IMG/VR virus record: IMGVR_UViG_3300017991_005548
Location: 232,328 to 296,327 of that record
Direction: 5' to 3' (one strand)
Length of the DNA stretch: 64,000 bases
Shown: in pieces, positions 1 to 64,000 of the stretch
Layout of the letters: each line of letters opens with the position of its first letter
How positions within the stretch are numbered: the first letter of the stretch is position 1
Notes under the pieces: model-generated
The model's database searches: none
Told to the model about the DNA's origin: nothing
Seen by the model: the letters and a program-made list of their open reading frames with translations, nothing else
Made by a program: the position numbers and the translations under genes

Positions 1-544
1 GATTGGGCTGTGGAGGCTGTTCATACATTTGTTGTTGTTCAGGAGTAACTGGTATTTCTTCCATTGGGGCTTCTTGAAGAACTTGCTCTTCTTCGGGAGT
101 TAACTCACCCTCTAAATCATTCGGCTCCATCAAAGGATCTTCATTCTCAACATTAACTTGAGCAAATCTTGAAAGATTCTTGTAAGTAACATTGCTTTTA
201 AGAGTTCTCACCCAATCATCTCCATCAAACATCTGGAAACCAACATCAATATTGTTTTTGGAAAACCACCCTTTATTAACTTCAACAGCATATTGGCATG
301 GGCTTGAGGAAGTCGTCATTCTTGTACTCATTGGGGCCATGGATTCTATTTGCATAATCTTTCCACTATCATCAAGAAAAGCAATATCCAATGGAATATA
401 GGTGTTCTGCATCCAAAAACTTTGGGGATGCTTTCTAGGAAAGATGAATATCATTCCATCATTTTCCCCCAGTGTTTTACGATCCATTAAACCATAAGAT
501 CGTTTATGGGGAGTATCCGCTATTTCCAAACTCAAATAAGCCAT
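1..544 (-). CDS. DUF192-family protein with acidic C-terminal tail (runs off the window, missed by the ORF track)
   Basis: Manual translation from ATG at 544 (GAGGT upstream): MAYLSLEIADTPHKRSYGLMDRKTLGENDGMIFIFPRKHPQSFWMQNTYIPLDIAFLDDSG...QYAVEVNKGWF matches the DUF192 pattern EVADT..R..GLM / FWM.NT.IPLDIAF / YALEVN.GWF. Confidence 0.85.
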   Translation of the reverse strand, partial: MAYLSLEIADTPHKRSYGLMDRKTLGENDGMIFIFPRKHPQSFWMQNTYIPLDIAFLDDSGKIMQIESMAPMSTRMTTSSSPCQYAVEVNKGWFSKNNIDVGFQMFDGDDWVRTLKSNVTYKNLSRFAQVNVENEDPLMEPNDLEGELTPEEEQVLQEAPMEEIPVTPEQQQMYEQPPQPN

Positions 545-800
545 ATCTTACCTCTTCATCCCAAGGGATTCCGCTTTGATCCAAAGCATCGCAAAGCACT
601 TCGGAAATTTCTCTATCCTCACACTCAAATTGGAGAACCTTAGAACCTGCTTTGTTGGTCATTTCAACTCCACTAGGAATTTCTAAAGTTGCCAGACCAT
701 GAATTAGCATATTGTAATGTCTTCTTGACAATACAGCCCTAATAGCTACTGGTCCGTTTCCTGGTTCGTGTTTTTTATTCCTGATCAGCATCTTTGACAT
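504..800 (-). CDS. hypothetical protein (98 aa)
   Basis: ORF in a co-oriented run, overlapping both neighbours. Confidence 0.6.
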   Translation of the reverse strand: MSKMLIRNKKHEPGNGPVAIRAVLSRRHYNMLIHGLATLEIPSGVEMTNKAGSKVLQFECEDREISEVLCDALDQSGIPWDEEVRYGLFEFGNSGYSP

Positions 801-1245
801 TAAGATTGTTTGATGTGTTAGAGCAGAATTTTGGAATGCGATATCCTTCCTTCCCTCTCTTATCCATGCTTGCCATGATTTCTAAATAACTCTTATCCGA
901 TTTACCTTTCTCGAACTTATTACCTTCACCAAGGGCCATAACAGTAATAACCTGTCTCCCTCGTTCAGTTATTCTAACTTCAGAAGAATCACCAGAAACC
1001 AACCCATAGGTTTTCAGTCTCATGATATCTCGGTTACTAAGACCCATATCAGAAGAAATCACAAACTTATCATCATTGTTCTCTGCTTCGAGCCAAATTC
1101 TCATCAAAATCTCTGCGTCTTTATTACTAGCAGTGATTTTCTTTCTTTTCTCATCACTCTTAATGACTTCTTGTGCAAGAAACGAATAATCAACAAAACG
1201 ATTGTTTTCTTGTGGATCTTGCATTGGTCTAATAGGTATAGGCAT
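775..1245 (-). CDS. hypothetical protein, possible winged-helix region
   Basis: ORF directly after the 794-aa gene; LKTYGLV...VRITERGR resembles a wHTH wing. Confidence 0.6.
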   Translation of the reverse strand: MPIPIRPMQDPQENNRFVDYSFLAQEVIKSDEKRKKITASNKDAEILMRIWLEAENNDDKFVISSDMGLSNRDIMRLKTYGLVSGDSSEVRITERGRQVITVMALGEGNKFEKGKSDKSYLEIMASMDKRGKEGYRIPKFCSNTSNNLNVKDADQE

Positions 1246-1247
1246 AA

Positions 1248-3632
1248 TTACTCTCCAAAATCCAATATTTTATCTAATTCATACTTCTTAAAAAGTTCCT
1301 GGGCTTCCTCTTCATTGAGTGACTCTATCTTTGCCTTCGCAAACTGCAAGAAGTCAACAGAATACTTTTCCAAAAGAACGGGAGCGTATTTTCCAATAGC
1401 TTCCTCTAATTCACTATCAATATCAAGACCAAGCTTGATTGACAAATACAACGCTCTCAATATAATGAATGGGTTGAATGACAATACATCATCTGCATCC
1501 ATGACCGTTTCGATATAATTATCTCCATTAAAAGGAGTGATGAACGATCCAGTGTAAGGGTTATATCCTCTAGCATTAATAGTGAAATCCTTGTTGCAAA
1601 TATCATGCAATACATGGCTGGAAGAATCAAGATCCTGTTTTTTCATCCATCTCTCGATAGTTGGGATCTTTTGTCCTCCATTGAAACAAATCTTCACGCC
1701 TTTGTGATTAAAACAAAAACATCTAGTTGCTGGATCAATCTCAGAGACCTGTTCTCCCAATTCTTCAGCCAACAAACTTCCGAATTTATGGCAGTTTTGG
1801 GATGAATCACTTGTAAATTCAAGTTCCTCAACTTCTGGAGATCTGTTCCCAAAAGATTTCTCTCTTGCATAAGAACCGATAGCATAAACATCTTTGATAT
1901 CGTATTCATGAGCCACACTCTTTGCGGCATCCATAATGCAACTAATAGCATCTTCAAGCGTTGGTCTGCAACCAACAACCTTTGACATAATCTCTCTTAG
2001 TTGTTCATCATTGTTCTGAATAGCATCTTCGACTTTTTCAATTTCTTCACTACCAACTCCCCTATGAATCCAGCAGGAGTATATCTCTTCTCCATCGGAC
2101 TCTCCCAAAGAAAACATATCGACTCCAATAGGACTGCGCCCCATTGACTTTTCAATAACTGACAACATATCTTCACTACAAACAATCCTAGTTGCCTTCA
2201 TATCGCCCCTAAGAATGATTGATCGTATTTTTCTCAACATATCAACAATATGTCCAAGCCCACCCGAAGCAAAACGTTTTGCAGGATGAGTGTTGCTTAA
2301 GTCTCTTGTTGAATCAAACCAACTCTCTGGTTTGAACCTTGGCTCGATCCATCTGTAATAAAACCCCTTGATGTCATATGTTGGGTTATATCTAGGTTGT
2401 GACTTTATCCAGTCCTCTTCTTCTGAAAAACATTCATCTCTGTCATCCCAGGCCATGACTCTGTCACCTAACCCAGGAATAGTTGATCCATCAGAAATTT
2501 CGAGATTATTGTACCACCCAAAAACTGTCGCCATCTTTGTCATCTTTGATGCTTGCTTTAAAGGCATCATCAATGGTTGTGGTCTAGTATCTTCCAGAAG
2601 ATCTTCAGTGATTCTATATCCAGTATCGTCTTTGAGCCTGTCTTTGTCAAGCAATTCTTCAAAAATGAGATCAGGATCTAATTCCCAATCACCTTCAGTA
2701 AATTTCCTCAACTGAACTTCATAGATGTCATGTTCTGGAGATAGGTCTGGAGGGAGTGGAGCCTGATACTGTCTGCCAAGCATTTCTTCGATTGCTCGAT
2801 TTTGATATTGATGGGCGATCATACCCCAATCTGGTTGGGCCTGGAAATTTGCTCCATGATCACCATATCTTCCTGACAAATCAGATCCTGAGGGAGGATA
2901 GAATGGAAAGTGGCTTTGAGCTTCTTTATACCAATTATTTGAGGCTCCTTGCCTTAAACTTAGTTCACCCTCTATGCTGTATTTCTGCTGAATCTCTCTC
3001 ATGGCAGATTCAAGTAATGCTGTCTCAACTTGAGTTGGACCTGCTTCGTCTTCTGCCCCTTTAGCATGAGTGGCTTCGTGAGCCATTGTAGCGGCCATGT
3101 GAGCTATCATAAGATCTTGTCTTAGCTCTGCATGCATTTCTGGTGGAACGATGTCCTGAAGGTTCCTAAAGGATTGCTCCATCTCATTACGAGTGTCTGC
3201 TACATTCAGTCCTAGAACTGATCCTCCTTTACTTTCTAGATCAGCATATACTTGCTGGATTTCATTACGGATAGTTTCTTGGTCTTTCTCTTCTTTAGTG
3301 TCATACGCTCGAAGCATTCCATCTTCTTCGACAATTTCATAACCTCTTGATTCAAGTCTTTTTTGAAGTTCTTGGGTTTTGACTGCCCTATCTAGTGACG
3401 GAACATAAACTCCATAAACACCAGCTTTCGCGAAGTTGAACATATAAACAATATTCTGCAAAAGATTTGAGTCGAATCGATTGACTAAGTCAACTGATTT
3501 CTGGGCATCGCCAAATTGGGAAGAGATGTTGGAGATGTTAACACTTGGGCTTCCGATCAAACTACCTTTATACTCTGGAGCATCACCAGAGTAATACCCT
3601 CCGTAGTCTTGAGATACTTTTATGATTTTCAT
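1248..3632 (-). CDS. multidomain protein: HExxH metallopeptidase-like N-terminus plus degenerate CCA-adding/poly(A) polymerase-like C-terminus
   Basis: AHEATH motif; C-terminal VYAIGSYARE...ELEF, DFTINA and NPFIILRA match class II nucleotidyltransferase motifs VGG.VRD/DxD, RRDFTINA and DPLRILRA. Confidence 0.75.
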   Translation of the reverse strand: MKIIKVSQDYGGYYSGDAPEYKGSLIGSPSVNISNISSQFGDAQKSVDLVNRFDSNLLQNIVYMFNFAKAGVYGVYVPSLDRAVKTQELQKRLESRGYEIVEEDGMLRAYDTKEEKDQETIRNEIQQVYADLESKGGSVLGLNVADTRNEMEQSFRNLQDIVPPEMHAELRQDLMIAHMAATMAHEATHAKGAEDEAGPTQVETALLESAMREIQQKYSIEGELSLRQGASNNWYKEAQSHFPFYPPSGSDLSGRYGDHGANFQAQPDWGMIAHQYQNRAIEEMLGRQYQAPLPPDLSPEHDIYEVQLRKFTEGDWELDPDLIFEELLDKDRLKDDTGYRITEDLLEDTRPQPLMMPLKQASKMTKMATVFGWYNNLEISDGSTIPGLGDRVMAWDDRDECFSEEEDWIKSQPRYNPTYDIKGFYYRWIEPRFKPESWFDSTRDLSNTHPAKRFASGGLGHIVDMLRKIRSIILRGDMKATRIVCSEDMLSVIEKSMGRSPIGVDMFSLGESDGEEIYSCWIHRGVGSEEIEKVEDAIQNNDEQLREIMSKVVGCRPTLEDAISCIMDAAKSVAHEYDIKDVYAIGSYAREKSFGNRSPEVEELEFTSDSSQNCHKFGSLLAEELGEQVSEIDPATRCFCFNHKGVKICFNGGQKIPTIERWMKKQDLDSSSHVLHDICNKDFTINARGYNPYTGSFITPFNGDNYIETVMDADDVLSFNPFIILRALYLSIKLGLDIDSELEEAIGKYAPVLLEKYSVDFLQFAKAKIESLNEEEAQELFKKYELDKILDFGE

Positions 3633-3703
3633 ATTTTAACTCAGGAAAATTGTACAATTGCATTTTTATTCTCACTTTTCCGTTGAATGTCCTATTTGGG
3701 CAC

Positions 3704-3731
3704 AAAAAAACGGGACTATTTCTAGTCCCGT
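3704..3731 (-). terminator. Rho-independent terminator
   Basis: Minus strand ACGGGACTA-GAAA-TAGTCCCGT followed by a T-run, downstream of the 115-aa ORF. Confidence 0.85.
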
Positions 3732-3761
3732 ATATTATACATTTTATTGTGGGCCGAAAAC

Positions 3762-4109
3762 TTAGATGCCAAAACCTCCTGCATCATAAGGATCAACGGC
3801 CATTGGGGAGTCGTCCAGAGGATTGTAGCCGTCCTCTTCCTCTTCTTCGTCATTTTCAAGTGGATTGAAAGTGACAGAGGCTTGGCGATGCACCATCTCC
3901 CCCTTCTTTGTTAATTCTGGTTCCCCAGAAGATCCGCCAATTTGTTCAGCGATGTACTTCACAATTTTGGCATTGATGTTTTCACCGTTTTCATCAATCG
4001 CAGTACATGAGACTTGCTCCCCATGGTCCAAGATTGTAACGGTGTACTTTCCTGTCAATTTGTCGATTTTTACTTCGACATCGAGATGAGTTCCAAAAAG
4101 GTCAGCCAT
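3762..4109 (-). CDS. DUF2997-like small protein
   Basis: VEVKIDKLTGKYTVTI..HGEQVSC...IAEQIG...PELT resembles DUF2997; GGAG SD; adjacent to a DUF1257-like gene. Confidence 0.5.
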   Translation of the reverse strand: MADLFGTHLDVEVKIDKLTGKYTVTILDHGEQVSCTAIDENGENINAKIVKYIAEQIGGSSGEPELTKKGEMVHRQASVTFNPLENDEEEEEDGYNPLDDSPMAVDPYDAGGFGI

Positions 4110-4119
4110 TGTTATACTC

Positions 4120-4563
4120 CTAAACCATTCCGTTCAAAATGTCGTCACCATCGATCTTGAACTTGAAGATGAAGTTATCATCATCTTCTTCCTCGGTGAA
4201 GCCCAGTACGTCCAAACGATTGACCATCGTCTTGGCTTTGTACCTTCCGATTTCACCTGGGAGTTCATCTTCGAACTTCTTCTGGCGCTTTCCAGCGACA
4301 GAGCTATGACCACCCAAAGCAACAATCCATTTATTGCCTTCCCGTCTCATACCGAATTCCTCGTAGCAAACTCCTTTTGCTCCGACTGGAACGCGAATGT
4401 GATAGGTTGACTTGGCTTGTTGATAGCCACTTCTCAAAGAAATGTTTCCAGATTCAGAAGTGTCGATTTGACCTTTCCATTCTGGGACCATGTTTTCGAG
4501 AACTCTGGCCATTGTTTGGACATCGCAATTTGCTTGCACTTCACCATAAACATAGTGACTCAT
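4120..4563 (-). CDS. DUF1257/Ycf35-like protein (start revised to MSHYV)
   Basis: GGAGAAGAGCA-ATG at 4563; MSHY...VLENM...EFGMRREGNKWIV...RY pattern resembles DUF1257. Confidence 0.5.
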   Translation of the reverse strand: MSHYVYGEVQANCDVQTMARVLENMVPEWKGQIDTSESGNISLRSGYQQAKSTYHIRVPVGAKGVCYEEFGMRREGNKWIVALGGHSSVAGKRQKKFEDELPGEIGRYKAKTMVNRLDVLGFTEEEDDDNFIFKFKIDGDDILNGMV

Positions 4564-4589
4564 TGCTCTTCTCCTTGGTTGTTTTTGTT

Positions 4590-5651
4590 TTATCTTGCTA
4601 CTTGAATACCATTCTTTTCGCAAAATTCGATGGCGTATATTGAGAATACTCCAGCACTCAATCCGTAGTTGTCGTTGTCTCCAACAATTGCAGTTATTAC
4701 TCCGATAACCTTACCATCATGACGATTGATAATTGGACCGCCACTGTTTCCTGGTAATATTGCGAGATCTAAAAACATGTATAGAGGTGCTCCATTATGA
4801 GAATAGATCTCCCTGTCAAGAGAGCTAACATAACCGAAAGTTGTGTTGTTTTCGAATCCATGAGGACTTCCAACTGCAAAAATTTCATCTCCGACATTAA
4901 CGATTTGATCGAATTCAAAAGGTTTTGCATTGATATCGGCCTTCAGTAAAGCTAGGTCTTTAGCTCCATCAAAGGCTATAACCTCTGCGTTAACCATCTG
5001 ATCTCCATCTTTGATCAGTACCCTTATCATATCCTCATATTCAGAGAAGTCAAGCGAGCTTTCAGTATTTTTGTTGTAATTTTTTACGACATGGGCGCAA
5101 GTAAGGAAATAATTAGGGGCTACGCAGAAAGCAGAACCCGTTTCCTCAGTATTCGTGCTGAAGTTCTGTGACTTTACAACAAACGTCTTTTCAAGAGCCT
5201 CATCAACTTGATTTGGTTCTGGTTCAGCTTGCGCTACTCTAGAGATCCATTTGACAAGAACTCCCCTCTCTTCCATCTTTCTTCGATATTGTTGAGCCGA
5301 TTCCAAAGATGGGAAAGTTTTATAGCCACCTCTAACCTTTAACTTCCAAACCTCTTTATCACCAGAATTATTAGTAAGGTTTCTGAAGATGTCTAAATCT
5401 CTTTCTCTTCTTTTGTAATCGTCACCCTCATCTTTGTAAGATCCAGGTTGAGATTCTTCGTTCCTTGACCAATCTCCCCAATCACCTTGTTGACCTGGGA
5501 GTTTATATTGTTTGCCAGTCAATACATCCCATATGGTATGCACATTATTGAAGGGCATAACGGATTTTGGAGTAGTGGGACTTAAGCCAGAGCCTGGATA
5601 TAGAATCTCAGGCATTGTTGTGCGATAAGCTTTTTTCTTTTGTTTGCCCAT
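4590..5651 (-). CDS. trypsin-like (S1/HtrA-like, no PDZ) serine protease with N-terminal extension
   Basis: Catalytic triad motifs LTCAHVV, DLALLK and PGNSGGP. Confidence 0.92.
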   Translation of the reverse strand: MGKQKKKAYRTTMPEILYPGSGLSPTTPKSVMPFNNVHTIWDVLTGKQYKLPGQQGDWGDWSRNEESQPGSYKDEGDDYKRRERDLDIFRNLTNNSGDKEVWKLKVRGGYKTFPSLESAQQYRRKMEERGVLVKWISRVAQAEPEPNQVDEALEKTFVVKSQNFSTNTEETGSAFCVAPNYFLTCAHVVKNYNKNTESSLDFSEYEDMIRVLIKDGDQMVNAEVIAFDGAKDLALLKADINAKPFEFDQIVNVGDEIFAVGSPHGFENNTTFGYVSSLDREIYSHNGAPLYMFLDLAILPGNSGGPIINRHDGKVIGVITAIVGDNDNYGLSAGVFSIYAIEFCEKNGIQVAR

Positions 5652-5667
5652 TTTTGATACCTAAATT

Positions 5668-5702
5668 AAGTGTACTCTAACTTATTCAAAAAAAGTACAC
5701 TT
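5668..5702. promoter_or_regulatory. inverted repeat enclosing a GAATAA motif upstream of the protease
   Basis: AAGTGTACT-N17-AGTACACTT; minus-strand loop contains TTTGAATAAG. Confidence 0.55.
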
Positions 5703-5709
5703 TGAACCT

Positions 5710-6540
5710 TTAGACTTCAATAAAGGCATCTCCAAGTTGATCTTCTTCATCAACTTCATCTGGAATGAAGGCATTTTCCACATCTTCATCTACAGGTTCT
5801 TCTTCATCGATAAAAGCATCTTCTACATCATCTCCGAAGATTTCATCAACATCTAGGAAATTTGCATCTGGTCTATCACCGAAAGCATTGTTTTTCATTT
5901 CAACCTGGGTTGCCTTGCCATTGCCAGCGCCAATAACAGCGGTTGTTCCCATTCTTTCAGATGGATCTAACAAAGATTCATCGATGGGTGTTTCTTCCTC
6001 AACCTCTTCCCCTGCCTCTTCTGCATCAAGCTTTGCGGCGGCTTTCATGGATGCCTCACAACGAGGCTCATTTTCATCAATTTCCCCATTCATCTTGTGA
6101 ACCATCTCTTGAGTCTTAGGCCCTACATCAGTCATTACAACCACTTTCTCTTTTGGTTTTTCTTCCTTTTCAGCCTTCTTTTCAGTTTTCTTGCTTTTGC
6201 TCTTGCCTCTTCTTGACTTAGGCTTCCTTTTGGGCTTCTCTTCTTCAGCCTTTTCTTCAGGCTTTTCTTCAGGCTTTTCTTGGGGAGGTTCAGTGGTCAG
6301 AATCTCTTCTACCTTTTCTGCTTCTTTAGGTTTTTCTTCGATCACTTCCATACGAATCAAACCATAGTTGGCAACTTGTCTGAGTTCACTTGCTTGCGCT
6401 TCGTTTTCAACTTCGATATTTAAAGCGTAACTACATCCATCACATTTTTTAGGATTGGGGTCATATTTACCCCTAAGCATCATGCCAATAGTGTTGAAGG
6501 AAATTGTAGCTTCTGTCAAACCATATACGTTAACTTTCAT
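5710..6540 (-). CDS. hypothetical K/E-rich then acidic protein
   Basis: 276-aa ORF with GGGAG SD and TGTATAAT upstream; low-complexity charged segments. Confidence 0.75.
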   Translation of the reverse strand: MKVNVYGLTEATISFNTIGMMLRGKYDPNPKKCDGCSYALNIEVENEAQASELRQVANYGLIRMEVIEEKPKEAEKVEEILTTEPPQEKPEEKPEEKAEEEKPKRKPKSRRGKSKSKKTEKKAEKEEKPKEKVVVMTDVGPKTQEMVHKMNGEIDENEPRCEASMKAAAKLDAEEAGEEVEEETPIDESLLDPSERMGTTAVIGAGNGKATQVEMKNNAFGDRPDANFLDVDEIFGDDVEDAFIDEEEPVDEDVENAFIPDEVDEEDQLGDAFIEV

Positions 6541-6777
6541 AATAAAACTCCCAATTTAGTCTTGGTGTTGTTTATTATACAAATTAACCGAGCAGATCTA
6601 ACCCTATGTTTTTGTCTTGCATAAAGGTGTTGATGTGTTTAAGGAAAAGAGCTTTCTCTTGTGGAGTAAAAAATGCAGATGCAAGTAAACTACTCAACTC
6701 ATCACTTGTCGCAGGGATATCATCCTCGTCAAACGATCTTTTGAATGAAACAAATGCTCGACTTACTTTCTGGTCAT

Positions 6778-7719
6778 CTACTTTTTTTTTGTAGCTTCAA
6801 CGATTTGACGGTTTTTGAAATAATTGGATGCAAAGAGTCTATCTTCCTCATCCATTAGATCTTCTTCGTCTAAGTCAGTTACTTCAAAATCCTCACCCAC
6901 TTCGTCAAGACCGATTTGGTAAGTTACAATGCCCTGACTAAGTTTTGAATCATCAAATGAAGCTAATGAAAATGGAATTTCGCCATGATGTTTGGACATG
7001 AAGTATTCCAAATCGTCAGCGATATCTTCCAAAGTCAAACTACTTGTATCGTTTGTACCAGTTATTTCAAGTTTACCAACAGCGGTAGGGGTTCCACCTA
7101 TGTCAATCTCTTCGTAGTAGACTTCTTTAACAGCTTCTAGAACATCATCGTCGTCTCCGAGGTCTTCTATTGGAAAATCAGGATCGATTTCATTAATTTC
7201 AAAGTCCTGTCCATAAGGATCATCTAGGATATCATCCATATTGTCTTCAAGACTACGATCACGTTCCACATAATCCCAATCAATATCCATTGACTGAGCT
7301 TTCTTCTCGAAAGCTATTTTAAGGCCATCTTCGCTTTTGATTTCCCACCATCTTTGTCGCTTGGGAGTTTCTGAGGCTGTCTCATACTCCTCTCCTTCGA
7401 TATTGTAATCGGCCAATCGTTTCTCTTCAAGCTTATTCATATCACCTTCATAAGCTTGAGCATTTCTGTGTTTAGAACCAAATTCATCTTTGGCTTCATC
7501 TAGGTTTTTCTCAATAACAACTTCTGCACTACCAGTTCTGTTGTTTTCAAGAAGCTTTTCCATAACTGAATCTTTGTCACCTACGTGATGAGGATCTAAC
7601 TGCTTATCTGTAATTTCCTCTGGAATGTCGCCATGGGATTCTGACAACATGCGATCAGTATGGGCATCTTCATCTAATTTTTCATAGACTACAAATTTAT
7701 ATTCAGACATTTTATGCAC
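6778..7719 (-). CDS. acidic protein, possible head scaffold/core protein
   Basis: 313-aa D/E-rich ORF next to the terminase, AGGAG SD; function inferred from context only. Confidence 0.55.
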   Translation of the reverse strand: MHKMSEYKFVVYEKLDEDAHTDRMLSESHGDIPEEITDKQLDPHHVGDKDSVMEKLLENNRTGSAEVVIEKNLDEAKDEFGSKHRNAQAYEGDMNKLEEKRLADYNIEGEEYETASETPKRQRWWEIKSEDGLKIAFEKKAQSMDIDWDYVERDRSLEDNMDDILDDPYGQDFEINEIDPDFPIEDLGDDDDVLEAVKEVYYEEIDIGGTPTAVGKLEITGTNDTSSLTLEDIADDLEYFMSKHHGEIPFSLASFDDSKLSQGIVTYQIGLDEVGEDFEVTDLDEEDLMDEEDRLFASNYFKNRQIVEATKKK

Positions 7720-7769
7720 TCTCCTGAAGAATATTTCTTATTTGTTCTTCTTCTATTATAAAAAATCCT

Positions 7770-9605
7770 CTAAAATCTCATCCTAACAGTTACAGGTTCT
7801 GGAAGAGCAGGGTTCAGTCCATCAGTAGCAGAAGAAACAGCCCCTACTAAGCAATCAACTACATCATCTGTCTTCACATCTGCATTTTTATCTGGCAGAA
7901 GAGAAATTCCTCTTGCAATTCTTTTGAATTTTAAGTGTTGCATCTCTGCTAACATATATGAAGCATGTCCATCATCATCATAAAGATAAATTTCAGGATT
8001 TGGTTGATACTCCATCATCATCTTCATATTTCTATATAATTTCTGTTTAACACTTCTGTTATATTGAATCTTTTGACAATTTACTCCATGACTCCTCAAA
8101 AACTGCAAACTGTGTACAGACTGAAAGTCATCATAAGTAACTCTCAATGGTCTAAAGATTTTGCAAATAGTTAGAACATCTCTATCAATCTCATGGAATT
8201 GTAATCCAATACCTGGAACTGGTTTCCAGATCCATACGCCAGCTAATTCAACCATCCATCTCTTTTCCCCCTGATTGTTTCTATATTTCTTAGCGGCAAT
8301 CAAAACCATACTGAAGTTATTTCCGCCATTGGCTGGATCAACATGAGCATAATAATTGTATCCTGGTGCTGGTTTGGCATGAGGGCCAAGATCTGCCCTT
8401 ACACATCTTTCAAGCAATCCTTCCTCAAAATAGTTACCATAAATACCGCCACTAGCCCATTGAGCGCCATACTCAATAGCAAACATTTCTGGGTTACTCT
8501 CTCTATCACCAACCATCTCTTTGTTATAAAAATCAATATCATCATTTACACACCAAGTTGGCAACTGAAACGATAAGATAGAATCATCTTCTAATGATCT
8601 TCGATACATATCATAGAAAATACCCATCCTATTGTTCGGTGATGATATCATCACTATTCGAGCCGCATTATATTTGTAGAATTTAGATAATGATGGCTTT
8701 AATCTGTTGAAGAAATAGGTCCCTGTTACCTTACCACTCTCATCATAGAATGCAATCTCGTCAAACAGAATAAGAATAGCACTATATCCAGCAAGTGAGT
8801 CTGGATTACTATGACCACAAAGAAGTAGAATAGATCCCGCAACTTCAATGTCAACTCCCTGACTTTTCTTTTCTAAGTCAGAGTCAGTATACAAACGAAT
8901 CTCCGAAGAAATTGATTTAGCGATTCGTCCTTTGAAAAAAGGAGAGTTTCTAATTCTAGCCTGAATCTGTCCAAACAAACGTCCAGCCTGAGATTGTGAC
9001 AAGGCAACATTAATAATTGCAATTTCATCATCACTAGGTAGATTATAGTAGCTATGGGGATTACCCTCATTAATAACTAGTAACTTGTACGCTTCATACA
9101 CAGTTATGATTGAAGCCATCAAGGTTTTACTTCCACGTCTACCTAAGACAAGATGCAACATACTAAAATATTCAGGTCGTCTGTCTTCTGGCTTCTTCCC
9201 CTCATTTTCATCATTCCCCTTGGCCTTCTCATCGTGGAACCTGTCCATCTCGATCATTTTTTTGATAACCTCTTTGATGTTCCTTTCATAAGTAACACCT
9301 TCAAGAGTCTCATCTTCTTCATTACCGTAAAGCCACTCCCACTCTTCTTTATTGAGATGAAGGTCTTCATTTCCTATAGTGTTCTTGTAGAAGCACTTAA
9401 GGATAACTCTTTGGGAAGTCCAGAGATCAAGCTGATTCTCTTCTGATGGTAAGTTTAGGTAGTCTGGATGATCACAAAACGTTATGATATCGACTATCTC
9501 TTTGTAACCCTTGTTCTTTTTCAGAATCGGGTTTTTGGTATTAATCTGAAGTATTGCTTCTTCAAGTGGATTAATAGCTTTCTGCTTCTTCTGGCGACTC
9601 GACAT
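7770..9605 (-). CDS. terL: terminase large subunit (start revised to MSSRQ)
   Basis: Walker A-like LVLGRRGSKT, Walker B ILFDEIAFY, coupling motif ISSP, RNase H-like nuclease HVDPA...DDVVDC; GGAGG SD before ATG 9605. Confidence 0.88.
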   Translation of the reverse strand: MSSRQKKQKAINPLEEAILQINTKNPILKKNKGYKEIVDIITFCDHPDYLNLPSEENQLDLWTSQRVILKCFYKNTIGNEDLHLNKEEWEWLYGNEEDETLEGVTYERNIKEVIKKMIEMDRFHDEKAKGNDENEGKKPEDRRPEYFSMLHLVLGRRGSKTLMASIITVYEAYKLLVINEGNPHSYYNLPSDDEIAIINVALSQSQAGRLFGQIQARIRNSPFFKGRIAKSISSEIRLYTDSDLEKKSQGVDIEVAGSILLLCGHSNPDSLAGYSAILILFDEIAFYDESGKVTGTYFFNRLKPSLSKFYKYNAARIVMISSPNNRMGIFYDMYRRSLEDDSILSFQLPTWCVNDDIDFYNKEMVGDRESNPEMFAIEYGAQWASGGIYGNYFEEGLLERCVRADLGPHAKPAPGYNYYAHVDPANGGNNFSMVLIAAKKYRNNQGEKRWMVELAGVWIWKPVPGIGLQFHEIDRDVLTICKIFRPLRVTYDDFQSVHSLQFLRSHGVNCQKIQYNRSVKQKLYRNMKMMMEYQPNPEIYLYDDDGHASYMLAEMQHLKFKRIARGISLLPDKNADVKTDDVVDCLVGAVSSATDGLNPALPEPVTVRMRF

Positions 9606-10422
9606 AATATTCCTCCAATATATAAACACAACCATTGTCTGATGGACAAAAGGTCAGAATTTTATTTCCAACCTTATATATTTCAAACAAATGAGTCGCA
9701 TCTCCTTCAGAGGAAAGCATATGCACAGTATTGTCACTTAAAAAGAAAAGTTTGTTCTTGACATAATATATGTCTTTTAGGTCTTTGCAGTCATCGATAA
9801 TTGTGTACGTTGAGTTTTTTCGTATCCCCCTTAAGCAATTGTTACCACTGTCTGCAAAACAGACAGTTTTTCCCATTATTGCAACTCCAGTTGGTTTAGA
9901 AATCCTCGTATTTTTTAAATTTGATATTGAGAATCCAGCCTTACCACAACCTATAAGTGGAAAGGCGTTCTCCTCATTCATTATAAAGCATCTGTGACAA
10001 TTTGTAGTGCTCCAGATGACTTGATTTTCTAATGAAGTTACATAAGTCCTTGAGTCGCTTCTTCCAAGGACTTTTCTTCTAAATTGTTTAGCACTGTTTT
10101 TTGAGATCAAATTCTCAAAATCCATCAACTCCAAATCGACTTTGTGAATTCGGCTACCACCTTCTGAAACTATATATAAACAATCATAACTGGAATTATA
10201 GCATATCGAACTGAAAGTTGAAAAGTCTGGCTTCTCAGTATATGTGAGTTCATAACGCCAATCAGGATTGCAGTCGCCATTATTCATCTTTCCTATGCCA
10301 TCATCATGTAGGAAAAACAGATTATCCCCAACACAACAAAAATCCTTGATCTCGAAGTTGATCTCGAAATTTCGTTGTTTTCGGGTGGTAAGGTTCTTTT
10401 CTGTAAGTTTATAGATCATCAA
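9571..10422 (-). CDS. degenerate NHL-type beta-propeller protein
   Basis: LYIVSEGGSRIHKVD and KPTGVAIMGKTVCFADSGNNCLRGI resemble NHL repeats. Confidence 0.6.
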   Translation of the reverse strand: MMIYKLTEKNLTTRKQRNFEINFEIKDFCCVGDNLFFLHDDGIGKMNNGDCNPDWRYELTYTEKPDFSTFSSICYNSSYDCLYIVSEGGSRIHKVDLELMDFENLISKNSAKQFRRKVLGRSDSRTYVTSLENQVIWSTTNCHRCFIMNEENAFPLIGCGKAGFSISNLKNTRISKPTGVAIMGKTVCFADSGNNCLRGIRKNSTYTIIDDCKDLKDIYYVKNKLFFLSDNTVHMLSSEGDATHLFEIYKVGNKILTFCPSDNGCVYILEEYYVESPEEAESY

Positions 10423-11776
10423 TGATTTCGAACTGATCTTCTACCATTCTACAAATGTGATTACCAAAGTTAATATCAACTTCCAAATGATCACCAAATG
10501 GTATAACTTGGACAACATGTCCTGTTTGTTGATAATAGCTTTCCAAAGTTGGATCAGTGCAAACAACAATTGCGCCTTTTCCATTTTGGTAGTAATCCTG
10601 TTCAGAGTATTTTGATCCTGCTTCTTTCGTCATTGAAGATGGATTAACAAACCAAGCAGGTTTGTCTCCTTTAAAAGAAACAGTAAAAGTTGATGCCGCC
10701 TTAGATTCTTTATCTATTGTTTCGAAAGTAGGGCTTTCATAGGGAAAGTCTTTAGGTATGTCTGGTAAACTACGTCCCTCTAAATGTAATACAGATGAAT
10801 TGTCTCCTACACAGCAATGCCCTATCTTCTCCACAATTGGCTTCCAATATGCTTGATAGAACTCCAGGGAGTGATATGGATACATATCCCTGATTTTGCC
10901 CCCAGGTCTTATGTCTTGCAAAAACAAATCTTTCCCAATATCTAATGCGATTACAATATCGTCACCATCAAATAAATCAATACCATGGGAATGTTTTACC
11001 CATACTGCACTTGGATGATTATTTTCAACTGCTGAACAAGCACGTTTGCCATACTCATTCATCAACTCTTGGATTGCATCAGCGTCGATGTCTCCCCAAG
11101 CATCTTGATAAGAAGTAAGAGATTGGGCTTGCTTTATTAAAGACTTAGATGAGGCCATCGGCATTTCCATTGGATCGGCCATTGGCATCCCTCCCATCGG
11201 ATCGGCCATCGGATCAGCCATTGGATCAGCCATTGGGACATCTTCCTCTTCTTCACTTTCTTTTTTGTCCTTGGCTAAATCCTCAGAATAATATTTGTGG
11301 ACAAGTTCCTTTATTTTAGAAATAATTCCGTTCAGTCTTTCTTCGCTTTTTTCTTTATCTTCTTCTTCAGCGAGTTCATCTTCGTCCATGTTGTCTATCA
11401 CAAACAAAATTTCACTAACAACAGCTTTTGCTTCGAAGTAATTTACTTTCTTCTGATTCTTATCCTCTTCATCCATGCCATCCGCCGTATCCACGAGACC
11501 ATCATAAATTTCTTCATAATGATCTGCTAATCTCGTCTCTGCCGAAACATCTTCTACTAATGGCTTTTGCAAATCCTCTATAGCGAATTTTTCTAAAGCG
11601 TCAATGTGATAAGAATGTTTCTCCGCAATTTGTTTGGCATCGCTATATGCTTCCCAGGCGTAACGATACAAAGGTTCTGAGAATTTTGTAAGGTTACTGT
11701 GATGGATGGATGAGAATTTGTTTATTGTAAAACAATATCTGTCTTTTATCTTGAAAACTTTAATGTGTTTGTTCAT
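10409..11776 (-). CDS. hypothetical protein with coiled-coil and MADP repeats (scaffold-like)
   Basis: 455-aa ORF with an acidic helical region and (MADP)n linker. Confidence 0.65.
   Translation of the reverse strand: MNKHIKVFKIKDRYCFTINKFSSIHHSNLTKFSEPLYRYAWEAYSDAKQIAEKHSYHIDALEKFAIEDLQKPLVEDVSAETRLADHYEEIYDGLVDTADGMDEEDKNQKKVNYFEAKAVVSEILFVIDNMDEDELAEEEDKEKSEERLNGIISKIKELVHKYYSEDLAKDKKESEEEEDVPMADPMADPMADPMGGMPMADPMEMPMASSKSLIKQAQSLTSYQDAWGDIDADAIQELMNEYGKRACSAVENNHPSAVWVKHSHGIDLFDGDDIVIALDIGKDLFLQDIRPGGKIRDMYPYHSLEFYQAYWKPIVEKIGHCCVGDNSSVLHLEGRSLPDIPKDFPYESPTFETIDKESKAASTFTVSFKGDKPAWFVNPSSMTKEAGSKYSEQDYYQNGKGAIVVCTDPTLESYYQQTGHVVQVIPFGDHLEVDINFGNHICRMVEDQFEIIDDL
11168..11235. repeat. 12-bp tandem repeat encoding MADP
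   Basis: Repeated GGATC[AG]GCCAT units in frame. Confidence 0.8.
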
Positions 11777-11788
11777 AGCTAAAACCTA

Positions 11789-11831
11789 AAAAAGGCTGTA
11801 TCGTGTTTATTTCCACAAATACAGCCTTTTT
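11789..11831 (-). terminator. terminator after the RNR gene; long loop contains GAAATAAA
   Basis: Perfect 13-bp arms AAAAAGGCTGTAT/ATACAGCCTTTTT with a T-run on the minus strand. Confidence 0.75.
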
Positions 11832-11844
11832 ACCTTTTATATGA

Positions 11845-14800
11845 TTACGAGTCTTTTTCGCTTAGCTTCTCACGTATGGATACTCCAAGTGCTCCGCTTT
11901 CACAATGACCGCCTGAGCAAGCGTCTCCAGCCCCGCCACCATAATTGTCTAAATTGCCATATTCATCTTCATAACATCCTGACCAGTCAACATCAATATA
12001 TGTTCTAGTCAGATCTAACCACTTCTTCCAGTTCGCGACATCTTTAAGGCAATATGTCATTTTTCTAACATCACCTTCAAAATAGCGATCTGCAAATTGT
12101 TTTGCCCTTCTGACCCAATCCAATTTTTCTTTGTAGTTTTCTACATTATGGTTAAGCCAAGCTTCAAGTAGTTTGTCTGGAGAGTCAGGGGACAATCCTT
12201 CGTTTTTCCACTTGATCCCATTTGTTTCAAAATCTCTGGAGATCTTATTTCTTAAAGGATCAACATAGATAATCTCTCCAATGCCAAGCAAACAATCACA
12301 AGCTTCCCAAAGATTGTCTTTAAATACTCTCAATCCGTCAACAATAAGACCGCTGGCGAATAAACTGCCATCCCCATACTCTCTGACGATCTCTGTGATG
12401 GTCATAACTGCCGTAAAAGGCGCTTGAGGGTAATCTTTGTCCCCAGACATAGGTAACATAGAAATTCCCGCATAATACCTTCTATTGCGATAAATGTGGT
12501 TAGCAACATCATCCCATTCATGTGGCTTGATGTTAATAGTGTTTGATACATTATGTCTTAGCCAAGGATAAATAGCCGTATCATGTCTTGTCCCTGACTC
12601 AACCCAATTCTGTTGAGTAAGCTTAACATTCTCAAGAAGAGTTATGGCACCGACCTGATTTTTGGTTTTGGCTCCATCAGGAACTTCGCATAAGAAGGTA
12701 ATAACAACATCAGTGTTATTATTTGACCATACTGATTCTTCGATAGCATCTGGGTTATGTTTTTCAAAATATTTCAGCGGAGTCTCAAGTTTGTTTGCTT
12801 GAACTCTCCTGAAATATCTTTTGGCATGATGAGGATGAATCCCAGATGCAGTTCCCAAAACACAACTCGTAGATCCAGCAGGCTTAACACATGTAGCTCT
12901 TGCACATAAATTGATGCCAAGTATTCCTGCAATCTTCTCATTAGTTTTAAGAATAAGTTTAGCACCCTTCCTTTGTAATGCAGGATCAAAGGCCATATCA
13001 GGATTATCTGCCATACCTGTCATAGAAACACCGAGAAGTGCCTCAAGCTTTACGATTTCCTGAGTGATGTTGCCCAAATAATGAAAGGTATCATACGAAG
13101 CTTGAATAGTGCCAATGATTGCCGCCGCTTTACAAGAGTCAAGAAAATCCTCTTCGGTTTTAACCTTCTTTACATTGATCTCACATAAATTGCAAAATTG
13201 CCATCCGCTAAGATATTCATTATTGTCCTGAGCGATAACAGCAGAGGCAAATTCTTTGCGGAATTGATCATTCAAAGGGAGCTTTGGGACCATGCCGATT
13301 TCAACACAGTTATGTACATAAACTCCGTTTCCATCGAACGCATGAACAACGGGAACAGTACAATCATATACTTTTTCAATCCCCTTACTCTCTTTAGAGG
13401 CAACTGTAGCTATGAATTTACTCTTATTTGGTTTTCTTTTATATTGACTCAACAAACTATCAAGTTTTTGAATTTTATATGGTTCTGAAAACCCGATCCT
13501 ATTTCTATAAACCCAAATAGATTCATTTGAAATAACAAGTTCATGGGCCGTTTGGCAAAAATAATCTTTTTTACCACCTTTTCCGTCAGGCATTGGTTTA
13601 AAACCCTCACCTCTACGGTTTTTATAAACTTTAGACACAATACCAAGGCGGAGGAGCATCCTTTGTACAGTTTTTAAATTGTTAAGAGAGATGCTGTGTA
13701 AACGTATTGACATCCCCTTCTTTAAATCGCCCTGGACAGATCCATCTGCATCAAAATACCCCTGAAGGAACCCTCTATACATATCTGAAGAACTTCCCTC
13801 TATTTTACACCCTATCTCCTTTTCACCACGTTTTATTCCGTAGTATTCTGCCATCTTTTTTAACCCAGAAGAATATAACCTTAATTTACCGACATTTGAC
13901 GTTTGTTTTCCTCCTGTCATTTCTTTATATGTATGAAGTCCTGACATTTTTATTCTTTTGATAGCCATCTTCATCATATGAGACCTTGACTCTCCCCAAT
14001 AGTCAAGCAATGCACTATTTTTAGTAAAGGTTCCGTCCCCAAGCAAACTGCCCAACAACCAACCTTTATCAAAGGTTTCATGAAACCCTTCTCCCTTCCA
14101 TGTAAGATTTTGGTGATTATGTAAAACTATTTGATCTCCAACGTTTAGGTCTTTCAGTTCAACCCAACCCTCTGGAGTCATTATCTGGTGATTACTGGTC
14201 GCCTCTATGCAAAATCCCTCTTTAGTTTCTAAACCAAAAAGCTCTTTTTCCCCAGTTTCAAACATCCCCTTTTTTGTAGTAGGATATACTTGACCATCAA
14301 CTATTGCTCCAAACTGTTTGCCCAAAAGATTTTTTGCTTTCTTCGGGCCATGATCTGTCATAACCCAAGTGTCACCACTAACACATGGATTATAAACGAT
14401 GTCATTACTTTCTGCCCAAACGAAGCCTGGTTCACCAAATTCTTTGTTCAATTCAATGAATTTCATGAACTGCTCTTTGGAGGTTTCGCTTCGCACTAAA
14501 ATAACAGAATTATTTGATCTTCCTCTTTGAGGATTCTCTTTGCGCCAAGCGCCAGTTTTGGCTTTTGCCATCTCTTCGTCTTCAGGAGAGAATAAACAAA
14601 TAGATGCACTGCGGCGAATTCCACCAGACAAAACAGCATCAGAGGAATGCATCATGATATCATAAGCATCAATTGGCCTAAGACAGTCACCAAACTTACA
14701 ACATCTATTAAGCAGAACATTGATATTATATAGTGATATTTTCAGTCCATCTGGTCCAGGGGCCTTGCTTCCTGAGGAAATTGGAGCACCTTCTGGTCGA

Positions 14801-15348
14801 ATTTGGGAAAAATCGAAGATCACTTCATATCCTTGATATTCTGGGAAAGGAACGTCATCTCCAATAAAAAATGAAGATAACAAAACCCCGACAGAATCGG
14901 CCCATCCTTCGATGCTGTCTGGGATTACGAAAGTCTTAGTCCCTTTAGTCGGGTTGGCTATGCCAGGAAGCTTCGCGACATGGTGGGTTTGAACTGAAAA
15001 TCCGATTCCACAACCACAAAGTAAAAGGAACATACCTTCTTGAAAAAATCTTGGTCTGTCACAATACGAGACCGTACAATTGTATAACTTCTCATGCTTG
15101 TCTAGAATTGGTTTCCCCCCAAACTGCAATGCCCTTTGAGATCCAAGAACCCTTTTTCTTCGAACCATTCGTTCTGCGAAATCCATTTCTTCTTTTAATT
15201 GCTCACAAATCTCTGGCCCAAGCTTCTTTCGATGCATGTCAAATACTCTAGTGACTTGTTCTTCCCAAGTCTCTCGTCTTTTCATCTCAGGTAGGTATTT
15301 GGCATACTTCGAAAAACGTGTATATTCTTGAAGTGCTCTGACGGACAT
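11845..15348 (-). CDS. nrdJ: class II (B12-dependent, monomeric RTPR-type) ribonucleotide reductase containing an intein
   Basis: RRETWEE, YNCT, GCGIGFS, IRRSA, NP|CVEI, QFCNLCE, TCVKPAGSTS and C-terminal C..G.C motifs. Confidence 0.93.
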   Translation of the reverse strand: MSVRALQEYTRFSKYAKYLPEMKRRETWEEQVTRVFDMHRKKLGPEICEQLKEEMDFAERMVRRKRVLGSQRALQFGGKPILDKHEKLYNCTVSYCDRPRFFQEGMFLLLCGCGIGFSVQTHHVAKLPGIANPTKGTKTFVIPDSIEGWADSVGVLLSSFFIGDDVPFPEYQGYEVIFDFSQIRPEGAPISSGSKAPGPDGLKISLYNINVLLNRCCKFGDCLRPIDAYDIMMHSSDAVLSGGIRRSASICLFSPEDEEMAKAKTGAWRKENPQRGRSNNSVILVRSETSKEQFMKFIELNKEFGEPGFVWAESNDIVYNPCVSGDTWVMTDHGPKKAKNLLGKQFGAIVDGQVYPTTKKGMFETGEKELFGLETKEGFCIEATSNHQIMTPEGWVELKDLNVGDQIVLHNHQNLTWKGEGFHETFDKGWLLGSLLGDGTFTKNSALLDYWGESRSHMMKMAIKRIKMSGLHTYKEMTGGKQTSNVGKLRLYSSGLKKMAEYYGIKRGEKEIGCKIEGSSSDMYRGFLQGYFDADGSVQGDLKKGMSIRLHSISLNNLKTVQRMLLRLGIVSKVYKNRRGEGFKPMPDGKGGKKDYFCQTAHELVISNESIWVYRNRIGFSEPYKIQKLDSLLSQYKRKPNKSKFIATVASKESKGIEKVYDCTVPVVHAFDGNGVYVHNCVEIGMVPKLPLNDQFRKEFASAVIAQDNNEYLSGWQFCNLCEINVKKVKTEEDFLDSCKAAAIIGTIQASYDTFHYLGNITQEIVKLEALLGVSMTGMADNPDMAFDPALQRKGAKLILKTNEKIAGILGINLCARATCVKPAGSTSCVLGTASGIHPHHAKRYFRRVQANKLETPLKYFEKHNPDAIEESVWSNNNTDVVITFLCEVPDGAKTKNQVGAITLLENVKLTQQNWVESGTRHDTAIYPWLRHNVSNTINIKPHEWDDVANHIYRNRRYYAGISMLPMSGDKDYPQAPFTAVMTITEIVREYGDGSLFASGLIVDGLRVFKDNLWEACDCLLGIGEIIYVDPLRNKISRDFETNGIKWKNEGLSPDSPDKLLEAWLNHNVENYKEKLDWVRRAKQFADRYFEGDVRKMTYCLKDVANWKKWLDLTRTYIDVDWSGCYEDEYGNLDNYGGGAGDACSGGHCESGALGVSIREKLSEKDS
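13309..14385 (-). mobile_element. intein (359 aa) with LAGLIDADG homing endonuclease
   Basis: Starts CVSGDTWV, ends VYVHN followed by Cys; internal LLGSLLGDG and FLQGYFDADG motifs. Confidence 0.95.
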
Positions 15349-15359
15349 AAAGTGTCTCC

Positions 15360-16580
15360 TTATTTCTCTATTAAATCTTCTACAAAACTACTGACAACTT
15401 CGAACATAAACTGCTTTACATCCCCCCTAAAGTCATCCACATCATCGATTGGTTGATCCAATCGTTTCAATAACTCTCTCCCATCTTCAACAATGTCTTC
15501 TGTGTCATCAAACGTTTGCAGTTTTATCAGAGCATCTTTGATTTCATCATGCACTTGCAATCTCCAGGGTTCTTTGCGATAAATATCACTACAATTTAAC
15601 AATCTCAAGTCATGAACTTGGTTTTTGTCTGAAAAATTTCTGGAGATATGATAGCTATGAGTTGTTGTGATGATTTGACTATCCTCAAAACATCTTTTCA
15701 TAGCCCTGATTAAAGGTAAATGTCTTCCACTTTCAACATGCATTTCTACATTATCTATTAGGATTATAGATGGGACGTATTCTAAATTCAAAAGAGAAGA
15801 AAATGTTTTCATGATTTTCCTCTCTCCATCGCTACATTCTTTATAGTGAATTGTTTCATTGGGTTTGTGTACGTAGAACCCGAACACATACTCTTTTTTA
15901 ATTCTGGAGTTTCCGACAGAGAATTCCGTTTCTTCTTCTTCTATCTCAAATCCAGTTACAGCTTCAAACAATTCTTTGAAGATCACCCATTTACCTCTGT
16001 CCAATTGGAACTTTCTTAGCTCCTGATCAAATCGAGTGAAGTAACATAATCTCATTACGAGATTTCTGATTTTTTCAGGGTGTCCTTTCTTAAATCCCTC
16101 CTTAGTGAGTATAACTTCATAATCTCCCAAAGATGTCCCCAGAGTTGCCCTAATGCAGAAGTCGGCATCCCCATAAACACCTGACTTATCCCCTCCTTCC
16201 ACATGACGAACAGCCTTACCAAGTATGGATTTTAGACGAACTTCATCATATTGTTCGTAATTAGTAAAAAGGGAGTAAATAATTTCAAGGGTTGTTGACT
16301 TTCCACAGCCATTGGGTCCGATAAAACAGGCAAAATTGCTGGTTTCATCTTTATAAGTAAAGTCTATTAAGAAGTCATGGAAGATTTTATAGTCTCTTAT
16401 GTAGAGACGCTTCACTTTGACGTAAGGAAAATCTTTCTCTGAGAAATTGGGCATAGCAGAAATGAGCTTCTGAAGGTCATCAGTGACATTTGTCTCATTG
16501 GTTACCTGATCTTCGGCACAATCAAACTCAGTTTTGTTCTCTATGAAAAAATCTTTACCTTTTGTCGTCACTTCGTCCAT
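15360..16580 (-). CDS. ABC/SMC-type (AAA_15/AAA_21-like) ATPase
   Basis: GPNGCGKST Walker A, SDGERK signature, ILIDNVEMH Walker B/D-loop, TTTHS H-loop. Confidence 0.88.
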   Translation of the reverse strand: MDEVTTKGKDFFIENKTEFDCAEDQVTNETNVTDDLQKLISAMPNFSEKDFPYVKVKRLYIRDYKIFHDFLIDFTYKDETSNFACFIGPNGCGKSTTLEIIYSLFTNYEQYDEVRLKSILGKAVRHVEGGDKSGVYGDADFCIRATLGTSLGDYEVILTKEGFKKGHPEKIRNLVMRLCYFTRFDQELRKFQLDRGKWVIFKELFEAVTGFEIEEEETEFSVGNSRIKKEYVFGFYVHKPNETIHYKECSDGERKIMKTFSSLLNLEYVPSIILIDNVEMHVESGRHLPLIRAMKRCFEDSQIITTTHSYHISRNFSDKNQVHDLRLLNCSDIYRKEPWRLQVHDEIKDALIKLQTFDDTEDIVEDGRELLKRLDQPIDDVDDFRGDVKQFMFEVVSSFVEDLIEK

Positions 16581-16743
16581 ACTTGCCTCCGCATAACTTC
16601 TTTGTTACTGTTCTATCAATAATCATTCGTCGTTTTTCATATTCAGTTTCAGGTTCAGGTGCAGGTTTATTTTCTGTATTTACTCTTGCACCATCTGGCA
16701 CATGGACATAGAATCCACCCAATTCATATTTTTCATCATTCAT
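16555..16743 (-). CDS. small hypothetical protein
   Basis: 62-aa ORF packed between co-oriented genes. Confidence 0.5.
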   Translation of the reverse strand: MNDEKYELGGFYVHVPDGARVNTENKPAPEPETEYEKRRMIIDRTVTKKLCGGKYGRSDDKR

Positions 16744-16747
16744 TCTA

Positions 16748-17218
16748 TTACCAATCCAAAGATCTGAGTTCTTCAGTAAGTATTCTGGGCAGTAGACTTA
16801 TGTGAAATTTAAATTTTGCAACATTTCCGAGAACTGTTACACCAAACTTTCTATGAGTTTTTGACGATATCGCCTCAATATAATCTTGTGCTTCTAATTT
16901 AGAGGTTAACTCTACAAATTGGCTGATATTCTCTCTTACCAAGAACTCTCCCAAGAAGTCGATCATGAAAGTGGAGAAGAACTCTTTCTCATATTTGATG
17001 TAGGTTTCTCTATCAAACCCCATATCATCCATGAATACTGAGAAAGTGATATCTTCGGTATCAATCGCTTCTTCATTTTCATTTTGAGACTGGACAAAAG
17101 AAAGAGATCTGATTTGAGGCTTCGTTTTTATAAAGCGCTCAATCATTTCTCGACAATGAAAACACTTGCCTCCATTCGAGTCTTGAAACAACTTATTGTT
17201 TGTTTGCTCTTTATTCAC
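16748..17218 (-). CDS. hypothetical protein with CxxC
   Basis: 156-aa ORF containing CFHC. Confidence 0.65.
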   Translation of the reverse strand: MNKEQTNNKLFQDSNGGKCFHCREMIERFIKTKPQIRSLSFVQSQNENEEAIDTEDITFSVFMDDMGFDRETYIKYEKEFFSTFMIDFLGEFLVRENISQFVELTSKLEAQDYIEAISSKTHRKFGVTVLGNVAKFKFHISLLPRILTEELRSLDW

Positions 17219-17285
17219 TTAATCTTGCCCTTGTTAGATTATGGTTATAAGCCTTTGATATTATAACCTGAGACGACCCAAAATC

Positions 17286-17753
17286 CTAGAACTTTATTGT
17301 CATTTTTAGGCCGACCTTTAAATTTTTCTTAAGTTTATCTCCGATTTCTTGGATATCGTCGTTCATATAGTCTGGACCTTCGCCTTCTTTGAAAGGTGTA
17401 AGTCCAATATCTGGTCTGACATGTTTCTTTATAAAATTACCTATTCTTCCCAATCTCGTCTTGGGTCTTTTGTCGAATTCTGTCTCTTGAACTGGCTCAA
17501 CACTCTCTAAAATTTCTTTCTTTTCTTCGTCTGTAAGTCTAAATATCTCGGTTTTAGTTGGCGGTTTTGAGTCTTCCGTTTCGACTATTTCCACCTTATC
17601 CTCTGAAGTTCCAAAAAGAGAGTTCAAATCGTCTTGGACATCTTCCAGTTTTTCCGTCTCTTTTTGTTTTTGAAGTGCTTTTTCGGCTTCTCTAGCTTCT
17701 TTCTCCCGCCGTCTTCTCTCTTTTCTTTCTCGGAGTTTTCGTAGTAATCCCAT
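17286..17753 (-). CDS. hypothetical protein with basic N-terminus
   Basis: 155-aa ORF, first gene of the leftward block. Confidence 0.65.
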   Translation of the reverse strand: MGLLRKLRERKERRRREKEAREAEKALQKQKETEKLEDVQDDLNSLFGTSEDKVEIVETEDSKPPTKTEIFRLTDEEKKEILESVEPVQETEFDKRPKTRLGRIGNFIKKHVRPDIGLTPFKEGEGPDYMNDDIQEIGDKLKKNLKVGLKMTIKF

Positions 17754-17836
17754 GTGAAAGGTTTTTCTCGATTTTAGTTAGAATTATTGGTAAGTTATAG
17801 TTCAAAAAAGTCAAGTTAAAAACCTGTATCTGAAAA

Positions 17837-18613
17837 ATGATTAACAACAAAAATAATTGGTATTCTGAGGCTAGAGAAGCCTCTTTAATCGTTCAAGAAG
17901 CTGGTATCACTGATAACTGGAAAACATTGGTGTTTGCGGTTGCACTTGTTTTATCAGGGTTATCTCTAATTGATGTATCTGAGAAGACTGGATTACCACC
18001 TGAACAAATACAACAAGCCCTCAATAATAAAGAAATAGTTGAACAAGCTCAAAATCAGGAAGAATCATCAATGCCTAGATTAGATTTCTCTGGAATCGAG
18101 GAATTAATTCGACAGCATGAAGTTTCTGGTGCCGAAAGGTATGTTAGAGTTAAAGGTAAAAACGTTGACATAAGAAAAGCATATCCTGATCCTATTCATG
18201 GATGGAAAGTTCCAACCATTGGTGTTGGTTATAATTTAAACAAACCTGAAGCCAGAGGGGAAATTGAAGCTCTAGGACTAGATTATGACAAAGTCCGTAA
18301 AGGAGAGCAAGCCCTAACTGATGAACAGGTAAATATACTATACCGAGACGATATAGCAAAAGCAATACTTTCTGCAAGAAGATTCCTACCGAATTTCGAT
18401 CAACAACCAACTGAAGTAAAAACAGTAATCGTAGACATGGCTTTTAATTTAGGTGAAACCCGATTGAGAAAATTTAAAAAATTCAGGAAAGCGCTCGAAA
18501 ACAACAATTATCAAGAAGCCGCAGAAGAGATGAAAAACTCTAGGTGGTATCATCAAGTTGGGAATAGAGCGAAAAGAAACGTTGAAAAAATGTTGGAATT
18601 TCACTCCAAATAG
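17837..18613 (+). CDS. GH24/T4-type lysozyme with N-terminal hydrophobic segment
   Basis: LIRQHE...YPD...PTIGVGYNL, IVDMAFNLG, EEMKNSRWYHQVGNRA. Confidence 0.9.
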   Translation: MINNKNNWYSEAREASLIVQEAGITDNWKTLVFAVALVLSGLSLIDVSEKTGLPPEQIQQALNNKEIVEQAQNQEESSMPRLDFSGIEELIRQHEVSGAERYVRVKGKNVDIRKAYPDPIHGWKVPTIGVGYNLNKPEARGEIEALGLDYDKVRKGEQALTDEQVNILYRDDIAKAILSARRFLPNFDQQPTEVKTVIVDMAFNLGETRLRKFKKFRKALENNNYQEAAEEMKNSRWYHQVGNRAKRNVEKMLEFHSK

Positions 18614-18759
18614 CCTATTTTTTCTCCCAGAATCGTAACACTTATATAATACTATATCTTACTTATTAATATAATAACTTATTATAATAATAAAGGCGAA
18701 ACCCAACTTTCACAAACCATTGATAACTTTATTGTTACATAAGTGCTATTTATTTTTCG

Positions 18760-18867
18760 TTAGTAAAAATTACTAACCCTTGAGCCACACTTTAGTAAAA
18801 ATTACTAACGAAAAATTAAAGATTAGTAAAAATTACTAATTTGCCATTTTTTAGTAAAAATTACTAA
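18760..18867. repeat. four identical 17-bp palindromic units TTAGTAA-AAA-TTACTAA
   Basis: Copies at 18760-76, 18792-808, 18823-39 and 18851-67 in a roughly 400-bp non-coding gap. Confidence 0.95.
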
Positions 18868-19016
18868 TTTGCAAAAATCTTGCATTTTTTCTTGGAATCA
18901 GAAAATGTGGTTGTATAATGACAATATGCTTTCGAAACCAATTGTTTTGAAAGTGAACCCTTCCTAGCGGGGTATAGGCTAGAGAGCGAGAGACATAATA
19001 AAAGGAGAAAAGTATC

Positions 19017-19940
19017 ATGTCTAATGAAACGCCCACCGACTCTTGGGAGTCAAGAATCAACCAAGTTGCTAAGATCCTTAGCAAAACCCCAGATGACATT
19101 GAGGAAATCCTCAGTGCAGATCCGTTCAGAATTACTCAGGACCCAAACCGTCTTGAGATGCTGGCGGATGAAGAAGTAACCCCATTCGGAGATCTTCGCA
19201 AGATGTTTTGCGATGAGAATGGAGTTTCCCTACCCCAATTACGTATGTGCATGAAAGTATTACGTGGACCTAAAGGTAGCCAGAAGGCTTCTGAAATGGA
19301 TACAAACGTACTTGCTTTCAATGCTAAGTATGGATTGGAAACTCATGTAGAAGATCTGGACATTGAACAGATCCTCCCATTCTACAATCCCAAAAAGCGC
19401 AATAGAATTCATGAACTCATTCGTGATCGTTATGAAAGTGAGTTCGGCCCTGTTATCGCTTTCAAACCGAACTCTGAAAAGATTGCTGTTGAAGAAACAC
19501 TTGATTACATTGCTGATCTTGAATCTGGCCTTCCAGCAGAAGAAAGTATCGAGGTAGATGGGGAACTTGTCCGTCTTTATAAAGTTGGAGAAGTTCCAAA
19601 CGAAAAGGTCGATGAAGATCCACTCTTCCCAGACTGTCCATTGAGAAAAGGCCGTTCTACTCATAACAGAGTGAATTGGACTGACATCTCAATAGAAGTT
19701 CGTCAATTCTTCCGCATTCTTCATGAGTATTCTGAGGATATCGATCCAAACAATCGTCTTGAACTACGTAAAGTGGTTCGTCTTCCTCTTGATGAACTTA
19801 GAGAAATCTTCCCAGAAATCTATTTGATTTACAAAGAGCTTAAGGCAGACAACAAACTGCCAAGTTTGAAGATGTCTTTAAGAACCGTTACTTCAAGAAC
19901 GCAAAATCCATTTGCCATTGGCAGAAACAGAACTCGATAA
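19017..19940 (+). CDS. hypothetical protein (307 aa)
   Basis: AAGGAG SD; long ORF followed by a hairpin. Confidence 0.8.
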   Translation: MSNETPTDSWESRINQVAKILSKTPDDIEEILSADPFRITQDPNRLEMLADEEVTPFGDLRKMFCDENGVSLPQLRMCMKVLRGPKGSQKASEMDTNVLAFNAKYGLETHVEDLDIEQILPFYNPKKRNRIHELIRDRYESEFGPVIAFKPNSEKIAVEETLDYIADLESGLPAEESIEVDGELVRLYKVGEVPNEKVDEDPLFPDCPLRKGRSTHNRVNWTDISIEVRQFFRILHEYSEDIDPNNRLELRKVVRLPLDELREIFPEIYLIYKELKADNKLPSLKMSLRTVTSRTQNPFAIGRNRTR

Positions 19941-19946
19941 AAATAT

Positions 19947-19980
19947 AAGGGAGTGGGGTTATCCTCACTCCCTTTACTTT
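19947..19980 (+). terminator. hairpin terminator
   Basis: AAGGGAGTGGGG-TTAT-CCTCACTCCCTT followed by TACTTT. Confidence 0.7.
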
Positions 19981-19994
19981 CTGGGAGAATAATT

Positions 19995-21140
19995 ATGAAA
20001 AATTTTGATACCGTATGGGATTATGAATACTGGATGAAATCCAATGGGATGTTTGTTGGACTAAATACCCCCGAAGCTCTTAAGTCCGAAGATTTTAATC
20101 ATGGTCTGCCACCATATGCTAGAAGAAAATCATTTCTAGTAGATGAATACCCAGCTTGCCCTAAAAACTGGATGCAAAGTGAAGGAACGTTAGCCAGTTA
20201 TTTTGTTCCTGTAAAAGAAGGTAATGGAATGTGGTTAGATTTCAATAAAAACTATGACCATGACTATGATGTGGCTATCGTCATTTCAATTCAAGGTGTA
20301 AACCCAATTTCAGGTTTACCTTGTAAAGATGAATATCTGGAGCAATACATTGAATGTTGTCCAAAATGCGAGACTCCTTTCAAACCAGATAGGTTGTGTG
20401 AGAAGTGTAACATTAGATATCCTAAGCAGAATTATATTGCTACAACTACAACTCCAAAAGGCAAACTTTGGCTTGATGGGTTCAGAAGTTTAGAGGGTAT
20501 CGTTCGTCAATACATTTTAACAGCAGAAAAAATGAGAGGTGTCGCATCTAACGTAAAAGGAGTTGGGAGCAATAGAGTGTTCGCTATTGGAGTCTCTTTC
20601 TTTTTAAGTAAGGAAAAGAAACCAGTATATGAATCTTCATCTTCGTCTTCATCATGGGGGTTCCCATGTTCATCATCTTCTTCGTCTTCTATTGGAAGTG
20701 CATCATCATCTTCGATTCCTGACGCTTATGAAGATGATGACGACGATTACACATATTTGGATATGGATTTTGAAAGTATAAGTAGCGCTGACAACAAATC
20801 CAGTGAGAGTTACAAGATTACATGTGACAACTCTGACATACATAAAGTTTTTTCCAAAAAATCACGTCTCTCTAAACCACAACGTTCAGCCAAACCAGTA
20901 ACTTGCAACTTTATCCAACAAGTTAAAACCAAAAAGCTTGAGGTTGGTGCTGGAGCGAACATTGATCAACAGGTTTATGATGATAACGAAAAGATTGATT
21001 TCTGGAGAAGTGAACCTGAAGCCAGAATTTGCGTAAATTACGTCCTTGAGGAAGACGCAGTTAAGATCATTGAGCAAGGAAGAAGAATATTGGAAGGCCA
21101 CAAGGAAGGCTTTCTGCAAAACGTACCAGTAGGAAATTAA
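19995..21140 (+). CDS. uncharacterised conserved protein (QNY...WLDG...RQ / GAG...Q.VY.D...W family), with CxxC pairs and a Ser/Asp insert; start revised
   Basis: GGGAG SD before ATG 19995; QNYIA...LWLDGF...GIVRQY and LEVGAGANIDQQVYDD...FW; CPKC and CEKC. Confidence 0.65.
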   Translation: MKNFDTVWDYEYWMKSNGMFVGLNTPEALKSEDFNHGLPPYARRKSFLVDEYPACPKNWMQSEGTLASYFVPVKEGNGMWLDFNKNYDHDYDVAIVISIQGVNPISGLPCKDEYLEQYIECCPKCETPFKPDRLCEKCNIRYPKQNYIATTTTPKGKLWLDGFRSLEGIVRQYILTAEKMRGVASNVKGVGSNRVFAIGVSFFLSKEKKPVYESSSSSSSWGFPCSSSSSSSIGSASSSSIPDAYEDDDDDYTYLDMDFESISSADNKSSESYKITCDNSDIHKVFSKKSRLSKPQRSAKPVTCNFIQQVKTKKLEVGAGANIDQQVYDDNEKIDFWRSEPEARICVNYVLEEDAVKIIEQGRRILEGHKEGFLQNVPVGN

Positions 21141-21151
21141 GGAGAATTAAA

Positions 21152-21850
21152 ATGCCTAGAGAAGATTATACCCATTTAGTTTTTGTCGTTGATCGTTCTG
21201 GATCTATGTCTGGAATCGCATCAACAATGTGTGAAGGATATAACGGACTTATGGTTGATCAAAGAGAAGTCGATGGTAAAGCAACCGTCACATTAGCTCA
21301 ATTTGATGACCGATATGAGTTGTTATATGATATGGTTGACATTGAGACCGTTCCAGAGCTTACATTGCAACCAAGAGGCTGTACGGCCCTTCTGGACGCA
21401 ATGGGAAGGACCATGAATACTGTCTTAGAACAGATTATGGAGATGGAAGAGTCTGAAAGACCAGCAAGATGTCTGTTTGTTACCATTACTGACGGTGGAG
21501 AAAATTCATCAATGGAATATACCAGAGATCGGATTTTCCAAATGATCCAGGATTGCCAGGAAAGAGACGATATTAACTTTGACTTCACTTTCCTTGGAGC
21601 TAACCAAGATGCTATCGCTGTTGGTGGAGGTCTTGGTATTCGTCAAGATGCGGCTTTGACTTATGCCGCAAACAATGTCTCTGCTCAAGCAATGTGCGAT
21701 ACTTTGTCAAGAAGCATGACGCAGTATAGATGTTGTAAATCTAGGGATGCTTCATTGAGTTATTCTCTTGAAGATCGGGAAAATGTATTGGGAGAAAACC
21801 CCCTTGTCCCTGACATCGATTCTGATGTAATCAAGAATTTCAAGAAATAA
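21152..21850 (+). CDS. von Willebrand factor A domain protein
   Basis: MIDAS motif VVDRSGSM, TALLDA, ITDGGENSS, FLGANQDA. Confidence 0.92.
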   Translation: MPREDYTHLVFVVDRSGSMSGIASTMCEGYNGLMVDQREVDGKATVTLAQFDDRYELLYDMVDIETVPELTLQPRGCTALLDAMGRTMNTVLEQIMEMEESERPARCLFVTITDGGENSSMEYTRDRIFQMIQDCQERDDINFDFTFLGANQDAIAVGGGLGIRQDAALTYAANNVSAQAMCDTLSRSMTQYRCCKSRDASLSYSLEDRENVLGENPLVPDIDSDVIKNFKK

Positions 21851-21862
21851 TTCATCGTACAG

Positions 21863-21912
21863 TTGTCAAATATCCAACGGTTAGTTATAATATCTCTAAC
21901 CGTTGGATATTT
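21863..21912 (+). promoter_or_regulatory. sigma70-type promoter for clpP overlapped by a 17-bp inverted repeat (also a terminator for the vWA operon)
   Basis: TTGTCA(21863-68)-N17-TATAAT(21886-91); arms 21868-84 and 21896-912 are perfectly complementary and followed by a T-run. Confidence 0.75.
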
Positions 21913-21938
21913 TTTGTTAAGATTAGGAGAATAAAGAC

Positions 21939-22511
21939 ATGGGTAAAGAAGACACCAATCCCTGCAACAATCTTGAAGACAACCGAATTATTTATGTAAA
22001 TGGAAATTTCAACGAAGAAATGACCAAGAACATATATGAAAAGCTAATAGCACTGGAAACAAAAGATCCTAGAAAAGACATTTTCATGGTCATTGACTCT
22101 TATGGTGGATACTGCCACAGCTTCCTTGCAATTCATGATGCCATGAAAATGTGTAGGTGTGATGTTGCAACGTTTTGTATTGGGAAAGCTATGTCATGTG
22201 GGCAAATGTTATTGATGTCTGGGACTAAGGGTAAGAGATTTGCCTCCCCAAATTGCAGAATACTTGTCCATCAACTTTCTAGTGCTTGTTGGGGAACTTT
22301 GTCAGAAATGCAGGTCGAAGTTACTGAGAGTGAAGAAATCCAGAAAATTATGGACAAAATCATTCTTGAGAACACTGGGATGACCAAAAGGGAATTAAAA
22401 AAGCTGATGTCAAGAGATTCTTATCTATCTCCAGAAGAAGCTATAGAATTTGGAATTGTTGATAAGGTCGTTACCAGTTATAAAGACATTTACAAAACGG
22501 TAAAAATCTAA
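21939..22511 (+). CDS. clpP: ClpP-family protease
   Basis: IDSYGG, catalytic Ser AMSCG, His ILVHQ, RD.YLSPEEAIEFGIVD. Confidence 0.93.
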   Translation: MGKEDTNPCNNLEDNRIIYVNGNFNEEMTKNIYEKLIALETKDPRKDIFMVIDSYGGYCHSFLAIHDAMKMCRCDVATFCIGKAMSCGQMLLMSGTKGKRFASPNCRILVHQLSSACWGTLSEMQVEVTESEEIQKIMDKIILENTGMTKRELKKLMSRDSYLSPEEAIEFGIVDKVVTSYKDIYKTVKI

Positions 22512-23315
22512 TTACCAGACTGTTCTATAGATCTTCAAGCCAAGAACATGATTGTTTTGTGTTCCTGCTGGATAATAAACATATGTTCTTACCCTTGCCG
22601 CTTCTTGAGTAACACTTGGGTCCAATGGGAATCCGAATGTATTCAAACAGCTAATCCATTGCCCTTCATAAGGGTATAGATAACTATCAAAGAATGGTAG
22701 TGATCCTCCCATAGAAGTAGGTATATTAGGTGCCAATACACAATAGAGTTGATGCCCCCAAGCGTCTCCACTTAGGTTTTTATCACACCAGAAAGTTCCC
22801 CCCATTGTATCAACATCCAATGCGGCTGGAGTTTCTGCTTGATCATTAGCTACATAATCCCATATAGATAAAACACCATTATTGTTTGCATCAGTCTCAT
22901 CTGAGCAAGCTGTGTAGCCTGAAGAATCGTCCCCTTTATAACATCCAACAAAAGATAGCTCTCCCCAACTTGTCCTTTTATTGGTTGAAGTGTTAACTCT
23001 CAAATCTTCGAATGTATCAGAAAGTGTTGCTGTTGTTAATTTAAAATCTCTAAATGACATGTAGTAACCAGATCTTGCTGGTTGTTGAACAAATCTTTGA
23101 ACATAACCAACTGTTGGTTTCTCAAGTGTAGCCATGTTTGCAATTTCTACAGCTTCCCCTTCTGTTGTTTCTACAACACTAGTTTTATTACTGTCAATTG
23201 TATGTCCAACTGGATCTGCTGGACAAGTTGTTGGTGCTGTTTCACTTTCTGACCAGAGATATTCCCATTGAGAATCAGTGTCGCACCATACTCTATATTT
23301 ATATAATACTGCCAT
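22512..23315 (-). CDS. hypothetical virion-associated protein
   Basis: Last gene of the fibre block; 267 aa. Confidence 0.6.
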   Translation of the reverse strand: MAVLYKYRVWCDTDSQWEYLWSESETAPTTCPADPVGHTIDSNKTSVVETTEGEAVEIANMATLEKPTVGYVQRFVQQPARSGYYMSFRDFKLTTATLSDTFEDLRVNTSTNKRTSWGELSFVGCYKGDDSSGYTACSDETDANNNGVLSIWDYVANDQAETPAALDVDTMGGTFWCDKNLSGDAWGHQLYCVLAPNIPTSMGGSLPFFDSYLYPYEGQWISCLNTFGFPLDPSVTQEAARVRTYVYYPAGTQNNHVLGLKIYRTVW

Positions 23316-23325
23316 AATTTTCTCT

Positions 23326-23961
23326 CTATTTTACGACTGCTGATGAAATCCTCAGTTCATTACCTTTATTATTGATTCTACCCTCTATACTTAGGACTAC
23401 TTCGTCTGTTGGAAGATTTGCTAATGGCGTAAGAGTTACAATAGAAGGAAGATTATTAGTCTTACCTGTAGCTTCGACAATTACATCTCCAGTATCTTCT
23501 CTTACAATCCTAACATCATATGAATCGTTTGATTTAGTCTGCCATGAAACTAACTTAATTACTGTTGGGACTCCAAGCGTATCAATTCCCTCGAATATAA
23601 AACTTGCTATAACACTATAGTTTGTTGAAGTTGTTCTGGTGTAAGGTTTTCTCCCAGATGGAAAAATAACATTAACATCGGACATTTTTTGCTCAGCAAC
23701 AACTGATTGGTTCTTAAATAACTGAATTAAACCAGTTTGAGGCGACTTAAGGGTTATTATAAGTTCGTTCTTTTTATTGCCAGGTGAGGTCATAACACTT
23801 TCTATAAGGTCTTCTCTAGATTTCCCATTAAGAATTACTTTTGCTGTTAGATCTTTGTATCCAAGGTTATGAGTCACTGTTATAACTGATTCAGGTGATA
23901 GAGTTCCTTCCTCTTCATCATATCCAAAGATATGCCTGTATACCAATACATCTTTAGCCAT
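23326..23961 (-). CDS. putative tail-fibre-associated protein
   Basis: ITVTHNLG motif seen in fibre proteins; TAATG-coupled to the upstream gene. Confidence 0.55.
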   Translation of the reverse strand: MAKDVLVYRHIFGYDEEEGTLSPESVITVTHNLGYKDLTAKVILNGKSREDLIESVMTSPGNKKNELIITLKSPQTGLIQLFKNQSVVAEQKMSDVNVIFPSGRKPYTRTTSTNYSVIASFIFEGIDTLGVPTVIKLVSWQTKSNDSYDVRIVREDTGDVIVEATGKTNNLPSIVTLTPLANLPTDEVVLSIEGRINNKGNELRISSAVVK

Positions 23962-26267
23962 TACAATTTACCTCCATGAGTCCATTTTACTCCACTTAAT
24001 CCGAGTTCAACCACTCCTATTTGTGAAGAAGACGTTCCTAAATCATCTAACTCAAATCTAATAAAAACCATGTCTCCAGGATAATACCCAGATATATAAA
24101 ATGGGCCAAATTCAACAAACTGAATTTTAGTTGTGTCAACATCGTCAACTTTTACAGAATCTGACTGAGCGGCAGTTGCCGTTTTTGATTCTGTATTGAC
24201 TAAAGTCCTTGCAACAGGAGTTATCCCTCCAGATGGATCTGCTTCCAAGACACCTTGCACTTCAACAACTTTAAAGCCAATAGTCATATCTATATCTAAG
24301 CCAGATCCTGTATTAACAGTATCTAGGAAAGTTAAATCAACAAAAATAGGTAAGCTTGTGTCCATCCCCTTAGGTATGCTGAATTGATAGTATATTGCAT
24401 CCCCCGCGTCATTTAACAATGAGTTTGGACATTGATGTGTCCATCCGTCAGGCTCAGTTCCCAAGCCAATTGCAGTCGTCCAAGCCGCAACCCCACCAGA
24501 TTCTCCAAAAACATTCCCAGCGGCGTTTAGAGATACCCTGAATCTAGATCTTCCATGATAAGTGTTCGTTCCATCTGGATTAGCTTCAAATCTATTGCAA
24601 CTTAATTTAAATTGTTCGAAAACTGGAGCAGTTGTAACAGCAGTATCAATTCTAATTCTTGTCCAATATAGATTTTTACTATCAATTGTTTTCTTTGTCC
24701 AGTCAGTACCAGTAACATCTTCAGTTAGTCCAAATCTAATATGTTCACTTGAGTTTGCTCTGATAAATACTTCGTCAGCATAATTGTAAAATTCAGATGA
24801 TTCTGTTGACTGAACTGCGAACTCTGTCCAGGCACTGCCATTCCAATACTCAAAAACAAAACTTTTAGGAGTTACTTCAACAGCGGCTGTGGTTTGTTTG
24901 ACTTTTATTCCCCAATGTTTAACCAAATCTGTTGCAGTTTGTCTTTGTGAACCAATTAAAATTGTATGATTCGCCGCAGTACCTTGGAATGAAAAAGTAC
25001 TGCCTGATGAAGAAGACGCATCCTCTGATTCATCTACGAAATTACCACCATCAGTAGTTGATGACGCTGTGCTGTCTGTAGTTAAAACAACCATTCCTGA
25101 GGTATAAGAGTCACCTTCTCCAGCAATAAGTTCAGATCCACGATCTGGTCGTCCAACTGCGAGTTCTCCAGAGAATTTAAAGCCTTCATCACCTTCAAAA
25201 TCATCTTGAATAAATACAATTTCATTAGCATATCCTGCTGGAAATTGAGCTAACCCAAAATTAGCGTCCAAACCAATAATGTGAATCTCCACATCAAGAC
25301 TTTCTACCAAAAAATCAAGACTTGACGATGTACGGAATTCACACGACGAAATAGTAATCTTACCTGTCCCATCGGCTCTCATCGCGTTGGTGCAATTTCT
25401 TATCGTCATGGAAGATATTATTAACGATGAATCTGTTCCTAAGATATAAACCCCATCAGTTGCTCCATCAATTTCACCAGCACGAACGGTAAGAGTTGCT
25501 CCATCATCACACTTTATCCCTGTAGTAACATTAGTTGACACACACTCAAAAGTTACAAAATCAATTTTTGATGTAGAACCATTTGCGTGAAAAACATTTG
25601 TTATGCTACAAGCAACTGGCACAACAAGGCCAGTACCTCTTATTGTTCCACTATTCGCATAAATAAGGTTGGTTACTGAACCAACTGGCGCTGTAGTTAA
25701 GTTAATAACAACAACGCTTGAACTCGAAGTACATTCAATACCATTCGCACAATTATAAATAACACAGTCTTTAACTATAGATGACGGAACACCTGGAGTT
25801 GCCATTAAGAATGCTGTTCCTGAAGTTGCTCCAGTCAAAGAAAATCCTGCCAAAGTGTTATATCCAGTAGATGTTACTATTGTATCACTTGCGCTTGATG
25901 CTGAAATAGTAGTTGTAAATGGACCAGCTATGGCTCGTATATCAACATAGTTCTTCATTGCTATGGGAGTTTCTGTGTAAATTCCAGGTGCAACTGCAAT
26001 TGTATAGCTATTGGTTGGACCATTGTCTGTAATGTTTGATAAGGCCCCATTTATAGTTAAATATGGGCTATGTGCATCACCGTCACCTTCTGTATCGCTA
26101 CCCGTTTTGGATACATATAAAACGTTTGAAAGTGGAACAAGAAGATTTTCTCTTTTGATATATTGTGATTCATAACTTCCACCACCAAGGTTTTTTGAAA
26201 CAGCGACTAAGTCATCTGCTTCTAAAGTGGTCATTTCTGAAAGTTGTGATAATGATTTGTCAGCCAT
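23961..26267 (-). CDS. tail spike/fibre with right-handed beta-helix (pectin lyase-like)
   Basis: LYVSKTGSD..GDG...PYLTI..AL...IAVAPGIYTE followed by parallel beta-helix repeats. Confidence 0.78.
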   Translation of the reverse strand: MADKSLSQLSEMTTLEADDLVAVSKNLGGGSYESQYIKRENLLVPLSNVLYVSKTGSDTEGDGDAHSPYLTINGALSNITDNGPTNSYTIAVAPGIYTETPIAMKNYVDIRAIAGPFTTTISASSASDTIVTSTGYNTLAGFSLTGATSGTAFLMATPGVPSSIVKDCVIYNCANGIECTSSSSVVVINLTTAPVGSVTNLIYANSGTIRGTGLVVPVACSITNVFHANGSTSKIDFVTFECVSTNVTTGIKCDDGATLTVRAGEIDGATDGVYILGTDSSLIISSMTIRNCTNAMRADGTGKITISSCEFRTSSSLDFLVESLDVEIHIIGLDANFGLAQFPAGYANEIVFIQDDFEGDEGFKFSGELAVGRPDRGSELIAGEGDSYTSGMVVLTTDSTASSTTDGGNFVDESEDASSSSGSTFSFQGTAANHTILIGSQRQTATDLVKHWGIKVKQTTAAVEVTPKSFVFEYWNGSAWTEFAVQSTESSEFYNYADEVFIRANSSEHIRFGLTEDVTGTDWTKKTIDSKNLYWTRIRIDTAVTTAPVFEQFKLSCNRFEANPDGTNTYHGRSRFRVSLNAAGNVFGESGGVAAWTTAIGLGTEPDGWTHQCPNSLLNDAGDAIYYQFSIPKGMDTSLPIFVDLTFLDTVNTGSGLDIDMTIGFKVVEVQGVLEADPSGGITPVARTLVNTESKTATAAQSDSVKVDDVDTTKIQFVEFGPFYISGYYPGDMVFIRFELDDLGTSSSQIGVVELGLSGVKWTHGGKL

Positions 26268-26320
26268 AATTTTTCCTCGGCATTAATTATTTTCTATTTC
26301 TATATTTATGTTAAATAATC

Positions 26321-29300
26321 CTATTGGCTTTCGCTAGAACTTTCGCTAAACATTTCAGATGAAGAGGAAGATGACTCACCTTGAGATGATGTTGATGAGC
26401 TTTCGGAGTATAACTCACTAGAGGTACTTGAGCTTTCGGAGTATAACTCACTAGAGGTACTTGAACTTTCAGAGAATCCTTCAGATGATGTACTTGAACT
26501 ATCGGTACTTTGTGAGTATTGTTCACTAGATGTACTTGAACTATCAGTACTCTCTGTTAATCTACGGAAAGTTCCATCCTCCCAAATTGCGTTTCCTAAA
26601 TCACCATCCCAGACAAAGTTATCTCCATTCTCTAGTATCCATTGTTCGTCATTAATGGATGAAGATGAACTTTCTGAACCAGAGCTTGTGGAGAATGGAC
26701 AACTTTCTTCAACAAATCCAGGGTCGCCAAATCCCCTGCCTTTTGTCCAGACATTACCTTGATTAATTGGATAAATTTGGTTTGGGTCACTATAGAACAT
26801 CCAAAGATTTATGTCATTAGTAACTGTATCGTTAACGGCCCAATAAAAATTACCACCTGATTCTCCATAAAATAGATATAAGTCATTTGTATAACGTTTA
26901 TATATTGGATACCCATTAAATGTTTGTATAGTTTTGTAATACGGCCCATTAACATCTTGAGCAGGGACAGAGCTTGAACTTGATTCTGAAGAAAATTGTT
27001 CACTTGATGTTGAGGAACTCTGAGAAATACTGCTAGATGATTCAGATTTTGATGAATCGCTTACTGAACTTTCAGAAAGTGAGCTTGAACTTTCAGATTG
27101 AGAGCTAGAAGACTCACTAGTAAATCCTCCAGAACTTGTACTACTAGAGTCTTTAGAACTTGAACTACTTTCTCCAACTCCATCAGCAAGGGTTGAAAGT
27201 CTAATGGCAGATAAACCAATTTGGCTTGCTACCGTTAAATCTGTTCCACCTGCCTGACCTTGGAGAGATGTCCTTAACTCAACTTCCTCCCCCGCTGTCA
27301 ATTCAAGGACAGTGTGGGCGTTAAAACCACCATTCCAAGTGTCTGCTCCCCCCTGAGAACCACGTTTGTAATTACCATGACCCCCAATATTACTTTCGAC
27401 ATCATCAACAAACCAATCCGCGCCAAATGTAAGTCTTGTCCCACTAGTTGAAACTGTATCATCTGACAATCCATTCCCCATAAACAAATAATCATCAGTA
27501 ATATTAACTTGAACTTCAGCATTAGAGTTTTGAGTATAGGAGTTTGTGTCAATTTGATCAACATCTCTAGCAATATTAAGAATGGTACTTGCTCCCACAT
27601 CCTGTCCACCAGTACTATCATGAGTAATAATGGTTTCTGTATGCCATGGTACTTCCATAATTTCCAGACTAGATGAGTTAACAACTCTGGCCATACCTGT
27701 TCCATCAATGTCTGCGTTACCTCTTTGGATTTGCAAGATAAGATCTTGATTTGCAGTTGTATTATCGACTAGAAAAAGCGCATGAGCCACACCTGGACCT
27801 GAACTATTACCTCTTTCATAGACATATGAATAACTACCCTCAATTGCTGTACCACCCAAAGTTGTCCTTAATATTCTTTGTGTTCTACTAGATCCAGGTC
27901 CAAACTTGAAAGAATATTTGACAAGATATTTTGCGACCTTTTTAAGTCGAACGGTTGTTGCATTTTGTTGTTCGATAACATCTGTGTCAGTTTCGTCTTT
28001 AGTATTAAATGTAATGTCCTGCCATACTGTTCCAACGTAAGCTGTAGTATCTATATCGTCAAAGTATTGTCCATATGCGACTTTGTCTTCACTTGGCAAT
28101 TTTACCAACATTAATGAAGTTTTAGAGTTCGATAACACATCAGATGCACTTATAAGTACGGGTTGCCATTCAACTCGGACATCTTGTCCTCTAACTACAT
28201 CTATAAAAACCGCTCCAGATGTAAAGCCTTCATCATTCTCATTATTTCTGGCATAGCCATATCCATAACCACCATCTTGAACTACACCATTAACCAAAAC
28301 TCTTGATTGAATTGAATGTCTGCCATCAGATGTTGATGTTGATCTAATCTCATACATGAGTAGGTATTTACCATTGCTATCTATAGTGATGTCTGTATTG
28401 TTTACGTTTTTGTTATAAATGCTGTCTTCTCTAACAGTGTTATTAAATTGAACTCCTTCCCATACCCCAATGTTTCCTATTGTTTGGGTATTATTTGTGT
28501 CTTGGTAAATTGCAATAAGTCCAGTATTTTCTACATCAGACTCACTACTGGAACTTGTGATTCCCTCACTACTGGAACTATTGGAACTGTCAGAACTAAA
28601 TTCATCGTTAAGCCATTTATCAGCGAGATATGCTTCTACTTCATATCTCTCTGATGTAGACAGAACCCTATCATAGAGAAGTATTTCAGCGACTAAACCT
28701 TCAGTATATGAATCATTATTTCTGTTTCTTCCAACAGCATAAAAATCAAACAACGGATTGAAAACGGAACCAAGAGTTTGATCTAAGGTTTTCAATCCAT
28801 TTATATAACCTTTTAAACTATTGGCACCATCAGCAGTAATTGATAAAACGGTTGGCAATCTATTCCCAGAAGATTGCTCAATGGAATATTCTGTAGCTCC
28901 TACTCTAATTCCTAAAGTATCTGATGCATTATAATTGACTTGAAAGGAAGTGTCTGGAGTTTCTGAAGAATCATTACAAAACCAACTATCAAATTCAGAT
29001 TGAGTTTCTGTTGATTTATAAACCAAGAAAAAAGTCATTGGGCCTTGCCAATTAACGATATCTCTGTCTAAATAATCGTTATCACCATCAAACTCAACAG
29101 TGTTCCTTCCATTCATTGAGTTCAAGTTGTAAACTGGTTGATTTGCAGGGGTTGTCTGCTCCACATTAAGTATATTACCAGATTTGTCAGCCCAAGCAGA
29201 TACATTACTTCCGTTCAAGGTAATAGTGGATGCATCATCTGCATCTAGCCATAACCTCAATCCATTGGACGGGAGTCCTTCTGATGATGTTGAGCTACTA

Positions 29301-29404
29301 TCTCTGCTTGAACTGGAGCTACTATCTCTACTGGAAGAGCTAGAACTACTGTCTCTGCTTGAGCTTGAGCTACTATCAAAACTACTTGAACTACTTGAAG
29401 CCAT
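26321..29404 (-). CDS. serine-rich fibre-like protein: Ser tract, LamG/ConA-like domain, three C1q/TNF-like domains, small G.Y...NG.P.Y module
   Basis: LRLWLDADDASTI...VSAWADKSG...FDGDNDYL; triple jelly-roll repeats; Ser tracts at both ends. Confidence 0.75.
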   Translation of the reverse strand: MASSSSSSFDSSSSSSRDSSSSSSSRDSSSSSSRDSSSTSSEGLPSNGLRLWLDADDASTITLNGSNVSAWADKSGNILNVEQTTPANQPVYNLNSMNGRNTVEFDGDNDYLDRDIVNWQGPMTFFLVYKSTETQSEFDSWFCNDSSETPDTSFQVNYNASDTLGIRVGATEYSIEQSSGNRLPTVLSITADGANSLKGYINGLKTLDQTLGSVFNPLFDFYAVGRNRNNDSYTEGLVAEILLYDRVLSTSERYEVEAYLADKWLNDEFSSDSSNSSSSEGITSSSSESDVENTGLIAIYQDTNNTQTIGNIGVWEGVQFNNTVREDSIYNKNVNNTDITIDSNGKYLLMYEIRSTSTSDGRHSIQSRVLVNGVVQDGGYGYGYARNNENDEGFTSGAVFIDVVRGQDVRVEWQPVLISASDVLSNSKTSLMLVKLPSEDKVAYGQYFDDIDTTAYVGTVWQDITFNTKDETDTDVIEQQNATTVRLKKVAKYLVKYSFKFGPGSSRTQRILRTTLGGTAIEGSYSYVYERGNSSGPGVAHALFLVDNTTANQDLILQIQRGNADIDGTGMARVVNSSSLEIMEVPWHTETIITHDSTGGQDVGASTILNIARDVDQIDTNSYTQNSNAEVQVNITDDYLFMGNGLSDDTVSTSGTRLTFGADWFVDDVESNIGGHGNYKRGSQGGADTWNGGFNAHTVLELTAGEEVELRTSLQGQAGGTDLTVASQIGLSAIRLSTLADGVGESSSSSKDSSSTSSGGFTSESSSSQSESSSSLSESSVSDSSKSESSSSISQSSSTSSEQFSSESSSSSVPAQDVNGPYYKTIQTFNGYPIYKRYTNDLYLFYGESGGNFYWAVNDTVTNDINLWMFYSDPNQIYPINQGNVWTKGRGFGDPGFVEESCPFSTSSGSESSSSSINDEQWILENGDNFVWDGDLGNAIWEDGTFRRLTESTDSSSTSSEQYSQSTDSSSTSSEGFSESSSTSSELYSESSSTSSELYSESSSTSSQGESSSSSSEMFSESSSESQ

Positions 29405-29463
29405 TAAATGTTTCCATTACTATTTTTCGTATTCTATATTATAAATTTTTTTCTATTAATCCC

Positions 29464-32400
29464 TTATCCAAAACCAAATAAACAGTATTGATCTGGGAAT
29501 GCCTCTGATGAACTTGAACTTTCGGAGAATCCTTCGCTTGAACTTGAACTTGAACTTTCGGAGAATCCTTCGCTTGAACTTGAACTTTCTGAAGAAGAGC
29601 TTTCTGAAGAAGAGCTTTCAGAGAAACCCTCTGATGAACTGCTACTTGAATCTTTAGAACTACTTGATGACGAAATATCAGCTTCAAAACAAGTTGCCAT
29701 TGCTGACAAACTGATATTAGTACCAGTAACAGTAGTTCCTGTTTCAGTGTACCACCTACCTTTAATGGTATAGGTTCCTGCTGGTAATTTATTTTCTGTT
29801 CTTACAAAAATTGAGCAACTTCCATCTTCATTAGCTGTTCCATGACTTCTTCTAATCTCACCATAATCAGTTCCATCAATGTTGATCGTGAAAAGAACAT
29901 CTCTATTTGCAACATCTGCTGATGTCTGTAATGTCATGCATGCAAAAATGTGGCCCTCTTGATTTAACTGTAGGGTTATGGAAGATCCATCTATATCCTC
30001 TATGGAAGTTGCAGTTGTTGTATCAGAATTAACTATTGTCTGGGATGATGGAAGAAACTCTTCTTGATTTGTTTCGCATCCGAAGGCCGTAAGCATAAAT
30101 GGAGCACCAGTGGCAGTAACTGGAGATTCAACACTCCACCTTCCTTTAACTGTTATGTCTCCAGGACCAAAGTTACTTCCAGTTCTTGAAGCTATACATA
30201 TAGAAGATCTGTCTCCTGCACTTGAATGGAACCTGGTAATAGGCAACTCTTGACCACCAATGTTCAGGGCGCAAGTAATGTCTTTGGCGGCTCCACCAGA
30301 AATGTATGTGGTTGCAGATAGGAAACCAAAAATTGGATGGTTCGTCTGCATGGTCAAGTCTTGAGTTAAGCCATCAATATCCTCTAGTGTTGCAGATGTT
30401 GTTGTGTCATTTGCAACTGTATCATATATTGATGGGATTTCATTTCCATAACAACTCTGCATAGGAATGGCGATAACAGTGATGCTAGTTGCAGATAGAG
30501 TTCCTCCTTCAGTATACCATCTACCTTTAACTGTGTATGTCCCTGCTGGAAGAGTGCTTGGAGTTCTATAAACAACACCAACACTACCATAATCATTTGA
30601 ACTTGACTGGTATCTAGTAATCACAGGAGAATCTGTTCCATTGATGCTAATGGCGAAATAACCTTCTTGGTTATTAGTTGTATTGTTGCTTGATAACGAC
30701 ATGAATCCCATTATGTGGGCATCGTCAACCAATATAACGTCAACGCTTGCTCCATCGATATCCTCAAGAGCGGTTGTATTGGTTGTGGAGTCAGATGCAA
30801 CAACTGCTCTTTCAACAAACATGCAATTAAGACATTCCAAGCTTGAAGAGCTACTTGATGAACTGCTAAATCCTTCACTACTTGAGCTTGAAGGAGAAGA
30901 TTCAGAAATACTTGACGATGACTCAGACAGAGATGAAGACGATTCGGACTGAGAACTCTCTGAGAAAGAACTCTCAGATTGACTACTGCTGGATTCTGAT
31001 GTACTACTTGAGCTAGATGATTCTGAGCTTATACTTTCAGTAAACTCATCGCAGTGTCTGTACCTAAAATGAACGTTCTCTGTAGAACTACTTGATGAGT
31101 TACTACTTGATGATTCACTCTGCGAACTTGAACTTTCTGAGAATCCTTCGGATGAACTGCTTGAAGGAGAGGATTCCGACTGACTAGATGATGATTCTGA
31201 TTGAGAACTACTAGACTCACTTTGTGATGACGAACTCTCTGACTGAGAAGATTCACTTTGAGAACTAGAACTCTCTGACTGCGAAGAACTGGATTCAGAT
31301 TGAGATGAATCGGACTGACTACTTGAGCTTTCAGACTGACTACTTGAGCTTTCAGATTGAGATGAATCGGACTGACTAGATGAACTTTCAGATTGACTAC
31401 TTTCACTTTGTGAACTGCTTGACTCTGATTGACTACTTTCAGACTGAGATGATTCACTTTGAGATGATTCCGATTGACTACTTATACTTTCGGTAAATAA
31501 ATCGCATAACAAATATTTGTAATGAACGTTTTCTGTTGAACTACTTGATGATTCACTACTTGAGCTTTCACTTTGAGAACTTGAGCTTTCAGAGAACCCT
31601 TCAGATGAACTACTTGAGCTTTCAGAGAACCCTTCAGATGAGCTACTTGAGCTTTCAGAGAACCCTTCAGATGAGCTACTTGACTCAGATTGTGACGACT
31701 CTGATTGCGAAGAAGAACTTTCAGACTGGGAGCTACTAGACTCAGATTTACTACTTTCACTTTGACTGCTACTGGACTCTGACTGACTGCTACTGGACTC
31801 ACTTTGTGACGACTCTGATTGCGAAGAAGAACTTTCAGACTGGGAGCTACTGGACTCACTCTGAGATGATTCACTTTGAGAACTACTCGATTCCGATTTA
31901 GAACTACTGGACACAGACGATTCACTCTGACTGCTACTACTTTCTGACTGAGAACTTGAGCTTTCAGATTTTGAACTACTGGATTCTGATTGTGAACTAC
32001 TGGATTCACTTTGAGATGATTCACTCTTAGAACTGCTGGACTCTGATACAGAACTTTCGGAAATCGAACTACTAGATTCAGACTGAGAGCTTTCACTCTG
32101 AGATGATGAACTTTCACTTTCTGATGAGGAGCTTTCTGATTGAGAGCTACTGGACTCAGATTGCGAACTTTCTGATTGAGAGCTACTGGACTCACTTTGA
32201 GATGACTCACTTTTACTACTGCTTGATTCGGATTGAGAAGATTCACTCTTTGAGCTACTGGATTCTGACACAGAACTTTCAGAAATCGAACTGCTAGATT
32301 CTGACTGAGAACTCTCACTCTGCGATGAAGAACTTTCTGACTGACTACTTGAACTCTCACTCTGCGATGAAGACGATTCAGATTGAGAACTCTCACTTTG

Positions 32401-35400
32401 AGATGATGAAGATTCACTTTGAGATGAGGATGATTCAGATTTAGAACTGCTGGACTCAGACTGAGAAGATTCACTTTTACTGCTACTAGATTCAGATTGT
32501 GAACTTTCGCTCTGAGATGATGAACTTTCACTTTCTGAGGAAGAACTCTCTGATTGAGAACTACTAGATACAGAGGATTCACTCTGACTACTTGAACTTT
32601 CTGATTGAGATGATTCTGATTGAGAACTACTGGACTCACTTTGAGATGACGAACTCTCACTTTGACTACTGCTGGATTCAGATTGAGAACTTTCAGATTG
32701 AGAGGAAGATGATTCGCTCTTTGAAGATGAACTCTCGGACTCAGAAGAACTTGATTCACTTTGTGATGATTCAGATTCTGAACTACTCGATTCAGATTGA
32801 GAACTCTCAGACTGAGATGATGAAGATTCACTTTGTGATGAAGATGATTCAGACTGAGAACTACTGGATTCAGATTGTGAAGAGCTGGATTCAGACTGAG
32901 AGCTACTGGATTCAGATTGTGAGCTTTCACTCTGACTAGATGAACTTTCTGATTTAGATGAACTACTTTCTGACTGAGATGATTCAGATTGACTGCTTGA
33001 ACTTTCACTTTCTGACGAAGAACTTTCAGATCTTGAACTGCTGGACTCACTTTGAGATGACTCACTTTGAGATGAACTCGACTCACTTTGAGATGATGAG
33101 CTTTCACTCTGACTGCTACTTGATTCAGATTGAGATGAACTTGATTCAGATTGAGAACTTTCACTCTGAGATGAACTACTTTCGGACTGACTACTGCTGG
33201 ATTCAGACACAGAACTTTCTGACTGAGATGATTCAGATTGACTACTGGAGCTTTCACTCTCTGACGATGAACTCTCAGACTGTGAACTGCTGGACTCTGA
33301 TTTTGAACTGCTGGACTCTGATTGCGAGCTTTCGCTCTGGGAGCTAGAGCTTTCGCTTTGACTACTGCTGGACTCAGATTTTGACGATGAGCTTTCAGAT
33401 TGAGATGATTCAGATTGTGATGAACTTGACTCTGATTCTGAACTACTTGATTCACTTTGAGATGATTCACTCTTACTACTACTGGATTCAGATTGAGAGC
33501 TACTGGACTCACTTTGAGATGATTCAGATTGAGAGCTACTGGACTCAGACTGAGAAGATGAACTTTCGGATTGACTGCTTTCACTTTGTGAACTGCTTGA
33601 CTCTGATTGACTACTTGAACTCTCAGACTGTGAACTACTCGACTCTGATTCAGATGAACTAGACTCACTTTGAGAACTAGATGATTCGGATTTAGAGCTA
33701 GAGCTTTCAGACTGAGAACTTTCGCTCTGACTACTACTTGATTCACTTTGAGATGACTCTGACTGACTACTGCTGGATTCACTTTCTGATGAAGAACTTT
33801 CGCTCTGACTACTACTAGATTCAGACTGAGATGACTCACTTTGAGAGGAAGAACTCTCTGACTGAGACGATTCAGATTGAGAACTTGAGCTTTCAGATTG
33901 AGATGAATCACTCTGACTAGATGATGATTCAGACTGTGAAGAACTGGACTCAGATTGACTGCTACTGGACTCACTTTCAGACGAAGAACTTTCAGATTGG
34001 GATGAACTGGATTCTGATTGAGAGCTTTCACTTTGACTACTGCTGGATTCAGACACAGAACTTTCTGACTGCGAAGATTCGGACTGACTGCTGGAACTTT
34101 CACTTTCTGAAGATGAACTCTTAGATTGTGAACTACTTGATTCAGATTGAGATGAACTTGACTCTGATTCTGAACTACTTGATTCAGATTGTGAACTACT
34201 TGATTCAGATTGTGAACTACTTGATTCAGATTGAGAACTACTGGACTCAGATTGTGAACTACTTGATTCAGACTGTGAACTGCTTGACTCAGATTGACTA
34301 CTACTGGACTCTGACTGAGAACTACTCGATTCAGATTGACTACTGCTTGATTCGGATTGAGAGCTTTCAGATTGAGAAGAGCTAGACTCAGATATAGACG
34401 ATTCACTTTGCGAACTGCTGGACTCTGACTGAGATGAACTAGATTCAGAAACAGAAGATTCAGACTGACTACTTGAACTCTCTGATTGAGATGAAGAGCT
34501 TTCAGAAACAGAAGATTCGCTCTGTGACGAGGATGATTCTGATTCAGATTGTGATGATTCTGATTGAGAACTACTAGACTCACTTTGTGATGACGAACTC
34601 TCTGACTGAGAAGATTCACTTTGAGAACTAGAACTCTCTGACTGCGAAGAACTACTCTCAGATACAGATGACTCAGATTGAGAACTGCTGGACTCTGACT
34701 GTGATGAACTTGATTCGCTCTCTGAGCTTGAGCTTTCACTCTGACTGCTACTAGATTCAGATTTGGAAGAAGAGGATTCACTCTGACTGCTACTAGATTC
34801 AGATTGGGAGCTTGAAGACTCAGACTCACTACTTGAAGATTCACTTTGAGACGATTCTGATTGAGAAGAGCTAGACTCAGATTGACTGCTACTCGATTCA
34901 GACTCAGATGAAGATGATTCTGATTGACTACTCTCTGATTTACTACTACTGGATTCACTTTCGGATTGCGAACTCTCACTTTGACTACTGCTGGATTCAG
35001 ACTGAGAACTTTCAGATACAGAAGACTCACTTTGTGATGAACTAGATTCACTTTGACTACTGCTGGATTCACTTTCTGATGAAGAACTTTCAGACTGAGA
35101 AGAGCTACTTTCAGATTGAGACGAAGAACTCTCTGATTGACTACTACTAGATTCAGACTTAGAACTTGAACTTTCACTAAATAATCCAGAAGATGAACTA
35201 GAGGAACTAACTGGACACTCTCCATTCTGAACATTAGGAGCGGGAGATGTTCCAGACCCAACAAACCAGGTTTCTGTTGATGGAGAAACCCATGGCTCTG
35301 TTATACCAGTGTTATATGCGGAAACGCCCTCTAATGTAGTTGATAAGGTCCATCTACTGATATTAGAGAAGAAAAGAAATCTTGATCCATCACTGTAATA

Positions 35401-38400
35401 TGTAGTGTCGTTATGAACTCCTGCCGCATAGTAACTTCCATTGTAGTTATCGTCTCCCGCTAACTCAACACAATAAACTGGCCCAAGATCTATACTTGAT
35501 ATACTTGAACTCGAATCTATAGATGAACTACTTGAACTAAATTGTTCAGAAGAACTGCTAGATGATGAGCTTTCCCCTTTACTTGAACTACTGGACTCAG
35601 ATTTAGAGGACTCAGATTGAGAACTTGATGATTCTGATTGAGATGATTCACTTTGAGACGACGAACTTTCAGATTTGGACGATTCACTCTGACTAGATGA
35701 ACTTTCTGACTGGCTACTTTCTGACTGAGAACTACTGGATTCACTTTGAGATGATTCACTCTTACTACTGCTGGATTCAGATTGAGAGCTACTGGACTCA
35801 GACTGAGAGGACTCTGATTGTGAAGATGAGCTTTCAGACTGAGATGATTCAGATTGACTGCTTGAACTTTCACTTTCTGACGAAGAACTTTCAGATTTAG
35901 ATGAACTAGACTCACTTTGAGAACTTGAGCTTTCAGACTGCGATGATTCACTTTGAGAACTACTTGATTCACTTTGAGATGATTCAGATTGGCTACTTGA
36001 ACTTTCAGACTGAGATGATTCACTTTGAGATGAAGAACTCACTGATTGCGAAGATTCGCTTTGAGATGAAGACGATTTCGATTGAGATGAACTGGATTCT
36101 GACACAGAACTCTCTGACTGAGAACTGCTGGATTCACTTTCTGACGAAGAACTTTCGGATTTTGAACTTGACGATTCTGATTGTGATGACTCTGACTTGG
36201 ACGAACTACTTTCAGACTGACTGCTACTTGACTCACTTTGAGAGGACTCAGATTGAGAACTTGAGCTTTCAGATTGGCTACTTTCAGATTGAGAACTGCT
36301 GGATTCACTTTTAGAGCTTGAACTATTCGATTGTGAACTACTTGATTCAGATTGTGAACTACTTGATTCAGATTGTGAAGACGAACTCTCAGACTGAGAC
36401 GATTCACTTTGTGAACTACTAGACTCAGATTGACTACTCGAACTTTCGCTCTTACTACTACTGCTTTCAGATTTACTACTTTCTGATTCAGATTGGGATG
36501 ACTCAGATTGAGAACTACTTGAATTAGATTGGCTACTCGAACTTTCGCTCTGCGAACTTTCTGATTGTGATGAACTGGATTCGCTCTGGGAACTTTCAGA
36601 TTGTGATGAACTGGACTCAGACTGGGAACTTTCAGATTGTGATGAACTGGACTCAGACTGAGAACTCTCTGATTTACTACTTTCAGATTGAGATGAGGAT
36701 GACTCAGATTGAGATGAACTACTTTCAGATTGAGATGAGGATGACTCACTTTGAGATGAACTTGATTCTGAAAATTGTTCAGAACTTGAACTTGAACTTT
36801 CAGAGAATTTACCAGATGAACTGGATTCAGAATTTCCCCCACTAGACTCAGAGCTTGTGCTTGACGAGAACTGCTCTGAACTGGAACTAGAGTTTGACGA
36901 AAATTGTTCTGAACTACTGGACTCTGATTGAGACGAACTGGACTCTGATTTACTACTGCTAGATTCACTTTGGGAACTTTCAGACTGAGACGATTCAGAT
37001 TCCGAACTACTGGATTCAGATTGTGAAGATTCACTCTGAGAGCTTGAACTTTCAGACTGAGATGACTCACTTTGAGATGAAGACGATTCACTTTTAGACG
37101 AACTACTTTCAGACTGACTACTGCTGGACTCTGATTGAGACGATGAGCTTTCTGATTGCGAACTTTCTGATTGCGATGACTCTGACTGAGATGAACTACT
37201 CTCAGATTGCGAGGATTCACTCTGAGATGATGAAGATTCGCTCTGACTACTGCTAGATTCTGACTGAGATGATTCACTTTGAGACGAAGAACTCTCTGAT
37301 TGCGAAGATTCGCTTTGAGAACTACTAGATTCAGACTGAGAGGACTCTGATTGTGAAGATGAGCTTTCAGACTGAGAGCTACTGGATTCGCTTTGAGATG
37401 AACTTGACTCTGACTGAGAACTACTAGATTCAGACTGACTACTTTCACTTTGAGAACTACTAGATTCAGACTGAGAACTACTAGATTCAGACTGACTACT
37501 TTCACTTTGAGAACTACTAGATTCAGACTGAGAACTACTGGACTCAGACTGAGATGATTCACTTTGAGAAGACTCTGATTGACTACTACTTGATTCAGAT
37601 TTTGACGATGAGCTTTCAGACTGAGATGATTCACTTTGAGATGAACTGGACTCAGATTGAGATGAACTAGATTCACTTTGGGAACTTTCAGATTGAGAAC
37701 TACTAGACTCGCTTTGAGATGAAGAACTCTCTGATTGCGAAGATTCGCTTTGTGAACTGCTTGATTCAGATTGAGAACTACTTGATTCAGACTGAGAACT
37801 ACTTGATTCAGACTGAGAACTCTCAGATTGCGAAGATGAGCTTTCAGACTGAGAACTACTGGATTCAGACTGACTACTTTCACTTTGAGATGAACTTGAT
37901 TCTGACTGAGAGCTACTGGATTCAGATTGAGACGATTCACTCTTACTACTACTGGATTCGCTTTGAGACGATGATGATTCAGACTGACTACTTTCACTTT
38001 GAGAACTACTGGATTCTGATTCTGATGATGAGCTTTCAGACTGTGATGATTCACTCTGAGATGATGACGAGTCAGACTGCGAACTACTAGATTCACTTTG
38101 AGATGATTCAGACTGAGAGGAAGAAGACTCACTTTGAGATGAACTACTTTCAGACTTACTACTGCTTGATTCACTCTGAGAACTTTCCGACTGCGAAGAA
38201 CTAGACTCAGATTCAGATTGTGAGCTTTCAGATAATGATGAACTACTCTCTGACTGAGATGATTCAGATTGAGAAGACTCTGATTGCGAGGAAGAACTTT
38301 CTGATTGGCTACTTGAACTTTCTGATTGTGAAGACTCACTTTGAGATGAACTTGATTCAGATTGAGATGAAGAACTCTCACTAAATAATCCAGATGAGGA

Positions 38401-41400
38401 ACTTGAAGAACTAACTGGGCATTCTCCCCCTTCTATGTTTGGAGCAGGAGCAGTCCCAGTAAGAGTCTCCCATGACAAAGTGTCAGGATCTACCCAAGGA
38501 GAAGTTATAGAAGTTCGATAGTCTTGTATTTCTGGAGATCTTTGTCCCAAACCCCAACGACTATCATTCGTGAAATACAACTCTTTACCATTTGCATTGA
38601 CAAAGTATGTTGTATCATTATGTACTCCTGCTGGATAATACGATCCATCATACGTTGGATCACCTGCAAATTCAGCACAATATGCCGATTGGATATCTAT
38701 ACTTGATACACTCGAACTTGAATCTATAGATGAACTACTTGAACTGAATTGTTCAGATGAACTGCTAGATGATGAGCTTTCCCCTTTGCTTGAACTACTT
38801 GATTCACTTTGAGAACTTGAACTTTCTGATTGAGATGATTCAGACTGCGAAGAACTGGATTCTGATTGAGATGATTCACTTTGACTACTGCTGGATTCAC
38901 TTTGAGAACTCTCAGACTGCGAAGAACTGGATTCTGATTGAGATGATTCAGACTGAGATGACTCTGATTTTGAAGAACTTGATTCCGATTGAGATGATTC
39001 AGACTGTGAAGAACTACTTTCCGACTGTGAAGAACTACTTTCTGACTGTGAAGATTCACTTTGGCTACTTGAACTCTCTGACTGTGAAGATTCACTTTGA
39101 GAAGAAGATGATTCCGATACAGATGATTCTGATTGAGATGAACTACTCTCTGATACAGATGATTCTGATTGAGATGAACTGGATTCAGATTGAGAACTTT
39201 CACTTTTGCTACTAGAGCTTTCAGACTGAGAACTCTCAGATTGAGAAGAGATGGATTGAGATGATTCTGATTGAGAGCTTGAGCTTTCAGAGAATTTTTC
39301 AGACGAACTTGACTCAGATTTTCCTCCACTTGATTCCGAACTTGATTCTGAACTAAATTTCTCAGAGCTACTGGACTCACTTTGAGATGAACTTGATTCG
39401 GATTGACTACTGCTGGATTCACTCTGAGAGCTTGACGATTCTGATTGAGAACTGCTTGATTCAGACTGAGATGATTCTGATTGAGATGAACTTGATTCTG
39501 ATTCAGATGAAGAACTCTCAGATTGTGATGAGCTACTCTCAGATTGACTACTTTCTGACTGAGATGATTCACTTTGAGAAGAACTCGATTCAGATTGACT
39601 ACTACTTGATTCAGATTGAGAACTTGAGCTTTCAGATTGGCTACTCTCAGATTGACTACTGCTTGATTCGGATTGAGACGACTCACTTTGTGAACTGCTC
39701 GACTCAGATCGTGATGAAGAAGACTCGGATTGGCTACTAGAGCTTTCAGACTGAGATGACTCACTCTGACTAGAGGATGATTCTGATTGAGACGAGGAAC
39801 TCTCTGACTGAGAGCTTTCGCTTTGGCTACTGCTTGATTCTGATTGCGATGAGCTACTCTCCGACTGAGAGCTTGAACTTTCTGATTGCGATGACTCGCT
39901 CTGAGACGAACTCGATTCAGATTGACTACTACTTGATTCTGATACAGATGATTCGCTTTGAGAGCTACTGGATTCAGACTGACTACTTGAACTTTCTGAT
40001 TGAGATGAACTTGACTCGGACTGTGAAGACTCGCTCTGAGAACTACTGGATTCTGATTGCGATGAGGAACTCTCAGAGAATCCCTCTGATGAACTTGAAC
40101 TTTCTGATTGTGAAGAGCTACTTTCACTTTGAGAACTTGAACTCTCTGAGAAACCTCCAGATGAACTAGACTCAGATTGTCCTCCACTAGATGAAGAACT
40201 CGAACTTTCTGAAACCCCTTCAGAAGATGAACTCGAACTCAATGAAAATCTTTCTGATGAACTTGAACTCGATGAAAATCTTTCTGATGAACTTGATTCA
40301 GATTTGGAACTCGATGATTCAGACTGACTACTAGAAGAGATGCCTAAGCTCGAAGATGACTCACTTGAAGAAGAAACGCATGGCCCCTTACAAACAGGCA
40401 AGATGTCTCCACTGGTAATAATGCCTGTCATGTCATTGTCCATGGTGATAAAGACATTCAACCCAGCAATTAACTTAATGAATCCCTGTTCTGGACCGCT
40501 ACTGGTTAACAGACATACAGTTTCCCCTTCTACCCAATCATCAATATGACCTGAGACAAACACAAGATCTTTTAGACCAATAACAAGAATCTCAGTAGTT
40601 TCACAACCATCTAAGCTTGAAGAGCTACTTTCCCCTAAGGAACTCTCTGATGATAATGAGAACCCTTGACTCGATGAACTATAGCGTTGAGAACTTTCTG
40701 AACTAGTTGAGCTTGAAGAGTTGCATGGACCCTTACAAACCTTAATGGTATCACCAACATTGACAATACCCATCATCGATTGTTCCATTCTCAAATAAAC
40801 AGCAGGATCAATTAAAAGATTAACTTTACCCTGATATTCTTGACCCCCAATCTCAAGACATATTAATTCATTAAGCACCCATTCATCAAAATAGTTCGAG
40901 ACAAAAACGATATCAGTTCCACCAACTACTTGAGCAACATTCTCTTCGCAAGAACCCATGCTTGATGAGCTACTCGATGAACTGCTAGTGAAACCTAATG
41001 AAGATGATGATTGAGATGATTGGCTAGACTCACTTGAAGATAAACTACTTGATGAATATCCTTCACTTGAAGAAGAACTGCTCGATGAGTATTTCTCAGA
41101 TGAGCTAGAACTCTCCGAATAACCAAGACTTGAAGAAGAACTACTTGAAGAGTATCTTTCAGATGAACTACTTTCTGAGTATCCTTCTGATGAGCTTGAT
41201 GAGCTTGATGAATCTAATGAACTGCTCGAAGAACTGTAACCTTCTGAAGAAGAACTGCTCGAAGAACTGTAAAGTTTATCAAAGTATGGAGTTTCAAGAA
41301 TGTAAATCGTATCACTCTGATTTACGGCGATACCACCAACTCCGCACCAATCATCTGCTCTAGGATAATCTCTGACCAAAGCTGTGTTACCATCTTGGTC

Positions 41401-42294
41401 AACTCTAACCATTCTGCTACCATAGGATTCATCATAATCAATAACATAAACATATCCAGACTGGTTGATATCCATTAAGAAGATATCTAAATACTGTGTT
41501 GTTCCAGTTGGGCCTAATTCAAACCCTCTTGTTCCGCTACCAGAGTAACGAAGTAAATTGAAATTTTTGTCAAGTCTTTTTAGCTTATAGTTCTTGGAAT
41601 CGGCAATAATTAGATCACCACCGTCTCTAATTCCAAGACCGAATGGAGTATTGAGCAACGAATCTGGACCAATGCCTAAAGTATCTCCAGGGACTCCTCC
41701 AATTCCAGCAACAGTTGATACATTATTAATACCATATCGAATGAATCTAATGGCATGATTTAAAGAGTCAGCAATAAATAAATTGCCAGAAGCATCTACG
41801 GCGATATCTCTTGGCTCATTTAGCAACGCATGATCATTGTCATCAATTTCTATGCAATTACCATCTCTGAAACCTGCGGCTCCATATTTATCTCCACAAA
41901 CCAATGAAACTTTTCTGTCAGGGGTAATTCTGCGAATCTGGTTGTTCCCAGTATCAGCAACATAAATATTTCCTGTTGCATCAATAGACAACCCACCAGG
42001 AGTATTAAATAAGGCATCATCAGCATCAACGATTTTATCACCGTTATTTCCAGCAACACCTGGCGTACCTGCAAACAATATAGTTTGACCATCATGAAGA
42101 ACTCTGGTAATAATATTTTGATATGGGTCAGAGATATAAATTGTACCTGAATGGTCAATAATAATCCCAAAAGGATCAGTGCTCCCCTCAGTACTAAAAG
42201 AAAGGTTTGCCGCAACAATTCGCTCTGCAAACCCATATTCATCAATATAGTACTGGTTTTGGATTAATAATCTACTTGTGTCGCACTTGGCCAT
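29464..42294 (-). CDS. giant 4276-aa serine-rich repeat protein with N-terminal NHL propeller and C-terminal triple BclA/C1q-like domains
   Basis: One uninterrupted 12.8-kb ORF; NHL repeats (IYVADTGNNQIRRI, FIADSLNHAIR); about 3000 aa of SESSQ/SESSSSQ repeats; three [LI]EDIDG...KGRW domains. Confidence 0.9.
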   Translation of the reverse strand: MAKCDTSRLLIQNQYYIDEYGFAERIVAANLSFSTEGSTDPFGIIIDHSGTIYISDPYQNIITRVLHDGQTILFAGTPGVAGNNGDKIVDADDALFNTPGGLSIDATGNIYVADTGNNQIRRITPDRKVSLVCGDKYGAAGFRDGNCIEIDDNDHALLNEPRDIAVDASGNLFIADSLNHAIRFIRYGINNVSTVAGIGGVPGDTLGIGPDSLLNTPFGLGIRDGGDLIIADSKNYKLKRLDKNFNLLRYSGSGTRGFELGPTGTTQYLDIFLMDINQSGYVYVIDYDESYGSRMVRVDQDGNTALVRDYPRADDWCGVGGIAVNQSDTIYILETPYFDKLYSSSSSSSSEGYSSSSSSLDSSSSSSSSEGYSESSSSERYSSSSSSSSLGYSESSSSSEKYSSSSSSSSEGYSSSSLSSSESSQSSQSSSSLGFTSSSSSSSSSMGSCEENVAQVVGGTDIVFVSNYFDEWVLNELICLEIGGQEYQGKVNLLIDPAVYLRMEQSMMGIVNVGDTIKVCKGPCNSSSSTSSESSQRYSSSSQGFSLSSESSLGESSSSSLDGCETTEILVIGLKDLVFVSGHIDDWVEGETVCLLTSSGPEQGFIKLIAGLNVFITMDNDMTGIITSGDILPVCKGPCVSSSSESSSSLGISSSSQSESSSSKSESSSSERFSSSSSSSERFSLSSSSSSEGVSESSSSSSSGGQSESSSSGGFSESSSSQSESSSSQSESSSSSEGFSESSSSQSESSSSQSESSQSESSSSQSESSSSQSESSSSQSESSVSESSSSQSESSSSQSESSQSESSSSQSESSSSQSESSSSQSESSQSESSSSQSESSSSQSESSQSESSSSQSESSSSRSESSSSQSESSQSESSSSQSESSQSESSSSQSESSSSQSESSSSQSESSQSESSQSESSSSQSESSSSESESSSSQSESSQSESSSSQSESSSSQSESSSSQSESSSSQSESSSSEKFSSESSSESSGGKSESSSSEKFSESSSSQSESSQSISSQSESSQSESSSSKSESSQSESSSSQSESSVSESSSSQSESSVSESSSSQSESSQSESSSSQSESSQSESSSSQSESSSSQSESSQSESSSSKSESSQSESSQSESSSSQSESSQSESSSSQSESSQSESSSSQSESSQSESSSSQSESSSSSKGESSSSSSSSEQFSSSSSSIDSSSSVSSIDIQSAYCAEFAGDPTYDGSYYPAGVHNDTTYFVNANGKELYFTNDSRWGLGQRSPEIQDYRTSITSPWVDPDTLSWETLTGTAPAPNIEGGECPVSSSSSSSGLFSESSSSQSESSSSQSESSQSESSSSQSESSSSQSESSQSESSQSESSSSLSESSQSESESSSSQSESSQSESSSSKSESSSSQSESSSSQSESSQSESSSSQSDSSSSQSESSQSESSSSESESSSSQSESSQSESSSSQSESSSSKSESSQSESSSSQSESSSSQSESSQSESSSSQSESSSSQSESSQSESSSSQSESSSSQSESSSSQSESSQSESSSSQSESSSSQSESSQSESSSSQSESSSSQSESSQSESSSSKSESSSSQSESSQSESSQSESSSSQSESSSSQSESSQSESSSSQSESSSSQSESSQSESSSSQSESSSSQSESSSSQSESSSSQSESSQSESSSSQSESSQSESSSSQSESSQSESSSSQSESSSSQSESSQSESSSSQSESSQSESSQSESSSSQSESSSSQSESSSSKSESSSSQSESSQSESSSSQSESSQSESSSSESESSQSESSQSESSSSKSESSSSQSESSSSEQFSSNSSSSSEQFSSSTSSESSGGNSESSSSGKFSESSSSSSEQFSESSSSQSESSSSQSESSSSQSESSSSQSESSKSESSQSESSSSQSESSQSESSSSQSESSQSESSSSQSESSQSESSSSQSNSSSSQSESSQSESESSKSESSSSKSESSSSQSESSSSQSESSQSESSSSQSESSSSQSESSSSQSNSSSSKSESSSSQSESSQSESSSSQSESSQSESSSSQSESSSSKSESSQSESSSSKSESSSSESESSSSQSESSVSESSSSQSKSSSSQSESSQSVSSSSQSESSQSESSSSQSESSQSESSSSQSESSQSESSSSQSESSSSKSESSSSESESSSSQSESSQSESSSSQSESSQSESSSSQSESSSSKSESSQSESSSSQSESSQSESSSSQSESSKSESSSSQSESSQSESSSSQSESSKSESSSSSKGESSSSSSSSEQFSSSSSSIDSSSSISSIDLGPVYCVELAGDDNYNGSYYAAGVHNDTTYYSDGSRFLFFSNISRWTLSTTLEGVSAYNTGITEPWVSPSTETWFVGSGTSPAPNVQNGECPVSSSSSSSGLFSESSSSKSESSSSQSESSSSQSESSSSQSESSSSESESSSSQSESSSSQSESSVSESSQSESSSSQSESSQSESESSSSKSESSQSESSSSESESSSSQSESSSSQSESSQSESSSSESESSSSQSESSSSQSESSSSKSESSSSQSESSSSESESSSSQSESSSSQSESSVSESSSSQSESSSSQSESSQSESSSSQSESSSSQSESSQSESESSSSQSESSVSESSSSQSESSSSQSESSVSESSSSQSESSSSQSESSISESSSSQSESSQSESSSSQSESSSSQSESSSSQSESSSSQSESSSSQSESSSSQSESSSSQSESSSSQSESSSSESESSSSQSESSSSQSKSSSSESESSSSQSESSQSESSVSESSSSQSESSQSESSSSQSESSSSESESSSSQSESSSSQSESSSSQSDSSQSESSSSQSESSQSESSSSQSESSQSESSSSQSESSSSESESSSSQSESSQSESSSSQSESSQSESSSSKSESSSSQSESSSSESESSSSQSESSSSQSESSSSQSESSQSESSSSQSESSSSQSESSQSESSSSQSESSSSKSESSQSESSSSESESSSSQSESSQSESSSSKSESSSSQSESSSSQSESSQSESSSSKSESSSSQSESSSSESESSSSQSESSQSESSVSESSSSQSESSSSQSESSQSESSSSQSESSSSQSESSSSQSESSSSQSESSQSESSSSRSESSSSESESSSSQSESSQSESSSSKSESSSSQSESSQSESSSSQSESSSSQSESSSSQSESSSSQSESSSSQSESSQSESSSSESESSQSESSSSESESSSSKSESSSSQSESSQSESSSSQSESSSSQSESSSSQSESSQSESSSSQSESSVSSSSQSESSSSESESSSSQSESSQSESSSSKSESSQSESSSSKSESSSSQSESSSSQSESSQSESSSSQSESSSSQSESSSSQSESSQSESSSSISESSVSESSSSKSESSQSESSSSKSESSQSESSSSQSESSQSESSSSQSESSSSESESSSSQSESSQSESSSSISESSVSESSSSKSESSQSESSSSQSESSSSKSESSSSQSESSSSQSESSVSSSSKSESSSSQSESSQSESSSSQSESSSSQSESSQSESSSSQSESSSSQSESSKSESSSSQSESSSSQSESSQSESSSSSEGFSESSSSSSEGFSESSSSSSEGFSESSSSQSESSSSESSSSSTENVHYKYLLCDLFTESISSQSESSQSESSQSESSQSESSSSQSESSQSESSSSQSDSSQSESSSSQSESSSSQSDSSQSESSSSQSESSSSQSESSQSESSSSQSESSSSQSESSSSQSESSPSSSSSEGFSESSSSQSESSSSNSSSSSTENVHFRYRHCDEFTESISSESSSSSSTSESSSSQSESSFSESSQSESSSSLSESSSSISESSPSSSSSEGFSSSSSSSSSLECLNCMFVERAVVASDSTTNTTALEDIDGASVDVILVDDAHIMGFMSLSSNNTTNNQEGYFAISINGTDSPVITRYQSSSNDYGSVGVVYRTPSTLPAGTYTVKGRWYTEGGTLSATSITVIAIPMQSCYGNEIPSIYDTVANDTTTSATLEDIDGLTQDLTMQTNHPIFGFLSATTYISGGAAKDITCALNIGGQELPITRFHSSAGDRSSICIASRTGSNFGPGDITVKGRWSVESPVTATGAPFMLTAFGCETNQEEFLPSSQTIVNSDTTTATSIEDIDGSSITLQLNQEGHIFACMTLQTSADVANRDVLFTINIDGTDYGEIRRSHGTANEDGSCSIFVRTENKLPAGTYTIKGRWYTETGTTVTGTNISLSAMATCFEADISSSSSSKDSSSSSSEGFSESSSSESSSSESSSSSEGFSESSSSSSSEGFSESSSSSEAFPDQYCLFGFG
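30840..40340 (-). repeat. degenerate 15/21-bp coding repeat array (SESSQ, SESSSSQ)
   Basis: 5- and 7-residue periodicity in protein; DNA units diverged at synonymous sites. Confidence 0.95.
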
Positions 42295-42366
42295 AAAAGT
42301 ATTTTCTTGTTATGTTTGTCAGTACAATGTTATTCAAATAAAGTGTCGTCAAACCCTATGGTAAAA

Positions 42367-43203
42367 TCAACTTGATGAGCTTGAAGAGTCAGTTGATTCA
42401 GATGAACTTGAAAAAGAACTGGAACTATCTATGGAACTAGACGAACTTTCTGAAGATATACTAGACATAGATGTACTTGTACTGGCTAACTCAAATTTAT
42501 TTATTCTTTCCACATCATTGCCTCCAACCATGAACGCAAATTCATGAATAGCAACATCTGAAGTAAACTCACCAGCTAACTCCATAAGTATTTTTACTTT
42601 ATCAGCATATACGGATATGTCGGTTAGAGTTTCAATCTGATTGGGTTCAATCCTTTGATAATCCAACGGATCAAGAGAATCATCTCCTGCAACAGAGAAT
42701 CTAACAATTGTATCTTCGCTGATGTCTCCATTGAAGGTTAATAGGATTGTTTCAGGTTTAAAACCTAAGTCAAATGCTTTTGTGTAAAACTTTGTGGAGG
42801 CATTTGATGTTATGTATCTAAGATTTATATTGCGAACTTTGGGGATATAGGTAGTGTCGGTTGTCATTACAGCCATAAACTGTAGATACCTACCATTTTG
42901 CATCCCCAACTCAAAAGTGCTGTTATAGTATGGCCCAAACCATTTTTCGTTTGTAAGGGCTTTATTCGCTGATCTGACAAAGAAGCCAACATTCAGTTCA
43001 TTCTGATCCCCTTCCCATGTTGCGTCAAGCCATCTTACAAATCCATCATCTGCAATAATATTGTCAGAAATAAAAACGCCTGTAAGCCTATCTATTGGCT
43101 GGATGGCTGTAGGTTTAACGCCTAAGTAATTGAAAGCAACACTGTTGATTCCTGGTATGTTCGCTTGTACAACGTTTGCATTGTTAATATTGATCAGAGC
43201 CAT
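42367..43203 (-). CDS. virion structural protein with C-terminal Ser tract
   Basis: W...TW...FFVRS...WFGPY...GRYLQF...P.V.NI.LRY beta-sandwich pattern of tail/baseplate proteins. Confidence 0.6.
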   Translation of the reverse strand: MALININNANVVQANIPGINSVAFNYLGVKPTAIQPIDRLTGVFISDNIIADDGFVRWLDATWEGDQNELNVGFFVRSANKALTNEKWFGPYYNSTFELGMQNGRYLQFMAVMTTDTTYIPKVRNINLRYITSNASTKFYTKAFDLGFKPETILLTFNGDISEDTIVRFSVAGDDSLDPLDYQRIEPNQIETLTDISVYADKVKILMELAGEFTSDVAIHEFAFMVGGNDVERINKFELASTSTSMSSISSESSSSSIDSSSSFSSSSESTDSSSSSS

Positions 43204-43663
43204 GTTCGTCCTCTTTATTTTCTAGAACAAAGTCGGAAAACTCTTCCTTCCAAGGCCCATAATAACCATGTTGTACTGCTAGTCTTTTGGCATCCCGAAC
43301 GGTATACCTATGAATATTTTCTTCTTTAAAGGTAATTTCTGGTTTTCCACTTTGAAATGAATCAGCCGTTGGCATATTCACTAATCCACCTAATAAATAA
43401 TAATCCCATTTCTTATATGTTTCTTGATTTCTTGAAGTGTCAATTACAGTATCGCCATCTTCAACCCATGCATGGCCAAACTGAACACCTGCCAAAGGCC
43501 CCATTAATGGTCGGATTATTGCATGAACCAATATCAGATCATCTCTCCCTTTCATTACACCTTCTTCGAAAATGTAATTAAACGCTTGGGTAAAGCAGTC
43601 GCCACCTTTATTTTCTTCAGGGATGTGGTCGTACTTTTCTTGGGATTCTTTGTACCAATTCAT
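43184..43663 (-). CDS. papain/transglutaminase-like Cys-His protein
   Basis: GDCF...GHAWVE...VID...YYGPW; begins MNWYKESQ. Confidence 0.7.
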   Translation of the reverse strand: MNWYKESQEKYDHIPEENKGGDCFTQAFNYIFEEGVMKGRDDLILVHAIIRPLMGPLAGVQFGHAWVEDGDTVIDTSRNQETYKKWDYYLLGGLVNMPTADSFQSGKPEITFKEENIHRYTVRDAKRLAVQHGYYGPWKEEFSDFVLENKEDEHGSDQY

Positions 43664-43666
43664 TAT

Positions 43667-44029
43667 TTATTCTAGGGTTAGTAAATATTTCAGGATATTG
43701 AGTTCTTTTACCATCTCATCACGAATTGCAAGAAGATCTACATCTTCTTCTGAGGCAAATTCATTAATTCCATTTGATAAGAAATCAATGTGCTCATTGG
43801 CAAAGCCGTTGACATTATCATCATCAATATTCATGATTTGAGGTTGAGAAACAATTTTAATCCTGCCATTCTTTCCCTGATAAGCTTCTATGAATTCATC
43901 TACATAGTCTTCAAGATTTTCGTAAATCTTCTCGTAAGCTATATGCCTGGCATAACTTTCAGTTTGCCAATGAAGAATCCTTAGTTGACTGAGCATTTCG
44001 GTGAATATACAGATCAGATCTTTTTCCAT
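43667..44029 (-). CDS. DUF5856 / Dps-ferritin-like protein
   Basis: QLRILHWQTESYARHIAY..IYE.L...VDEFIEAYQG.NGRI and LLAIRDEM...N..KYLLTLE. Confidence 0.85.
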   Translation of the reverse strand: MEKDLICIFTEMLSQLRILHWQTESYARHIAYEKIYENLEDYVDEFIEAYQGKNGRIKIVSQPQIMNIDDDNVNGFANEHIDFLSNGINEFASEEDVDLLAIRDEMVKELNILKYLLTLE

Positions 44030-44139
44030 AACAATCTCTCCAAAAAAAACTTGATTCTAGAATTTATTCTAGCTCCAGGTTCGATTCTCCTATAGAACAG
44101 GTTTTTTTAAGCAAAAAAATGAATCATTAGAACAAAAGG

Positions 44140-44586
44140 ATGAGTATGAGAACTCTTTTAACCACATTGTTGCTGTCCTGTGCTCTAACGGGATGTATAA
44201 TAACCCAATATCACGGTTTACATGACATTATAAACAAAAACCTGAGTGTTTATAGCCAACAAGAAAATATTGAGTTCAATAATGTGGCGATCATTCTGAA
44301 ATATTACTCTAATATGATCAATGCTAAAAGATATAATACCATCAAAGAATTAGAGGAAGACACCAAAGAATTTGTCAAAAAGCTTGGAGAAGGGAACATC
44401 TCTGACAATTATCCTGTGAAAGCCTCAAGAGGAGAGGTTATTGTAGTAGATAAATTCCTAAAAGATGTTTTATCTTTTGTTCGGAAAAACGAAATTAATC
44501 CCAGAAGAGTACAGAATTACATCAACCAAGCACTAAAGATTTATGTAACTGAGATTATGAACTATGAAGAGAAAATACCTCAATAA
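44140..44586 (+). CDS. putative lipoprotein
   Basis: Signal peptide with lipobox: MRTLLTTLLLSCALTG-C. Confidence 0.7.
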   Translation: MSMRTLLTTLLLSCALTGCIITQYHGLHDIINKNLSVYSQQENIEFNNVAIILKYYSNMINAKRYNTIKELEEDTKEFVKKLGEGNISDNYPVKASRGEVIVVDKFLKDVLSFVRKNEINPRRVQNYINQALKIYVTEIMNYEEKIPQ

Positions 44587-45544
44587 TTGGATTTCATCAC
44601 TCAGATTCAAATTCTCAAAATTTGGTCTTGAGAAGTATAGCGCCATTGAGTTGGAAGGAGTCAAGTCAAAATACAATTGGCTGATAGAAAATGGAAATTT
44701 CAGGAAGACATCATTTACTGGCGAAGGCGAAAAAGTTGCTGTCTTAGATACAGGAGTTGACCCTGATCACGAAGAAATAAAAGATAGAGTTCATCCAACT
44801 TGCTTTATTGAAGATTGTAACGATCCCATCGGACACTACGATTATTCTAATCATGGAACTTTTATGATTGGTGAAATCATCTCAGAAAATTTCGGAGTTG
44901 CCCCAAAAGCAAAATGCATAAGCATAAAAGTTCTTCATGGTGACGGAAGGGATGGAAACCTACATACATTCGAAAAAAATGTTGTATCAGCAATTCAATT
45001 CGCTTGCTTGAATAAATGTGGTGTAATCTCGATGAGTTTTGGCAGTCCCCATAAAAGTAAGATAGTATACGATGCACTGGAAACGGCGACTGAACTTGGC
45101 ACAATACCTATTGCCGCCGCAGGAAACGAAGGATTGAGGGGATCTCCTTACAAATCATATCCTGCTTCTTTTGAGAATTGCATTTCTGTAGCAAGTGCAA
45201 ATAAACATGGACTCCCCTCATGGTATTCAACCTCTGGAAAAGAAGGGAATCGATTAGAACAGCCAGAAGTTGCTATAGCTAGTCAAAACTACCATCATGG
45301 TATATTGAGTGACAATAAGTATGGAGCAATGACGGGGACAAGCATATCCTGTCCAATCGTGGCTGGTGTTGCTCTGTTATGGCTACAAAAAATGAGAGAA
45401 GAGAATACAATGCCCAAAGGCAAAGATGTCCTAAAAAGTTTCAGAGAATGGCTTAGAATAAATTCTCATGATACTAATCGAAATGGATGGGACAATGAGT
45501 TGGGTTTTGGCGTTCTAAAATTAGACCCTTGGAAATCTTTGTAA
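44564..45544 (+). CDS. subtilisin-like S8 serine protease
   Basis: VAVLDTGVD, HGT, AAAGN oxyanion motif, GTSISCPIVAG. Confidence 0.93.
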   Translation: MKRKYLNNWISSLRFKFSKFGLEKYSAIELEGVKSKYNWLIENGNFRKTSFTGEGEKVAVLDTGVDPDHEEIKDRVHPTCFIEDCNDPIGHYDYSNHGTFMIGEIISENFGVAPKAKCISIKVLHGDGRDGNLHTFEKNVVSAIQFACLNKCGVISMSFGSPHKSKIVYDALETATELGTIPIAAAGNEGLRGSPYKSYPASFENCISVASANKHGLPSWYSTSGKEGNRLEQPEVAIASQNYHHGILSDNKYGAMTGTSISCPIVAGVALLWLQKMREENTMPKGKDVLKSFREWLRINSHDTNRNGWDNELGFGVLKLDPWKSL

Positions 45545-45545
45545 T

Positions 45546-48500
45546 ATGGAAACCTGGATAACTGAATCAATTACAATAAATGGTGATTTATCATACGCTT
45601 TGAGAAGAGGAGAGATAAACACTAATTATGTAGATATTGAAGTTGTTGCATATTCTGATAGATGGAATAACTTTGATGCTTTGATTGAGTTCAGAGAGCG
45701 GGAAGGAGGCGAATGGAGATCAGATATGCAAATTTCGTTCTCCACAGCTAACAGTATTGACAAAAATAGACTAAGAAATCTTGCATGCGCTTCTAATGGC
45801 GGATTGAACCTAATTCGATGGAAATACCCCCAAAATGGGTTAAAATATGGCCAAAAACCCGATATTAGACTCAAAATACTGCCAAGATACCTTAATTTTA
45901 GCACTTCTAGCATTAGTTTCATGATGTCCGAGAATAGCGGAATAAACTTCTCAAAATTCATAGATGCGTCCACATGGGTCCAACCTATCAATTTGAACCA
46001 ATCTGGTCAAACTATTGCTTTAACATCTGACTCTGTTCGCATATACAATGATCTTTCATCTTCATATATATATGAATATAGCGGTCTTTCTAATCCATCA
46101 TTTTCTATACAGATAAATGACGGGAGCTATTTCATTGCAGATACAGATAATAACCAAGTTTTAGAGGTAAGTGAAGATTTTACAAGTGTCATAAATACTA
46201 TTGCAGTTACCAGTCCAGTCTTTTTGGACTACATTGAAGACAATGATACATTATTGGTAACGAGTAGTGGAGGGACAATCTACGAATATGTTCGAGGGTC
46301 TTTTATTTTGGTTTGGACATCAACAACATCATTTGGAGAGTTATCTACAGCAACATATTCAAAGAAAGATTTTAATAGAATAGTTACCTGTGATTCCCAA
46401 AATAATCAAGTTCGAATTATTGATAGGATTACTAATCTAACAACAACTCATTTTGGATTTTCTAACTTTGTTGGAGAAACTGATTCATTTATTAAACCTC
46501 ATATCGCAGTGGAGTTTGAAGATGGATCTTTGACTGTTGTAGAAAGGATTGGAAGAGTCGCAACATTTGAACAATTCACTTCGAGTTCTTCTAGCTCACT
46601 TGATTCATCAAGCGAAAGTTCAATGACAAGCAGTTCATTAAGCAGTAGTTCAAGTAGCGAAGGTTATAGTACGTCAAGTAGTTCAAGTAGCGAAGGAGTT
46701 ACGTCTCAATCAAATAGCTCAAGTTCTCAATCAAATAGTTCAAGCTCACAATCTGAAAGTTCAATCTCTCTTAGCGAATCATCATTACAATACTCTTCAA
46801 GTTCAAGTACTTCAAGCGAAGGATACTCTTCAAGTTCAAGTACTTCAAGCGAAGGATACTCTGAGAGTTCAAGTACTTCAAGCGAAGGATATTCTGAAAG
46901 CTCATCATCCAGTTCTACTAGTTCTCTTGGATACTCATCTTCATCTTCATATAACATTGACCCATTTAATCTCGCATCATTCACTTCATATTGGAAGATG
47001 GAAGAAGCTGAAGAAGGAACAAGATTCGATTATCAAGGTAATAATGATTTGAGTGAAGGAGACAGGTTCATTCCTAGAGTTGCTGGGAAGAATAAAGAAG
47101 CGGCTGGACAATTCTTGGATGGATTGGAAAGAGACGCTGTCACAGATCTTATCCCTACTGATTCAATGATTTTTAGCTCTTGGGTAAAAGTTGACTATGC
47201 AGATTTAGTGACTGGATCTGGATCTCAAATTATGACATGGGATTCTACATCATATCAGCTATCAGTTGCTTCAAATAGTCTGTACGCAAGAGTTCGATAT
47301 ACATCAGGGATAAAGGAAGTAAGTGGACCAATTACTGAAGGGGTACATCACATTTTCTTGGTTGCAACTAAAACTAGTCTAAAGCTTTTCTTGGATGGAG
47401 GTCTGCTTGATAGTGAAACATTCTCAACTCAGAACTTCGATTATTTCGCAGGCTATAAACTTGTTATTGGTGGTTCAGATGGAAGTTTACGTGCTGGAGT
47501 TGATGGCTTTGTGGATGAAGTTGGATTCTGGATGGATGAGGATGTAGATTCATTCCCAGGTTATGCTGAAGATTTCGCCGCGAAAATGTGGAATGGAGGT
47601 AATGGATTGTTCCCAGCTTCTGTTAGCAGTGATTCTTCAGACTCAACTGAGAGTTTTGACAATGTTTCTAGTTCAAGTGACTCAGATATTTACAATGACT
47701 GGAACAGAGATTTGATCGACAGAAGAAAAAATTCAGGATTCACATCCTCTATGGCAATGGTTAATGGACAGCCAGCAGTCGCCTATTATGCATTCGGTAT
47801 TATATTTTACTCTAGGTACAATGGAAGTGAATGGGAGGCTCCAGTATTAGTTGACAATACAAACATAAGAACAGACACGGCAATTTCTATGGCTGTTGTT
47901 GATGGTAATCCAGCAATCACATATTCTAAAACTACTAACCCTACTTTTACATATGTTAGGGCGACAAATTCTGATGGATCTAGTTGGGGAACTCCAATTA
48001 ACGTTACACCTTCAGGGACATTTGCAGATGATAGAAGTTTGGCAATTATTAATGGCAACCCAGCAATCGCTTTCTGGAATTTTGACACTGGTGGAGGACT
48101 AAAATATGTAAGAGCAACAGACAGCACAGGGAGTTCTTGGGGATCAGTTGAAGATGTCGATCTAACTAGTAACAACTATGGAACTGGGTGTTCACTATTG
48201 CAAGTTGATGGTCAGCCAGCAATCTCTTATACTCACCAAGGTGCGGGAAATAATGCTGTGTTATATTACAACAGATACAATGGAGCCTCTTGGGTTAGAA
48301 CTGCAATCATAGGTGGGAGTGGACAAGGGATAGGTTTTACTACAACGCTGAAGTTTGTTAATGGTAACCCAGCCATTGCATATAGAGATGACTCAGGAAT
48401 AAAGTTTATCCGATCAAACAACTCCACTGGATCTTCTTGGCCAGGAAGTGAAGTTACTGTAGCTTCTTTGTCTACTGCTATGAATAGCTCCATGGAAATT

Positions 48501-49997
48501 GTCGGTGGCGATGTCGCTATTGCTTATTATGGCAGATCTATTGGTAGTCAGTATTTCACATATTATGTTGTTTCTTCAGATATTAATGGTGGCACAGGGT
48601 CTTGGTCCTCACCATCAACGATTCAGCAATCTCCTGTAAATGCTACATCTGTAACCACTCAAGAAATAAGTCTAGTGGATTATGATGGGGTCGCAACAGT
48701 AGCATATTATGAAGCTTCATATGGTGAAATGAAAGTAGGATTTGATATTAATGAAAGAGGATATTCATCTTCAAGCTCAAGTCAACAGTACTCAGAATCA
48801 TCTTCATCTATTAGCTCACAAGGGTATTCTGAAAGCTCTTCGAGTTCTAGTGGAGCAATACCAATGTTTCAAACAACATCTGCGTCTCCAGATGTGTTTG
48901 CACCTTTTGTCTTTATATCTGGAGAGACGGTAACTTGGATATTAGGAGACGGCAATCAAGTTACTAGCAATGGTCCACTATCTCATGTATATACAGACGG
49001 AGAACCAAGCCATAACGTTGAAATACAAGCATCAAATCCTTCAAATCTTACTTCAATCAACGTTGATAGTGAAGATATTACATCTATTGACCTAAGTTAT
49101 TTCCCTGGACTTGAAAATCTTAACTGTGCCAACAACACTATTTCATCTCTGGATATATCCACTAACTCATCATTAGACTTCTTGAATTGTAACAACAACA
49201 ATATATCTTCACTTGATCTTTCCAACAACACTCTATTAGAAATAGTACGTTGCAATAATAACAATTTGACTTCACTTGATCTTTCGAACAATAGCAATGT
49301 TACCATTTTTGATTGTTCGAACAATAACATCTCAAGCTTAACGAATTTATCTGGATCAATTGATGAAATTGATGTTAGTGACAATAACTTATCGTCACTA
49401 GACACTTCCAGTATAACATCAGCAACTACCATAACATGTAGTGGTAATGTTATATCATCATTAGACGTTTCAGTTGTTACAGGTTTGGAGACTCTATATT
49501 GTGGAGGAAATAGCTTCTCATCAATTGATATCTCTTCTAATTCATCACTAATAACTTTTTCATGTGATTCCACCTCAAGTTTAACTTCTGTAAATCTGGG
49601 ATCAAGCTCAGTTGAGACAATTGCCCTTAACAACAATAACAATTTGACTTCTGTGGACATTTCGTCAAGCTCTTCAGTAACGAGCATAGCTTGCGCGAAT
49701 AGTGGACTCACTTCTGCAAATGTTGCGTCATCAACCGTAACCGCGATAACATTTGTAAACAATTCACTTACATCACTAGATGTGTCATCATGTACAGCAC
49801 TTGACGAACTTTTTGTTACATCTAACAATCTCTCATCTTCAGCAGTTAATACTATATTGATTGATCTGGACAATAATGGGCTGTCAAATGGAAATGTTCA
49901 ACTTAATGGACAATCCCCATCTGCTCCACCAACTGGAGGGGGAATAACAGCAAAAGCGAATTTACAGGCAAAAGGATGGACAGTAGTCACAGATTAA
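45546..49997 (+). CDS. 1483-aa multidomain surface/fibre protein: propeller, Ser tracts, LamG-like, NGxPAIAY propeller, leucine-rich repeats
   Basis: FIADTDNNQV; SYWKMEE...FSSWVK; repeated NG.PAI.[YF]/YVRAT.S.G.SW; L.C.NN.ISSLD[IL]S repeats. Confidence 0.8.
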   Translation: METWITESITINGDLSYALRRGEINTNYVDIEVVAYSDRWNNFDALIEFREREGGEWRSDMQISFSTANSIDKNRLRNLACASNGGLNLIRWKYPQNGLKYGQKPDIRLKILPRYLNFSTSSISFMMSENSGINFSKFIDASTWVQPINLNQSGQTIALTSDSVRIYNDLSSSYIYEYSGLSNPSFSIQINDGSYFIADTDNNQVLEVSEDFTSVINTIAVTSPVFLDYIEDNDTLLVTSSGGTIYEYVRGSFILVWTSTTSFGELSTATYSKKDFNRIVTCDSQNNQVRIIDRITNLTTTHFGFSNFVGETDSFIKPHIAVEFEDGSLTVVERIGRVATFEQFTSSSSSSLDSSSESSMTSSSLSSSSSSEGYSTSSSSSSEGVTSQSNSSSSQSNSSSSQSESSISLSESSLQYSSSSSTSSEGYSSSSSTSSEGYSESSSTSSEGYSESSSSSSTSSLGYSSSSSYNIDPFNLASFTSYWKMEEAEEGTRFDYQGNNDLSEGDRFIPRVAGKNKEAAGQFLDGLERDAVTDLIPTDSMIFSSWVKVDYADLVTGSGSQIMTWDSTSYQLSVASNSLYARVRYTSGIKEVSGPITEGVHHIFLVATKTSLKLFLDGGLLDSETFSTQNFDYFAGYKLVIGGSDGSLRAGVDGFVDEVGFWMDEDVDSFPGYAEDFAAKMWNGGNGLFPASVSSDSSDSTESFDNVSSSSDSDIYNDWNRDLIDRRKNSGFTSSMAMVNGQPAVAYYAFGIIFYSRYNGSEWEAPVLVDNTNIRTDTAISMAVVDGNPAITYSKTTNPTFTYVRATNSDGSSWGTPINVTPSGTFADDRSLAIINGNPAIAFWNFDTGGGLKYVRATDSTGSSWGSVEDVDLTSNNYGTGCSLLQVDGQPAISYTHQGAGNNAVLYYNRYNGASWVRTAIIGGSGQGIGFTTTLKFVNGNPAIAYRDDSGIKFIRSNNSTGSSWPGSEVTVASLSTAMNSSMEIVGGDVAIAYYGRSIGSQYFTYYVVSSDINGGTGSWSSPSTIQQSPVNATSVTTQEISLVDYDGVATVAYYEASYGEMKVGFDINERGYSSSSSSQQYSESSSSISSQGYSESSSSSSGAIPMFQTTSASPDVFAPFVFISGETVTWILGDGNQVTSNGPLSHVYTDGEPSHNVEIQASNPSNLTSINVDSEDITSIDLSYFPGLENLNCANNTISSLDISTNSSLDFLNCNNNNISSLDLSNNTLLEIVRCNNNNLTSLDLSNNSNVTIFDCSNNNISSLTNLSGSIDEIDVSDNNLSSLDTSSITSATTITCSGNVISSLDVSVVTGLETLYCGGNSFSSIDISSNSSLITFSCDSTSSLTSVNLGSSSVETIALNNNNNLTSVDISSSSSVTSIACANSGLTSANVASSTVTAITFVNNSLTSLDVSSCTALDELFVTSNNLSSSAVNTILIDLDNNGLSNGNVQLNGQSPSAPPTGGGITAKANLQAKGWTVVTD

Positions 49998-50007
49998 GGG
50001 TTAAATT

Positions 50008-53000
50008 ATGTCAGTACAAAACGGAATAGGATATTTAAGGGCAACATACAACCCTGACTTACACTTCACGGAAAATAGTGATGCGTATGCAAATCTTATG
50101 TATCCATACATCCAAAGTGATGGTGGGAACACTAAGAATGTATCCCTGTCCGTTGATGTCATCAACTCTGACAAAAATTTTGCGACAAAAAATAATTACA
50201 AAGAACAAGAATGGTCTATCAATGAAACAAATGGCGGAAATTTACTGTTAGACCAAGTTATTTGGGGATTTAAAGAAGCAACACATAACACAAGAGATTC
50301 TAAAGCACTAAATAATGCATTTTGTTTTAATGACCAAACCGTTACAATAAAGATAACCAAGCAAGGACACTTACAAGGATATATCGACAACGACTATCTA
50401 TATGCAAAAAATGAGATAGAACTATCTGTAGTAGATGTCGTAAGGGGCAAGGAAACTACTTTAGCTACCTATAAGGATCTAGAATCAGGTATAGATGAAG
50501 AAAATAGATCCTTACAATGGTCTATTCCTTCAAAAAGCAAAGGTTTCTACCTAAACTATGGATTTTTTGGATTATTTGTTTTTAGAATTAAGGTCACAAG
50601 CGGATATTATATCGATGCCAGAAGGAACGTTAAATCAAGTTATCAGGATCGTATAACAAATGCATATCTACAACTATTGACTTTTTCTGCCGATCAAGAA
50701 GCTGTTAATGTACAGTCTGATTCCATTAATATCTTCGAAGGGAATCCCCAACCAAATGATTCTTTAACAGATCTGTTTGACAAAAGCATTTTTGCTTCCT
50801 TGGAACAATACAACCAGAATCCGTTAAGTGGTAGTCAGAAAAAAGCGATTATCGCTGATCAAATAGCTGTGCTATTTATGTCACAACATCCTGTTGTATC
50901 ATCAGACATAACTCCTTCAAAGATACAGGGATTTGGTGGAGAAAAGGCCATTCAACCACAAAAGATAATAGAGAAAGCAATAACATATGCTGAAAGGTAC
51001 GATCCTGATGTCATTCAATTGGCACAGAATAGATTGTTTGGTATGTTAGCTAATTATAAGACTTTCAGTTTTGCTGATGAAATAAACAACCTATTCTCAT
51101 CTACTAATCAATCAGCACAGAATCTTGTTGAACCGACAAGAATCATTTATATGGATGAGTATGGTGACCTATCAGATGACATGGGTGTTGATGGAATATT
51201 GTTCACTCCATATGTTGTTGAGAATGTTCATACAGAAATTTTAAGTAATGTACCCCCAGCAGAAGCATATGAGATCCCACTCTATAAATATAGTGTAGGT
51301 ATTGATACCCTTGTTGTTACTGATCTATCCGATGAGAATCTTGGATGCGGAGATACTGACATTAAACTGGCATTCAATGTTATCTTCGGAGACAATAAAA
51401 TAGACAAGATTTATTATCAGGTATGGCTGAGAAACAATAAGTCCTATTTAGAATATGTAGACAAAAGTGGAACCTCAACTGATCATTCGTTTGATTTTAG
51501 TGCTCCAGGTGGAATTTCCTGTACATACAGTGGAGGCAGTTTAACCCTGGGAGACATTGTAACAGCAAGAGTAACTATAATTGATATCTATGGTTTTTCC
51601 AATGTTTTTGAAAGGAAGTTGTTTATACCTCTTAATAATGACAGACCAGCCATTACAGAAATCACTTCATTCCAAAGACAAGATGGAAGTGGATTGATTG
51701 ACGTTTTCTATCATTACCAAGGAACATCTGAAGTTAATGCCGCAAATGTCTCTTTGACTTATTCAACAAACAATTCGTCATTCTCAAGTGTTTCCACAAA
51801 TGTAATTGGGGATATCGGTTTGGGCATTATGCCAGGCCATAGAAAGATAACTTGGAACCCAACATCAGTATTATCATCAAGTAATGATGTCGTTTTTGTA
51901 AAAATAACTTTAACTGATGTTGATGAATATTCTAATGCAGGAATAACTGAATCCAGTGTTGTCGTTGTTGATTTGACAACTCCAGAAGTTTCAATTAGAA
52001 AATTGTCGTTAGAAGAAGATGAGGACATGGAAGAAAGCAGTTCGTTGTCTGATTCAAGTGAGACTTCATTAAGTTCAGAAAGCTCAGAGTCATCTATGGG
52101 TTATAGTACAAGCTCTTCCCAATCTGATGGCCCAAGTTCTGAATCAAGTTCATCAAGTGAAGGCTACTCTGAAAGTTCCTCTACTAGTTCAGAAGGTTAT
52201 TCAGAAAGTTCTTCTACTAGTTCAGAAGGTTATTCAGAAAGTTCGTCTTCACAATCTGATAGTTCTAGTAGTTCAGAAGGCTATTCAGAAAGCTCCTCAA
52301 CTAGTTCAGAAGGCTATTCAGAAAGTTCGAGTTCACAAAGTGAAAGTTCTTCGTCAGAGATGTATTCCGAAAGCTCATCAACTTCAAGTTTTATGTATTC
52401 TGAATCAAGTAGCTCAACTAGTGGAGATTTCGAAATTGTGGACGGGGACTCCAATTATATTTCCATGTCTGTAATAAATGGTCGTCCAGCAATCGCATAT
52501 GTCCCAGTTAGTTCTAGTAATGTGTCCTATATAAGATCTGATGATGTAAATGGAGAGTCCTGGTCAGACTCTCCTTTGGGGGTTGGAAGTGGGGATAGAT
52601 ATCCATCACTATTGACAGTATCTTCTCGTCCATGCATCGCCGCAGTTGTTGGGCCATCTTCTAATCAAGCAAGGTTTTCAAGAGCCAGTAATGTAGATGG
52701 TAGTAACTGGGGTACTCCAATTGTTAATGTCTTAATTGGAAGTAATGCAACCCAATTTACTGATCTAAAAATAATCAGTGGTAATCCAGCCGTTGTATAT
52801 GATAGCTCATTTCTAACGTATGTTCGGGCAACCAACTCTACTGGTACGTCTTGGGGCACTCCAGTAACAATAAGCTCAAACACTACAAGAGGGAGTTTAA
52901 ATACAGTTAGTTCAAGGCCAGCCATTTCTTTTGTTAATTACTCAACCCAAGACCTAATGTATTTAAGGGCGGATGACTCAACAGGATCGGCATGGACGGC

Positions 53001-53439
53001 AACTCCAATAGCCGTTGATGCAATAGGGACAGGATCTGCTTTGTCTGTATTAGAAATAATAAATGGTCGTCCAGCAATTGCATATTCACTCTCTGACGGA
53101 TCGCTGATGTATATAAGAGCGGATGACTCAACAGGATCGGCATGGACAGCAACCCCAATAACTGTTGACTCAGGAGCTTCTATAACTTGGAAATCAATGA
53201 TTGTTGTTAACGGTAATCCTGCTATAGCTTATGTAAGTGGATCATCAGAGTTAATGTATATAAGAGCAGATGACTCAACAGGATCGGCATGGACGGCAAC
53301 TCCAATAACTGTTGATGGAAACAATGCAGGGCAGTATAACTCTATGCAAGTTGTTAATGGGAACCCTGCTATAGCATATAAAGGAAATAGCCAACTTAAA
53401 TATATTAGAGCTAAGGACGCTAATGGAGATTCTTGGTAA
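50008..53439 (+). CDS. 1143-aa protein with Ser tract and C-terminal NGxPAIAY propeller
   Basis: SEGYSES repeats; seven NG/SG.PA[IV] blades. Confidence 0.78.
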   Translation: MSVQNGIGYLRATYNPDLHFTENSDAYANLMYPYIQSDGGNTKNVSLSVDVINSDKNFATKNNYKEQEWSINETNGGNLLLDQVIWGFKEATHNTRDSKALNNAFCFNDQTVTIKITKQGHLQGYIDNDYLYAKNEIELSVVDVVRGKETTLATYKDLESGIDEENRSLQWSIPSKSKGFYLNYGFFGLFVFRIKVTSGYYIDARRNVKSSYQDRITNAYLQLLTFSADQEAVNVQSDSINIFEGNPQPNDSLTDLFDKSIFASLEQYNQNPLSGSQKKAIIADQIAVLFMSQHPVVSSDITPSKIQGFGGEKAIQPQKIIEKAITYAERYDPDVIQLAQNRLFGMLANYKTFSFADEINNLFSSTNQSAQNLVEPTRIIYMDEYGDLSDDMGVDGILFTPYVVENVHTEILSNVPPAEAYEIPLYKYSVGIDTLVVTDLSDENLGCGDTDIKLAFNVIFGDNKIDKIYYQVWLRNNKSYLEYVDKSGTSTDHSFDFSAPGGISCTYSGGSLTLGDIVTARVTIIDIYGFSNVFERKLFIPLNNDRPAITEITSFQRQDGSGLIDVFYHYQGTSEVNAANVSLTYSTNNSSFSSVSTNVIGDIGLGIMPGHRKITWNPTSVLSSSNDVVFVKITLTDVDEYSNAGITESSVVVVDLTTPEVSIRKLSLEEDEDMEESSSLSDSSETSLSSESSESSMGYSTSSSQSDGPSSESSSSSEGYSESSSTSSEGYSESSSTSSEGYSESSSSQSDSSSSSEGYSESSSTSSEGYSESSSSQSESSSSEMYSESSSTSSFMYSESSSSTSGDFEIVDGDSNYISMSVINGRPAIAYVPVSSSNVSYIRSDDVNGESWSDSPLGVGSGDRYPSLLTVSSRPCIAAVVGPSSNQARFSRASNVDGSNWGTPIVNVLIGSNATQFTDLKIISGNPAVVYDSSFLTYVRATNSTGTSWGTPVTISSNTTRGSLNTVSSRPAISFVNYSTQDLMYLRADDSTGSAWTATPIAVDAIGTGSALSVLEIINGRPAIAYSLSDGSLMYIRADDSTGSAWTATPITVDSGASITWKSMIVVNGNPAIAYVSGSSELMYIRADDSTGSAWTATPITVDGNNAGQYNSMQVVNGNPAIAYKGNSQLKYIRAKDANGDSW
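52972..53310 (+). repeat. three in-frame near-identical propeller-blade repeats
   Basis: GATGACTCAACAGGATCGGCATGGAC at 52972, 53122 and 53269 (RADDSTGSAWTATPI). Confidence 0.9.
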
Positions 53440-55833
53440 ATGATCCTAGAGCAAACAAAAATATTAACTAATCGATACCCTCCAGAATATTTTTCTATGG
53501 ATTTAGATAACCGTGGATATCCACATCTTGTTTGGGTAGAGCAAAAGAATGGTCATTTCGATCTCATCTATAAATTCTGGAATGGACTCGACTGGGAATC
53601 TCTAGAAACAGAAGTTATCTATAGATCCGACGAAGACATCTCATATGTGAATTTGGTAATTGCAAGTGGGAAAGTCCTAATCATATTTTTGAAAAAATCT
53701 GATGAAAACTCGGTAATAGGATTTGTAAAAATCGATCAAGTTGTCGAAGAAATTATTGAATACGAAACGGGAGGCTTTGTAAACTGGGTTAGCCTTATAA
53801 CAGATACTACTGAAAAGAAAAGACCTTATGTAATTACTCATGAAGTATATGAATTCAAAGTTTATCAATTAACTGATGAAAATCTGATATTGAAGAGTTT
53901 ACAATCAAAGGTTCTTGACGATTTTGATAACATCAAGGTTTCAAATACAGTTGACAATTTTATTATTGCAATTAATGGTGAAGAAAGTATAGAGTTTAAT
54001 TTCTATGATTACACTTCCAATACTTGGGCCAATTCAAGTTTTATTGAACTTTCTAGTTCAGCAGTTGGTAATGTCGTTGATTTTGATGTTAAGGGGTTGG
54101 CATCATCTAGTAAGGCAGGATTCACGTTTTTAAGAAACGATACCGCAGATCAAATTTATTATGTTGTCTCTGATAGCTCAGGAACTGAAACCACTCTTGG
54201 GACAAACCCAATACACCAAGTCTCAACCAGTCTTACCGCGCCTAATGGTTTCTCAATAGGTGGATTCGTAAATGTAAGTTTATCATATGAAAGCGACTTT
54301 AAACCTAACATATTCGTCCTTGGAACTCAGAACATAAAACTTTCTTATAACGGTGAATGGAATTCTGATATCATAGGAGTCCCAACAAAATCAGAATCAA
54401 CAGTATTTATATTCAACTCATTTAATATTGTGACCGTCTCTAGTGGACAAATATACTTTTTCAATTTGGTTGATGACGCTATCGTTGGAGAGGAAGTCTT
54501 AATTTCTTTACTAAATGCAAAAGAGTTTATTGTCTCAGATTGGAAAAAAGGAGCACTCGTTCCTCAAGAGTTAAGTTTTGTCGATAATTATGACAATGAA
54601 GTTGGGGACATATTGAGGGATGCATTGTCTCCAATACTTGTGACAGCTTCAAATGAACATCCAGGTTATGCATCATCATCATCAACCTCATCAGAAAGTT
54701 CGCCAAGCTCTAGTTCGACATCGTCAACTTCTGATAGCTCACCAAGTTCAACATCATATAGCTCCATAAGTTCATTATCTATTAGTTCACAATCCGTTTC
54801 CGATAGCTCTTCATCTCAATCATTGTCCTCAAGTTCCTCAAGCTCATCAAGTGGAGGTTACTCCGAATCGTCATCATCTAGTGTTGGTTATTCTGAATCA
54901 TCATCATCTAGCATAGGGTTCTCTGAATCATCTAGTTCAATTTCCGAATCTTCAAGTGAAGGGTTCTCTGAATCATCCCCATCAAGCCAAGGAAATTCAG
55001 AATCATCTAGTTCATATTCTGAGTCCTCAAGTGGAGGTTATTCAGAATCGTCATCAACTGGAAATGTTCGTTTTGAATATTTGTTGTGTGACTTATTTAC
55101 GGAAAGTATAAGCTCAGAGTCGTCTAGCTCTGATCCGATGTCAAGTAGCTCTCAATCAATGAGTAGCAAATCTGAATCCAGCAGTTCTCAGAGTGAAAGT
55201 TCTCAATCTGAAAGCTCTCAATCTGAAAGCTCTAGTTCAGAAGCAATACTAGACAGTTCATCATCCTCTTCTTCTTCGTCTGATGGAGGAGTGCCAGCCG
55301 CAATCGAATGTACATTTAATCATGGATGGCCTGGATGTACTCTTACTGACCCAAAAGTTAACATAACACTTACTGGAATTAACTCTGGAAACTCTGATGG
55401 AGGAAGTGGGACTCCACTAGATCCATATTACAAAACATTCTTTGGATGTAATTTTACCAATGGTCAACCCCAAGAAATATGTGGAACATTTGGAAGCAAC
55501 GCAAGTTTAGAATACTGGAGCGTTACTGGTAGTCAAGAAAGATTAAGGTTGGAAGCTTGGGCCGTAAGTAGTCGTCATAGAGTAAATGTATATACCACAT
55601 CTATATGGAATCCGAATGGAATTTTTGAAAAATTCATAAATGGTGGAAATACATTCACTATAAATAACTGGAATGGGGACACCACACCTCCTAATGATGC
55701 TTATGTAACACCTACCAACTGGTCCATTGGTGGAGTTAAAATCTTAGATGAGCAATTTGGCTATGTTGTGAATACTGATGGAATAACCATTAGATGGGAC
55801 CGTGGAGCGAATGGATCTGGTCAAAGTTGGTAA
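53440..55833 (+). CDS. 797-aa protein: N-terminal propeller-like region, Ser tract, Cys-containing C-terminal domain
   Basis: D..GYPHLVW...LIYKFWNG..W blade; [GV]GYSES repeats. Confidence 0.75.
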   Translation: MILEQTKILTNRYPPEYFSMDLDNRGYPHLVWVEQKNGHFDLIYKFWNGLDWESLETEVIYRSDEDISYVNLVIASGKVLIIFLKKSDENSVIGFVKIDQVVEEIIEYETGGFVNWVSLITDTTEKKRPYVITHEVYEFKVYQLTDENLILKSLQSKVLDDFDNIKVSNTVDNFIIAINGEESIEFNFYDYTSNTWANSSFIELSSSAVGNVVDFDVKGLASSSKAGFTFLRNDTADQIYYVVSDSSGTETTLGTNPIHQVSTSLTAPNGFSIGGFVNVSLSYESDFKPNIFVLGTQNIKLSYNGEWNSDIIGVPTKSESTVFIFNSFNIVTVSSGQIYFFNLVDDAIVGEEVLISLLNAKEFIVSDWKKGALVPQELSFVDNYDNEVGDILRDALSPILVTASNEHPGYASSSSTSSESSPSSSSTSSTSDSSPSSTSYSSISSLSISSQSVSDSSSSQSLSSSSSSSSSGGYSESSSSSVGYSESSSSSIGFSESSSSISESSSEGFSESSPSSQGNSESSSSYSESSSGGYSESSSTGNVRFEYLLCDLFTESISSESSSSDPMSSSSQSMSSKSESSSSQSESSQSESSQSESSSSEAILDSSSSSSSSSDGGVPAAIECTFNHGWPGCTLTDPKVNITLTGINSGNSDGGSGTPLDPYYKTFFGCNFTNGQPQEICGTFGSNASLEYWSVTGSQERLRLEAWAVSSRHRVNVYTTSIWNPNGIFEKFINGGNTFTINNWNGDTTPPNDAYVTPTNWSIGGVKILDEQFGYVVNTDGITIRWDRGANGSGQSW

Positions 55834-55881
55834 TTCTTCCTGTATAATGTCAATGATACACCATTCTTAGGAGAATTTATA

Positions 55882-56721
55882 ATGAACGTAGGTATCGTTG
55901 GTCATGGTTTCGTAGGTAAGGCTTTAGATTTCGGCTTCAAAGATAATCACAATCTTTTTATATACGACAAATTCAAAGATCTTATGTCTTTGGAAGAAGT
56001 ACTTGAAAAGTCAGATGTAATTTTCTTCTGTCTTCCAACTCCATTTGATGAAGACTCAATGCATATCGATCTCACAATATATGATGAGGTTATTGAAGAA
56101 GCATCAAGATTAGTAAACAATAAACTCTTTGTTATTAAGTCAACGGTTGTTCCAGAAACAACAGCTAAATATCAAGAAATGTATCCAAACAATGAGTTCG
56201 CCTTCAACCCAGAATTCTTAACTGAAGCTCATGCAAATGAAGATTTTATCCATGCTAAAAGAATTGTCCTGGGTGGAAGCTCAATTGCTGTAAACATTCT
56301 CGAAAAGCTATATAGAGAATGCTGGTGTTTCAAAGAAACTCCGATCATCAAAATGAGTACAACAGAAGCAGAAGTTGTTAAGTATCAGGCCAATATCATT
56401 CTTGCCACAAGAGTCGCCATTTCAAATTACTTCTATGACATCTGTCAAGCAACCAATTCAAACTACAATAAAGTAAGAGAAGGGGTTATCACAGACACTA
56501 GAATTGGTGAGTCTCATTCCAAAGTCACTGAAGAACGTGGTTTCGGCGGGAAATGTTTTGTGAAAGACCTTGCCGCAATTATTGGTAAAGGTAACGATTT
56601 GGAGATAGACACTGCTCTTGTCCAAGAAGTCTTCGATTATAATAATAGAATCAGAAAGACCAAGGATTGGCAAGAGATCGCAGGAGCAACCTCTTCAGGC
56701 AAACAGTATAAACAAGAATAA
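55882..56721 (+). CDS. UDP-glucose/GDP-mannose dehydrogenase family protein lacking the C-terminal domain
   Basis: GHGFVG Rossmann motif, LPTP, IKSTVVP, NPEFL, catalytic Cys in GFGGKCFVKD; only 279 aa. Confidence 0.9.
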   Translation: MNVGIVGHGFVGKALDFGFKDNHNLFIYDKFKDLMSLEEVLEKSDVIFFCLPTPFDEDSMHIDLTIYDEVIEEASRLVNNKLFVIKSTVVPETTAKYQEMYPNNEFAFNPEFLTEAHANEDFIHAKRIVLGGSSIAVNILEKLYRECWCFKETPIIKMSTTEAEVVKYQANIILATRVAISNYFYDICQATNSNYNKVREGVITDTRIGESHSKVTEERGFGGKCFVKDLAAIIGKGNDLEIDTALVQEVFDYNNRIRKTKDWQEIAGATSSGKQYKQE

Positions 56722-56744
56722 TTTATTCTTCAAACAAGAATAGT

Positions 56745-57002
56745 TTATCCTTCGTGGTTGGACCTGGCTTTACTACCACAGAATTTGCAAACCGCATAAA
56801 ACTCGTAGATATCGCACAGTTCCATTTTTCTACCAAGCTCTTCATTGTATTCAACGATAGTACCATCCTTAGTGATTGTAAGGATAGTAGTGTTGTCCTC
56901 TACTGAGCACTCATGATTTTGACACCAATCAAGCATCTGAAAGAACCTATGAATATTTTCTTTCAAACCAAGACAAGTTAGATCACCTTTTATAACTATC
57001 AT
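56745..57002 (-). CDS. small Cys-rich hypothetical protein
   Basis: 85 aa, CKFC; GGGGT upstream. Confidence 0.55.
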   Translation of the reverse strand: MIVIKGDLTCLGLKENIHRFFQMLDWCQNHECSVEDNTTILTITKDGTIVEYNEELGRKMELCDIYEFYAVCKFCGSKARSNHEG

Positions 57003-57104
57003 CTTAACCCCCTATAACGAAAAGACTGACACTATATAATACTGAAAAAGGACCTGCAAATCCTCTATTTTTTGTAAGTGTTTGAGGCTAAGATTGTACT
57101 AGAC

Positions 57105-57308
57105 TTAGGATCGTATACTTCTGTTATCTAGAACAGGGAAGGGAGGGTCTTTGAAAGGTTGTGGATCATCTACTTTACCAGAATACATAAAAGGTTCCCA
57201 TCCTCCACCACAATTCTCGCAGACAATCCATCGATCTTTTACGTTGATTTCATTCTGATAACCGCAATGCGGACATTCTTCCTTAAATGCTATTTTTATA
57301 ATTCTCAT
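57105..57308 (-). CDS. small zinc-ribbon protein
   Basis: CPHCG...CENCG. Confidence 0.7.
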   Translation of the reverse strand: MRIIKIAFKEECPHCGYQNEINVKDRWIVCENCGGGWEPFMYSGKVDDPQPFKDPPFPVLDNRSIRS

Positions 57309-57589
57309 AAATACTTTTGATTCCTAAAACAAGTTTGTGGTGGAACGTTGGAAGTGTCATCATCTTCCTCATCGTTCTCTTGGCTTTGACCTGTATCATT
57401 CGCAGAAACTCGACCATCCCCAGATGGATAAGGATAACTCCCAGGTTCTTGACCAATTACATCACATCTCATGGAATGAGTTGGACTTTCTGAATTCCCA
57501 GACTTCTTTAACTGATACATCAAAGGAGTGAATCTCTCAAGATTCCTCTGATTCTCTTCTTCACTTCTGTCTGACAATTTGCTGGACAT
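57305..57589 (-). CDS. hypothetical acidic protein (start likely MSSKL)
   Basis: Coupled to both neighbours. Confidence 0.5.
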   Translation of the reverse strand: MSSKLSDRSEEENQRNLERFTPLMYQLKKSGNSESPTHSMRCDVIGQEPGSYPYPSGDGRVSANDTGQSQENDEEDDDTSNVPPQTCFRNQKYL

Positions 57590-58296
57590 TAATACCACCT
57601 AAATACATCTATCATTTCTGATACATGATCAAATTGATAATTGTTATCTTCTGCACTAACACTTATATCACTAGCACCACTAGCGATTTCAATCATTCGT
57701 CTTATTTGGCTTCTTGTTGGCTTCCGATACCAATCAAAGCTAACATAATCCCCAGAAGGAGCATGCATTCTAATGGCTCCTGTCGCATACATAAACTGTC
57801 TCATCCCCATTGTCCCACCACTTAACTCATCAATATCCTGGGTAATCTCCCTATGATCAACATCTCTATTGTGACCAGTATAACTCATACTAAGGAGATC
57901 ACCATCTCTCATGATATATCCAGCTAGATTTGGATACTCAGTTCTAGGCCAAGCATCTATAGCATTCTCAATTTTTATTTGAAATGACTCATCAGATTTA
58001 GCTCTTTCCAAGATGTCTTGCTCCATCTGCTGTTCTTTTTCGTATTCCTTATTTCTTCTGTCAATTTCTTTCAAGGCAGGCGCTGTCAATATTTTTATTC
58101 GCTCAGAAAGTTCGTTAAGATATGATCGCATTTTTTCGACACGATTATTAAGAGTTGCTTCATCAAGATCTTTACGTTTCAGAATGTCAAGAAACTTTCC
58201 ACTTATATTGGTTTGCTGTTCTTTCAAAGCCTGATATTCTTCCCAGTCTTGATCTGACATGTAGGGTTTTAAACTGGCGACTCGTATTAATCTCAT
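57589..58296 (-). CDS. coiled-coil plus AGYI..DG..L...DHREI...GAIR domain protein
   Basis: C-terminal pattern recalled from large phage polyvalent proteins (not verified). Confidence 0.6.
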   Translation of the reverse strand: MRLIRVASLKPYMSDQDWEEYQALKEQQTNISGKFLDILKRKDLDEATLNNRVEKMRSYLNELSERIKILTAPALKEIDRRNKEYEKEQQMEQDILERAKSDESFQIKIENAIDAWPRTEYPNLAGYIMRDGDLLSMSYTGHNRDVDHREITQDIDELSGGTMGMRQFMYATGAIRMHAPSGDYVSFDWYRKPTRSQIRRMIEIASGASDISVSAEDNNYQFDHVSEMIDVFRWY

Positions 58297-58297
58297 T

Positions 58298-58891
58298 TTA
58301 GAACTTGCTCCTTTTGATCATCTGCTCTCTTCGAAATTCCTCATGATCATTATGTCGTTCCATGTTCTTAATCTCTTCTTGTATTTCCCTAAAAGCCTTT
58401 TCAGCTTCTGCTCTAGCTTTTTCCTTGGCTTCCCTCTCTCTTTCCATATCAGCTTTTCTTTCAGACTCAACTTTTCTTTGCATAGCTTCTCTTCGCTTCG
58501 CTTCAGCCTTTATCCTTGCATCATCAAATTCGTTGTCAATTTCGTTGTCAATTTCGTCCTGAATAACTTCAATAGGATTTTTTTCAATCCTAACAACGAT
58601 ATTGCGATCACCTTCATCAAACATTCTTTGGACCCGAATTTTCAAGACCTTAAGTTCTATTTGTTGAGCTTTGATTTTTTCGTCTTGCTCTTTAAGAATT
58701 TGCCACTGAGAATCATCGTCATTAATCTTTTGCTTTATAAGCCTCAATTCAGTTTGATTACTTTGAATCGTTTCAATGTGTTTTTGAACCATTTCAAAAT
58801 ACTGAGCACCTATGAAACCAAGAAGCGCAAGAGTCAAAGAACCAATTGTACTCCAAACAGCAATAGTCTTTTTTGTAATCTCTATATTCAT
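58298..58891 (-). CDS. membrane-anchored coiled-coil protein
   Basis: N-terminal TM segment IAVWSTIGSLTLALLGFIGA followed by a charged coiled coil. Confidence 0.7.
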   Translation of the reverse strand: MNIEITKKTIAVWSTIGSLTLALLGFIGAQYFEMVQKHIETIQSNQTELRLIKQKINDDDSQWQILKEQDEKIKAQQIELKVLKIRVQRMFDEGDRNIVVRIEKNPIEVIQDEIDNEIDNEFDDARIKAEAKRREAMQRKVESERKADMEREREAKEKARAEAEKAFREIQEEIKNMERHNDHEEFRREQMIKRSKF

Positions 58892-61800
58892 TCTTCTTCA
58901 ATAAACCCATTCTCTATAGCGTAGTCAGAACCTCGAACGATGTAAGTTTGGCCTCCACCCTTGATAAACTCAACTGATTGCGGATAAACCCGTCTATAAG
59001 CCAATCTAAGCAATGCAGGATCAAGTTCGTTAACATCTACATCAGACAACGCCTCTTTAGCAATCTGGGACGCTTTTTGTAAATCATAAAGAGTCATATA
59101 TGCTCTCACAGGTGCATAATCACCTTGCTCTCTACCTTCATAAGGTCTTTGAACTCTTCTTTGAGCATTCATGATTCTAAAACTACCATCTTGTTTTTTA
59201 AATCCGATTGTGAATCTTCTGGTTCCAAATCCCTCAATGATTCCTTCTACTTCCATAGCATCAATCAATTGGGGGGCTTGTCCGAATACTTTTCTTTTGT
59301 GTCTATCATACCAACTTTGTGACATTTTGTTCTCCTCATCATAAGTAAAATCAAATTCTAACTGGTTGTCGTCAGGTTGATGGCCTATATCTTGCCAAGC
59401 TTCTTTTTCACTTAGATCAATATTTAATTCTTGAGCCTTCTCTCTCAACGCATTTATAACTTCCCTATCTTCTCTAAATACTAGAGGAATGAAGTTAAGT
59501 GATCGTTCTATATCTGAATTCATATATCCAAAATACATATTTTTTAACTTATCATATTGCTCTTGGAATTTATCAGGGTACATCCTATAAGCTTCATTAA
59601 TGAATTGTGATTGCTTGTAAAAGTCAGAATAGCTATAAATTCTATAATCTTCATTAACTATTGTCTGCATAATAGGAATCATTAATTCAGCTAACCTTGG
59701 GTCAACTGAACTTAACTCTTTCCCTGTGAGAGGAGTCGAATTCCTATATCCCCCCATCCATGCCCTACAAATAACTTCTGCGGTGTGTTTCATCAATTCA
59801 GGATCATTGATTACGAAATTAGGCACACGACCAAATATTGCCTTCGTTTTCTCAACATCTCCAACACTTTGCCAATATTGAGAAACATGTCGTTTATATG
59901 ATGCTTTTGCATTAGCCAAAGCTTTGTCATAGAAATGTTCGTCATCCTTATATCTCTCTACAGAAGAATCAAATTGTATGAGTCCTTCCATGTCGGAAAA
60001 ACCCAAACGCTGAACTATATTTGCTTTGGTAGCCTCATGATAGAACTCTTCTTGCATTCTGATCTTCTCAGGAGCAGTATCATACACCTTAGGGCTAACG
60101 TCCCAAAGATATTGTTTCCAATCATCCAAAGTGCCTATTCTGGCTTTTACAATATCTGGATCTTCTCTAAGATGATAAGGGACTTTTTCGAATTCATATG
60201 GCCTTTTCTGCATCCATTCGATCCAATATTGACGAAACATCTCTTCATATTTCTCTACTAATTTCTCATCATCTTCACTTTCATATAATTCATGTTCATC
60301 TCTCATTTCTTCTACAATGTCAAGCATGTAATGAATGTTCTCAGGTTTCTCTTCTATGTATTGATCAATAAACCTGATAATAAAAGCCTTGTTGTTCTCA
60401 ATGAAATTAGAATGAGAATTTATGACCTTAAACCACTCTTCTTCAAGTATAAGGTCTGGATCTGATATGATGGCTCTTTGCAATATTTCGTCATCAACTT
60501 GTTCAAGAATCTTCTCGTAAAAATAATCAAGATGACGTTCACTATATATGTAATGTTTTGCTTCCGTAAAGTTGTCAAAGTCTTGTAAAGTGTAATTAAC
60601 CCAAGCACTGACATACCAATTGTCATCATCATCTGCATAATCACTATAGAGATATTCGGCAATTTCACTTGGAGCCTCATTGATTTTGGTTGGATCTTCA
60701 TATATTTCGTCATTCCAAGCGTTTTCCCACTCGGAACGACAATCTGTGTAGTCATCCCAGTCAGCGAGGTACGTATTCTCACGTAAAAAACTTTCTACCT
60801 CTTCATAACGATCCTTAGGATCTACAGTTACATAACTATGCCAATAATCTGCAAGATTACTTTTGATATGATCAATAAAAGTTTCGTCATAGAATGAATC
60901 TGGCAATTCCTTATCTTCTAAATAATCTTCATGTTCTGGGTCCTTGTCTTTCTTGTACATTTCATCTAACTGTTCTTGACTCAGATCGACAAGTTCTTCA
61001 AATCTATACTCGTCATCATATGGCCCAGAAGAACCATCATAAAAATGATTATTAAGTATGTCACCTGGATTCTCATTTCCTTCCTCAATCGTTTCAAAAT
61101 CAAGTATGGCTTCATAAGCTTGGTCTTCCCTTGCTTTTTGAATTATCTCCTGATCCATGAATTTTTCAACCTTATAATGAATCAAAGCACCTACCCATGG
61201 TTTTTCTTTCACATATGGTTCAAGAAAACGGGCATAAGCCATCGCATATGGTTCAAGGTTAAAGAAACTGTGTTTAGTTTCCCCTGCCAATCCAGATAGG
61301 ACAGGTACATGGGATTTGGGGGCATTGATAAAAGAGTTATACACACTATCTAAACTCTTTTTATCCAACCTTGGCTTAATTTCTTGGGGACATTCATTGT
61401 ATAAGCTGGGAGCAGAAGTCCAAAAATTAGGTGGTTTCAGTTCAGCATTTTGTATTTTAGTGTTCCAATACAAAGCGGCAAGATCTAAAAACTCTGGTTG
61501 TTTTTGCCGTTCTCTAGAAAGCATCTCAAAAGTTTCTGGCTTCTCCAAAAACTCTACCTTAAACTCATCAATGAAATTTGGATCATTATCTAATCTGTCA
61601 TTCAGTAATTTCGCATCCAAAAGTTGTTTGTAATGATGAGACTCTTTATCAAATCCTTTTTTATCAATAAGCTTGAGTATCTCTTCCCAATAATCAAATG
61701 GTCTTTTATTATGGTCACCTTGAATTTCTTGAATACGATCCCCTTCAAAACGAATAGCGACTCTAGCTTCTTTGTCTTTTATTAAAAGCCAAAAGTCACC

Positions 61801-62553
61801 TTTAGAAAGATAAGGTCTTGCCATACTATCTCCAGTACACCATCCTCTTGGTACACTAAGGTTCTTCAGCTTTTGGACATTCTCATCAAAGTTATCTGGA
61901 TCATTTTTCGCTGAAGGTATTCTAATCCAGCCATCCTCTTCATCCGTTTGAAATTTTTCCAAGTCCTGTGATTCAACTTTAGTCAACGCCCTTTTATACG
62001 CCTTCATAATATTAATGGGGCCAGTGTCATCACCAACATCCCCAAAAACATTAGCAAGGGCCAAAGCATTATGACCGATGATTGGTCTTCTTGTATCAGA
62101 AGGAGAAGAGTCAAAAAGTGGTTTTAGAACCATGTAAATGAATGCTGGGCGTTTGGCATACTCGTCATTCTCTTTTGTCATGTAATTCCACCAAAGCTCA
62201 AAGGCTTCTTTCTTTCTCTTGTTAATGGGTTCAATGATTGCATCTTTTGCAGACTGAACATCTCTCTTTACCAACCTTGCCGCCCTTTGGACATCAGGAT
62301 TATCCATGTTTCTCTCAAATTCTCTTTCGAGATCAATATCTTTAATGAAATGATTGCTTTCACTTTTCGGATCGAAAGCTTCCTTCACTTTGGGTAAAAG
62401 AGTCCCACTAATAAAGTTATTGATGTCTTCCTGGGATTTTATCTGATTCCAAGGGACAAGATTCTCATACTTCCTAATAAAAGTTTTTAGATAAGGATCG
62501 TCTATTTTGTAACGAATTATCTTATCTCTCGCTGATGCAAATATAAATTTCAT
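58888..62553 (-). CDS. 1221-aa protein: GWCT...GDF...RVAIR domain, DUF4116-like repeats, C-terminal WYL/Sm-like domain
   Basis: GWCTGDSMARPYLSKGDFW...RVAIRFEG..IQEIQG; VPYHLRED, IPLVFRED; FTIGFKKQDGSFRIMNA...YDLQK..YRRV. Confidence 0.7.
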   Translation of the reverse strand: MKFIFASARDKIIRYKIDDPYLKTFIRKYENLVPWNQIKSQEDINNFISGTLLPKVKEAFDPKSESNHFIKDIDLEREFERNMDNPDVQRAARLVKRDVQSAKDAIIEPINKRKKEAFELWWNYMTKENDEYAKRPAFIYMVLKPLFDSSPSDTRRPIIGHNALALANVFGDVGDDTGPINIMKAYKRALTKVESQDLEKFQTDEEDGWIRIPSAKNDPDNFDENVQKLKNLSVPRGWCTGDSMARPYLSKGDFWLLIKDKEARVAIRFEGDRIQEIQGDHNKRPFDYWEEILKLIDKKGFDKESHHYKQLLDAKLLNDRLDNDPNFIDEFKVEFLEKPETFEMLSRERQKQPEFLDLAALYWNTKIQNAELKPPNFWTSAPSLYNECPQEIKPRLDKKSLDSVYNSFINAPKSHVPVLSGLAGETKHSFFNLEPYAMAYARFLEPYVKEKPWVGALIHYKVEKFMDQEIIQKAREDQAYEAILDFETIEEGNENPGDILNNHFYDGSSGPYDDEYRFEELVDLSQEQLDEMYKKDKDPEHEDYLEDKELPDSFYDETFIDHIKSNLADYWHSYVTVDPKDRYEEVESFLRENTYLADWDDYTDCRSEWENAWNDEIYEDPTKINEAPSEIAEYLYSDYADDDDNWYVSAWVNYTLQDFDNFTEAKHYIYSERHLDYFYEKILEQVDDEILQRAIISDPDLILEEEWFKVINSHSNFIENNKAFIIRFIDQYIEEKPENIHYMLDIVEEMRDEHELYESEDDEKLVEKYEEMFRQYWIEWMQKRPYEFEKVPYHLREDPDIVKARIGTLDDWKQYLWDVSPKVYDTAPEKIRMQEEFYHEATKANIVQRLGFSDMEGLIQFDSSVERYKDDEHFYDKALANAKASYKRHVSQYWQSVGDVEKTKAIFGRVPNFVINDPELMKHTAEVICRAWMGGYRNSTPLTGKELSSVDPRLAELMIPIMQTIVNEDYRIYSYSDFYKQSQFINEAYRMYPDKFQEQYDKLKNMYFGYMNSDIERSLNFIPLVFREDREVINALREKAQELNIDLSEKEAWQDIGHQPDDNQLEFDFTYDEENKMSQSWYDRHKRKVFGQAPQLIDAMEVEGIIEGFGTRRFTIGFKKQDGSFRIMNAQRRVQRPYEGREQGDYAPVRAYMTLYDLQKASQIAKEALSDVDVNELDPALLRLAYRRVYPQSVEFIKGGGQTYIVRGSDYAIENGFIEEE

Positions 62554-63287
62554 GGGCGTTGTCCTTTTAAAAAATTATAAAGCATTTGATTAATACCATC
62601 TATGGTTACCTGTTCAGGTGGCATCTTCGCAACTAATCTTTTCATATACATTATATACGAACCTATGTAATCTCTACTGTTATACATGGCCCCCTGAGTA
62701 TCGCTAATTTGGAAATCGAATCCATACTTATTCAAATAAAACATAGTCTTCATTCTGGCAAACTTATTGGCAGTTTGCTCTATCCACATTAGTCTGTCAA
62801 TATCTTCTTCAAGCTGGGCTGGGTCATTGGTATAAATTGACATTGCAAAGTCATCACCATATTTACGGTATTGGTAAAAGTGAGCTAGTTCATGAAACAA
62901 AACAAACATCAGGTCGGAAGGATATTTCTTTAATACTGAGTTATCTATGACACATTGACCATGCATGGCGATCCCTTGTGCTCCAGTTAACTCCTCAAAA
63001 ACGTAAGGGACTCCGATAGCATCAATTTCATTGGAAATATCATGTGCCCAATTAGTTGCCATGTTTCCTGCTTTTAAATCAAGTTCCCCACAAACAACTT
63101 TCAATGCTATCTCATAAGCTTCTACAGTTTTCCCACCATACTCTTCCATTTCCTCATACACTTCTTTCTTGATCTCTTTGTCATCATTCAGTAACTTATG
63201 AGAAATATGGAGATATAAAGACCTTTCGATTTTATTGAAAGTGTCTGCCCCTGCAACAACAGTCTTACTGGTTTTGATTAATTTCAT
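62550..63287 (-). CDS. HExxH metallopeptidase-like protein
   Basis: FVLFHELAHFYQY with downstream E (WIEQTAN). Confidence 0.75.
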   Translation of the reverse strand: MKLIKTSKTVVAGADTFNKIERSLYLHISHKLLNDDKEIKKEVYEEMEEYGGKTVEAYEIALKVVCGELDLKAGNMATNWAHDISNEIDAIGVPYVFEELTGAQGIAMHGQCVIDNSVLKKYPSDLMFVLFHELAHFYQYRKYGDDFAMSIYTNDPAQLEEDIDRLMWIEQTANKFARMKTMFYLNKYGFDFQISDTQGAMYNSRDYIGSYIMYMKRLVAKMPPEQVTIDGINQMLYNFLKGQRP

Positions 63288-63303
63288 AGGTACACCTTAG
63301 TTG

Positions 63304-63323
63304 TTCTAGAATTAATTCTAGAA
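63304..63323. promoter_or_regulatory. perfect 20-bp palindrome TTCTAGAATTAATTCTAGAA
   Basis: Directly upstream of the 63287 start; near-copy at 44055-44072. Confidence 0.65.
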
Positions 63324-63365
63324 ACTATTAGCGGATACCTGTAGAAACCCCTGTCAAGAAATGAA

Positions 63366-63518
63366 TTATCTTGAAACTTTGAATTCAACTTTACAACCAA
63401 GATGCTTTTGAACAATTTCACGTTGTTCTTTACTAATTGGTTGAGAAGTATAAATAATTACCAGATCATCTGAAACACTAAATCGGACAACTCCAATTTC
63501 TAAAAGACAATCCTTCAT
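63366..63518 (-). CDS. small hypothetical protein (50 aa, below the ORF-track cutoff)
   Basis: ATGA overlap with the upstream stop; MKDCLLEIGVVRFSVSDDLVIIYTSQPISKEQREIVQKHLGCKVEFKVSR. Confidence 0.55.
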   Translation of the reverse strand: MKDCLLEIGVVRFSVSDDLVIIYTSQPISKEQREIVQKHLGCKVEFKVSR

Positions 63519-64000
63519 GGCATACCCTCTTCTATTTGTAGGTAAAACTCATGGAACCAAATGAGTAGTGTCTCCTTCAAACCATCCATATTCTTCAGAC
63601 GAATCCCTTGAATTTCACCTGAATCAACTGGCTTTTCGAAAACATAGGTTCCATCATGACAATCAAGTATACGAAACAAAGTTGTTTCATGATGGTCACT
63701 GCTTTCTATTTTGAAAACGTAACGGAATGAGTCATTATGAAGAACGTATGGCTCGATATGACGATTATCTTGCAAGTTCTTCATTTTTTTGAATGCAATG
63801 AGGAATTGCTGTACTGCAAAGACAGTGTCCTCAAGAATAGTTGTGACATCCTCATCTCTGGTAAGTATATTGTGCAAGAACTCACGAGCTTTTGCAACCT
63901 CGTTCCAATCCATATGCAGGATATAGAATAAATCCCGCGTGAAATGATCTGTCATTGTCGTATCCACTGAAGAATCTCCAATGGGGTGGGTGTGATTCAA
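63515..64000 (-). CDS. hypothetical protein, 5'-truncated by the window edge
   Basis: Frame is open to the end of the window. Confidence 0.6.
   Translation of the reverse strand: MNHTHPIGDSSVDTTMTDHFTRDLFYILHMDWNEVAKAREFLHNILTRDEDVTTILEDTVFAVQQFLIAFKKMKNLQDNRHIEPYVLHNDSFRYVFKIESSDHHETTLFRILDCHDGTYVFEKPVDSGEIQGIRLKNMDGLKETLLIWFHEFYLQIEEGMP

Follow-up and report, generated by a model that had tools for sequence, protein, structure and literature searches.

Does a module of six large serine-rich genes in an uncultured phage genome encode a system of modified, mucin-like virion fibres? This question was raised by a first-pass annotation of a 64-kb stretch of DNA (hereafter the window, meaning the whole stretch analysed), which is the last 64 kb of a contig from a phage of about 524 kb carrying terminase, prohead protease, RNR and lysozyme genes. 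The annotation claimed that six genes carry Ser tracts joining adhesin-type domains, that the proteins lack signal peptides and lie beside a beta-helix spike in a terminase-bearing genome, and that they are long virion fibres with glycosylated or phosphorylated tracts. We found that the six serine-tract proteins exist as described, whereas the proposed interpretation as a modified fibre system is only partly supported.

All six open reading frames were present at the proposed starts and sum up to 9,004 aa. Serine tracts were defined as 20-aa windows with at least 50% Ser, and by this criterion each protein carries such tracts, in total 20 tracts with 4,104 aa, composed of 64% Ser, 14% Glu and 9% Gln. 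The other genes of the window have about 4-12% Ser and no tracts, apart from two 8-residue runs in 19953-21140. The tracts are neither due to chance nor to simple-sequence slippage, since all six Ser codons are used in proportions close to the rest of the genome and the DNA repeats (periods of 21, 36 and 57 nt) are degenerate and only 65-95% identical. The tracts are confined to this module, with none found in 13 terminase-side loci of relatives (230 kb) or in 14 bacterial LRR loci, while within the module they are kept in relatives down to about 25-35% identity.

The genes form two divergent operons separated by the intergenic region 44030-44139. At the head of the minus-strand operon, a 159-aa ORF and a 120-aa DUF5856 ORF are located at 43184-44029 (-). 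P3 (42367-43203, minus strand, 278 aa) consists of a conserved 235-aa N-domain followed only by a 43-aa C-terminal Ser tail, and it is not fused to P2, because several stop codons lie in between. P2 (29464-42294, minus strand, 4276 aa) is 52% Ser and starts with an NHL beta-propeller (aa 1-335, window 41290-42294), which was confirmed by Pfam (1e-18). It contains two pairs of small paralogous modules (aa 457-520 with 566-634; aa 1207-1288 with 2275-2356), tracts of 121, 45, 572, 986, 1238, 147, 79 and 70 aa built mainly of SESSSSQ / SESSQ units with a net tract charge of -455, and a C-terminal globular domain (aa 3826-4199, window 29698-30819) with a weak MG2 hit. Two assemblies (476 kb and 524,692 bp) break inside the P2 tract, while two others give 4,276 and 4,210 aa and differ only by four in-frame repeat indels; the exact length of P2 is therefore uncertain by tens of residues, but its existence is not in doubt.

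P1 (26321-29404, minus strand, 1027 aa) comprises an N-terminal Ser tail (aa 1-49), a LamG-like domain (aa 50-265, window 28610-29257), a Ser tract, a 445-aa region (aa 294-738, window 27191-28525), further Ser tracts, a small Tyr/Trp-rich module (aa 818-950) and a C-terminal Ser tail (aa 951-1027). The LamG assignment is only indirect, as it rests on phrog_10356 ('virion structural protein', 1.5e-24 on aa 40-264) and on relatives carrying PF13385. The C1q-like assignment of the 445-aa region is weak, with a BclA_C hit of 24.9 bits (2e-5) below the cut-off of 38, although relative P0022 carries PF18573. Directly downstream of P1 in the same operon, a 768-aa Thr/Ser/Gly-rich protein (23961-26267, minus strand) is possibly a right-handed beta-helix spike, for which support was only sub-threshold (Beta_helix 24.7 vs 25.9 bits; phrog_4577 'tail protein' 2e-6) and INPHARED gave no match. 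Two unannotated ORFs of 211 and 267 aa (22512-23961, minus strand), without family hits and without homologues in the loci compared, end this operon.

The plus-strand operon begins with a 148-aa ORF (44140-44586) that has a lipoprotein-type signal sequence and a lipobox (LLSCALTGC) and overlaps the start of a subtilase (peptidase S8) gene. This gene (44564-45544; PF00082, 2.8e-36) has the Asp/His/Ser motifs LDTG, HGT and GTS, shows no signal peptide by visual inspection of the N-terminal sequence, ends 1 nt before P4 begins, and is conserved next to a probable P4 homologue of 376 aa in the relative contig P0009. P4 (45546-49997, 1483 aa) carries a conserved, propeller-like N-domain (aa 1-338), a Ser tract (339-474), a LamG-like region (475-690), Ser, an Asp-box beta-propeller (715-1067), Ser, and an LRR domain (1108-1483) confirmed by Pfam and by the match to internalin-J (PDB 3bz5, 5e-35). 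P5 (50008-53439, 1143 aa) has a conserved 672-aa N-domain (beta domain, low-confidence helical part, two FN3/Ig-like domains), a Ser tract (673-809) and an Asp-box beta-propeller (810-1143), which is paralogous to P4 715-1067. The Asp-box assignment is supported by visible repeats in both proteins. P6 (53440-55833, 797 aa) carries a conserved N-terminal domain predicted by an AF2 model of aa 1-403 to be a beta-propeller (residues up to about 312 modelled confidently), Ser tracts 404-543 and 551-619, and a Cys-containing C-terminal domain (620-797). The last gene of the operon (55882-56721) encodes a UDP-glucose/GDP-mannose dehydrogenase family protein (TIGR03026 149.5 bits, below the cut-off of 189.8), and the claimed UDP-sugar dehydrogenase was confirmed as a family member with a GxGxxG NAD motif and the GGKC catalytic Cys. 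However, it has only 279 aa, lacks the C-terminal UDP-binding domain, and may be inactive. Hydropathy and motif scans confirmed that the six proteins lack signal peptides, TM segments and LPxTG motifs.

Comparison with relatives revealed a common architecture, in which conserved N-terminal domains (NHL and other beta-propellers, FN3 pairs) are followed by a Ser tract and then by exchangeable distal domains (Asp-box propeller, LamG-like, C1q/BclA-like, LRR). For P5, 20 homologues with 35-73% identity all have a tract after residue ~670, followed by FG-GAP/PKD, LamG, phosphatase-like or other domains. The same holds for P2, whose orthologues at 65-67% identity have the same layout, and for P4 and P6. 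Besides the P4/P5 paralogy, domain shuffling was evident from the P1 LamG-like domain found at the C-terminus of the P5 homologue in relative L020, from the split of the P4 N-domain into two genes in relative L037, from Ser-flanked inserts in a loop of the P6 propeller in relatives, and from short same-frame DNA microhomologies between tracts of different genes. In four places the tracts are simply terminal tails (P1 both ends, P2 and P3 C-termini), and such tails were also seen in the complete P0017.

The search for modifying enzymes, which had been suggested as a check of the glycosylation idea, gave a new finding. In 26 of 30 assessable related loci, a glycosyltransferase gene sits between the P5 and P6 homologues, and its best solved relatives are all polypeptide GalNAc-transferases (E about 1e-25), the enzyme class that starts mucin-type O-glycosylation. 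The top 15 PDB hits all belong to this class (3e-25 to 8e-16) and span the whole catalytic domain including the DxH motif and the Gal/GalNAc-T motif; after one unnamed 'Glycosyl transferase' entry (8uhv, 1.8e-13, same span), other named classes reach only 1e-8 over the first ~90 residues. Some relatives additionally carry sulfotransferase-like and GT25 genes in the module. The glycosylation idea gains real but indirect support from these relatives. However, this phage and its 60-72% relative lack the ppGalNAc-T-like enzyme at the syntenic site. None was found in about 105 kb of sequence examined, and pattern scans of the IMG/VR contigs returned no hit on the two contigs of this phage. Genes for CysD/CysN are located 4-7 kb past the window end.

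These results support that the locus is phage and not cellular, that the proteins are modular, adhesin/lectin-like and without secretion signals, and that the Ser tracts are a selected, clade-conserved feature. What the analysis shows directly is the conservation of the N-terminal domains across relatives, the position of the Ser tract, which always follows the N-terminal domain, and the variation of the distal domains from phage to phage with shuffling among paralogues. Virion location, ligand binding and tract modification, in contrast, are inferred. In the explanation we favour, with moderate confidence, the proteins are displayed on the virion as flexible appendages, as without a secretion signal a virion or cell lysis is the only way out of the cell. 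In most of the clade the tracts are probably O-glycosylated by the module's own ppGalNAc-T-like transferase, with sulfation in some members. In this phage, the tracts would then be either unmodified, being more acidic (14% Glu against 4% in GT-bearing relatives), or modified by enzymes not found here, and the short UDP-sugar dehydrogenase and CysD/CysN hint at acidic or sulfated sugar chemistry.

Support for a virion location rests only on architecture and weak similarities, namely phrog_10356 and phrog_17517 and the FN3 pair with phage minor-tail/baseplate look-alikes; tightly packed same-strand operons in relatives are a further hint. No protein of the module has a significant match to a structurally or proteomically defined tail-fibre, baseplate or capsid-decoration protein. 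PHROG hits cover only generic binding domains, Foldseek hits are generic FN3 and propeller folds with TM 0.1-0.5, and INPHARED has no homologues of the P5 N-domain or the beta-helix protein. Classical fibres are rigid trimers and nothing here predicts a shaft; the 'stiff stalk' of the first-pass annotation is an assumption. With regard to glycosylation, the tracts persist in this phage and its relative without the transferase at the syntenic site, and glycosylation by that enzyme is therefore not required for keeping them. Furthermore, more distant members of the transferase family mostly lack Ser/Thr-tract neighbours (3 of 25 loci have them), and the enzyme may have other substrates. The tracts also have almost no Pro or Thr, unlike mucin domains.

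The alternative that survives best, although tentative, is that the tracts are plain polyserine linkers, i.e. unmodified, disordered, hydrophilic spacers giving reach and independence to the binding domains. Such linkers are an established device in Saccharophagus, Teredinibacter and Cellvibrio enzymes (PMC2386152). In line with this, no transferase, sulfotransferase or kinase was found in the window or in about 40 kb of flanks (about 420 kb of this genome was covered only by two motif scans), the tracts are retained in the clade lacking the transferase, and the higher Glu content could provide solubility and extension without glycans. On the other hand, tracts of 572-1,238 aa are 10-50 times longer than known linkers, the terminal tails link nothing, and most of the clade keeps a protein-O-glycosyltransferase-like gene inside the module.

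It is less likely that the proteins are not virion parts, but act inside the infected cell, for example as low-complexity scaffolds for a condensate or replication compartment, or are released at lysis as free adhesins or decoys, possibly trimmed by the adjacent S8 protease. The lack of homology to known virion proteins beyond generic domains would fit this view, as would the S/E/Q-rich tracts with periodic aromatic residues (EGY/EGF), which resemble phase-separating low-complexity regions, the co-operonic S8 protease and lipoprotein genes, and a weak tubulin-like gene in the window suggesting elaborate intracellular organisation. However, LRR, LamG, Asp-box propeller, FN3, PKD and C1q-like modules and a ppGalNAc-T-like enzyme in relatives are hallmarks of extracellular surface proteins, a conserved N-end with a variable distal end is the classic receptor-binding-protein pattern, and a possible beta-helix spike shares the operon.

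Hyper-phosphorylation of the acidic tracts, as in phosvitin or dentin phosphophoryn, giving a polyanionic, cation-binding coat, is improbable. The P2 tracts contain 474 S-x-x-[E/D] sites and are strongly acidic, but no protein kinase domain was found in the window, its flanks or any related module examined, and the relatives instead carry glycosylation and sulfation genes. Mis-assembled or non-coding repeat DNA can practically be dismissed, since, although two assemblies break inside P2 and other frames of the repeat are also open, a single frame runs 12.8 kb from the Pfam-supported NHL domain to a C-terminal globular domain, two independent assemblies span it and are identical outside the four in-frame indels, Ser codon usage is mixed, and orthologues and more than 100 tracts occur in relatives from many samples.

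The module is unusual, and no description of it was found in the literature searched, but the claim that no characterised phage system resembles it needs tempering. Glycosylation of capsid and tail-tube subunits by phage-encoded enzymes is reported for mycobacteriophages (Freeman et al. 2023, as cited in PMC12619734); there, short C-terminal sites are modified, while here the candidates are kilodalton- to hundred-kilodalton-scale Ser tracts in accessory adhesin-like proteins of a megaphage, without experimental demonstration. Polyserine linkers are well known in Cellvibrionaceae enzymes; those of Saccharophagus degradans, Teredinibacter turnerae and Cellvibrio japonicus carbohydrate-active enzymes (PMC2386152; Howard et al. 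2004, cited there) likewise separate independently folded catalytic or binding modules and take the place of the Pro/Thr linkers of other bacteria, but they are tens of residues long (e.g. PSL(58), PSL(25)) and sit in secreted enzymes with signal peptides or lipoboxes, whereas the phage tracts reach 1,238 aa, contain regular Glu/Gln and occasional EG[YF] units, also occur as tails, and sit in proteins without signal peptides. In the serine-rich repeat glycoproteins of Gram-positive cocci (Fap1, GspB, SraP, PsrP), very large O-glycosylated Ser repeats flank a ligand-binding region and form a stalk projecting the adhesin. Membership in this group fails on every defining feature, as there is no aSec-type signal peptide, no LPxTG anchor and no SecA2/SecY2/GtfA/GtfB genes; furthermore, the repeat units differ, each protein has many binding domains, and the genes are phage-encoded. 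Compared with the polypeptide GalNAc-transferases (CAZy GT27; PDB 2d7i, 1xhb, 2ffu and others), the putative transferases of the related phages have Ser-rich, low-complexity proteins as neighbours, but have only about 310 aa and no ricin-type lectin domain, and identity appeared low on inspection of the alignment; donor and acceptor are inferred by analogy alone. With modular phage receptor-binding proteins and Ig/FN3-decorated virion proteins (tail fibres, T4 Hoc-like decoration), the module shares the conserved N-terminal part with exchangeable distal binding domains, FN3, LamG, LRR and beta-helix modules, and clustered paralogous families, but no trimeric shaft, coiled coil or intramolecular chaperone was detected, the connection is made by disordered poly-Ser instead of a rigid fibre, and there is no detectable homology to known fibre or baseplate proteins.

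In the favoured view, a conserved end would hold each protein in place, the hydrophilic tract would act as a long tether or brush, and the distal domains would bind glycans or surface proteins of the host or of particles. The tract-coding DNA would also serve as a seam at which domains are gained, lost, split or swapped. Although the animal-mucin-type glycosyltransferase kept in most related phages is missing from its usual place in this one, the six proteins may be phage-made mucin-like surface proteins.

In the DNA stretch analyzed, six ORFs carrying long serine tracts were found, as claimed in the first-pass annotation, whose observation was thereby confirmed. These were P1 (26321-29404, minus strand, 1027 aa), P2 (29464-42294, minus strand, 4276 aa), P3 (42367-43203, minus strand, 278 aa), P4 (45546-49997, plus strand, 1483 aa), P5 (50008-53439, plus strand, 1143 aa), and P6 (53440-55833, plus strand, 797 aa). 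A tract was defined as any stretch covered by 20-residue windows with at least 50% Ser. With this definition, the six proteins hold 20 tracts totalling 4,104 residues and composed of 64% Ser, 14% Glu, 9% Gln, 1.2% Thr, and 0.5% Pro. P2 alone is 52% Ser, and its tracts of 572, 986, and 1,238 residues are built mostly of SESSSSQ and SESSQ units and carry a net charge of -455. None of the other 28 large ORFs of the window has a tract, while one of them has two 8-residue Ser runs. All six Ser codons are used in the tracts in about the same proportions as elsewhere in the genome, and the underlying DNA repeats (periods 21, 36, 57 nt and multiples) are only 65-95% identical. Therefore, the composition is maintained at the protein level and is not a by-product of one slipping codon. 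Also, a short non-Ser motif (YLLCDLFTESISSESSS, with variant HCDEFTESISS) is shared between tracts of P2 (aa ~3590-3605 and ~3747-3760) and P6 (aa ~545-560) at both the protein and the DNA level, and Cys-containing motifs (CKGPC, GECPV) mark the borders between small modules and tracts in P2 and its orthologues. A fusion of P3 into P2 by stop-codon read-through was considered as both share a frame, but was rejected because five stop codons lie between them.

To place the window, the terminase large subunit (7770-9635) was compared with IMG/VR and found to be 100% identical to genes on two contigs of 296 kb and 476 kb. The coordinates show that the window is the last 64 kb of the 296-kb contig. 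The same phage occurs as contigs of 523,871 bp (ENA) and 524,692 bp (JGI), i.e. it is an uncultured phage of about 524 kb; complete genomes are found under JGI Ga0180433_10000003 (524,692 bp), ENA ERZ27256796 k141_941235, and NCBI JBINOA010003471.1 (508,676 bp). The nearest terminase in 50,697 deposited phage genomes is only 25% identical and belongs to a 485-kb uncultured phage. Context genes include a ribonucleotide reductase, a phage lysozyme, a ClpP-type prohead protease, a VWA protein, a trypsin-like protease, and an ABC-type ATPase. The ribonucleotide reductase (11845-15348, minus strand) has 1,167 aa, and a segment around residues 343-413 hits unrelated PHROGs (head protein, helicase), which could be due to an intein or an inserted element. 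The trypsin-like serine protease (4590-5651, minus strand; Trypsin_2, 4e-23) is conserved in seven related phages and is a second protease in the window besides an S8 subtilase and the ClpP-type prohead protease. A 455-aa protein (10409-11776, minus strand) with a weak Tubulin_3 hit (17.4 bits, below cut-off) is conserved in 10 terminase-related phage contigs and could be a PhuZ-like phage tubulin. A cellular locus, which the first-pass annotation had named as a finding that would refute its reading, was rejected in view of the terminase, the prohead protease, the 524-kb viral contigs, and conserved synteny with 13 phage contigs. For host inference, the LRR domain of P4 was searched, but this yielded only ~30% hits scattered over Bacteroidota and Clostridia, the window contains no tRNAs, and no host call resulted.

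The 476-kb IMG/VR contig ends and the 524,692-bp JGI contig starts inside the P2 tract, at about window positions 31,450-31,570. Two other assemblies cross the tract and give 4,276 and 4,210 residues, being identical apart from four in-frame repeat indels of 57, 21, 84, and 36 nt. P2 is therefore real, but its exact length is soft. A selection analysis from SNPs between two assemblies was impossible, because the sequences are identical outside the indels. The Ser-tract repeats explain why assemblies of these genomes break at this locus, and many homologues in databases are truncated at their tracts for the same reason.

For the domain content, sequence searches and structure predictions were combined. 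P2 begins with an NHL beta-propeller (Pfam 1e-18) and also contains two pairs of small paralogous modules. P4 ends in an LRR domain closest to internalin-J (5e-35). P4 715-1067 and P5 810-1143 are paralogous, internally repeated Asp-box (SxDxGxxW) propellers. An AlphaFold model of P6 1-403 built on 18 homologues (pLDDT 70, pTM 0.71) is a generic beta-propeller, and its best solved look-alikes in a Foldseek search are fucose lectins and sialidases (TM 0.4-0.5). A moderate model of P5 1-672 (pLDDT 65) shows a beta domain, a poorly predicted helical part, and two FN3/Ig-like domains, with only generic FN3 hits. P1 50-265 matches a PHROG annotated as 'virion structural protein' (phrog_10356, LamG-like; 1.5e-24), and its relatives carry Laminin_G_3, whereas the C1q/BclA-like call is only sub-threshold. 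The domain list of the first-pass annotation was therefore mostly right, with LamG and C1q-like as the weakest items. No glycoside hydrolase family was detected. In none of the six proteins were a signal peptide, a transmembrane segment, or an LPxTG motif found by hydropathy and motif scans, in agreement with the claimed lack of signal peptides; the most hydrophobic 12-residue stretch (Kyte-Doolittle mean) in the first ~40 residues scores at most 1.06 in all six.

The architecture is conserved among related phages, while the distal parts are not. A search with P5 1-672 found 20 homologues at 35-73% identity, each of them with a Ser tract starting at about residue 670. After the tract, either the contig ends, as assemblies break there, or a different domain follows, namely FG-GAP/PKD, LamG-like, an alkaline-phosphatase-like domain, or small Tyr-rich modules. 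Orthologues of P2 at 65-67% identity repeat the NHL-tract-module-tract layout; the search of all representatives with the P2 NHL domain was, however, swamped by 100,000 cellular NHL proteins and recovered only three true orthologues. Longer contigs of relatives (L017, L020, L021, L037, and L039) carry same-strand, tightly packed operons with five to ten Ser-tract proteins and hold recognizable homologues of the N-domains of P3, P4, P5, and P6. Domains move between proteins: The P1 LamG-like domain sits at the end of the P5 homologue in L020, the P4 N-domain is split in L037 into two genes, each followed by its own tract, and Ser-flanked inserts occur inside a loop of the P6 propeller in L020 and L039. 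Tracts of different genes share short same-frame DNA microhomologies of 24-45 nt. In contrast, tracts are absent from the terminase-side flanks of 13 related phages and from 14 bacterial LRR loci. Several tracts are terminal, i.e. at both ends of P1 and at the C-termini of P2 and P3, and in one relative a complete P5 homologue ends in a Ser tail. The tract is therefore more than a linker.

In L020 and in the contig of another relative (P0017), a GT2-family gene follows the P5 homologue. It belongs to a large, almost entirely metagenomic family of proteins of about 310 aa. A profile of 12 members was searched against all PDB sequences, and the top 15 hits are all polypeptide N-acetylgalactosaminyltransferases (3e-25 to 8e-16). 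The alignment covers the whole catalytic domain including the DxH metal site and the WG..E..S.K.W..GG...GH.FR Gal/GalNAc-T motif. One unnamed 'Glycosyl transferase' entry (8uhv, 1.8e-13) follows over the same span, while other named glycosyltransferase classes reach only 1e-8 and match just the first ~90 residues. A census with a P6 N-domain profile in metagenome contigs returned 38 related loci, and in 26 of the 30 loci with at least ~650 nt of upstream sequence the ppGalNAc-T-like gene lies directly upstream of the P6 homologue. Where enough sequence exists, it lies downstream of the P5 homologue. Some of these loci are the same phage seen in different samples, so the number of independent cases is lower. 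The link is not universal, as among 25 more distant members of the enzyme family in IMG/VR only 3 have a Ser/Thr-tract neighbor within 6 kb. The pairing extends beyond megaphages, since a much smaller phage contig (L040/L044 15118-18279; IMGVR_UViG_3300027847_002504, 115 kb) with a 38%-identical ppGalNAc-T-like gene also has a 1,053-aa protein with five Ser tracts 4 kb downstream.

Further genes were found in the modules of some relatives. L039 also has a carbohydrate-type sulfotransferase and a GT25 gene in the operon. In another type of locus (L101 31-1116 and L100 88-762), a sulfotransferase-like gene with a PRSGTS loop sits directly upstream of the P6 homologue, where other relatives have the ppGalNAc-T-like gene, although this rests on sub-threshold Pfam hits (Sulfotransfer_3 at 1e-5). 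In several relatives (L085 3192-4220; L076 2622-4412; P0017 contig), proteins made of repeated DUF4379 treble-clef zinc fingers are inserted next to the glycosyltransferase at varying positions, which may represent a mobile or selfish element.

The phage studied here is an exception, as P5 and P6 abut (53439/53440). In the relative L110, in which P5 is 72% and P6 60% identical to the proteins of this window, the two genes are likewise adjacent with nothing between them. The transferase profile found nothing in the window or in the three flanking loci L002, L108, and L109, about 105 kb in total. Two motif scans of IMG/VR did not hit the contigs of this phage, which together with the flanking loci cover the genome; in total, four IMG/VR scans for the transferase or for sulfotransferases were negative. 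As about 420 kb was covered only by motif scans, which can miss a divergent copy, absence of the enzyme is likely but not proven. The tracts of this phage and its near relatives are richer in Glu (10-14%) than those of transferase-bearing relatives (4.4% Glu, 4.0% Asp, 4.7% Thr).

What this phage does have is a 279-aa UDP-glucose/GDP-mannose dehydrogenase family gene right after P6. Its NAD motif and catalytic Cys are present and the N-terminal and central Pfam domains pass their cut-offs, but the C-terminal domain (PF03720) of the three-domain UDP-glucose 6-dehydrogenases (NAD-binding, central, and UDP-binding) is missing and all NCBIfam scores are below cut-off, so that it is a family relative of uncertain activity. 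Also, CysD and CysN (sulfate adenylyltransferase subunits; 396 and 455 bits, above subfamily cut-offs) are encoded 4-7 kb beyond the window end (L108 2684-5088, equivalent to about 68.2-70.6 kb, i.e. 4-6.6 kb beyond it), with a PAP2 phosphatase about 7 kb further on. Together with the sulfotransferase-like genes in the modules of relatives, this hints at sulfation chemistry. The P4-P5-P6 operon is headed by an S8 subtilase with an intact-looking triad and a small 148-aa ORF (44140-44586, plus strand) with a lipoprotein signal and lipobox (LLSCALTGC), which overlaps the start of the subtilase gene. A small ORF plus S8 pair recurs in a relative contig, and a spanin-like role, exclusion, or a function as protease partner may be considered for the small ORF.

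For a link to known virion proteins, only domain-level hits were obtained: phrog_10356 in P1, phrog_17517 in a relative, and the FN3 pairs, with TM-scores of 0.1-0.2 for P5 1-672. A tblastn search with P5 1-672 and with the neighboring possible beta-helix protein against 50,697 phage genomes (INPHARED) gave no match, and PHROG scans of module proteins from relatives were almost all blank. Neither the P5 nor the P6 model links the proteins to a known virion part, and no sign of a trimeric shaft was seen. On the other hand, a conserved N-terminal part with a variable distal part across related phages, as in phage receptor-binding and fiber proteins, was found.

In comparison with known systems, the module works like serine-rich repeat adhesins and like polyserine-linked multidomain enzymes, but is a member of neither. 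With serine-rich repeat glycoproteins (SRRP) of the Fap1/GspB type it shares Ser-rich regions flanking folded binding domains, but the repeat units (SESSSSQ, SSSSSEGYSE) differ from SRRP dipeptide repeats. The long N-terminal signal peptide for accessory Sec export (KxYKxGKxW-type) and the C-terminal LPxTG anchor are lacking in all six proteins, and Pfam, PHROG, and precomputed annotations of the window and about 40 kb of flanks show no linked secA2/secY2/asp or gtfA/gtfB genes; SRRP membership was therefore rejected. With polyserine-linker proteins it shares poly-Ser segments separating independently folded modules. Those proteins are secreted carbohydrate-active enzymes with signal peptide or lipobox and linkers of tens of residues, whereas here secretion signals are lacking, the tracts are 10- to 50-fold longer (up to 1,238 aa), and terminal tails occur. 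Judged by sequence, the relatives share the initiating-enzyme class with animal mucin-type glycosylation, although the presumed acceptor, with 64% Ser but 1.2% Thr and 0.5% Pro in the phage studied here, has almost no Pro or Thr. Phage-encoded glycosylation of virion proteins is already reported for mycobacteriophages (Freeman et al. 2023, cited in PMC12619734). The principle is thus not new, but the scale and the substrate type are. Full-text searches found no description of serine-tract proteins in jumbo or huge phages or of ppGalNAc-T-like genes in phage structural modules.

The sequence data establish a phage module of modular binding-domain proteins whose Ser tracts are selected, clade-conserved, and specific to the module, with conserved N-domains and exchangeable distal domains, and with a ppGalNAc-T-like gene as a near-constant member of the module in the wider clade, but not here. 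It is by inference only that we regard the proteins as exposed on the virion, the tracts as long hydrophilic tethers or brushes and as recombination seams, and the tracts as O-glycosylated, and sometimes sulfated, where the enzymes are present. As a scale estimate from simple geometry and not from data, the 3,258 tract residues of P2 would span about a micrometer if fully extended and tens of nanometers as a random coil. We hold the modular, virion-displayed adhesin reading with moderate confidence, about as likely as not. Against a place on the virion, there is no significant similarity to any defined fiber, baseplate, or decoration protein and no sign of a trimeric shaft, and only generic fold matches were obtained. 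The interpretation of the first-pass annotation as modified, mucin- or SRRP-like virion fibers was thus supported in part, the glycosylation idea being strengthened for the clade and weakened for this phage.

Among the alternatives, bare polyserine linkers in this particular phage remain possible, but are less likely. Roles outside the virion are considered unlikely, and phosphorylation of the tracts very unlikely. An assembly artefact was rejected, given the mixed Ser codon usage and two assemblies that cross the P2 tract and are identical outside four in-frame indels.

A more far-reaching reading, which we regard as tentative and less likely than not, is that a clade of roughly half-megabase sediment phages builds mucin- or proteoglycan-like appendages. 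Poly-Ser tracts up to more than 1,000 residues long would be O-glycosylated, and in some members sulfated, by phage-encoded enzymes including a compact homologue of animal polypeptide GalNAc-transferases. Thereby, flexible glyco-tethers, which for P2 could approach a micrometer if extended, would display swappable lectin and adhesin domains on the virion. This would be the first mucin-type protein glycosylation system described in a bacterial virus and a new kind of phage appendage built on disordered glycopolymer rather than a rigid trimeric fiber. The phage studied here would be a derived member that lost the initiating enzyme and compensated with more acidic tracts or with other sugar or sulfate chemistry (UDP-sugar dehydrogenase, CysD/CysN).

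The ppGalNAc-T-like enzyme embedded in the module of most relatives makes it a concrete question whether bacterial viruses perform mucin-type O-glycosylation of their own proteins, which is directly testable with a 310-aa enzyme and a simple repeat peptide. The tracts also look like seams for domain shuffling, which bears on how host range evolves in megaphages. If these are virion-displayed proteins, they would show that very large phages can extend their reach with long, disordered, possibly glycosylated tethers carrying interchangeable lectin and adhesin heads, a different design from the rigid trimeric fibers that dominate phage biology.

What the first reader, a model, noticed from the sequence alone, without database searches (positions are those of the whole stretch)
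26321..55200. Aromatic G[FY]SES punctuation shared by Ser tracts of five different genes
Seen: SEG[FY]SESSS and variants (GGYSES, VGYSES, ELYSES, EQFSS, GLFSES) recur about every 9-11 residues in the tracts of the 1027, 4276, 1483, 1143 and 797-aa proteins, mostly next to globular domains. The long central 4276-aa array has almost no aromatics. Inference: a recognition or priming site for a modifying enzyme or assembly partner, or sticker motifs like [GS]Y[GS] LARKS and FG repeats that let different fibres co-assemble.
Basis: partly seen in the sequence, partly recalled or inferred. Interest (0 to 1): 0.6.

Follow-up and report, generated by a model that had tools for sequence, protein, structure and literature searches.

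The report
Aromatic-punctuated serine tethers of a megaphage
A bacteriophage with a genome of over 500 kb joins or ends the domains of about 40 adhesin-like proteins with acidic serine-rich tethers, and the tether segments next to folded domains carry a Tyr/Phe about every 11 residues; this pattern is kept at the protein level in many genes and in related phages, so it is a real, selected and apparently undescribed linker design whose function is untested.

Summary
The window is the right end of a 296-kb virus record, which is itself a piece of a phage of at least 508 kb. In that record, 35 of 261 ORFs carry Ser tracts (66% S, 13% E, 8% Q) holding 149 aromatic residues in the context S-S-E-G-[YF]-S-E-S-S. 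G[FY]SES occurs 36 times against 0.16 in shuffles. The commonest spacing is 11 residues. Density is 3-4 per 100 aa within 50 aa of tract edges and 0.3 per 100 in the deep interior. The motif is not recent DNA copying between genes: synonymous sites are near random between genes, and only neighbouring units within a gene are fresh 33-nt duplicates. Orthologues at 33-73% identity keep an aromatic in 29 of 31 tracts, each having homogenised its own variant (EGY, LGF, ENY, ENF, EKF). The motif is therefore selected at the peptide level and confined to this phage lineage. Function was not testable. My best reading is sparse stickers or handles at the ends of disordered tethers that are probably O-glycosylated; the phage carries a 25-kb glycan island. 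Rival readings are a glycosyltransferase recognition site, subtilase cleavage sites, or a neutral repeat legacy.

The parts
26321..29404 (-). p1027: N-terminal Ser tail, LamG-like domain, BclA_C/C1q-like region, small domain, and a C-terminal Ser tail with 5 aromatic units
   Evidence: ORF; phrog_10356 virion structural protein and PF18573; tracts
26327..26551 (-). p1027 C-terminal tail tract (res 952-1026) with 5 aromatic units (EQY, EGF, ELY x2, EMF). It is followed only by the last residue, so it is a tail rather than a linker
   Evidence: a 33-nt tandem at 26396-26474 with 95% identity
26969..27169 (-). p1027 tract res 746-812, with aromatics near both edges (GGF, EQF)
29464..42294 (-). 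p4276: NHL propeller, two Cys-bracketed modules, giant Ser/Glu/Gln arrays, two small domains, three beta-sandwich repeats, and a Ser tail; 3157 of its 4276 residues are tract
40951..41268 (-). p4276 first tract (res 343-448) directly after the NHL domain: 7 aromatic units, mostly EGY/LGY/ERY/EKY at 9-11 aa spacing
31537..35208 (-). p4276 largest array (res 2363-3586, 1224 aa): aromatics only at tract positions 10, 1183, 1194 and 1205. The interior is built of aromatic-free units of 7, 12 and 19 residues
35494..38412 (-). p4276 array res 1295-2267: aromatics at both edges plus one internal cluster (tract positions 504-547)
38686..40374 (-). p4276 array res 641-1203: 4 aromatics in the first 100 aa, 2 mid-array, and 1 at 20 aa from the end
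29506..29673 (-). p4276 C-terminal tract (res 4208-4263) with three EGF units, followed by the terminal peptide EAFPDQY... that is shared with a 2527-aa paralogue
   Evidence: a 36-nt tandem at 29509-29587 with 100% identity
31489..31536 (-). embedded 16-aa island TENVHYKYLLCDLFTE inside the p4276 tract (second copy at 31036-31083)
45546..49997 (+). p1483: N-terminal domain, tract, LamG (PF13385), repeat propeller-like region, tract, LRR domain
46581..46949 (+). p1483 main tract (res 346-468): 6 aromatic units, EGY x4 at 11-aa spacing. The first 26 residues can be aligned with the orthologues
   Evidence: a 33-nt tandem at 46790-46895 with 94% identity
48765..48851 (+). p1483 short linker (res 1074-1102) with QQY and QGY units
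50008..53439 (+). p1143: conserved 676-aa N-terminal region ending in tandem FN3-like sandwiches, tract, then a repeat propeller-like C-domain that is swapped for other domains in orthologues
52036..52422 (+). p1143 tract (res 677-805): 9 aromatics, EGY x5
   Evidence: 33-nt and 84-nt tandems at 52159-52383
53440..55833 (+). p797: orphan N-domain, tract with 7 aromatics, embedded island, aromatic-free tract, orphan C-domain
54673..55056 (+). p797 tract res 412-539 with GGY, VGY, IGF, EGF, SSY, GGY units
55057..55104 (+). p797 copy of the embedded island (TGNVRFEYLLCDLFTE)
42367..43203 (-). p278, a sixth protein in the block with a C-terminal Ser tail (res 241-278, one Phe)
44564..45544 (+). 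subtilase S8 gene, ending 1 nt before p1483. An S8 gene also lies near the p1143 orthologue of a relative
55882..56721 (+). nucleotide-sugar (UDP-glucose) dehydrogenase-like ORF directly after p797. It covers only positions 69-297 of the 413-position family model

Best explanation
The five genes share a linker design, not copied DNA, and this phage lineage uses that design everywhere. Modular proteins carry binding or enzyme domains (NHL, LamG, LRR, C1q-like, FN3-like, beta-helix, protease). These domains are joined, and often ended, by acidic disordered Ser tracts built from short units of the form S(3-5)-x(1-3)-S-E.

There are two classes of unit. Aromatic-free units (x = Q, K, E, V) build the long spacer arrays. 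An 11-residue aromatic unit, consensus S-E-S-S-S-[ST]-S-S-E-G-[YF], forms the 20-60-residue junction segments next to folded domains, the short linkers, and the free terminal tails.

Shown: the aromatic residue is maintained at the peptide level, while codons, the residue before it (G, Q, N, K, L), the Y/F choice and the copy number all turn over through local 33-nt duplication and homogenisation.

Inferred mechanism: the tracts are extended tethers, probably O-glycosylated, that hold adhesin or enzyme heads away from the virion. The evenly spaced aromatics would act as sparse stickers or handles, giving weak multivalent contacts (chain to chain, chain to glycan, or chain to adjacent domain). 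These contacts would sit at the tether ends and on the tails, while the aromatic-free interior stays a non-adhesive spacer.
For: Scale: 35 of 261 ORFs carry tracts, 7072 tract residues in all, and 19 paralogues share one 51-aa N-terminal plug followed by a tract.
Motif statistics and edge bias.
Peptide-level maintenance: between genes the same-codon fraction is 0.351 against 0.296 expected. The TCN/AGY family mismatch is 0.41 against 0.47 expected. Identical 13-mers share 66% of nucleotides against a 59% random-codon expectation, whereas adjacent units share 89%. After collapsing near-identical DNA, 115 distinct sites keep the same context. blastn between the tracts of different genes gives only short matches, mostly in aromatic-free parts.
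Orthologues: 29 of 31 tracts keep aromatics, each with its own homogenised variant, and a hydrophobic residue sits at a fixed position after the domain border in the p1143 orthologues. Neighbouring genes of a marine relative at 39% identity show the same pattern.
Residue selectivity: in the orthologue tracts Y and F are the third and fifth commonest residues, while C, P, H, R and W are near zero.
Free tails carry 3-5 units each.
The tract is predicted disordered, with pLDDT under 50.
Glycan capacity: three GT2, four or five GT1/GT4, a GT32-like enzyme, a sulfotransferase, PseI/NeuB-like and PseF-like enzymes, and methyltransferases lie at record 28-53 kb, beside the fibre paralogue cluster.
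Against: No experiment or computation here touches function. The tracts are strongly acidic (13% E), which disfavours self-association unless divalent cations bridge the chains. Only 65 of 149 sites fit [GS][YF][GS]. The trimer prediction gave no answer. The short 15-38-aa linkers of the 19 paralogues also carry one hydrophobic punctuation each, which fits an enzyme handle at least as well as a sticker. The edge bias rests largely on four giant arrays in two proteins. That these are virion proteins is inferred from PHROG and Pfam domain matches only. The glycan island could instead serve DNA modification or host-surface modification.
Confidence: 0.4

Rival explanations
1. Recognition or docking handle for a modifying enzyme. 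A phage glycosyltransferase (or another transferase) binds the [EL]-G-[YF] element and modifies the serines within about 5 residues on either side. A spacing of 10-11 residues would then cover a whole junction segment.
For: The phage has a 25-kb glycan island with at least 8 glycosyltransferases, nonulosonic-acid synthase-like and cytidylyltransferase-like genes, a sulfotransferase, and a weak MptE/Maf-like match (E 1.2e-5, below the curated cut-off). A sugar dehydrogenase fragment lies in the fibre operon. Even the shortest linkers keep one hydrophobic punctuation. Virion O-glycosylation by phage-encoded enzymes is known in mycobacteriophages (as cited in PMC12619734).
Against: More than 1100-residue stretches of tract have no aromatic, so most serines would lack a handle. 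No known bacterial O-glycosylation sequon matches this motif (my own knowledge, not tested). No co-variation between the motif and any enzyme was shown. No Pkinase-family kinase was found.
Confidence: 0.25
2. Neutral legacy. An old 11-residue repeat unit that happened to contain Tyr/Phe is spread by slippage and concerted evolution. Array edges keep old units while the centres are replaced by a newer aromatic-free unit.
For: Aromatic units are visibly duplicated in tandem at 91-100% identity, and each orthologue has homogenised its own variant. Old units at the edges of an array are a general property of tandem arrays (established knowledge).
Against: Independent homogenisation in a dozen or more orthologues always retained an aromatic, while the flanking residues changed. 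The central arrays are not young: their units are only 65-90% identical. C, P, H and W are almost absent from the tracts, although some of them are as close by mutation to Ser codons as Y and F are. The first hydrophobic position is fixed across orthologues at 56-73% identity.
Confidence: 0.15
3. Processing sites. Large hydrophobic P1 residues (F, Y, L, M) in an otherwise protease-resistant tract let the phage subtilase, or another protease, cut near domain borders to trim or release heads.
For: The S8 subtilase gene ends 1 nt before p1483, and an S8 gene lies about 2.3 kb from the p1143 orthologue in a relative. The punctuating residues are F, Y, L and M, and they concentrate at the borders. 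Trypsin-like, ClpP and protease-domain tract proteins are also encoded.
Against: Arrays of up to 15 units and terminal tails are hard to explain as cleavage sites. The subtilase specificity is assumed from the family in general. No processed forms are known.
Confidence: 0.1
4. Ordered element. The aromatic units are not disordered but pack on the neighbouring folded domain, or hold three parallel chains of a trimeric fibre in register.
For: The units lie close to tract edges. The first hydrophobic position after the p1143 border is fixed. C1q-like domains, as in p1027, are trimeric (established knowledge).
Against: pLDDT is under 50 and there was no trimer signal, although the tool states this is not evidence either way. 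One hydrophobic residue in 11 cannot form a core. The unit number varies from 1 to 15 between orthologues.
Confidence: 0.08
5. Recent DNA copying or gene conversion between the five genes produced the shared motif.
For: Short identical words of 22-32 nt are shared between the tracts of different genes. One DNA cluster links a p1027 unit with p4276 units.
Against: Synonymous sites between genes are close to random. 115 of 137 sites are distinct at the DNA level. The motif is present in orthologues from other samples.
Confidence: 0.03

Closest known systems
Polyserine linkers of modular carbohydrate-active enzymes in marine Cellvibrionaceae (Saccharophagus degradans, Teredinibacter turnerae)
   Same: Ser-dominated flexible tracts join binding and catalytic modules in many proteins of one genome, and domains are shuffled across the linker. 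The papers are PMC2386152 and PMC2699552, found; I did not read them in detail.
   Different: As I recall, those linkers are near-pure Ser without regular aromatic punctuation. These tracts are 13% Glu and 8% Gln, reach 1224 residues, occur in a phage, and also form free N- and C-terminal tails.
Serine-rich repeat glycoproteins (SRRPs) of Gram-positive bacteria
   Same: Very long Ser-rich repeat stalks carry a binding region. In SRRPs these stalks are O-glycosylated by dedicated transferases (PMC6973325 and PMC7948813, abstracts).
   Different: There is no aSec-type signal peptide, no LPXTG anchor and no SRR1-BR-SRR2 layout. The repeat units differ, since SRRPs use dipeptide-type S-A/V/T/E repeats (my knowledge). 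The host is a virus.
Sandcastle-worm cement protein Pc-3
   Same: It has a Ser overabundance and is extremely acidic once phosphorylated (PMC4275877). As I recall from the original description, its Ser runs are punctuated by single Tyr residues, which is the closest match in pattern.
   Different: It is an animal secreted adhesive. Phosphorylation is unproven here and no Pkinase-family enzyme was found. The E-G context and the 11-residue unit are specific to the phage.
[G/S]Y[G/S] low-complexity domains (FUS type) and FG-nucleoporin repeats
   Same: Evenly spaced single aromatic residues sit in a polar Ser-rich spacer, 10-20 residues apart (my knowledge of those systems).
   Different: The tracts are highly charged rather than near neutral. 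The dipeptide is G-F, not F-G. Only 44% of sites fit [GS][YF][GS]. Self-association is untested.
Glycosylated virion surfaces: mycobacteriophage capsid and tail-tube C-termini, and giant-virus fibrils
   Same: A virus-encoded glycosylation capacity occurs together with Ser-rich terminal tails on presumed virion proteins (the mycobacteriophage case is as cited in PMC12619734; the giant-virus fibrils are from my knowledge).
   Different: Nothing here shows that the tracts are glycosylated. The scale (about 40 proteins, and tracts of up to 1224 residues) and the aromatic punctuation have no counterpart that I could find.

Membership tests
Polyserine linker (PSL) class | Ser-dominated low-complexity tract between independently folding modules | tested here: met
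   Tracts are 66% Ser and lie between Pfam/PHROG domains. The C-domain after the tract is swapped in orthologues.
Polyserine linker (PSL) class | Near-pure Ser without a regular internal motif | tested here: not met
   13% E and 8% Q, with a regular E-G-[YF] unit and embedded 16-aa islands.
Gram-positive SRRP adhesins | N-terminal aSec signal peptide, C-terminal LPXTG anchor, SRR1-BR-SRR2 layout | tested here: not met
   By inspection of the translations, p4276 starts directly with an NHL domain and ends in ...CLFGFG. There is no LPXTG in any of the five proteins.
Gram-positive SRRP adhesins | Linked dedicated glycosyltransferases and O-glycosylated repeats | tested here: inconclusive
   GT1/GT4 and GT2 genes exist in the record, but they are not GtfA/B-specific and are not adjacent to the five genes. 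Glycosylation itself cannot be tested here.
[G/S]Y[G/S] prion-like / LARKS domains | Repeated [GS]Y[GS] triplets | tested here: inconclusive
   65 of 149 aromatic sites fit [GS][FY][GS]. The rest have Q, N, K, L, E or M before the aromatic residue.
[G/S]Y[G/S] prion-like / LARKS domains | Low net charge, Q/N/G-rich composition | tested here: not met
   E 12.8%, D 1.5%, K 1.1%, R 0.2%.
[G/S]Y[G/S] prion-like / LARKS domains | Reversible self-association through kinked beta segments | not testable with these tools
   The three-copy prediction gave 'no answer', which the tool says is evidence neither for nor against.
FG-nucleoporin repeats | F-G dipeptide core (FG, GLFG, FxFG) | tested here: not met
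   The order is G-F-S, and the position after the aromatic is S in 124 of 149 sites and G in 5.
Poly-phosphoserine adhesive / biomineral proteins (Pc-3 type) | Ser runs punctuated by Tyr | tested here: met
   Runs of 3-5 or more Ser with single Y/F. In orthologues the runs are purer.
Poly-phosphoserine adhesive / biomineral proteins (Pc-3 type) | Extensive Ser phosphorylation | not testable with these tools
   There is no PF00069 match in the record. Other kinase families were not searched.
Phage virion appendage (fibre or decoration) proteins | Homology to known virion proteins or presence in virions | tested here: inconclusive
   The LamG parts match phrog_10356 'virion structural protein'. 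The p768 neighbour has a weak beta-helix match (below the curated cut-off) and a PHROG 'tail protein' match. The p1143 N-region shows only generic FN3-like folds, with low-TM matches to N4 tail proteins.

The most novel reading that the evidence does not exclude
A bacteriophage of more than 500 kb clothes itself in a self-made mucin-like coat. About 40 adhesin- or enzyme-tipped polyserine fibrils would be glycosylated (nonulosonic acid, uronic acid, sulfate, methyl) by the phage's own 25-kb glycan island. The fibrils would be cross-linked or bundled through evenly spaced aromatic stickers and through single-Cys islands embedded in the tracts. This would be a prokaryotic-virus counterpart of giant-virus fibrils, built on a sticker-and-spacer grammar.
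Probability: 0.2. Interest if true: 0.85.

Novelty: new variant of a known kind. Interest (0 to 1): 0.6.

Why it matters
Low-complexity linkers are usually treated as featureless. Here a linker has a grammar with three elements: spacer units, aromatic junction units, and embedded Cys islands. Selection keeps this grammar across dozens of genes and across diverged phages while the DNA underneath churns.

If the aromatic units are stickers or enzyme handles, they would show how a very large phage builds long, hydrated, possibly glycosylated appendages that can reach hundreds of nanometres. They would also offer a simple natural test bed, with one residue type at a fixed spacing, for sticker-and-spacer ideas outside eukaryotic condensates.

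There is a practical point for annotation as well. The Ser tract is the joint at which C-terminal heads are swapped, so it marks the module boundaries of host-range or adhesion proteins in this lineage.

Tried and rejected
- Trimer prediction of p1143 residues 690-805 (3 copies): verdict 'no answer', score 0.01, pLDDT under 50. I do not use it as evidence either way.
- p797 N-domain in viral contigs: no relatives. Pfam found nothing for either p797 domain.
- An exact two-unit degenerate DNA pattern (EGYSE, six codons, EGYSE): 0 hits in viral contigs and in genome contigs.
- A looser three-unit EGY pattern gave 83 viral loci. Only two are Ser-rich, and both lie on the contig of the relative with 75% TerL identity.
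- p1143 N-domain in five TerL-related fragments: no match, because those fragments do not cover the fibre region. They do hold a few Ser tracts.
- Atlas look-alike search of the tract: no usable hit.
- AlphaFold model of the p1143 N-region: mean pLDDT 62. Only residues 430-655 are confident, and they give generic FN3-type matches.
- Paper searches for polyserine or serine-rich tracts in phages, tail fibres and huge phages: nothing relevant.
- Public runs: the phage is present in three studies (X2 and X3 show identical contig sizes and depths and may be one data set), all as DNA and kept as contigs.
- Homologues of the p1027 central region in other organisms have no Ser tracts at all, so the tract does not travel with the domain.
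- The search for homologous proteins sees only candidates of 0.55-1.75 times the length of the whole query protein, so shorter or longer relatives of the domains may have been missed.
- No alternative genetic code was used.

Full report
WHERE THE WINDOW LIES. The window is positions 232,328-296,327 of a 296,327-bp IMG/VR record labelled provirus. It carries a large terminase at window 7770-9635 and a ribonucleotide reductase. A second record of the same phage (476,248 bp, 100% identical terminase) has 212 kb to the left of this record's start and breaks off inside the p4276 repeat. Identical proteins are on record on contigs of 524 kb. The left 200 kb is transcribed almost entirely from one strand, carries tRNAs and a tmRNA, and has essentially no Ser tracts. 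The element is therefore a phage of at least about 508 kb, and the 'provirus' trimming is probably a mis-call. It encodes about 59 tRNAs, including five tRNA-Ser that cover all six Ser codons.

THE OBSERVATION. The five ORFs are as described. I defined tracts as stretches of at least 15 aa in which 15-aa windows are at least 50% Ser. By this rule, 35 of 261 non-nested ORFs of the record hold 7072 tract residues, composed of S 66.5%, E 12.8% and Q 7.6%. The tracts hold 149 aromatic residues with a sharp context. Position -2 is E in 85, -1 is G in 52 (then S, Q, N, L), +1 is S in 124, +2 is E in 74, and Ser lies beyond on both sides. G[FY]SES occurs 36 times against 0.16 in shuffles. The commonest spacing is 11 residues. 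Aromatic density is 3-4 per 100 aa within about 50 aa of either tract edge and 0.32 per 100 more than 80 aa from an edge. Tracts under 160 aa all have 3-4 per 100, while the four tracts over 400 aa have 0.6. The aromatic-punctuated state is thus the norm, and the giant arrays of p4276 and of one 2527-aa paralogue are the exception.

IS IT DNA COPYING? Within a gene, neighbouring aromatic units are fresh tandem copies, with 33- or 36-nt periods at 91-100% identity in p1027, p4276, p1483 and p1143. Between genes they are not copies.
- The same-codon fraction at shared residues is 0.351 between genes, against 0.296 for random codon draws and 0.532 for adjacent units.
- Ser codons fall in different families (TCN against AGY) in 41% of between-gene comparisons, against 47% expected and 26% for adjacent units.
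- Identical 13-residue motifs in different genes share 66% of nucleotides, against a random-codon expectation of 59%; adjacent units share 89%.
- After merging sites that differ at 6 or fewer of 39 nt, 115 of 137 remain distinct and keep the same context.
- blastn between the tract DNAs of different genes finds only short matches, the longest being in aromatic-free parts or between obvious paralogues.
Ser codon usage in tracts matches that of the other genes, so the tracts are not simple trinucleotide expansions. The central p4276 arrays have periods of 21, 36 and 57 nt at only 65-90% identity, so they are not young.

ORTHOLOGUES. The p1143 N-region has 19 relatives at 33-73% identity in other samples. 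Every one continues into a Ser tract right after the same conserved border, and the tracts carry aromatic punctuation. The first hydrophobic residue sits at a fixed place in the orthologues at 56-73% identity. p1483 has two orthologues at 66-69% identity with the same pattern. Pooled, the orthologue tracts have Y at 3.7% and F at 2.8% (third and fifth commonest residues), no Cys, the same context and a spacing peak at 9-11. 29 of 31 tracts hold at least one aromatic. Each protein has homogenised its own variant: EGY, LGF, ENY, ENF/EKF, EGF/EQF or SSF. Repeated independent homogenisation that always keeps the aromatic, while everything around it changes, is my main argument for selection on that residue.

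Other genes next to a marine relative's orthologue (39% identity) also have tracts with LGY, KGY and FGY. After the tract the C-terminal head differs between orthologues: a propeller-like repeat, FG-GAP, metallophosphatase plus a jelly-roll-like module, or a small domain. Many orthologues simply end in the tract. In contrast, homologues of the p1027 central region in other organisms have no Ser tracts. A three-unit EGY scan of 2.9 million viral contigs found Ser-rich hits only on the contig of the relative with 75% TerL identity. The design therefore belongs to this phage lineage and not to the domains.

WHAT THE PROTEINS ARE. The folded parts are binding or enzyme modules.
- NHL propeller: p4276 res 1-342.
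- LamG: p1027, p1483 and many paralogues; these match a PHROG annotated as virion structural protein.
- C1q-like BclA_C: p1027.
- LRR: p1483.
- FN3-like sandwiches: p1143.
- Protease domain: a 1075-aa paralogue.
Nineteen paralogues share a 51-aa N-terminal domain with four Cys, followed directly by a 15-38-aa tract and then varied heads. This looks like one docking plug used for many heads. Several proteins begin or end with a tract, so the tracts are tails as well as linkers. That these are virion appendages is an inference from the domain matches.

OTHER GRAMMAR IN THE TRACTS. A 16-aa island, T-E-N-[VI]-x-[FYH]-x-Y-x-x-C-[DE]-L-F-T-E with one Cys, is embedded in the tracts of four proteins in at least 13 copies. 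p4276 and the 2527-aa paralogue end with the same short peptide, EAFP[DE]QY. The short linkers use S-E-S-[FI]-[GN]-N-x punctuation.

MODIFICATION CAPACITY. Beside the paralogue cluster, at record 28-53 kb, lies a glycan island. It holds three GT2, four or five GT1/GT4, a GT32-like enzyme, a sulfotransferase, a PseI/NeuB-like synthase, a PseF-like cytidylyltransferase, several methyltransferases and a weak MptE/Maf-like match. A partial nucleotide-sugar dehydrogenase follows p797, and an S8 subtilase precedes p1483. An S8 gene is also near the orthologue in a relative. No Pkinase match was found. Nothing ties these enzymes to the tracts except co-residence in one genome.

MECHANISM. Three things are shown. 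The repeat grammar has two unit classes. The aromatic residue is under peptide-level selection. The DNA underneath turns over quickly. Two things are inferred: that the tracts are disordered and probably glycosylated tethers, and that the aromatics at the tether ends and tails act as sparse stickers or handles. The rivals, with my estimates, are an enzyme recognition handle (0.25), neutral legacy (0.15), subtilase sites (0.10), an ordered packing element (0.08) and inter-gene DNA copying (0.03). The trimer prediction gave no answer.

KNOWN RELATIVES OF THE IDEA. Polyserine linkers of marine CAZyme-rich bacteria, Gram-positive SRRPs, the Pc-3 cement protein, FUS-type and FG repeats, and glycosylated virion surfaces each share some features. 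None shares all of them, and the defining features of SRRPs, FG repeats and prion-like domains were tested here and not met (see the membership table). Seven of the ten allowed paper searches were run; the five aimed at serine tracts in phages found no description of them. I rate the finding as a new variant of a known kind.

READS. The same genotype occurs in sediment and seawater metagenomes of three studies (X2 and X3 may be one data set filed twice), as DNA contigs that break within the tracts. No RNA holder was listed. The exact lengths of the giant arrays therefore rest on the assemblies.

Noticed in passing
window 31489-31536, 31036-31083 (-), 55057-55104 (+); also record ORFs at 160646-163003 and the 2527-aa protein at G001 208568-216151: A conserved 16-aa island with a single Cys (TEN[VI]x[FYH]xYxxC[DE]LFTE) is embedded in the Ser tracts of four different proteins, in at least 13 copies. 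It could be a docking peptide or a disulfide cross-link point.
   Followed up: partly
window 29464-29520 (-) and the C-terminus of G001 208568-216151: p4276 and a 2527-aa paralogue end with the same short peptide, EAFP[DE]QY, after a Ser tail.
   Followed up: no
record G000 11.8-25.5 kb, 78.4-88.3 kb, 158.5 kb; G001 202-205 kb: Nineteen paralogues share a 51-aa N-terminal domain with four Cys, followed at once by a short Ser tract and then by different heads (LamG, beta-helix-like, Cys-bracketed module). This looks like one plug used for many heads.
   Followed up: partly
whole record; G001 1-212 kb: The 296-kb 'provirus' record is an inner piece of a phage of at least 508 kb. The trimmed-off left part looks like phage too (one strand, tRNAs, tmRNA with tag AKKVIEFPTASAVAA).
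   Followed up: partly
record G000 197395-197469 (-): A tRNA with anticodon CTA (which reads TAG) sits among about 59 phage tRNAs. The ORFs of the window are intact under the standard code, so I assumed no recoding.
   Followed up: no
record G000 28-53 kb (L016, L017): A 25-kb glycan island holds at least 8 glycosyltransferases, a sulfotransferase, PseI/NeuB-like and PseF-like genes, methyltransferases and a weak Maf-like match.
   Followed up: partly
window 55882-56721 (+): The nucleotide-sugar dehydrogenase ORF covers only positions 69-297 of a 413-position family model, so it may be a fragment or a split gene.
   Followed up: no
window 50008-53439 and orthologues P0002-P0020: The head after the Ser tract is swapped between orthologues (propeller-like repeats, FG-GAP, metallophosphatase, small domain) or is absent, so the tract is a domain-shuffling joint.
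   Followed up: partly
window 10409-11776 (-): A weak Tubulin_3 match (E 0.0037, below the curated cut-off) in a 455-aa ORF next to the terminase, possibly a phage tubulin.
   Followed up: no
window 11845-15348 (-): A ribonucleotide reductase of 1167 aa matches its family in two stretches with an inserted segment around residues 343-413, possibly an intein or another insertion.
   Followed up: no
window 52971-53269: One contig of run X2 skips 297 nt inside the repeated blades of the p1143 C-domain. This is either a variant with a different blade number or a collapsed assembly.
   Followed up: no
loci L057, L061, L076, L088, L095 (unrelated viral contigs): Long arrays of a five-residue repeat, G-S-E-G-Y-[KRW], in other IMG/VR contigs. 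These are a different Tyr-containing repeat class, unrelated to the Ser tracts.
   Followed up: no

What the first reader, a model, noticed from the sequence alone, without database searches (positions are those of the whole stretch)
29464..42294. 4276-aa single ORF with about 3000 residues of S/E/Q repeats
Seen: the frame stays open for 12.8 kb. An N-terminal NHL propeller and C-terminal jelly-roll domains are separated by about 3000 aa built from SESSQ and SESSSSQ units with rare K/V/D/N substitutions. Inference: fully extended at about 0.36 nm per residue, this would be about 1 micrometre long, acting as a tether or molecular ruler. S-Q-S-E matches the S-x-x-E acidophilic (CK2-type) kinase consensus, so a polyanionic phosphoprotein like phosvitin or DSPP is an alternative to glycosylation. 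Translating it would demand a lot of tRNA-Ser.
Basis: partly seen in the sequence, partly recalled or inferred. Interest (0 to 1): 0.8.

Follow-up and report, generated by a model that had tools for sequence, protein, structure and literature searches.

The report
Giant serine-rich tether protein of megaphage
A roughly 525-kb phage from sediment encodes a real 4,276-residue protein in which folded binding domains are strung along about 2,900 residues of acidic Ser/Glu/Gln repeats whose codons are thoroughly scrambled, most likely a long flexible surface tether rather than a rigid fibre or ruler.

Summary
Window 29464-42294 (minus strand) is one 4,276-codon ORF, 52% Ser. It has an N-terminal NHL propeller and about 2,900 residues of SESSSSQ/SESSQ units. 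At the C-terminus are three jelly-roll domains.

The repeat is not one run. It is four arrays, interrupted by two A domains, two B domains and two short Cys motifs.

Assembly artefact is unlikely:
- The DNA is nearly non-repetitive; the longest exact repeat is 102 nt.
- Two assemblies from different samples agree over 14 kb, with 3 SNPs and no indel.
- No long reads exist.

New findings:
- Units are 94% identical as peptides, but their codons match no better than random synonymous draws.
- The C-terminal module is a single-chain pseudo-trimer of C1q/TNF-like domains. Its homologs lie in structural gene clusters of other phages.
- The same linker style joins domains in five neighbouring genes and in a 2,527-aa paralog about 256 kb away on the circular ~525-kb genome.

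Best reading (inferred, 0.45): a virion-displayed, monomeric, polyanionic tether carrying adhesin modules. The 1 µm figure is a contour length; a relaxed coil would span about 50-60 nm. The ruler idea is unsupported. Glycosylation and phosphorylation remain untested.

The parts
29464..42294 (-). Whole ORF, 4,276 aa plus stop. There is no Shine-Dalgarno-like motif upstream of the ATG.
41233..42294 (-). aa 1-354: NHL-repeat beta-propeller.
   Evidence: Pfam NHL 9e-19 and TEN_NHL 2e-13; PDB sequence hits to PknD-type and teneurin NHL propellers
40984..41232 (-). aa 355-437: first S-rich linker, built from SSSSSSSEGY-type units.
40339..40983 (-). aa 438-652: two copies of domain A, about 75 aa each and Cys-bracketed, 41% identical to each other. 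No Pfam or PHROG match.
38728..40338 (-). aa 653-1189: S/E/Q array 1 (537 aa).
38416..38697 (-). aa 1200-1293: domain B1, 94 aa, with a Cys near each end.
   Evidence: B1 and B2 are 57% identical by BLASTP. The five copies in the giant and its paralog align with 27 invariant columns. The fold model is poor.
35527..38382 (-). aa 1305-2256: S/E/Q array 2 (952 aa), with a short GG-containing break at 36811-36852.
35212..35490 (-). aa 2269-2361: domain B2.
31561..35175 (-). aa 2374-3578: S/E/Q array 3 (1,205 aa), the longest. Near its 3' end in the gene's direction is a near-perfect 33-nt x 3.2 tandem repeat at 31579-31683.
31012..31560 (-). aa 3579-3761: two short conserved Cys motifs (TENVHYKYLLCDLFTESI and a variant) flanking a 118-aa S/E/Q array. 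The 524,692-bp contig from the other sample starts and ends here (window 31447 and 31569).
29641..30870 (-). aa 3809-4218: three tandem jelly-roll domains D1-D3 (34-43% identical to each other), predicted to pack as a single-chain C1q/TNF-like pseudo-trimer.
   Evidence: AF2 pLDDT 94.1, pTM 0.91; Foldseek against PDB and BFVD; 144 homologs
29467..29640 (-). aa 4219-4276: S-rich linker and C-terminal tail EAFPDQYCLFGFG. A similar tail ends the paralog (EAFPEQYFGDGFEE), and a like motif lies near the C-terminus of homolog P0003 (CYYFYGFG).
26321..29404 (-). Next gene downstream, 1,027 aa. Globular domains are joined by the same S-rich linker style. It has a BclA_C-like stretch and a PHROG 'virion structural protein' match.
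23961..26267 (-). Second gene downstream, 768 aa, with a right-handed beta-helix and a PHROG 'tail protein' N-terminus. It looks like a tailspike.
42367..43203 (-). Gene upstream, 278 aa, ending in a 36-aa S-rich tail.

Best explanation
The gene encodes a surface protein of a roughly 525-kb tailed phage that acts as a long, flexible, strongly acidic tether.

- Anatomy: about 2,900 residues of intrinsically disordered SESSSSQ/SESSQ chain (net charge of the whole protein -525) space out folded binding modules. These are an NHL propeller at one end, small Cys-bracketed A and B domains along the chain, and a C1q/TNF-like lectin-type head at the other end.
- Monomer logic: the head's three jelly rolls come from one chain. 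The protein can therefore work as a monomer, unlike classical trimeric tail fibres.
- Reach: relaxed, the chain would occupy a cloud tens of nanometres across. Under tension it could extend towards 1 µm. Either way it would enlarge the radius over which the particle makes a first, reversible contact with host surface glycans.
- Selection: array length and peptide sequence are under selection. Codons are scrambled so that recombination between repeats cannot readily shorten the gene.
- Shown: the architecture, the folds, the codon scrambling, the paralogs, the linker use and the structural-module context of homologs.
- Inferred: virion attachment, monomeric state, disorder, glycan binding and which end is anchored.
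For: Architecture and folds:
- establish the domain layout and folds.
- Single D domains resemble the TNF-like lectin domain of BC2L-C (TM 0.70-0.73 on the target).
- The whole module matches engineered single-chain C1q and TNF-family trimers (E about 1e-14).
- It also matches uncultured Caudovirales proteins (TM 0.64-0.71).

Context of D-module homologs, which lie in phage structural clusters:
- after a Mu gp48-like baseplate gene (L022);
- between capsid and tail-tube genes (L027);
- beside terminase, portal and coat genes (L026).

Other homologs flank the module with other kinds of repetitive spacer. The window neighbours are a beta-helix tail-protein-like gene and a LamG/BclA_C-like gene.

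Linker role:
- The same S-rich style joins domains in five other window genes and in two genes at L024.
- Irregular 5/7 unit order argues against a folded solenoid.

Selection:
- 266 seven-residue units are 94.4% identical as peptides.
- Their codons match at 33.7%, against 32.5% expected from random draws.
- Similarity barely declines with distance between units.
- The giant and its paralog share the peptide grammar, but their longest exact DNA match is 53 nt.
Against: - No direct evidence that the protein is in the virion or is expressed at all. No RNA run was listed.
- The PHROG 'structural' and 'tail' labels on the neighbours rest on short or generic domains.
- No baseplate, sheath or tube gene was recognised in the window.
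- An NHL propeller is not a known virion-attachment domain.
- The B-domain fold could not be predicted (pLDDT 60.6).
- The strict order within units (S-E-S-S-(S-S)-Q) is more conserved than a pure spacer would need. This hints at recognition by a modifying enzyme or some other sequence-specific role.
- The gene lacks a Shine-Dalgarno motif, whereas 18 of 33 window genes have one.
Confidence: 0.45

Rival explanations
1. A mucin-like, heavily modified coat. The arrays are substrates for dense O-glycosylation or phosphorylation, and the product is a stiff, hydrated polyanionic brush on the particle. It would act as a steric or electrostatic shield against clay, debris and non-host surfaces, or as a cation-binding layer. 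Adhesion would be secondary. This overlaps with the best explanation but differs in what the arrays are for.
For: - The strictly conserved unit order, with every Glu preceded by Ser (S-x-x-E), fits enzyme recognition better than a mere spacer would.
- Long Ser arrays interrupted by small Cys-bracketed domains resemble mucin PTS arrays with CysD domains (resemblance recalled from memory).
- A UDP-glucose/GDP-mannose dehydrogenase gene lies at 55882-56721.
- The net charge is -525.
Against: - No glycosyltransferase or protein kinase was found in the window or in the ORFs scanned at L024. However, less than a quarter of the genome was seen.
- Nothing was tested biochemically.
Confidence: 0.2
2. 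Not a virion protein. It would be a modular protein made in the infected cell and exported or released at lysis. It would be analogous to bacterial modular enzymes and binding proteins whose domains are joined by polyserine linkers, and would act on the host envelope, biofilm matrix or neighbouring cells.
For: - Polyserine linkers joining carbohydrate-binding and catalytic modules are typical of secreted proteins of marine polysaccharide degraders (PMC2386152).
- Paralog genes at L024 carry LamG_3 and weak Nal1-family (protease-like) matches below Pfam's cutoff. They lie near an arabinofuranosidase-like gene and an LpxR gene.
- Subtilase and trypsin-like genes are in the window.
Against: - No signal peptide is visible at the N-terminus (by eye).
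- No catalytic domain is in the giant protein.
- D-module homologs sit in structural modules of other phages.
Confidence: 0.2
3. Assembly artefact or decaying gene. The arrays would be collapsed, over-expanded or chimeric products of short-read assembly, or the ORF would not be translated as one protein.
For: - Both assemblies are short-read.
- In each sample one of the two S/E/Q genes broke a contig.
- A third sample shows a 159-nt length variant in the paralog.
- No read or unitig spans an array.
Against: - Every k-mer of 127 nt or more is unique.
- Two samples agree over 14,044 nt with 3 SNPs and no indel.
- Unitig depth inside the arrays is 1.15-1.4 times the flank, not a multiple of it.
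- The frame is kept through all arrays and links the independently supported domains.
- The codon usage of the arrays equals that of other genes.
Confidence: 0.05
4. Molecular ruler (tape-measure-like): the length of the chain sets the length of a virion structure.
For: Only the great length and the apparent selection on length.
Against: - The composition is disorder-type and the unit order irregular.
- Folded binding domains are interspersed along the chain.
- No tail-tube, chaperone or distal-tail gene is adjacent.
- A paralog of very different length (2,527 aa) has the same grammar.
Confidence: 0.02

Closest known systems
Serine-rich repeat adhesins of Gram-positive bacteria (Fap1, GspB, PsrP; description recalled from memory)
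   Same: Very long proteins in which thousands of Ser-rich repeat residues form an extended stalk that projects a folded binding region. PsrP is of similar size.
   Different: - This is a phage gene, not a bacterial one.
- The units are SESSSSQ/SESSQ, not alternating S-x dipeptides.
- There is no specialised signal peptide and no LPXTG anchor.
- No accessory Sec or Gtf genes were seen in the window.
- Several folded domains are interspersed along the chain.
Polyserine linkers of modular carbohydrate-active proteins in marine and estuarine bacteria (PMC2386152, citing Howard et al. 2004)
   Same: Ser-rich, presumably flexible spacers joining independently folded modules. The short linkers in five neighbouring window genes look just like this.
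   Different: - The arrays here are 10-20 times longer (537-1,205 aa, against 25 and 58 residues in the examples listed in PMC2386152).
- They have a regular acidic unit.
- They link binding domains rather than enzymes.
- No signal peptide is evident.
Phage tail fibres, tailspikes and minor tail proteins with C1q/TNF-like heads; BclA of Bacillus
   Same: A distal jelly-roll head of the C1q/TNF type, and genes located among receptor-binding-type genes. D-module homologs lie in phage structural clusters.
   Different: Classical fibres are homotrimers with a rigid shaft (beta-helix, coiled coil or collagen). Here the three head domains are in one chain and the 'shaft' is a disordered polyanion.
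Gel-forming mucins (recalled from memory)
   Same: Long hydroxy-amino-acid arrays interrupted by small Cys-containing domains and flanked by globular ends.
   Different: There is no Pro or Thr, Glu is abundant, there are no von Willebrand-type ends, and glycosylation is unknown.
Hair-like appendages and very large proteins of jumbo phages (PTm1, Y3: PMC13282480; proteins up to 7,694 aa: PMC7162821)
   Same: Large phages do carry extra flexible appendages, and they encode very large putative structural proteins.
   Different: No sequence link was found, and the proteins forming those hairs were not compared here. No similar S/E/Q array was found in any detected homolog; the longest S-rich stretch among them is 147 aa.

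Membership tests
NHL-repeat beta-propeller (Pfam PF01436) | Repeated NHL motifs scoring above Pfam's gathering threshold | tested here: met
   66.9 bits against a cutoff of 20, E 9e-19. PDB sequence matches reach down to 6e-28.
C1q/TNF-like jelly-roll superfamily (D module) | Beta-sandwich jelly-roll fold assembling as a three-fold head | tested here: met
   The AF2 model has pLDDT 94.1 and pTM 0.91. The top PDB matches are single-chain C1q head and single-chain APRIL-BAFF-BAFF (E about 1e-14, TMq 0.55-0.57). BFVD has a 'C1q domain-containing protein' match at TMq 0.64. This is similarity at fold level only: sequence identity is 8-10%, and no Pfam C1q or TNF hit was found.
Gram-positive serine-rich repeat adhesins (SRRP) | Long specialised N-terminal signal peptide and C-terminal LPXTG anchor | tested here: not met
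   The N-terminus is MAKCDTSRLLIQ... and the C-terminus is ...QYCLFGFG.
Gram-positive serine-rich repeat adhesins (SRRP) | Linked accessory Sec and glycosyltransferase genes | tested here: not met
   No such Pfam family was found among the window ORFs scanned. The rest of the genome was not seen.
Gram-positive serine-rich repeat adhesins (SRRP) | Very long Ser-rich repeat region acting as a stalk | tested here: inconclusive
   The long Ser-rich arrays are present, but with a different unit. The stalk behaviour is inferred.
Polyserine linkers | Ser-rich spacer between independently folded modules | tested here: met
   The arrays lie between the NHL, A, B and D domains. Short versions occur in five other genes. 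The length and the regular acidic unit go far beyond described linkers.
Trimeric phage tail fibre or tailspike | Rigid trimer-forming shaft (beta-helix, coiled coil or collagen repeat) | tested here: not met
   There are no such repeats. The arrays are S/E/Q with an irregular 5/7 unit order.
Trimeric phage tail fibre or tailspike | Presence in the virion, attached to the baseplate, tail or head | not testable with these tools
   Only context is available: tail-like neighbours, and homologs in structural clusters.
Tape-measure protein (ruler) | Long helical protein encoded between tail chaperone and distal tail or baseplate genes | tested here: not met
   The composition is 52% Ser with interspersed beta domains. 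No tail-tube or chaperone family is adjacent.
Acidic phosphoproteins (phosvitin/DSPP-like) | Dense phosphorylation of Ser clusters by an acidophilic kinase | not testable with these tools
   The S-x-x-E motif is present in every unit. No kinase was found in the sequence seen.

The most novel reading that the evidence does not exclude
Megaphages may have evolved a second way to build a host-capture appendage. Instead of a rigid homotrimeric fibre, they would use a single disordered, possibly modified, polyanionic chain of about 1 µm contour length. This chain carries several lectin-like modules and a covalently fused three-domain head. Its length would be protected against recombination by natural codon scrambling. 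A family of such proteins in one genome (at least two giants plus five or more short-linker members) would form the 'hair' of the particle.
Probability: 0.3. Interest if true: 0.75.

Novelty: new variant of a known kind. Interest (0 to 1): 0.62.

Why it matters
If the reading is right, three things follow.

- Phage adhesion: it would show that very large phages use disordered, mucin- or SRRP-like tethers for adsorption. That is a different physical principle from the rigid fibres that dominate phage biology, and it could explain the hair-like appendages seen on some jumbo phages.
- Repeat evolution: the codon pattern is a clean natural example of long peptide repeats kept by selection while DNA repetition is erased. 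This bears on how repeat length is stabilised in recombination-prone genomes. It also mirrors the codon-scrambling trick used in synthetic biology.
- Protein engineering: the single-chain C1q/TNF-like head is a natural counterpart of engineered single-chain TNF-family and C1q constructs.

A practical point also follows. A database trimming step cut through this gene, so genes of this kind are likely under-reported.

Tried and rejected
- GenBank phage records gave no match. This held for DNA of window 42300-62000 and for tblastn with the D module and the 768-aa neighbour.
- PHROGs found nothing for any domain of the giant protein.
- Pfam found nothing significant for domains A, B or D.
- The ESM Atlas gave only sub-threshold leads for A and B.
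- The AF2 model of domain B from a 5-sequence alignment was too poor to search with (pLDDT 60.6), so the third fold search was not spent.
- A protein search with the 1,205-aa array returned nothing at E <= 1e-10. This is probably low-complexity filtering, so it is inconclusive about other S/E/Q giants.
- A search for B-domain relatives among 550-1,750-aa proteins found none.
- Looking for the syntenic gene in relatives failed. Phages whose terminase is 50-76% identical are on contigs that do not reach this region.
- A Nei-Gojobori pN/pS estimate was discarded, because switches between TCN and AGY Ser codons are counted as non-synonymous steps. It was replaced by peptide-versus-codon identity.
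- The Asp-rich D-x-D-x-D-G motifs at the paralogs' N-termini looked dockerin- or EF-hand-like by eye, but Pfam gave no hit, so that idea is not claimed.
- A chimeric join of two phages through the repeats was considered and judged unlikely. The two S/E/Q genes share only 38 of 7,554 31-mers, and the 296-kb contig bridges the ends of the 524-kb contig.
- Promoter and terminator scans around the gene were no better than shuffles.
Full report
**Observation**

Window 29464-42294 on the minus strand is a single ORF of 4,276 codons with an ATG start. Its composition is 52.3% Ser, 12.6% Glu and 8.7% Gln. A sliding-window segmentation gives this layout:

| Residues | Segment |
|---|---|
| 1-354 | globular (NHL) |
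| 355-437 | S-rich linker |
| 438-652 | two copies of domain A |
| 653-1189 | array 1 |
| about 1200-1293 | domain B1 |
| 1305-2256 | array 2 |
| about 2269-2361 | domain B2 |
| 2374-3578 | array 3 |
| 3579-3761 | two short Cys motifs around a 118-aa array |
| 3809-4218 | three tandem domains D1-D3 |
| 4219-4276 | S-rich linker and the tail EAFPDQYCLFGFG |

The four main arrays total 2,812 aa. Of 407 parsed units, 206 are SESSSSQ and 109 are SESSQ. The commonest variants end in K, E or V. Five- and seven-residue units follow each other without a fixed period.

**Is it real?**

Inside the arrays a second frame of the same strand is also open for up to 1,260 codons. Openness there is a by-product of the composition. 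The weight lies elsewhere: the independently supported segments (NHL, A1, A2, B1, B2, the Cys motifs, D1-D3) are all joined in one frame.

At the DNA level the gene is almost non-repetitive:
- The longest exact repeat is 102 nt.
- 637 of 12,801 31-mers are non-unique.
- Every k-mer of 127 nt or more is unique.

The window is the last 64 kb of IMG/VR contig UViG_3300017991_005548 (296,327 bp).

A metagenome contig from another sample, Ga0180433_10000003 (524,692 bp), covers window 31447-45490. It differs by 3 SNPs and has no indel. The changes are S1471N, one synonymous change, and V2085E. Its other end covers the window up to 31569, and the two ends overlap by 123 nt.

The IMG/VR entry UViG_3300018080_008436 (476,248 bp) is this same contig with its first 48,444 bp removed (offset verified). 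That trimming cuts through the gene. Because the 296-kb contig bridges the two ends of the 524-kb contig, the genome map is circular, at about 524.6 kb.

Logan unitigs of the three public runs match exactly inside the arrays. In the deepest run their depth is 77-94, against 66.7 in the C-terminal domain. This argues against a large collapse or expansion. Two of the three runs have almost identical depth profiles and may be the same data. No unitig spans an array and no long reads exist, so confirmation is strong but not final.

**Codon pattern**

Among 266 seven-residue units, random pairs are 94.4% identical as peptides. At identical residues their codons agree in 33.7% of cases, against 32.5% expected from random draws out of the arrays' own codon frequencies.

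- The 209 exact SESSSSQ units have 165 different DNA versions.
- Their nucleotide identity is 0.614, against 0.589 expected.
- Similarity barely declines with distance between units.
- Both Ser codon classes (TCN and AGY) occur at every Ser position.
- Ser, Glu, Gln and Lys codon usage equals that of other genes in the window.

The arrays are thus not the product of recent slippage. The peptide is conserved while DNA repetition has been erased.

Two inferences follow. First, the peptide sequence and length are under selection. Second, scrambled codons protect the length against recombination between repeats. A glimpse of that process comes from a 1,663-bp contig from a third sample. It is identical to the paralog described below except for a 159-nt in-frame deletion bounded by a 26-nt direct repeat.

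**Folded parts**

- NHL propeller. Residues 1-354 match Pfam NHL at 9e-19, well above threshold. They also match PknD-type and teneurin propellers in the PDB.
- D module. It has 144 homologs at E <= 1e-3 among 1.84 billion representative proteins, 36 of them below 1e-30, with lengths of 341-2,142 aa. With 26 of them as an alignment, AlphaFold2 gives pLDDT 94.1 and pTM 0.91: three eight-stranded sandwiches in a fixed arrangement.
- D module, fold matches in the PDB. The best matches are an engineered single-chain globular head of C1q and a single-chain APRIL-BAFF-BAFF trimer (E about 1e-14, TM about 0.56). Single domains match the TNF-like lectin domain of Burkholderia BC2L-C at TM 0.70-0.73 on the target.
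- D module, fold matches among viral models. The best matches are uncultured Caudovirales proteins, one of them named as C1q-domain-containing, and giant-virus proteins, at TM 0.64-0.75.
- D1-D3 are 34-43% identical to each other. The module is thus a natural single-chain pseudo-trimer of C1q/TNF-like jelly rolls.
- Domains A and B have no family match. The B model was unreliable.

**Context**

The window belongs to a tailed phage. It carries:
- a large terminase at 7770-9635;
- a ribonucleotide reductase with an intein;
- a lysozyme, ClpP, a subtilase and a trypsin-like protease.

The giant gene lies in a co-directional block. The next two genes are a 1,027-aa protein and a 768-aa protein. 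The first has a PHROG 'virion structural protein' match and a BclA_C-like stretch. The second is a beta-helix protein with a PHROG 'tail protein' N-terminus.

The same S-rich linker style (SSSSSEGY, SESSSSQ) joins domains in five other genes of the window. The short Cys motif recurs in one of them.

About 256 kb away on the same genome lies a 2,527-aa paralog. It has the same unit grammar, three B domains, eight Cys motifs, a LamG_3 domain and a similar C-terminal tail. Beside it is a 1,075-aa S-linker protein. The longest exact DNA match between the paralog and the giant gene is 53 nt.

D-module homologs elsewhere sit in phage structural clusters:
- after a Mu gp48-like baseplate gene;
- between capsid and tail-tube genes;
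- in a P22-like contig next to terminase, portal and coat genes.

Some homologs carry S-rich linkers of up to 147 aa. Others flank the module with quite different repetitive spacers. The two large relatives found (2,454 and 3,062 aa) are not Ser-rich. The S/E/Q expansion here is therefore an extreme within its family.

**Mechanism**

The most likely reading is a virion-displayed, monomeric, flexible polyanionic tether that carries adhesin modules. Virion display rests on context only. The monomeric state is inferred from the fused three-domain head.

The contour length of about 2,960 disordered residues is about 1.07-1.12 µm. With the denatured-chain scaling law (recalled from memory), the relaxed end-to-end distance is about 56 nm and Rg about 23 nm. 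Dense modification would stiffen and extend the chain.

A ruler function is not supported.

The unit order is stricter than a spacer needs. This keeps open a mucin-like or phosphoprotein-like modified coat. No transferase or kinase was found in the parts of the genome I could read, and a UDP-sugar dehydrogenase is the only hint.

A non-virion, exported modular protein is the other serious rival. Polyserine linkers are typical of secreted modular proteins of marine polysaccharide degraders (PMC2386152).

**Comparison and novelty**

Very large proteins in huge phages are known, up to 7,694 aa, some tentatively structural (PMC7162821). Hair-like appendages on jumbo phages are described (PMC13282480).

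The protein works like a serine-rich repeat adhesin or a hugely extended polyserine linker. It fails the membership features of the Gram-positive adhesin family (signal peptide, LPXTG, accessory secretion genes) and of trimeric tail fibres (rigid trimeric shaft).

I found no description of such an array in a phage in two literature searches, and no similar array in any detected homolog. I rate it a new variant of a known kind.

**Limits**

- No expression data; no RNA run was listed.
- No long reads.
- Less than a quarter of the genome could be read.
- No tRNA genes were found in the window or in seven other loci.
- The host is unknown. A phage-borne LpxR homolog (E 4e-102) points to a host with an outer membrane.

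Noticed in passing
L024:5423-13006 (contig Ga0180433_10000003, about 257.0-264.6 kb): A 2,527-aa paralog on the same genome. It has the same SESSSSQ/SESSQ grammar, three B domains, eight TENV..Y..C.LFTESI motifs, a LamG_3 domain and a similar C-terminal tail. The upstream gene (L024:2184-5411, 1,075 aa) shares its N-terminal domain and its S-linkers.
   Followed up: partly
L025:1-1663 versus L024:6084-7905: A contig from a third sample is identical to the paralog except for a 159-nt in-frame deletion inside an array, bounded by a 26-nt direct repeat. This is either a population length variant or a local assembly shortcut.
   Followed up: yes
window 31447-31569; L015, L023: The 524,692-bp metagenome contig starts and ends inside this gene, with a 123-nt end overlap. 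That implies a circular map of about 524.6 kb. The IMG/VR entry of 476,248 bp is the same contig with its first 48,444 bp trimmed off, which removes most of the giant gene.
   Followed up: yes
window 26321-29404, 42367-43203, 45546-49997, 50008-53439, 53440-55833: Five other genes use short S-rich linkers of the same style (SSSSSEGY, SESSSSQ) between or after globular domains. The 797-aa protein also carries the short Cys motif (aa 540-554).
   Followed up: partly
L024:19240-20220 (minus strand): A phage-encoded homolog of the outer-membrane lipid A deacylase LpxR (Pfam E 4e-102). This suggests a host with an outer membrane and possible remodelling of its lipid A.
   Followed up: no
window 11845-15348 (minus strand): A ribonucleotide reductase gene interrupted by an intein with a LAGLIDADG homing-endonuclease domain.
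   Followed up: no
window 31579-31683: A near-perfect 33-nt tandem repeat, 3.2 copies, encoding SSSSSSEGFSE-type units. It lies just beyond the point where the 524-kb contig ends, and is the most slippage-prone spot in the gene.
   Followed up: partly
window 42295-42320: The giant gene has no Shine-Dalgarno-like motif upstream of its ATG, whereas 18 of 33 window genes have one. This may mean low translation initiation.
   Followed up: partly
window 55882-56721; 44564-45544; 4590-5651; 21939-22511; 21152-21850: The window also holds genes for a UDP-glucose/GDP-mannose dehydrogenase, a subtilase, a trypsin-like protease, ClpP and a VWA-domain protein. The dehydrogenase is the only sugar-nucleotide hint near the S-rich genes.
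   Followed up: no
L021:3038-3734: A contig from a sister sample (3300017989) carries a D-module homolog with SSSSSSTSL linkers. It also encodes release-factor-like genes (PCRF, RF-1).
   Followed up: no
window 30000-40000: GC skew on the plus strand turns positive across the arrays and is negative in the flanks. This reflects the arrays' codon composition and is not a replication signal.
   Followed up: partly
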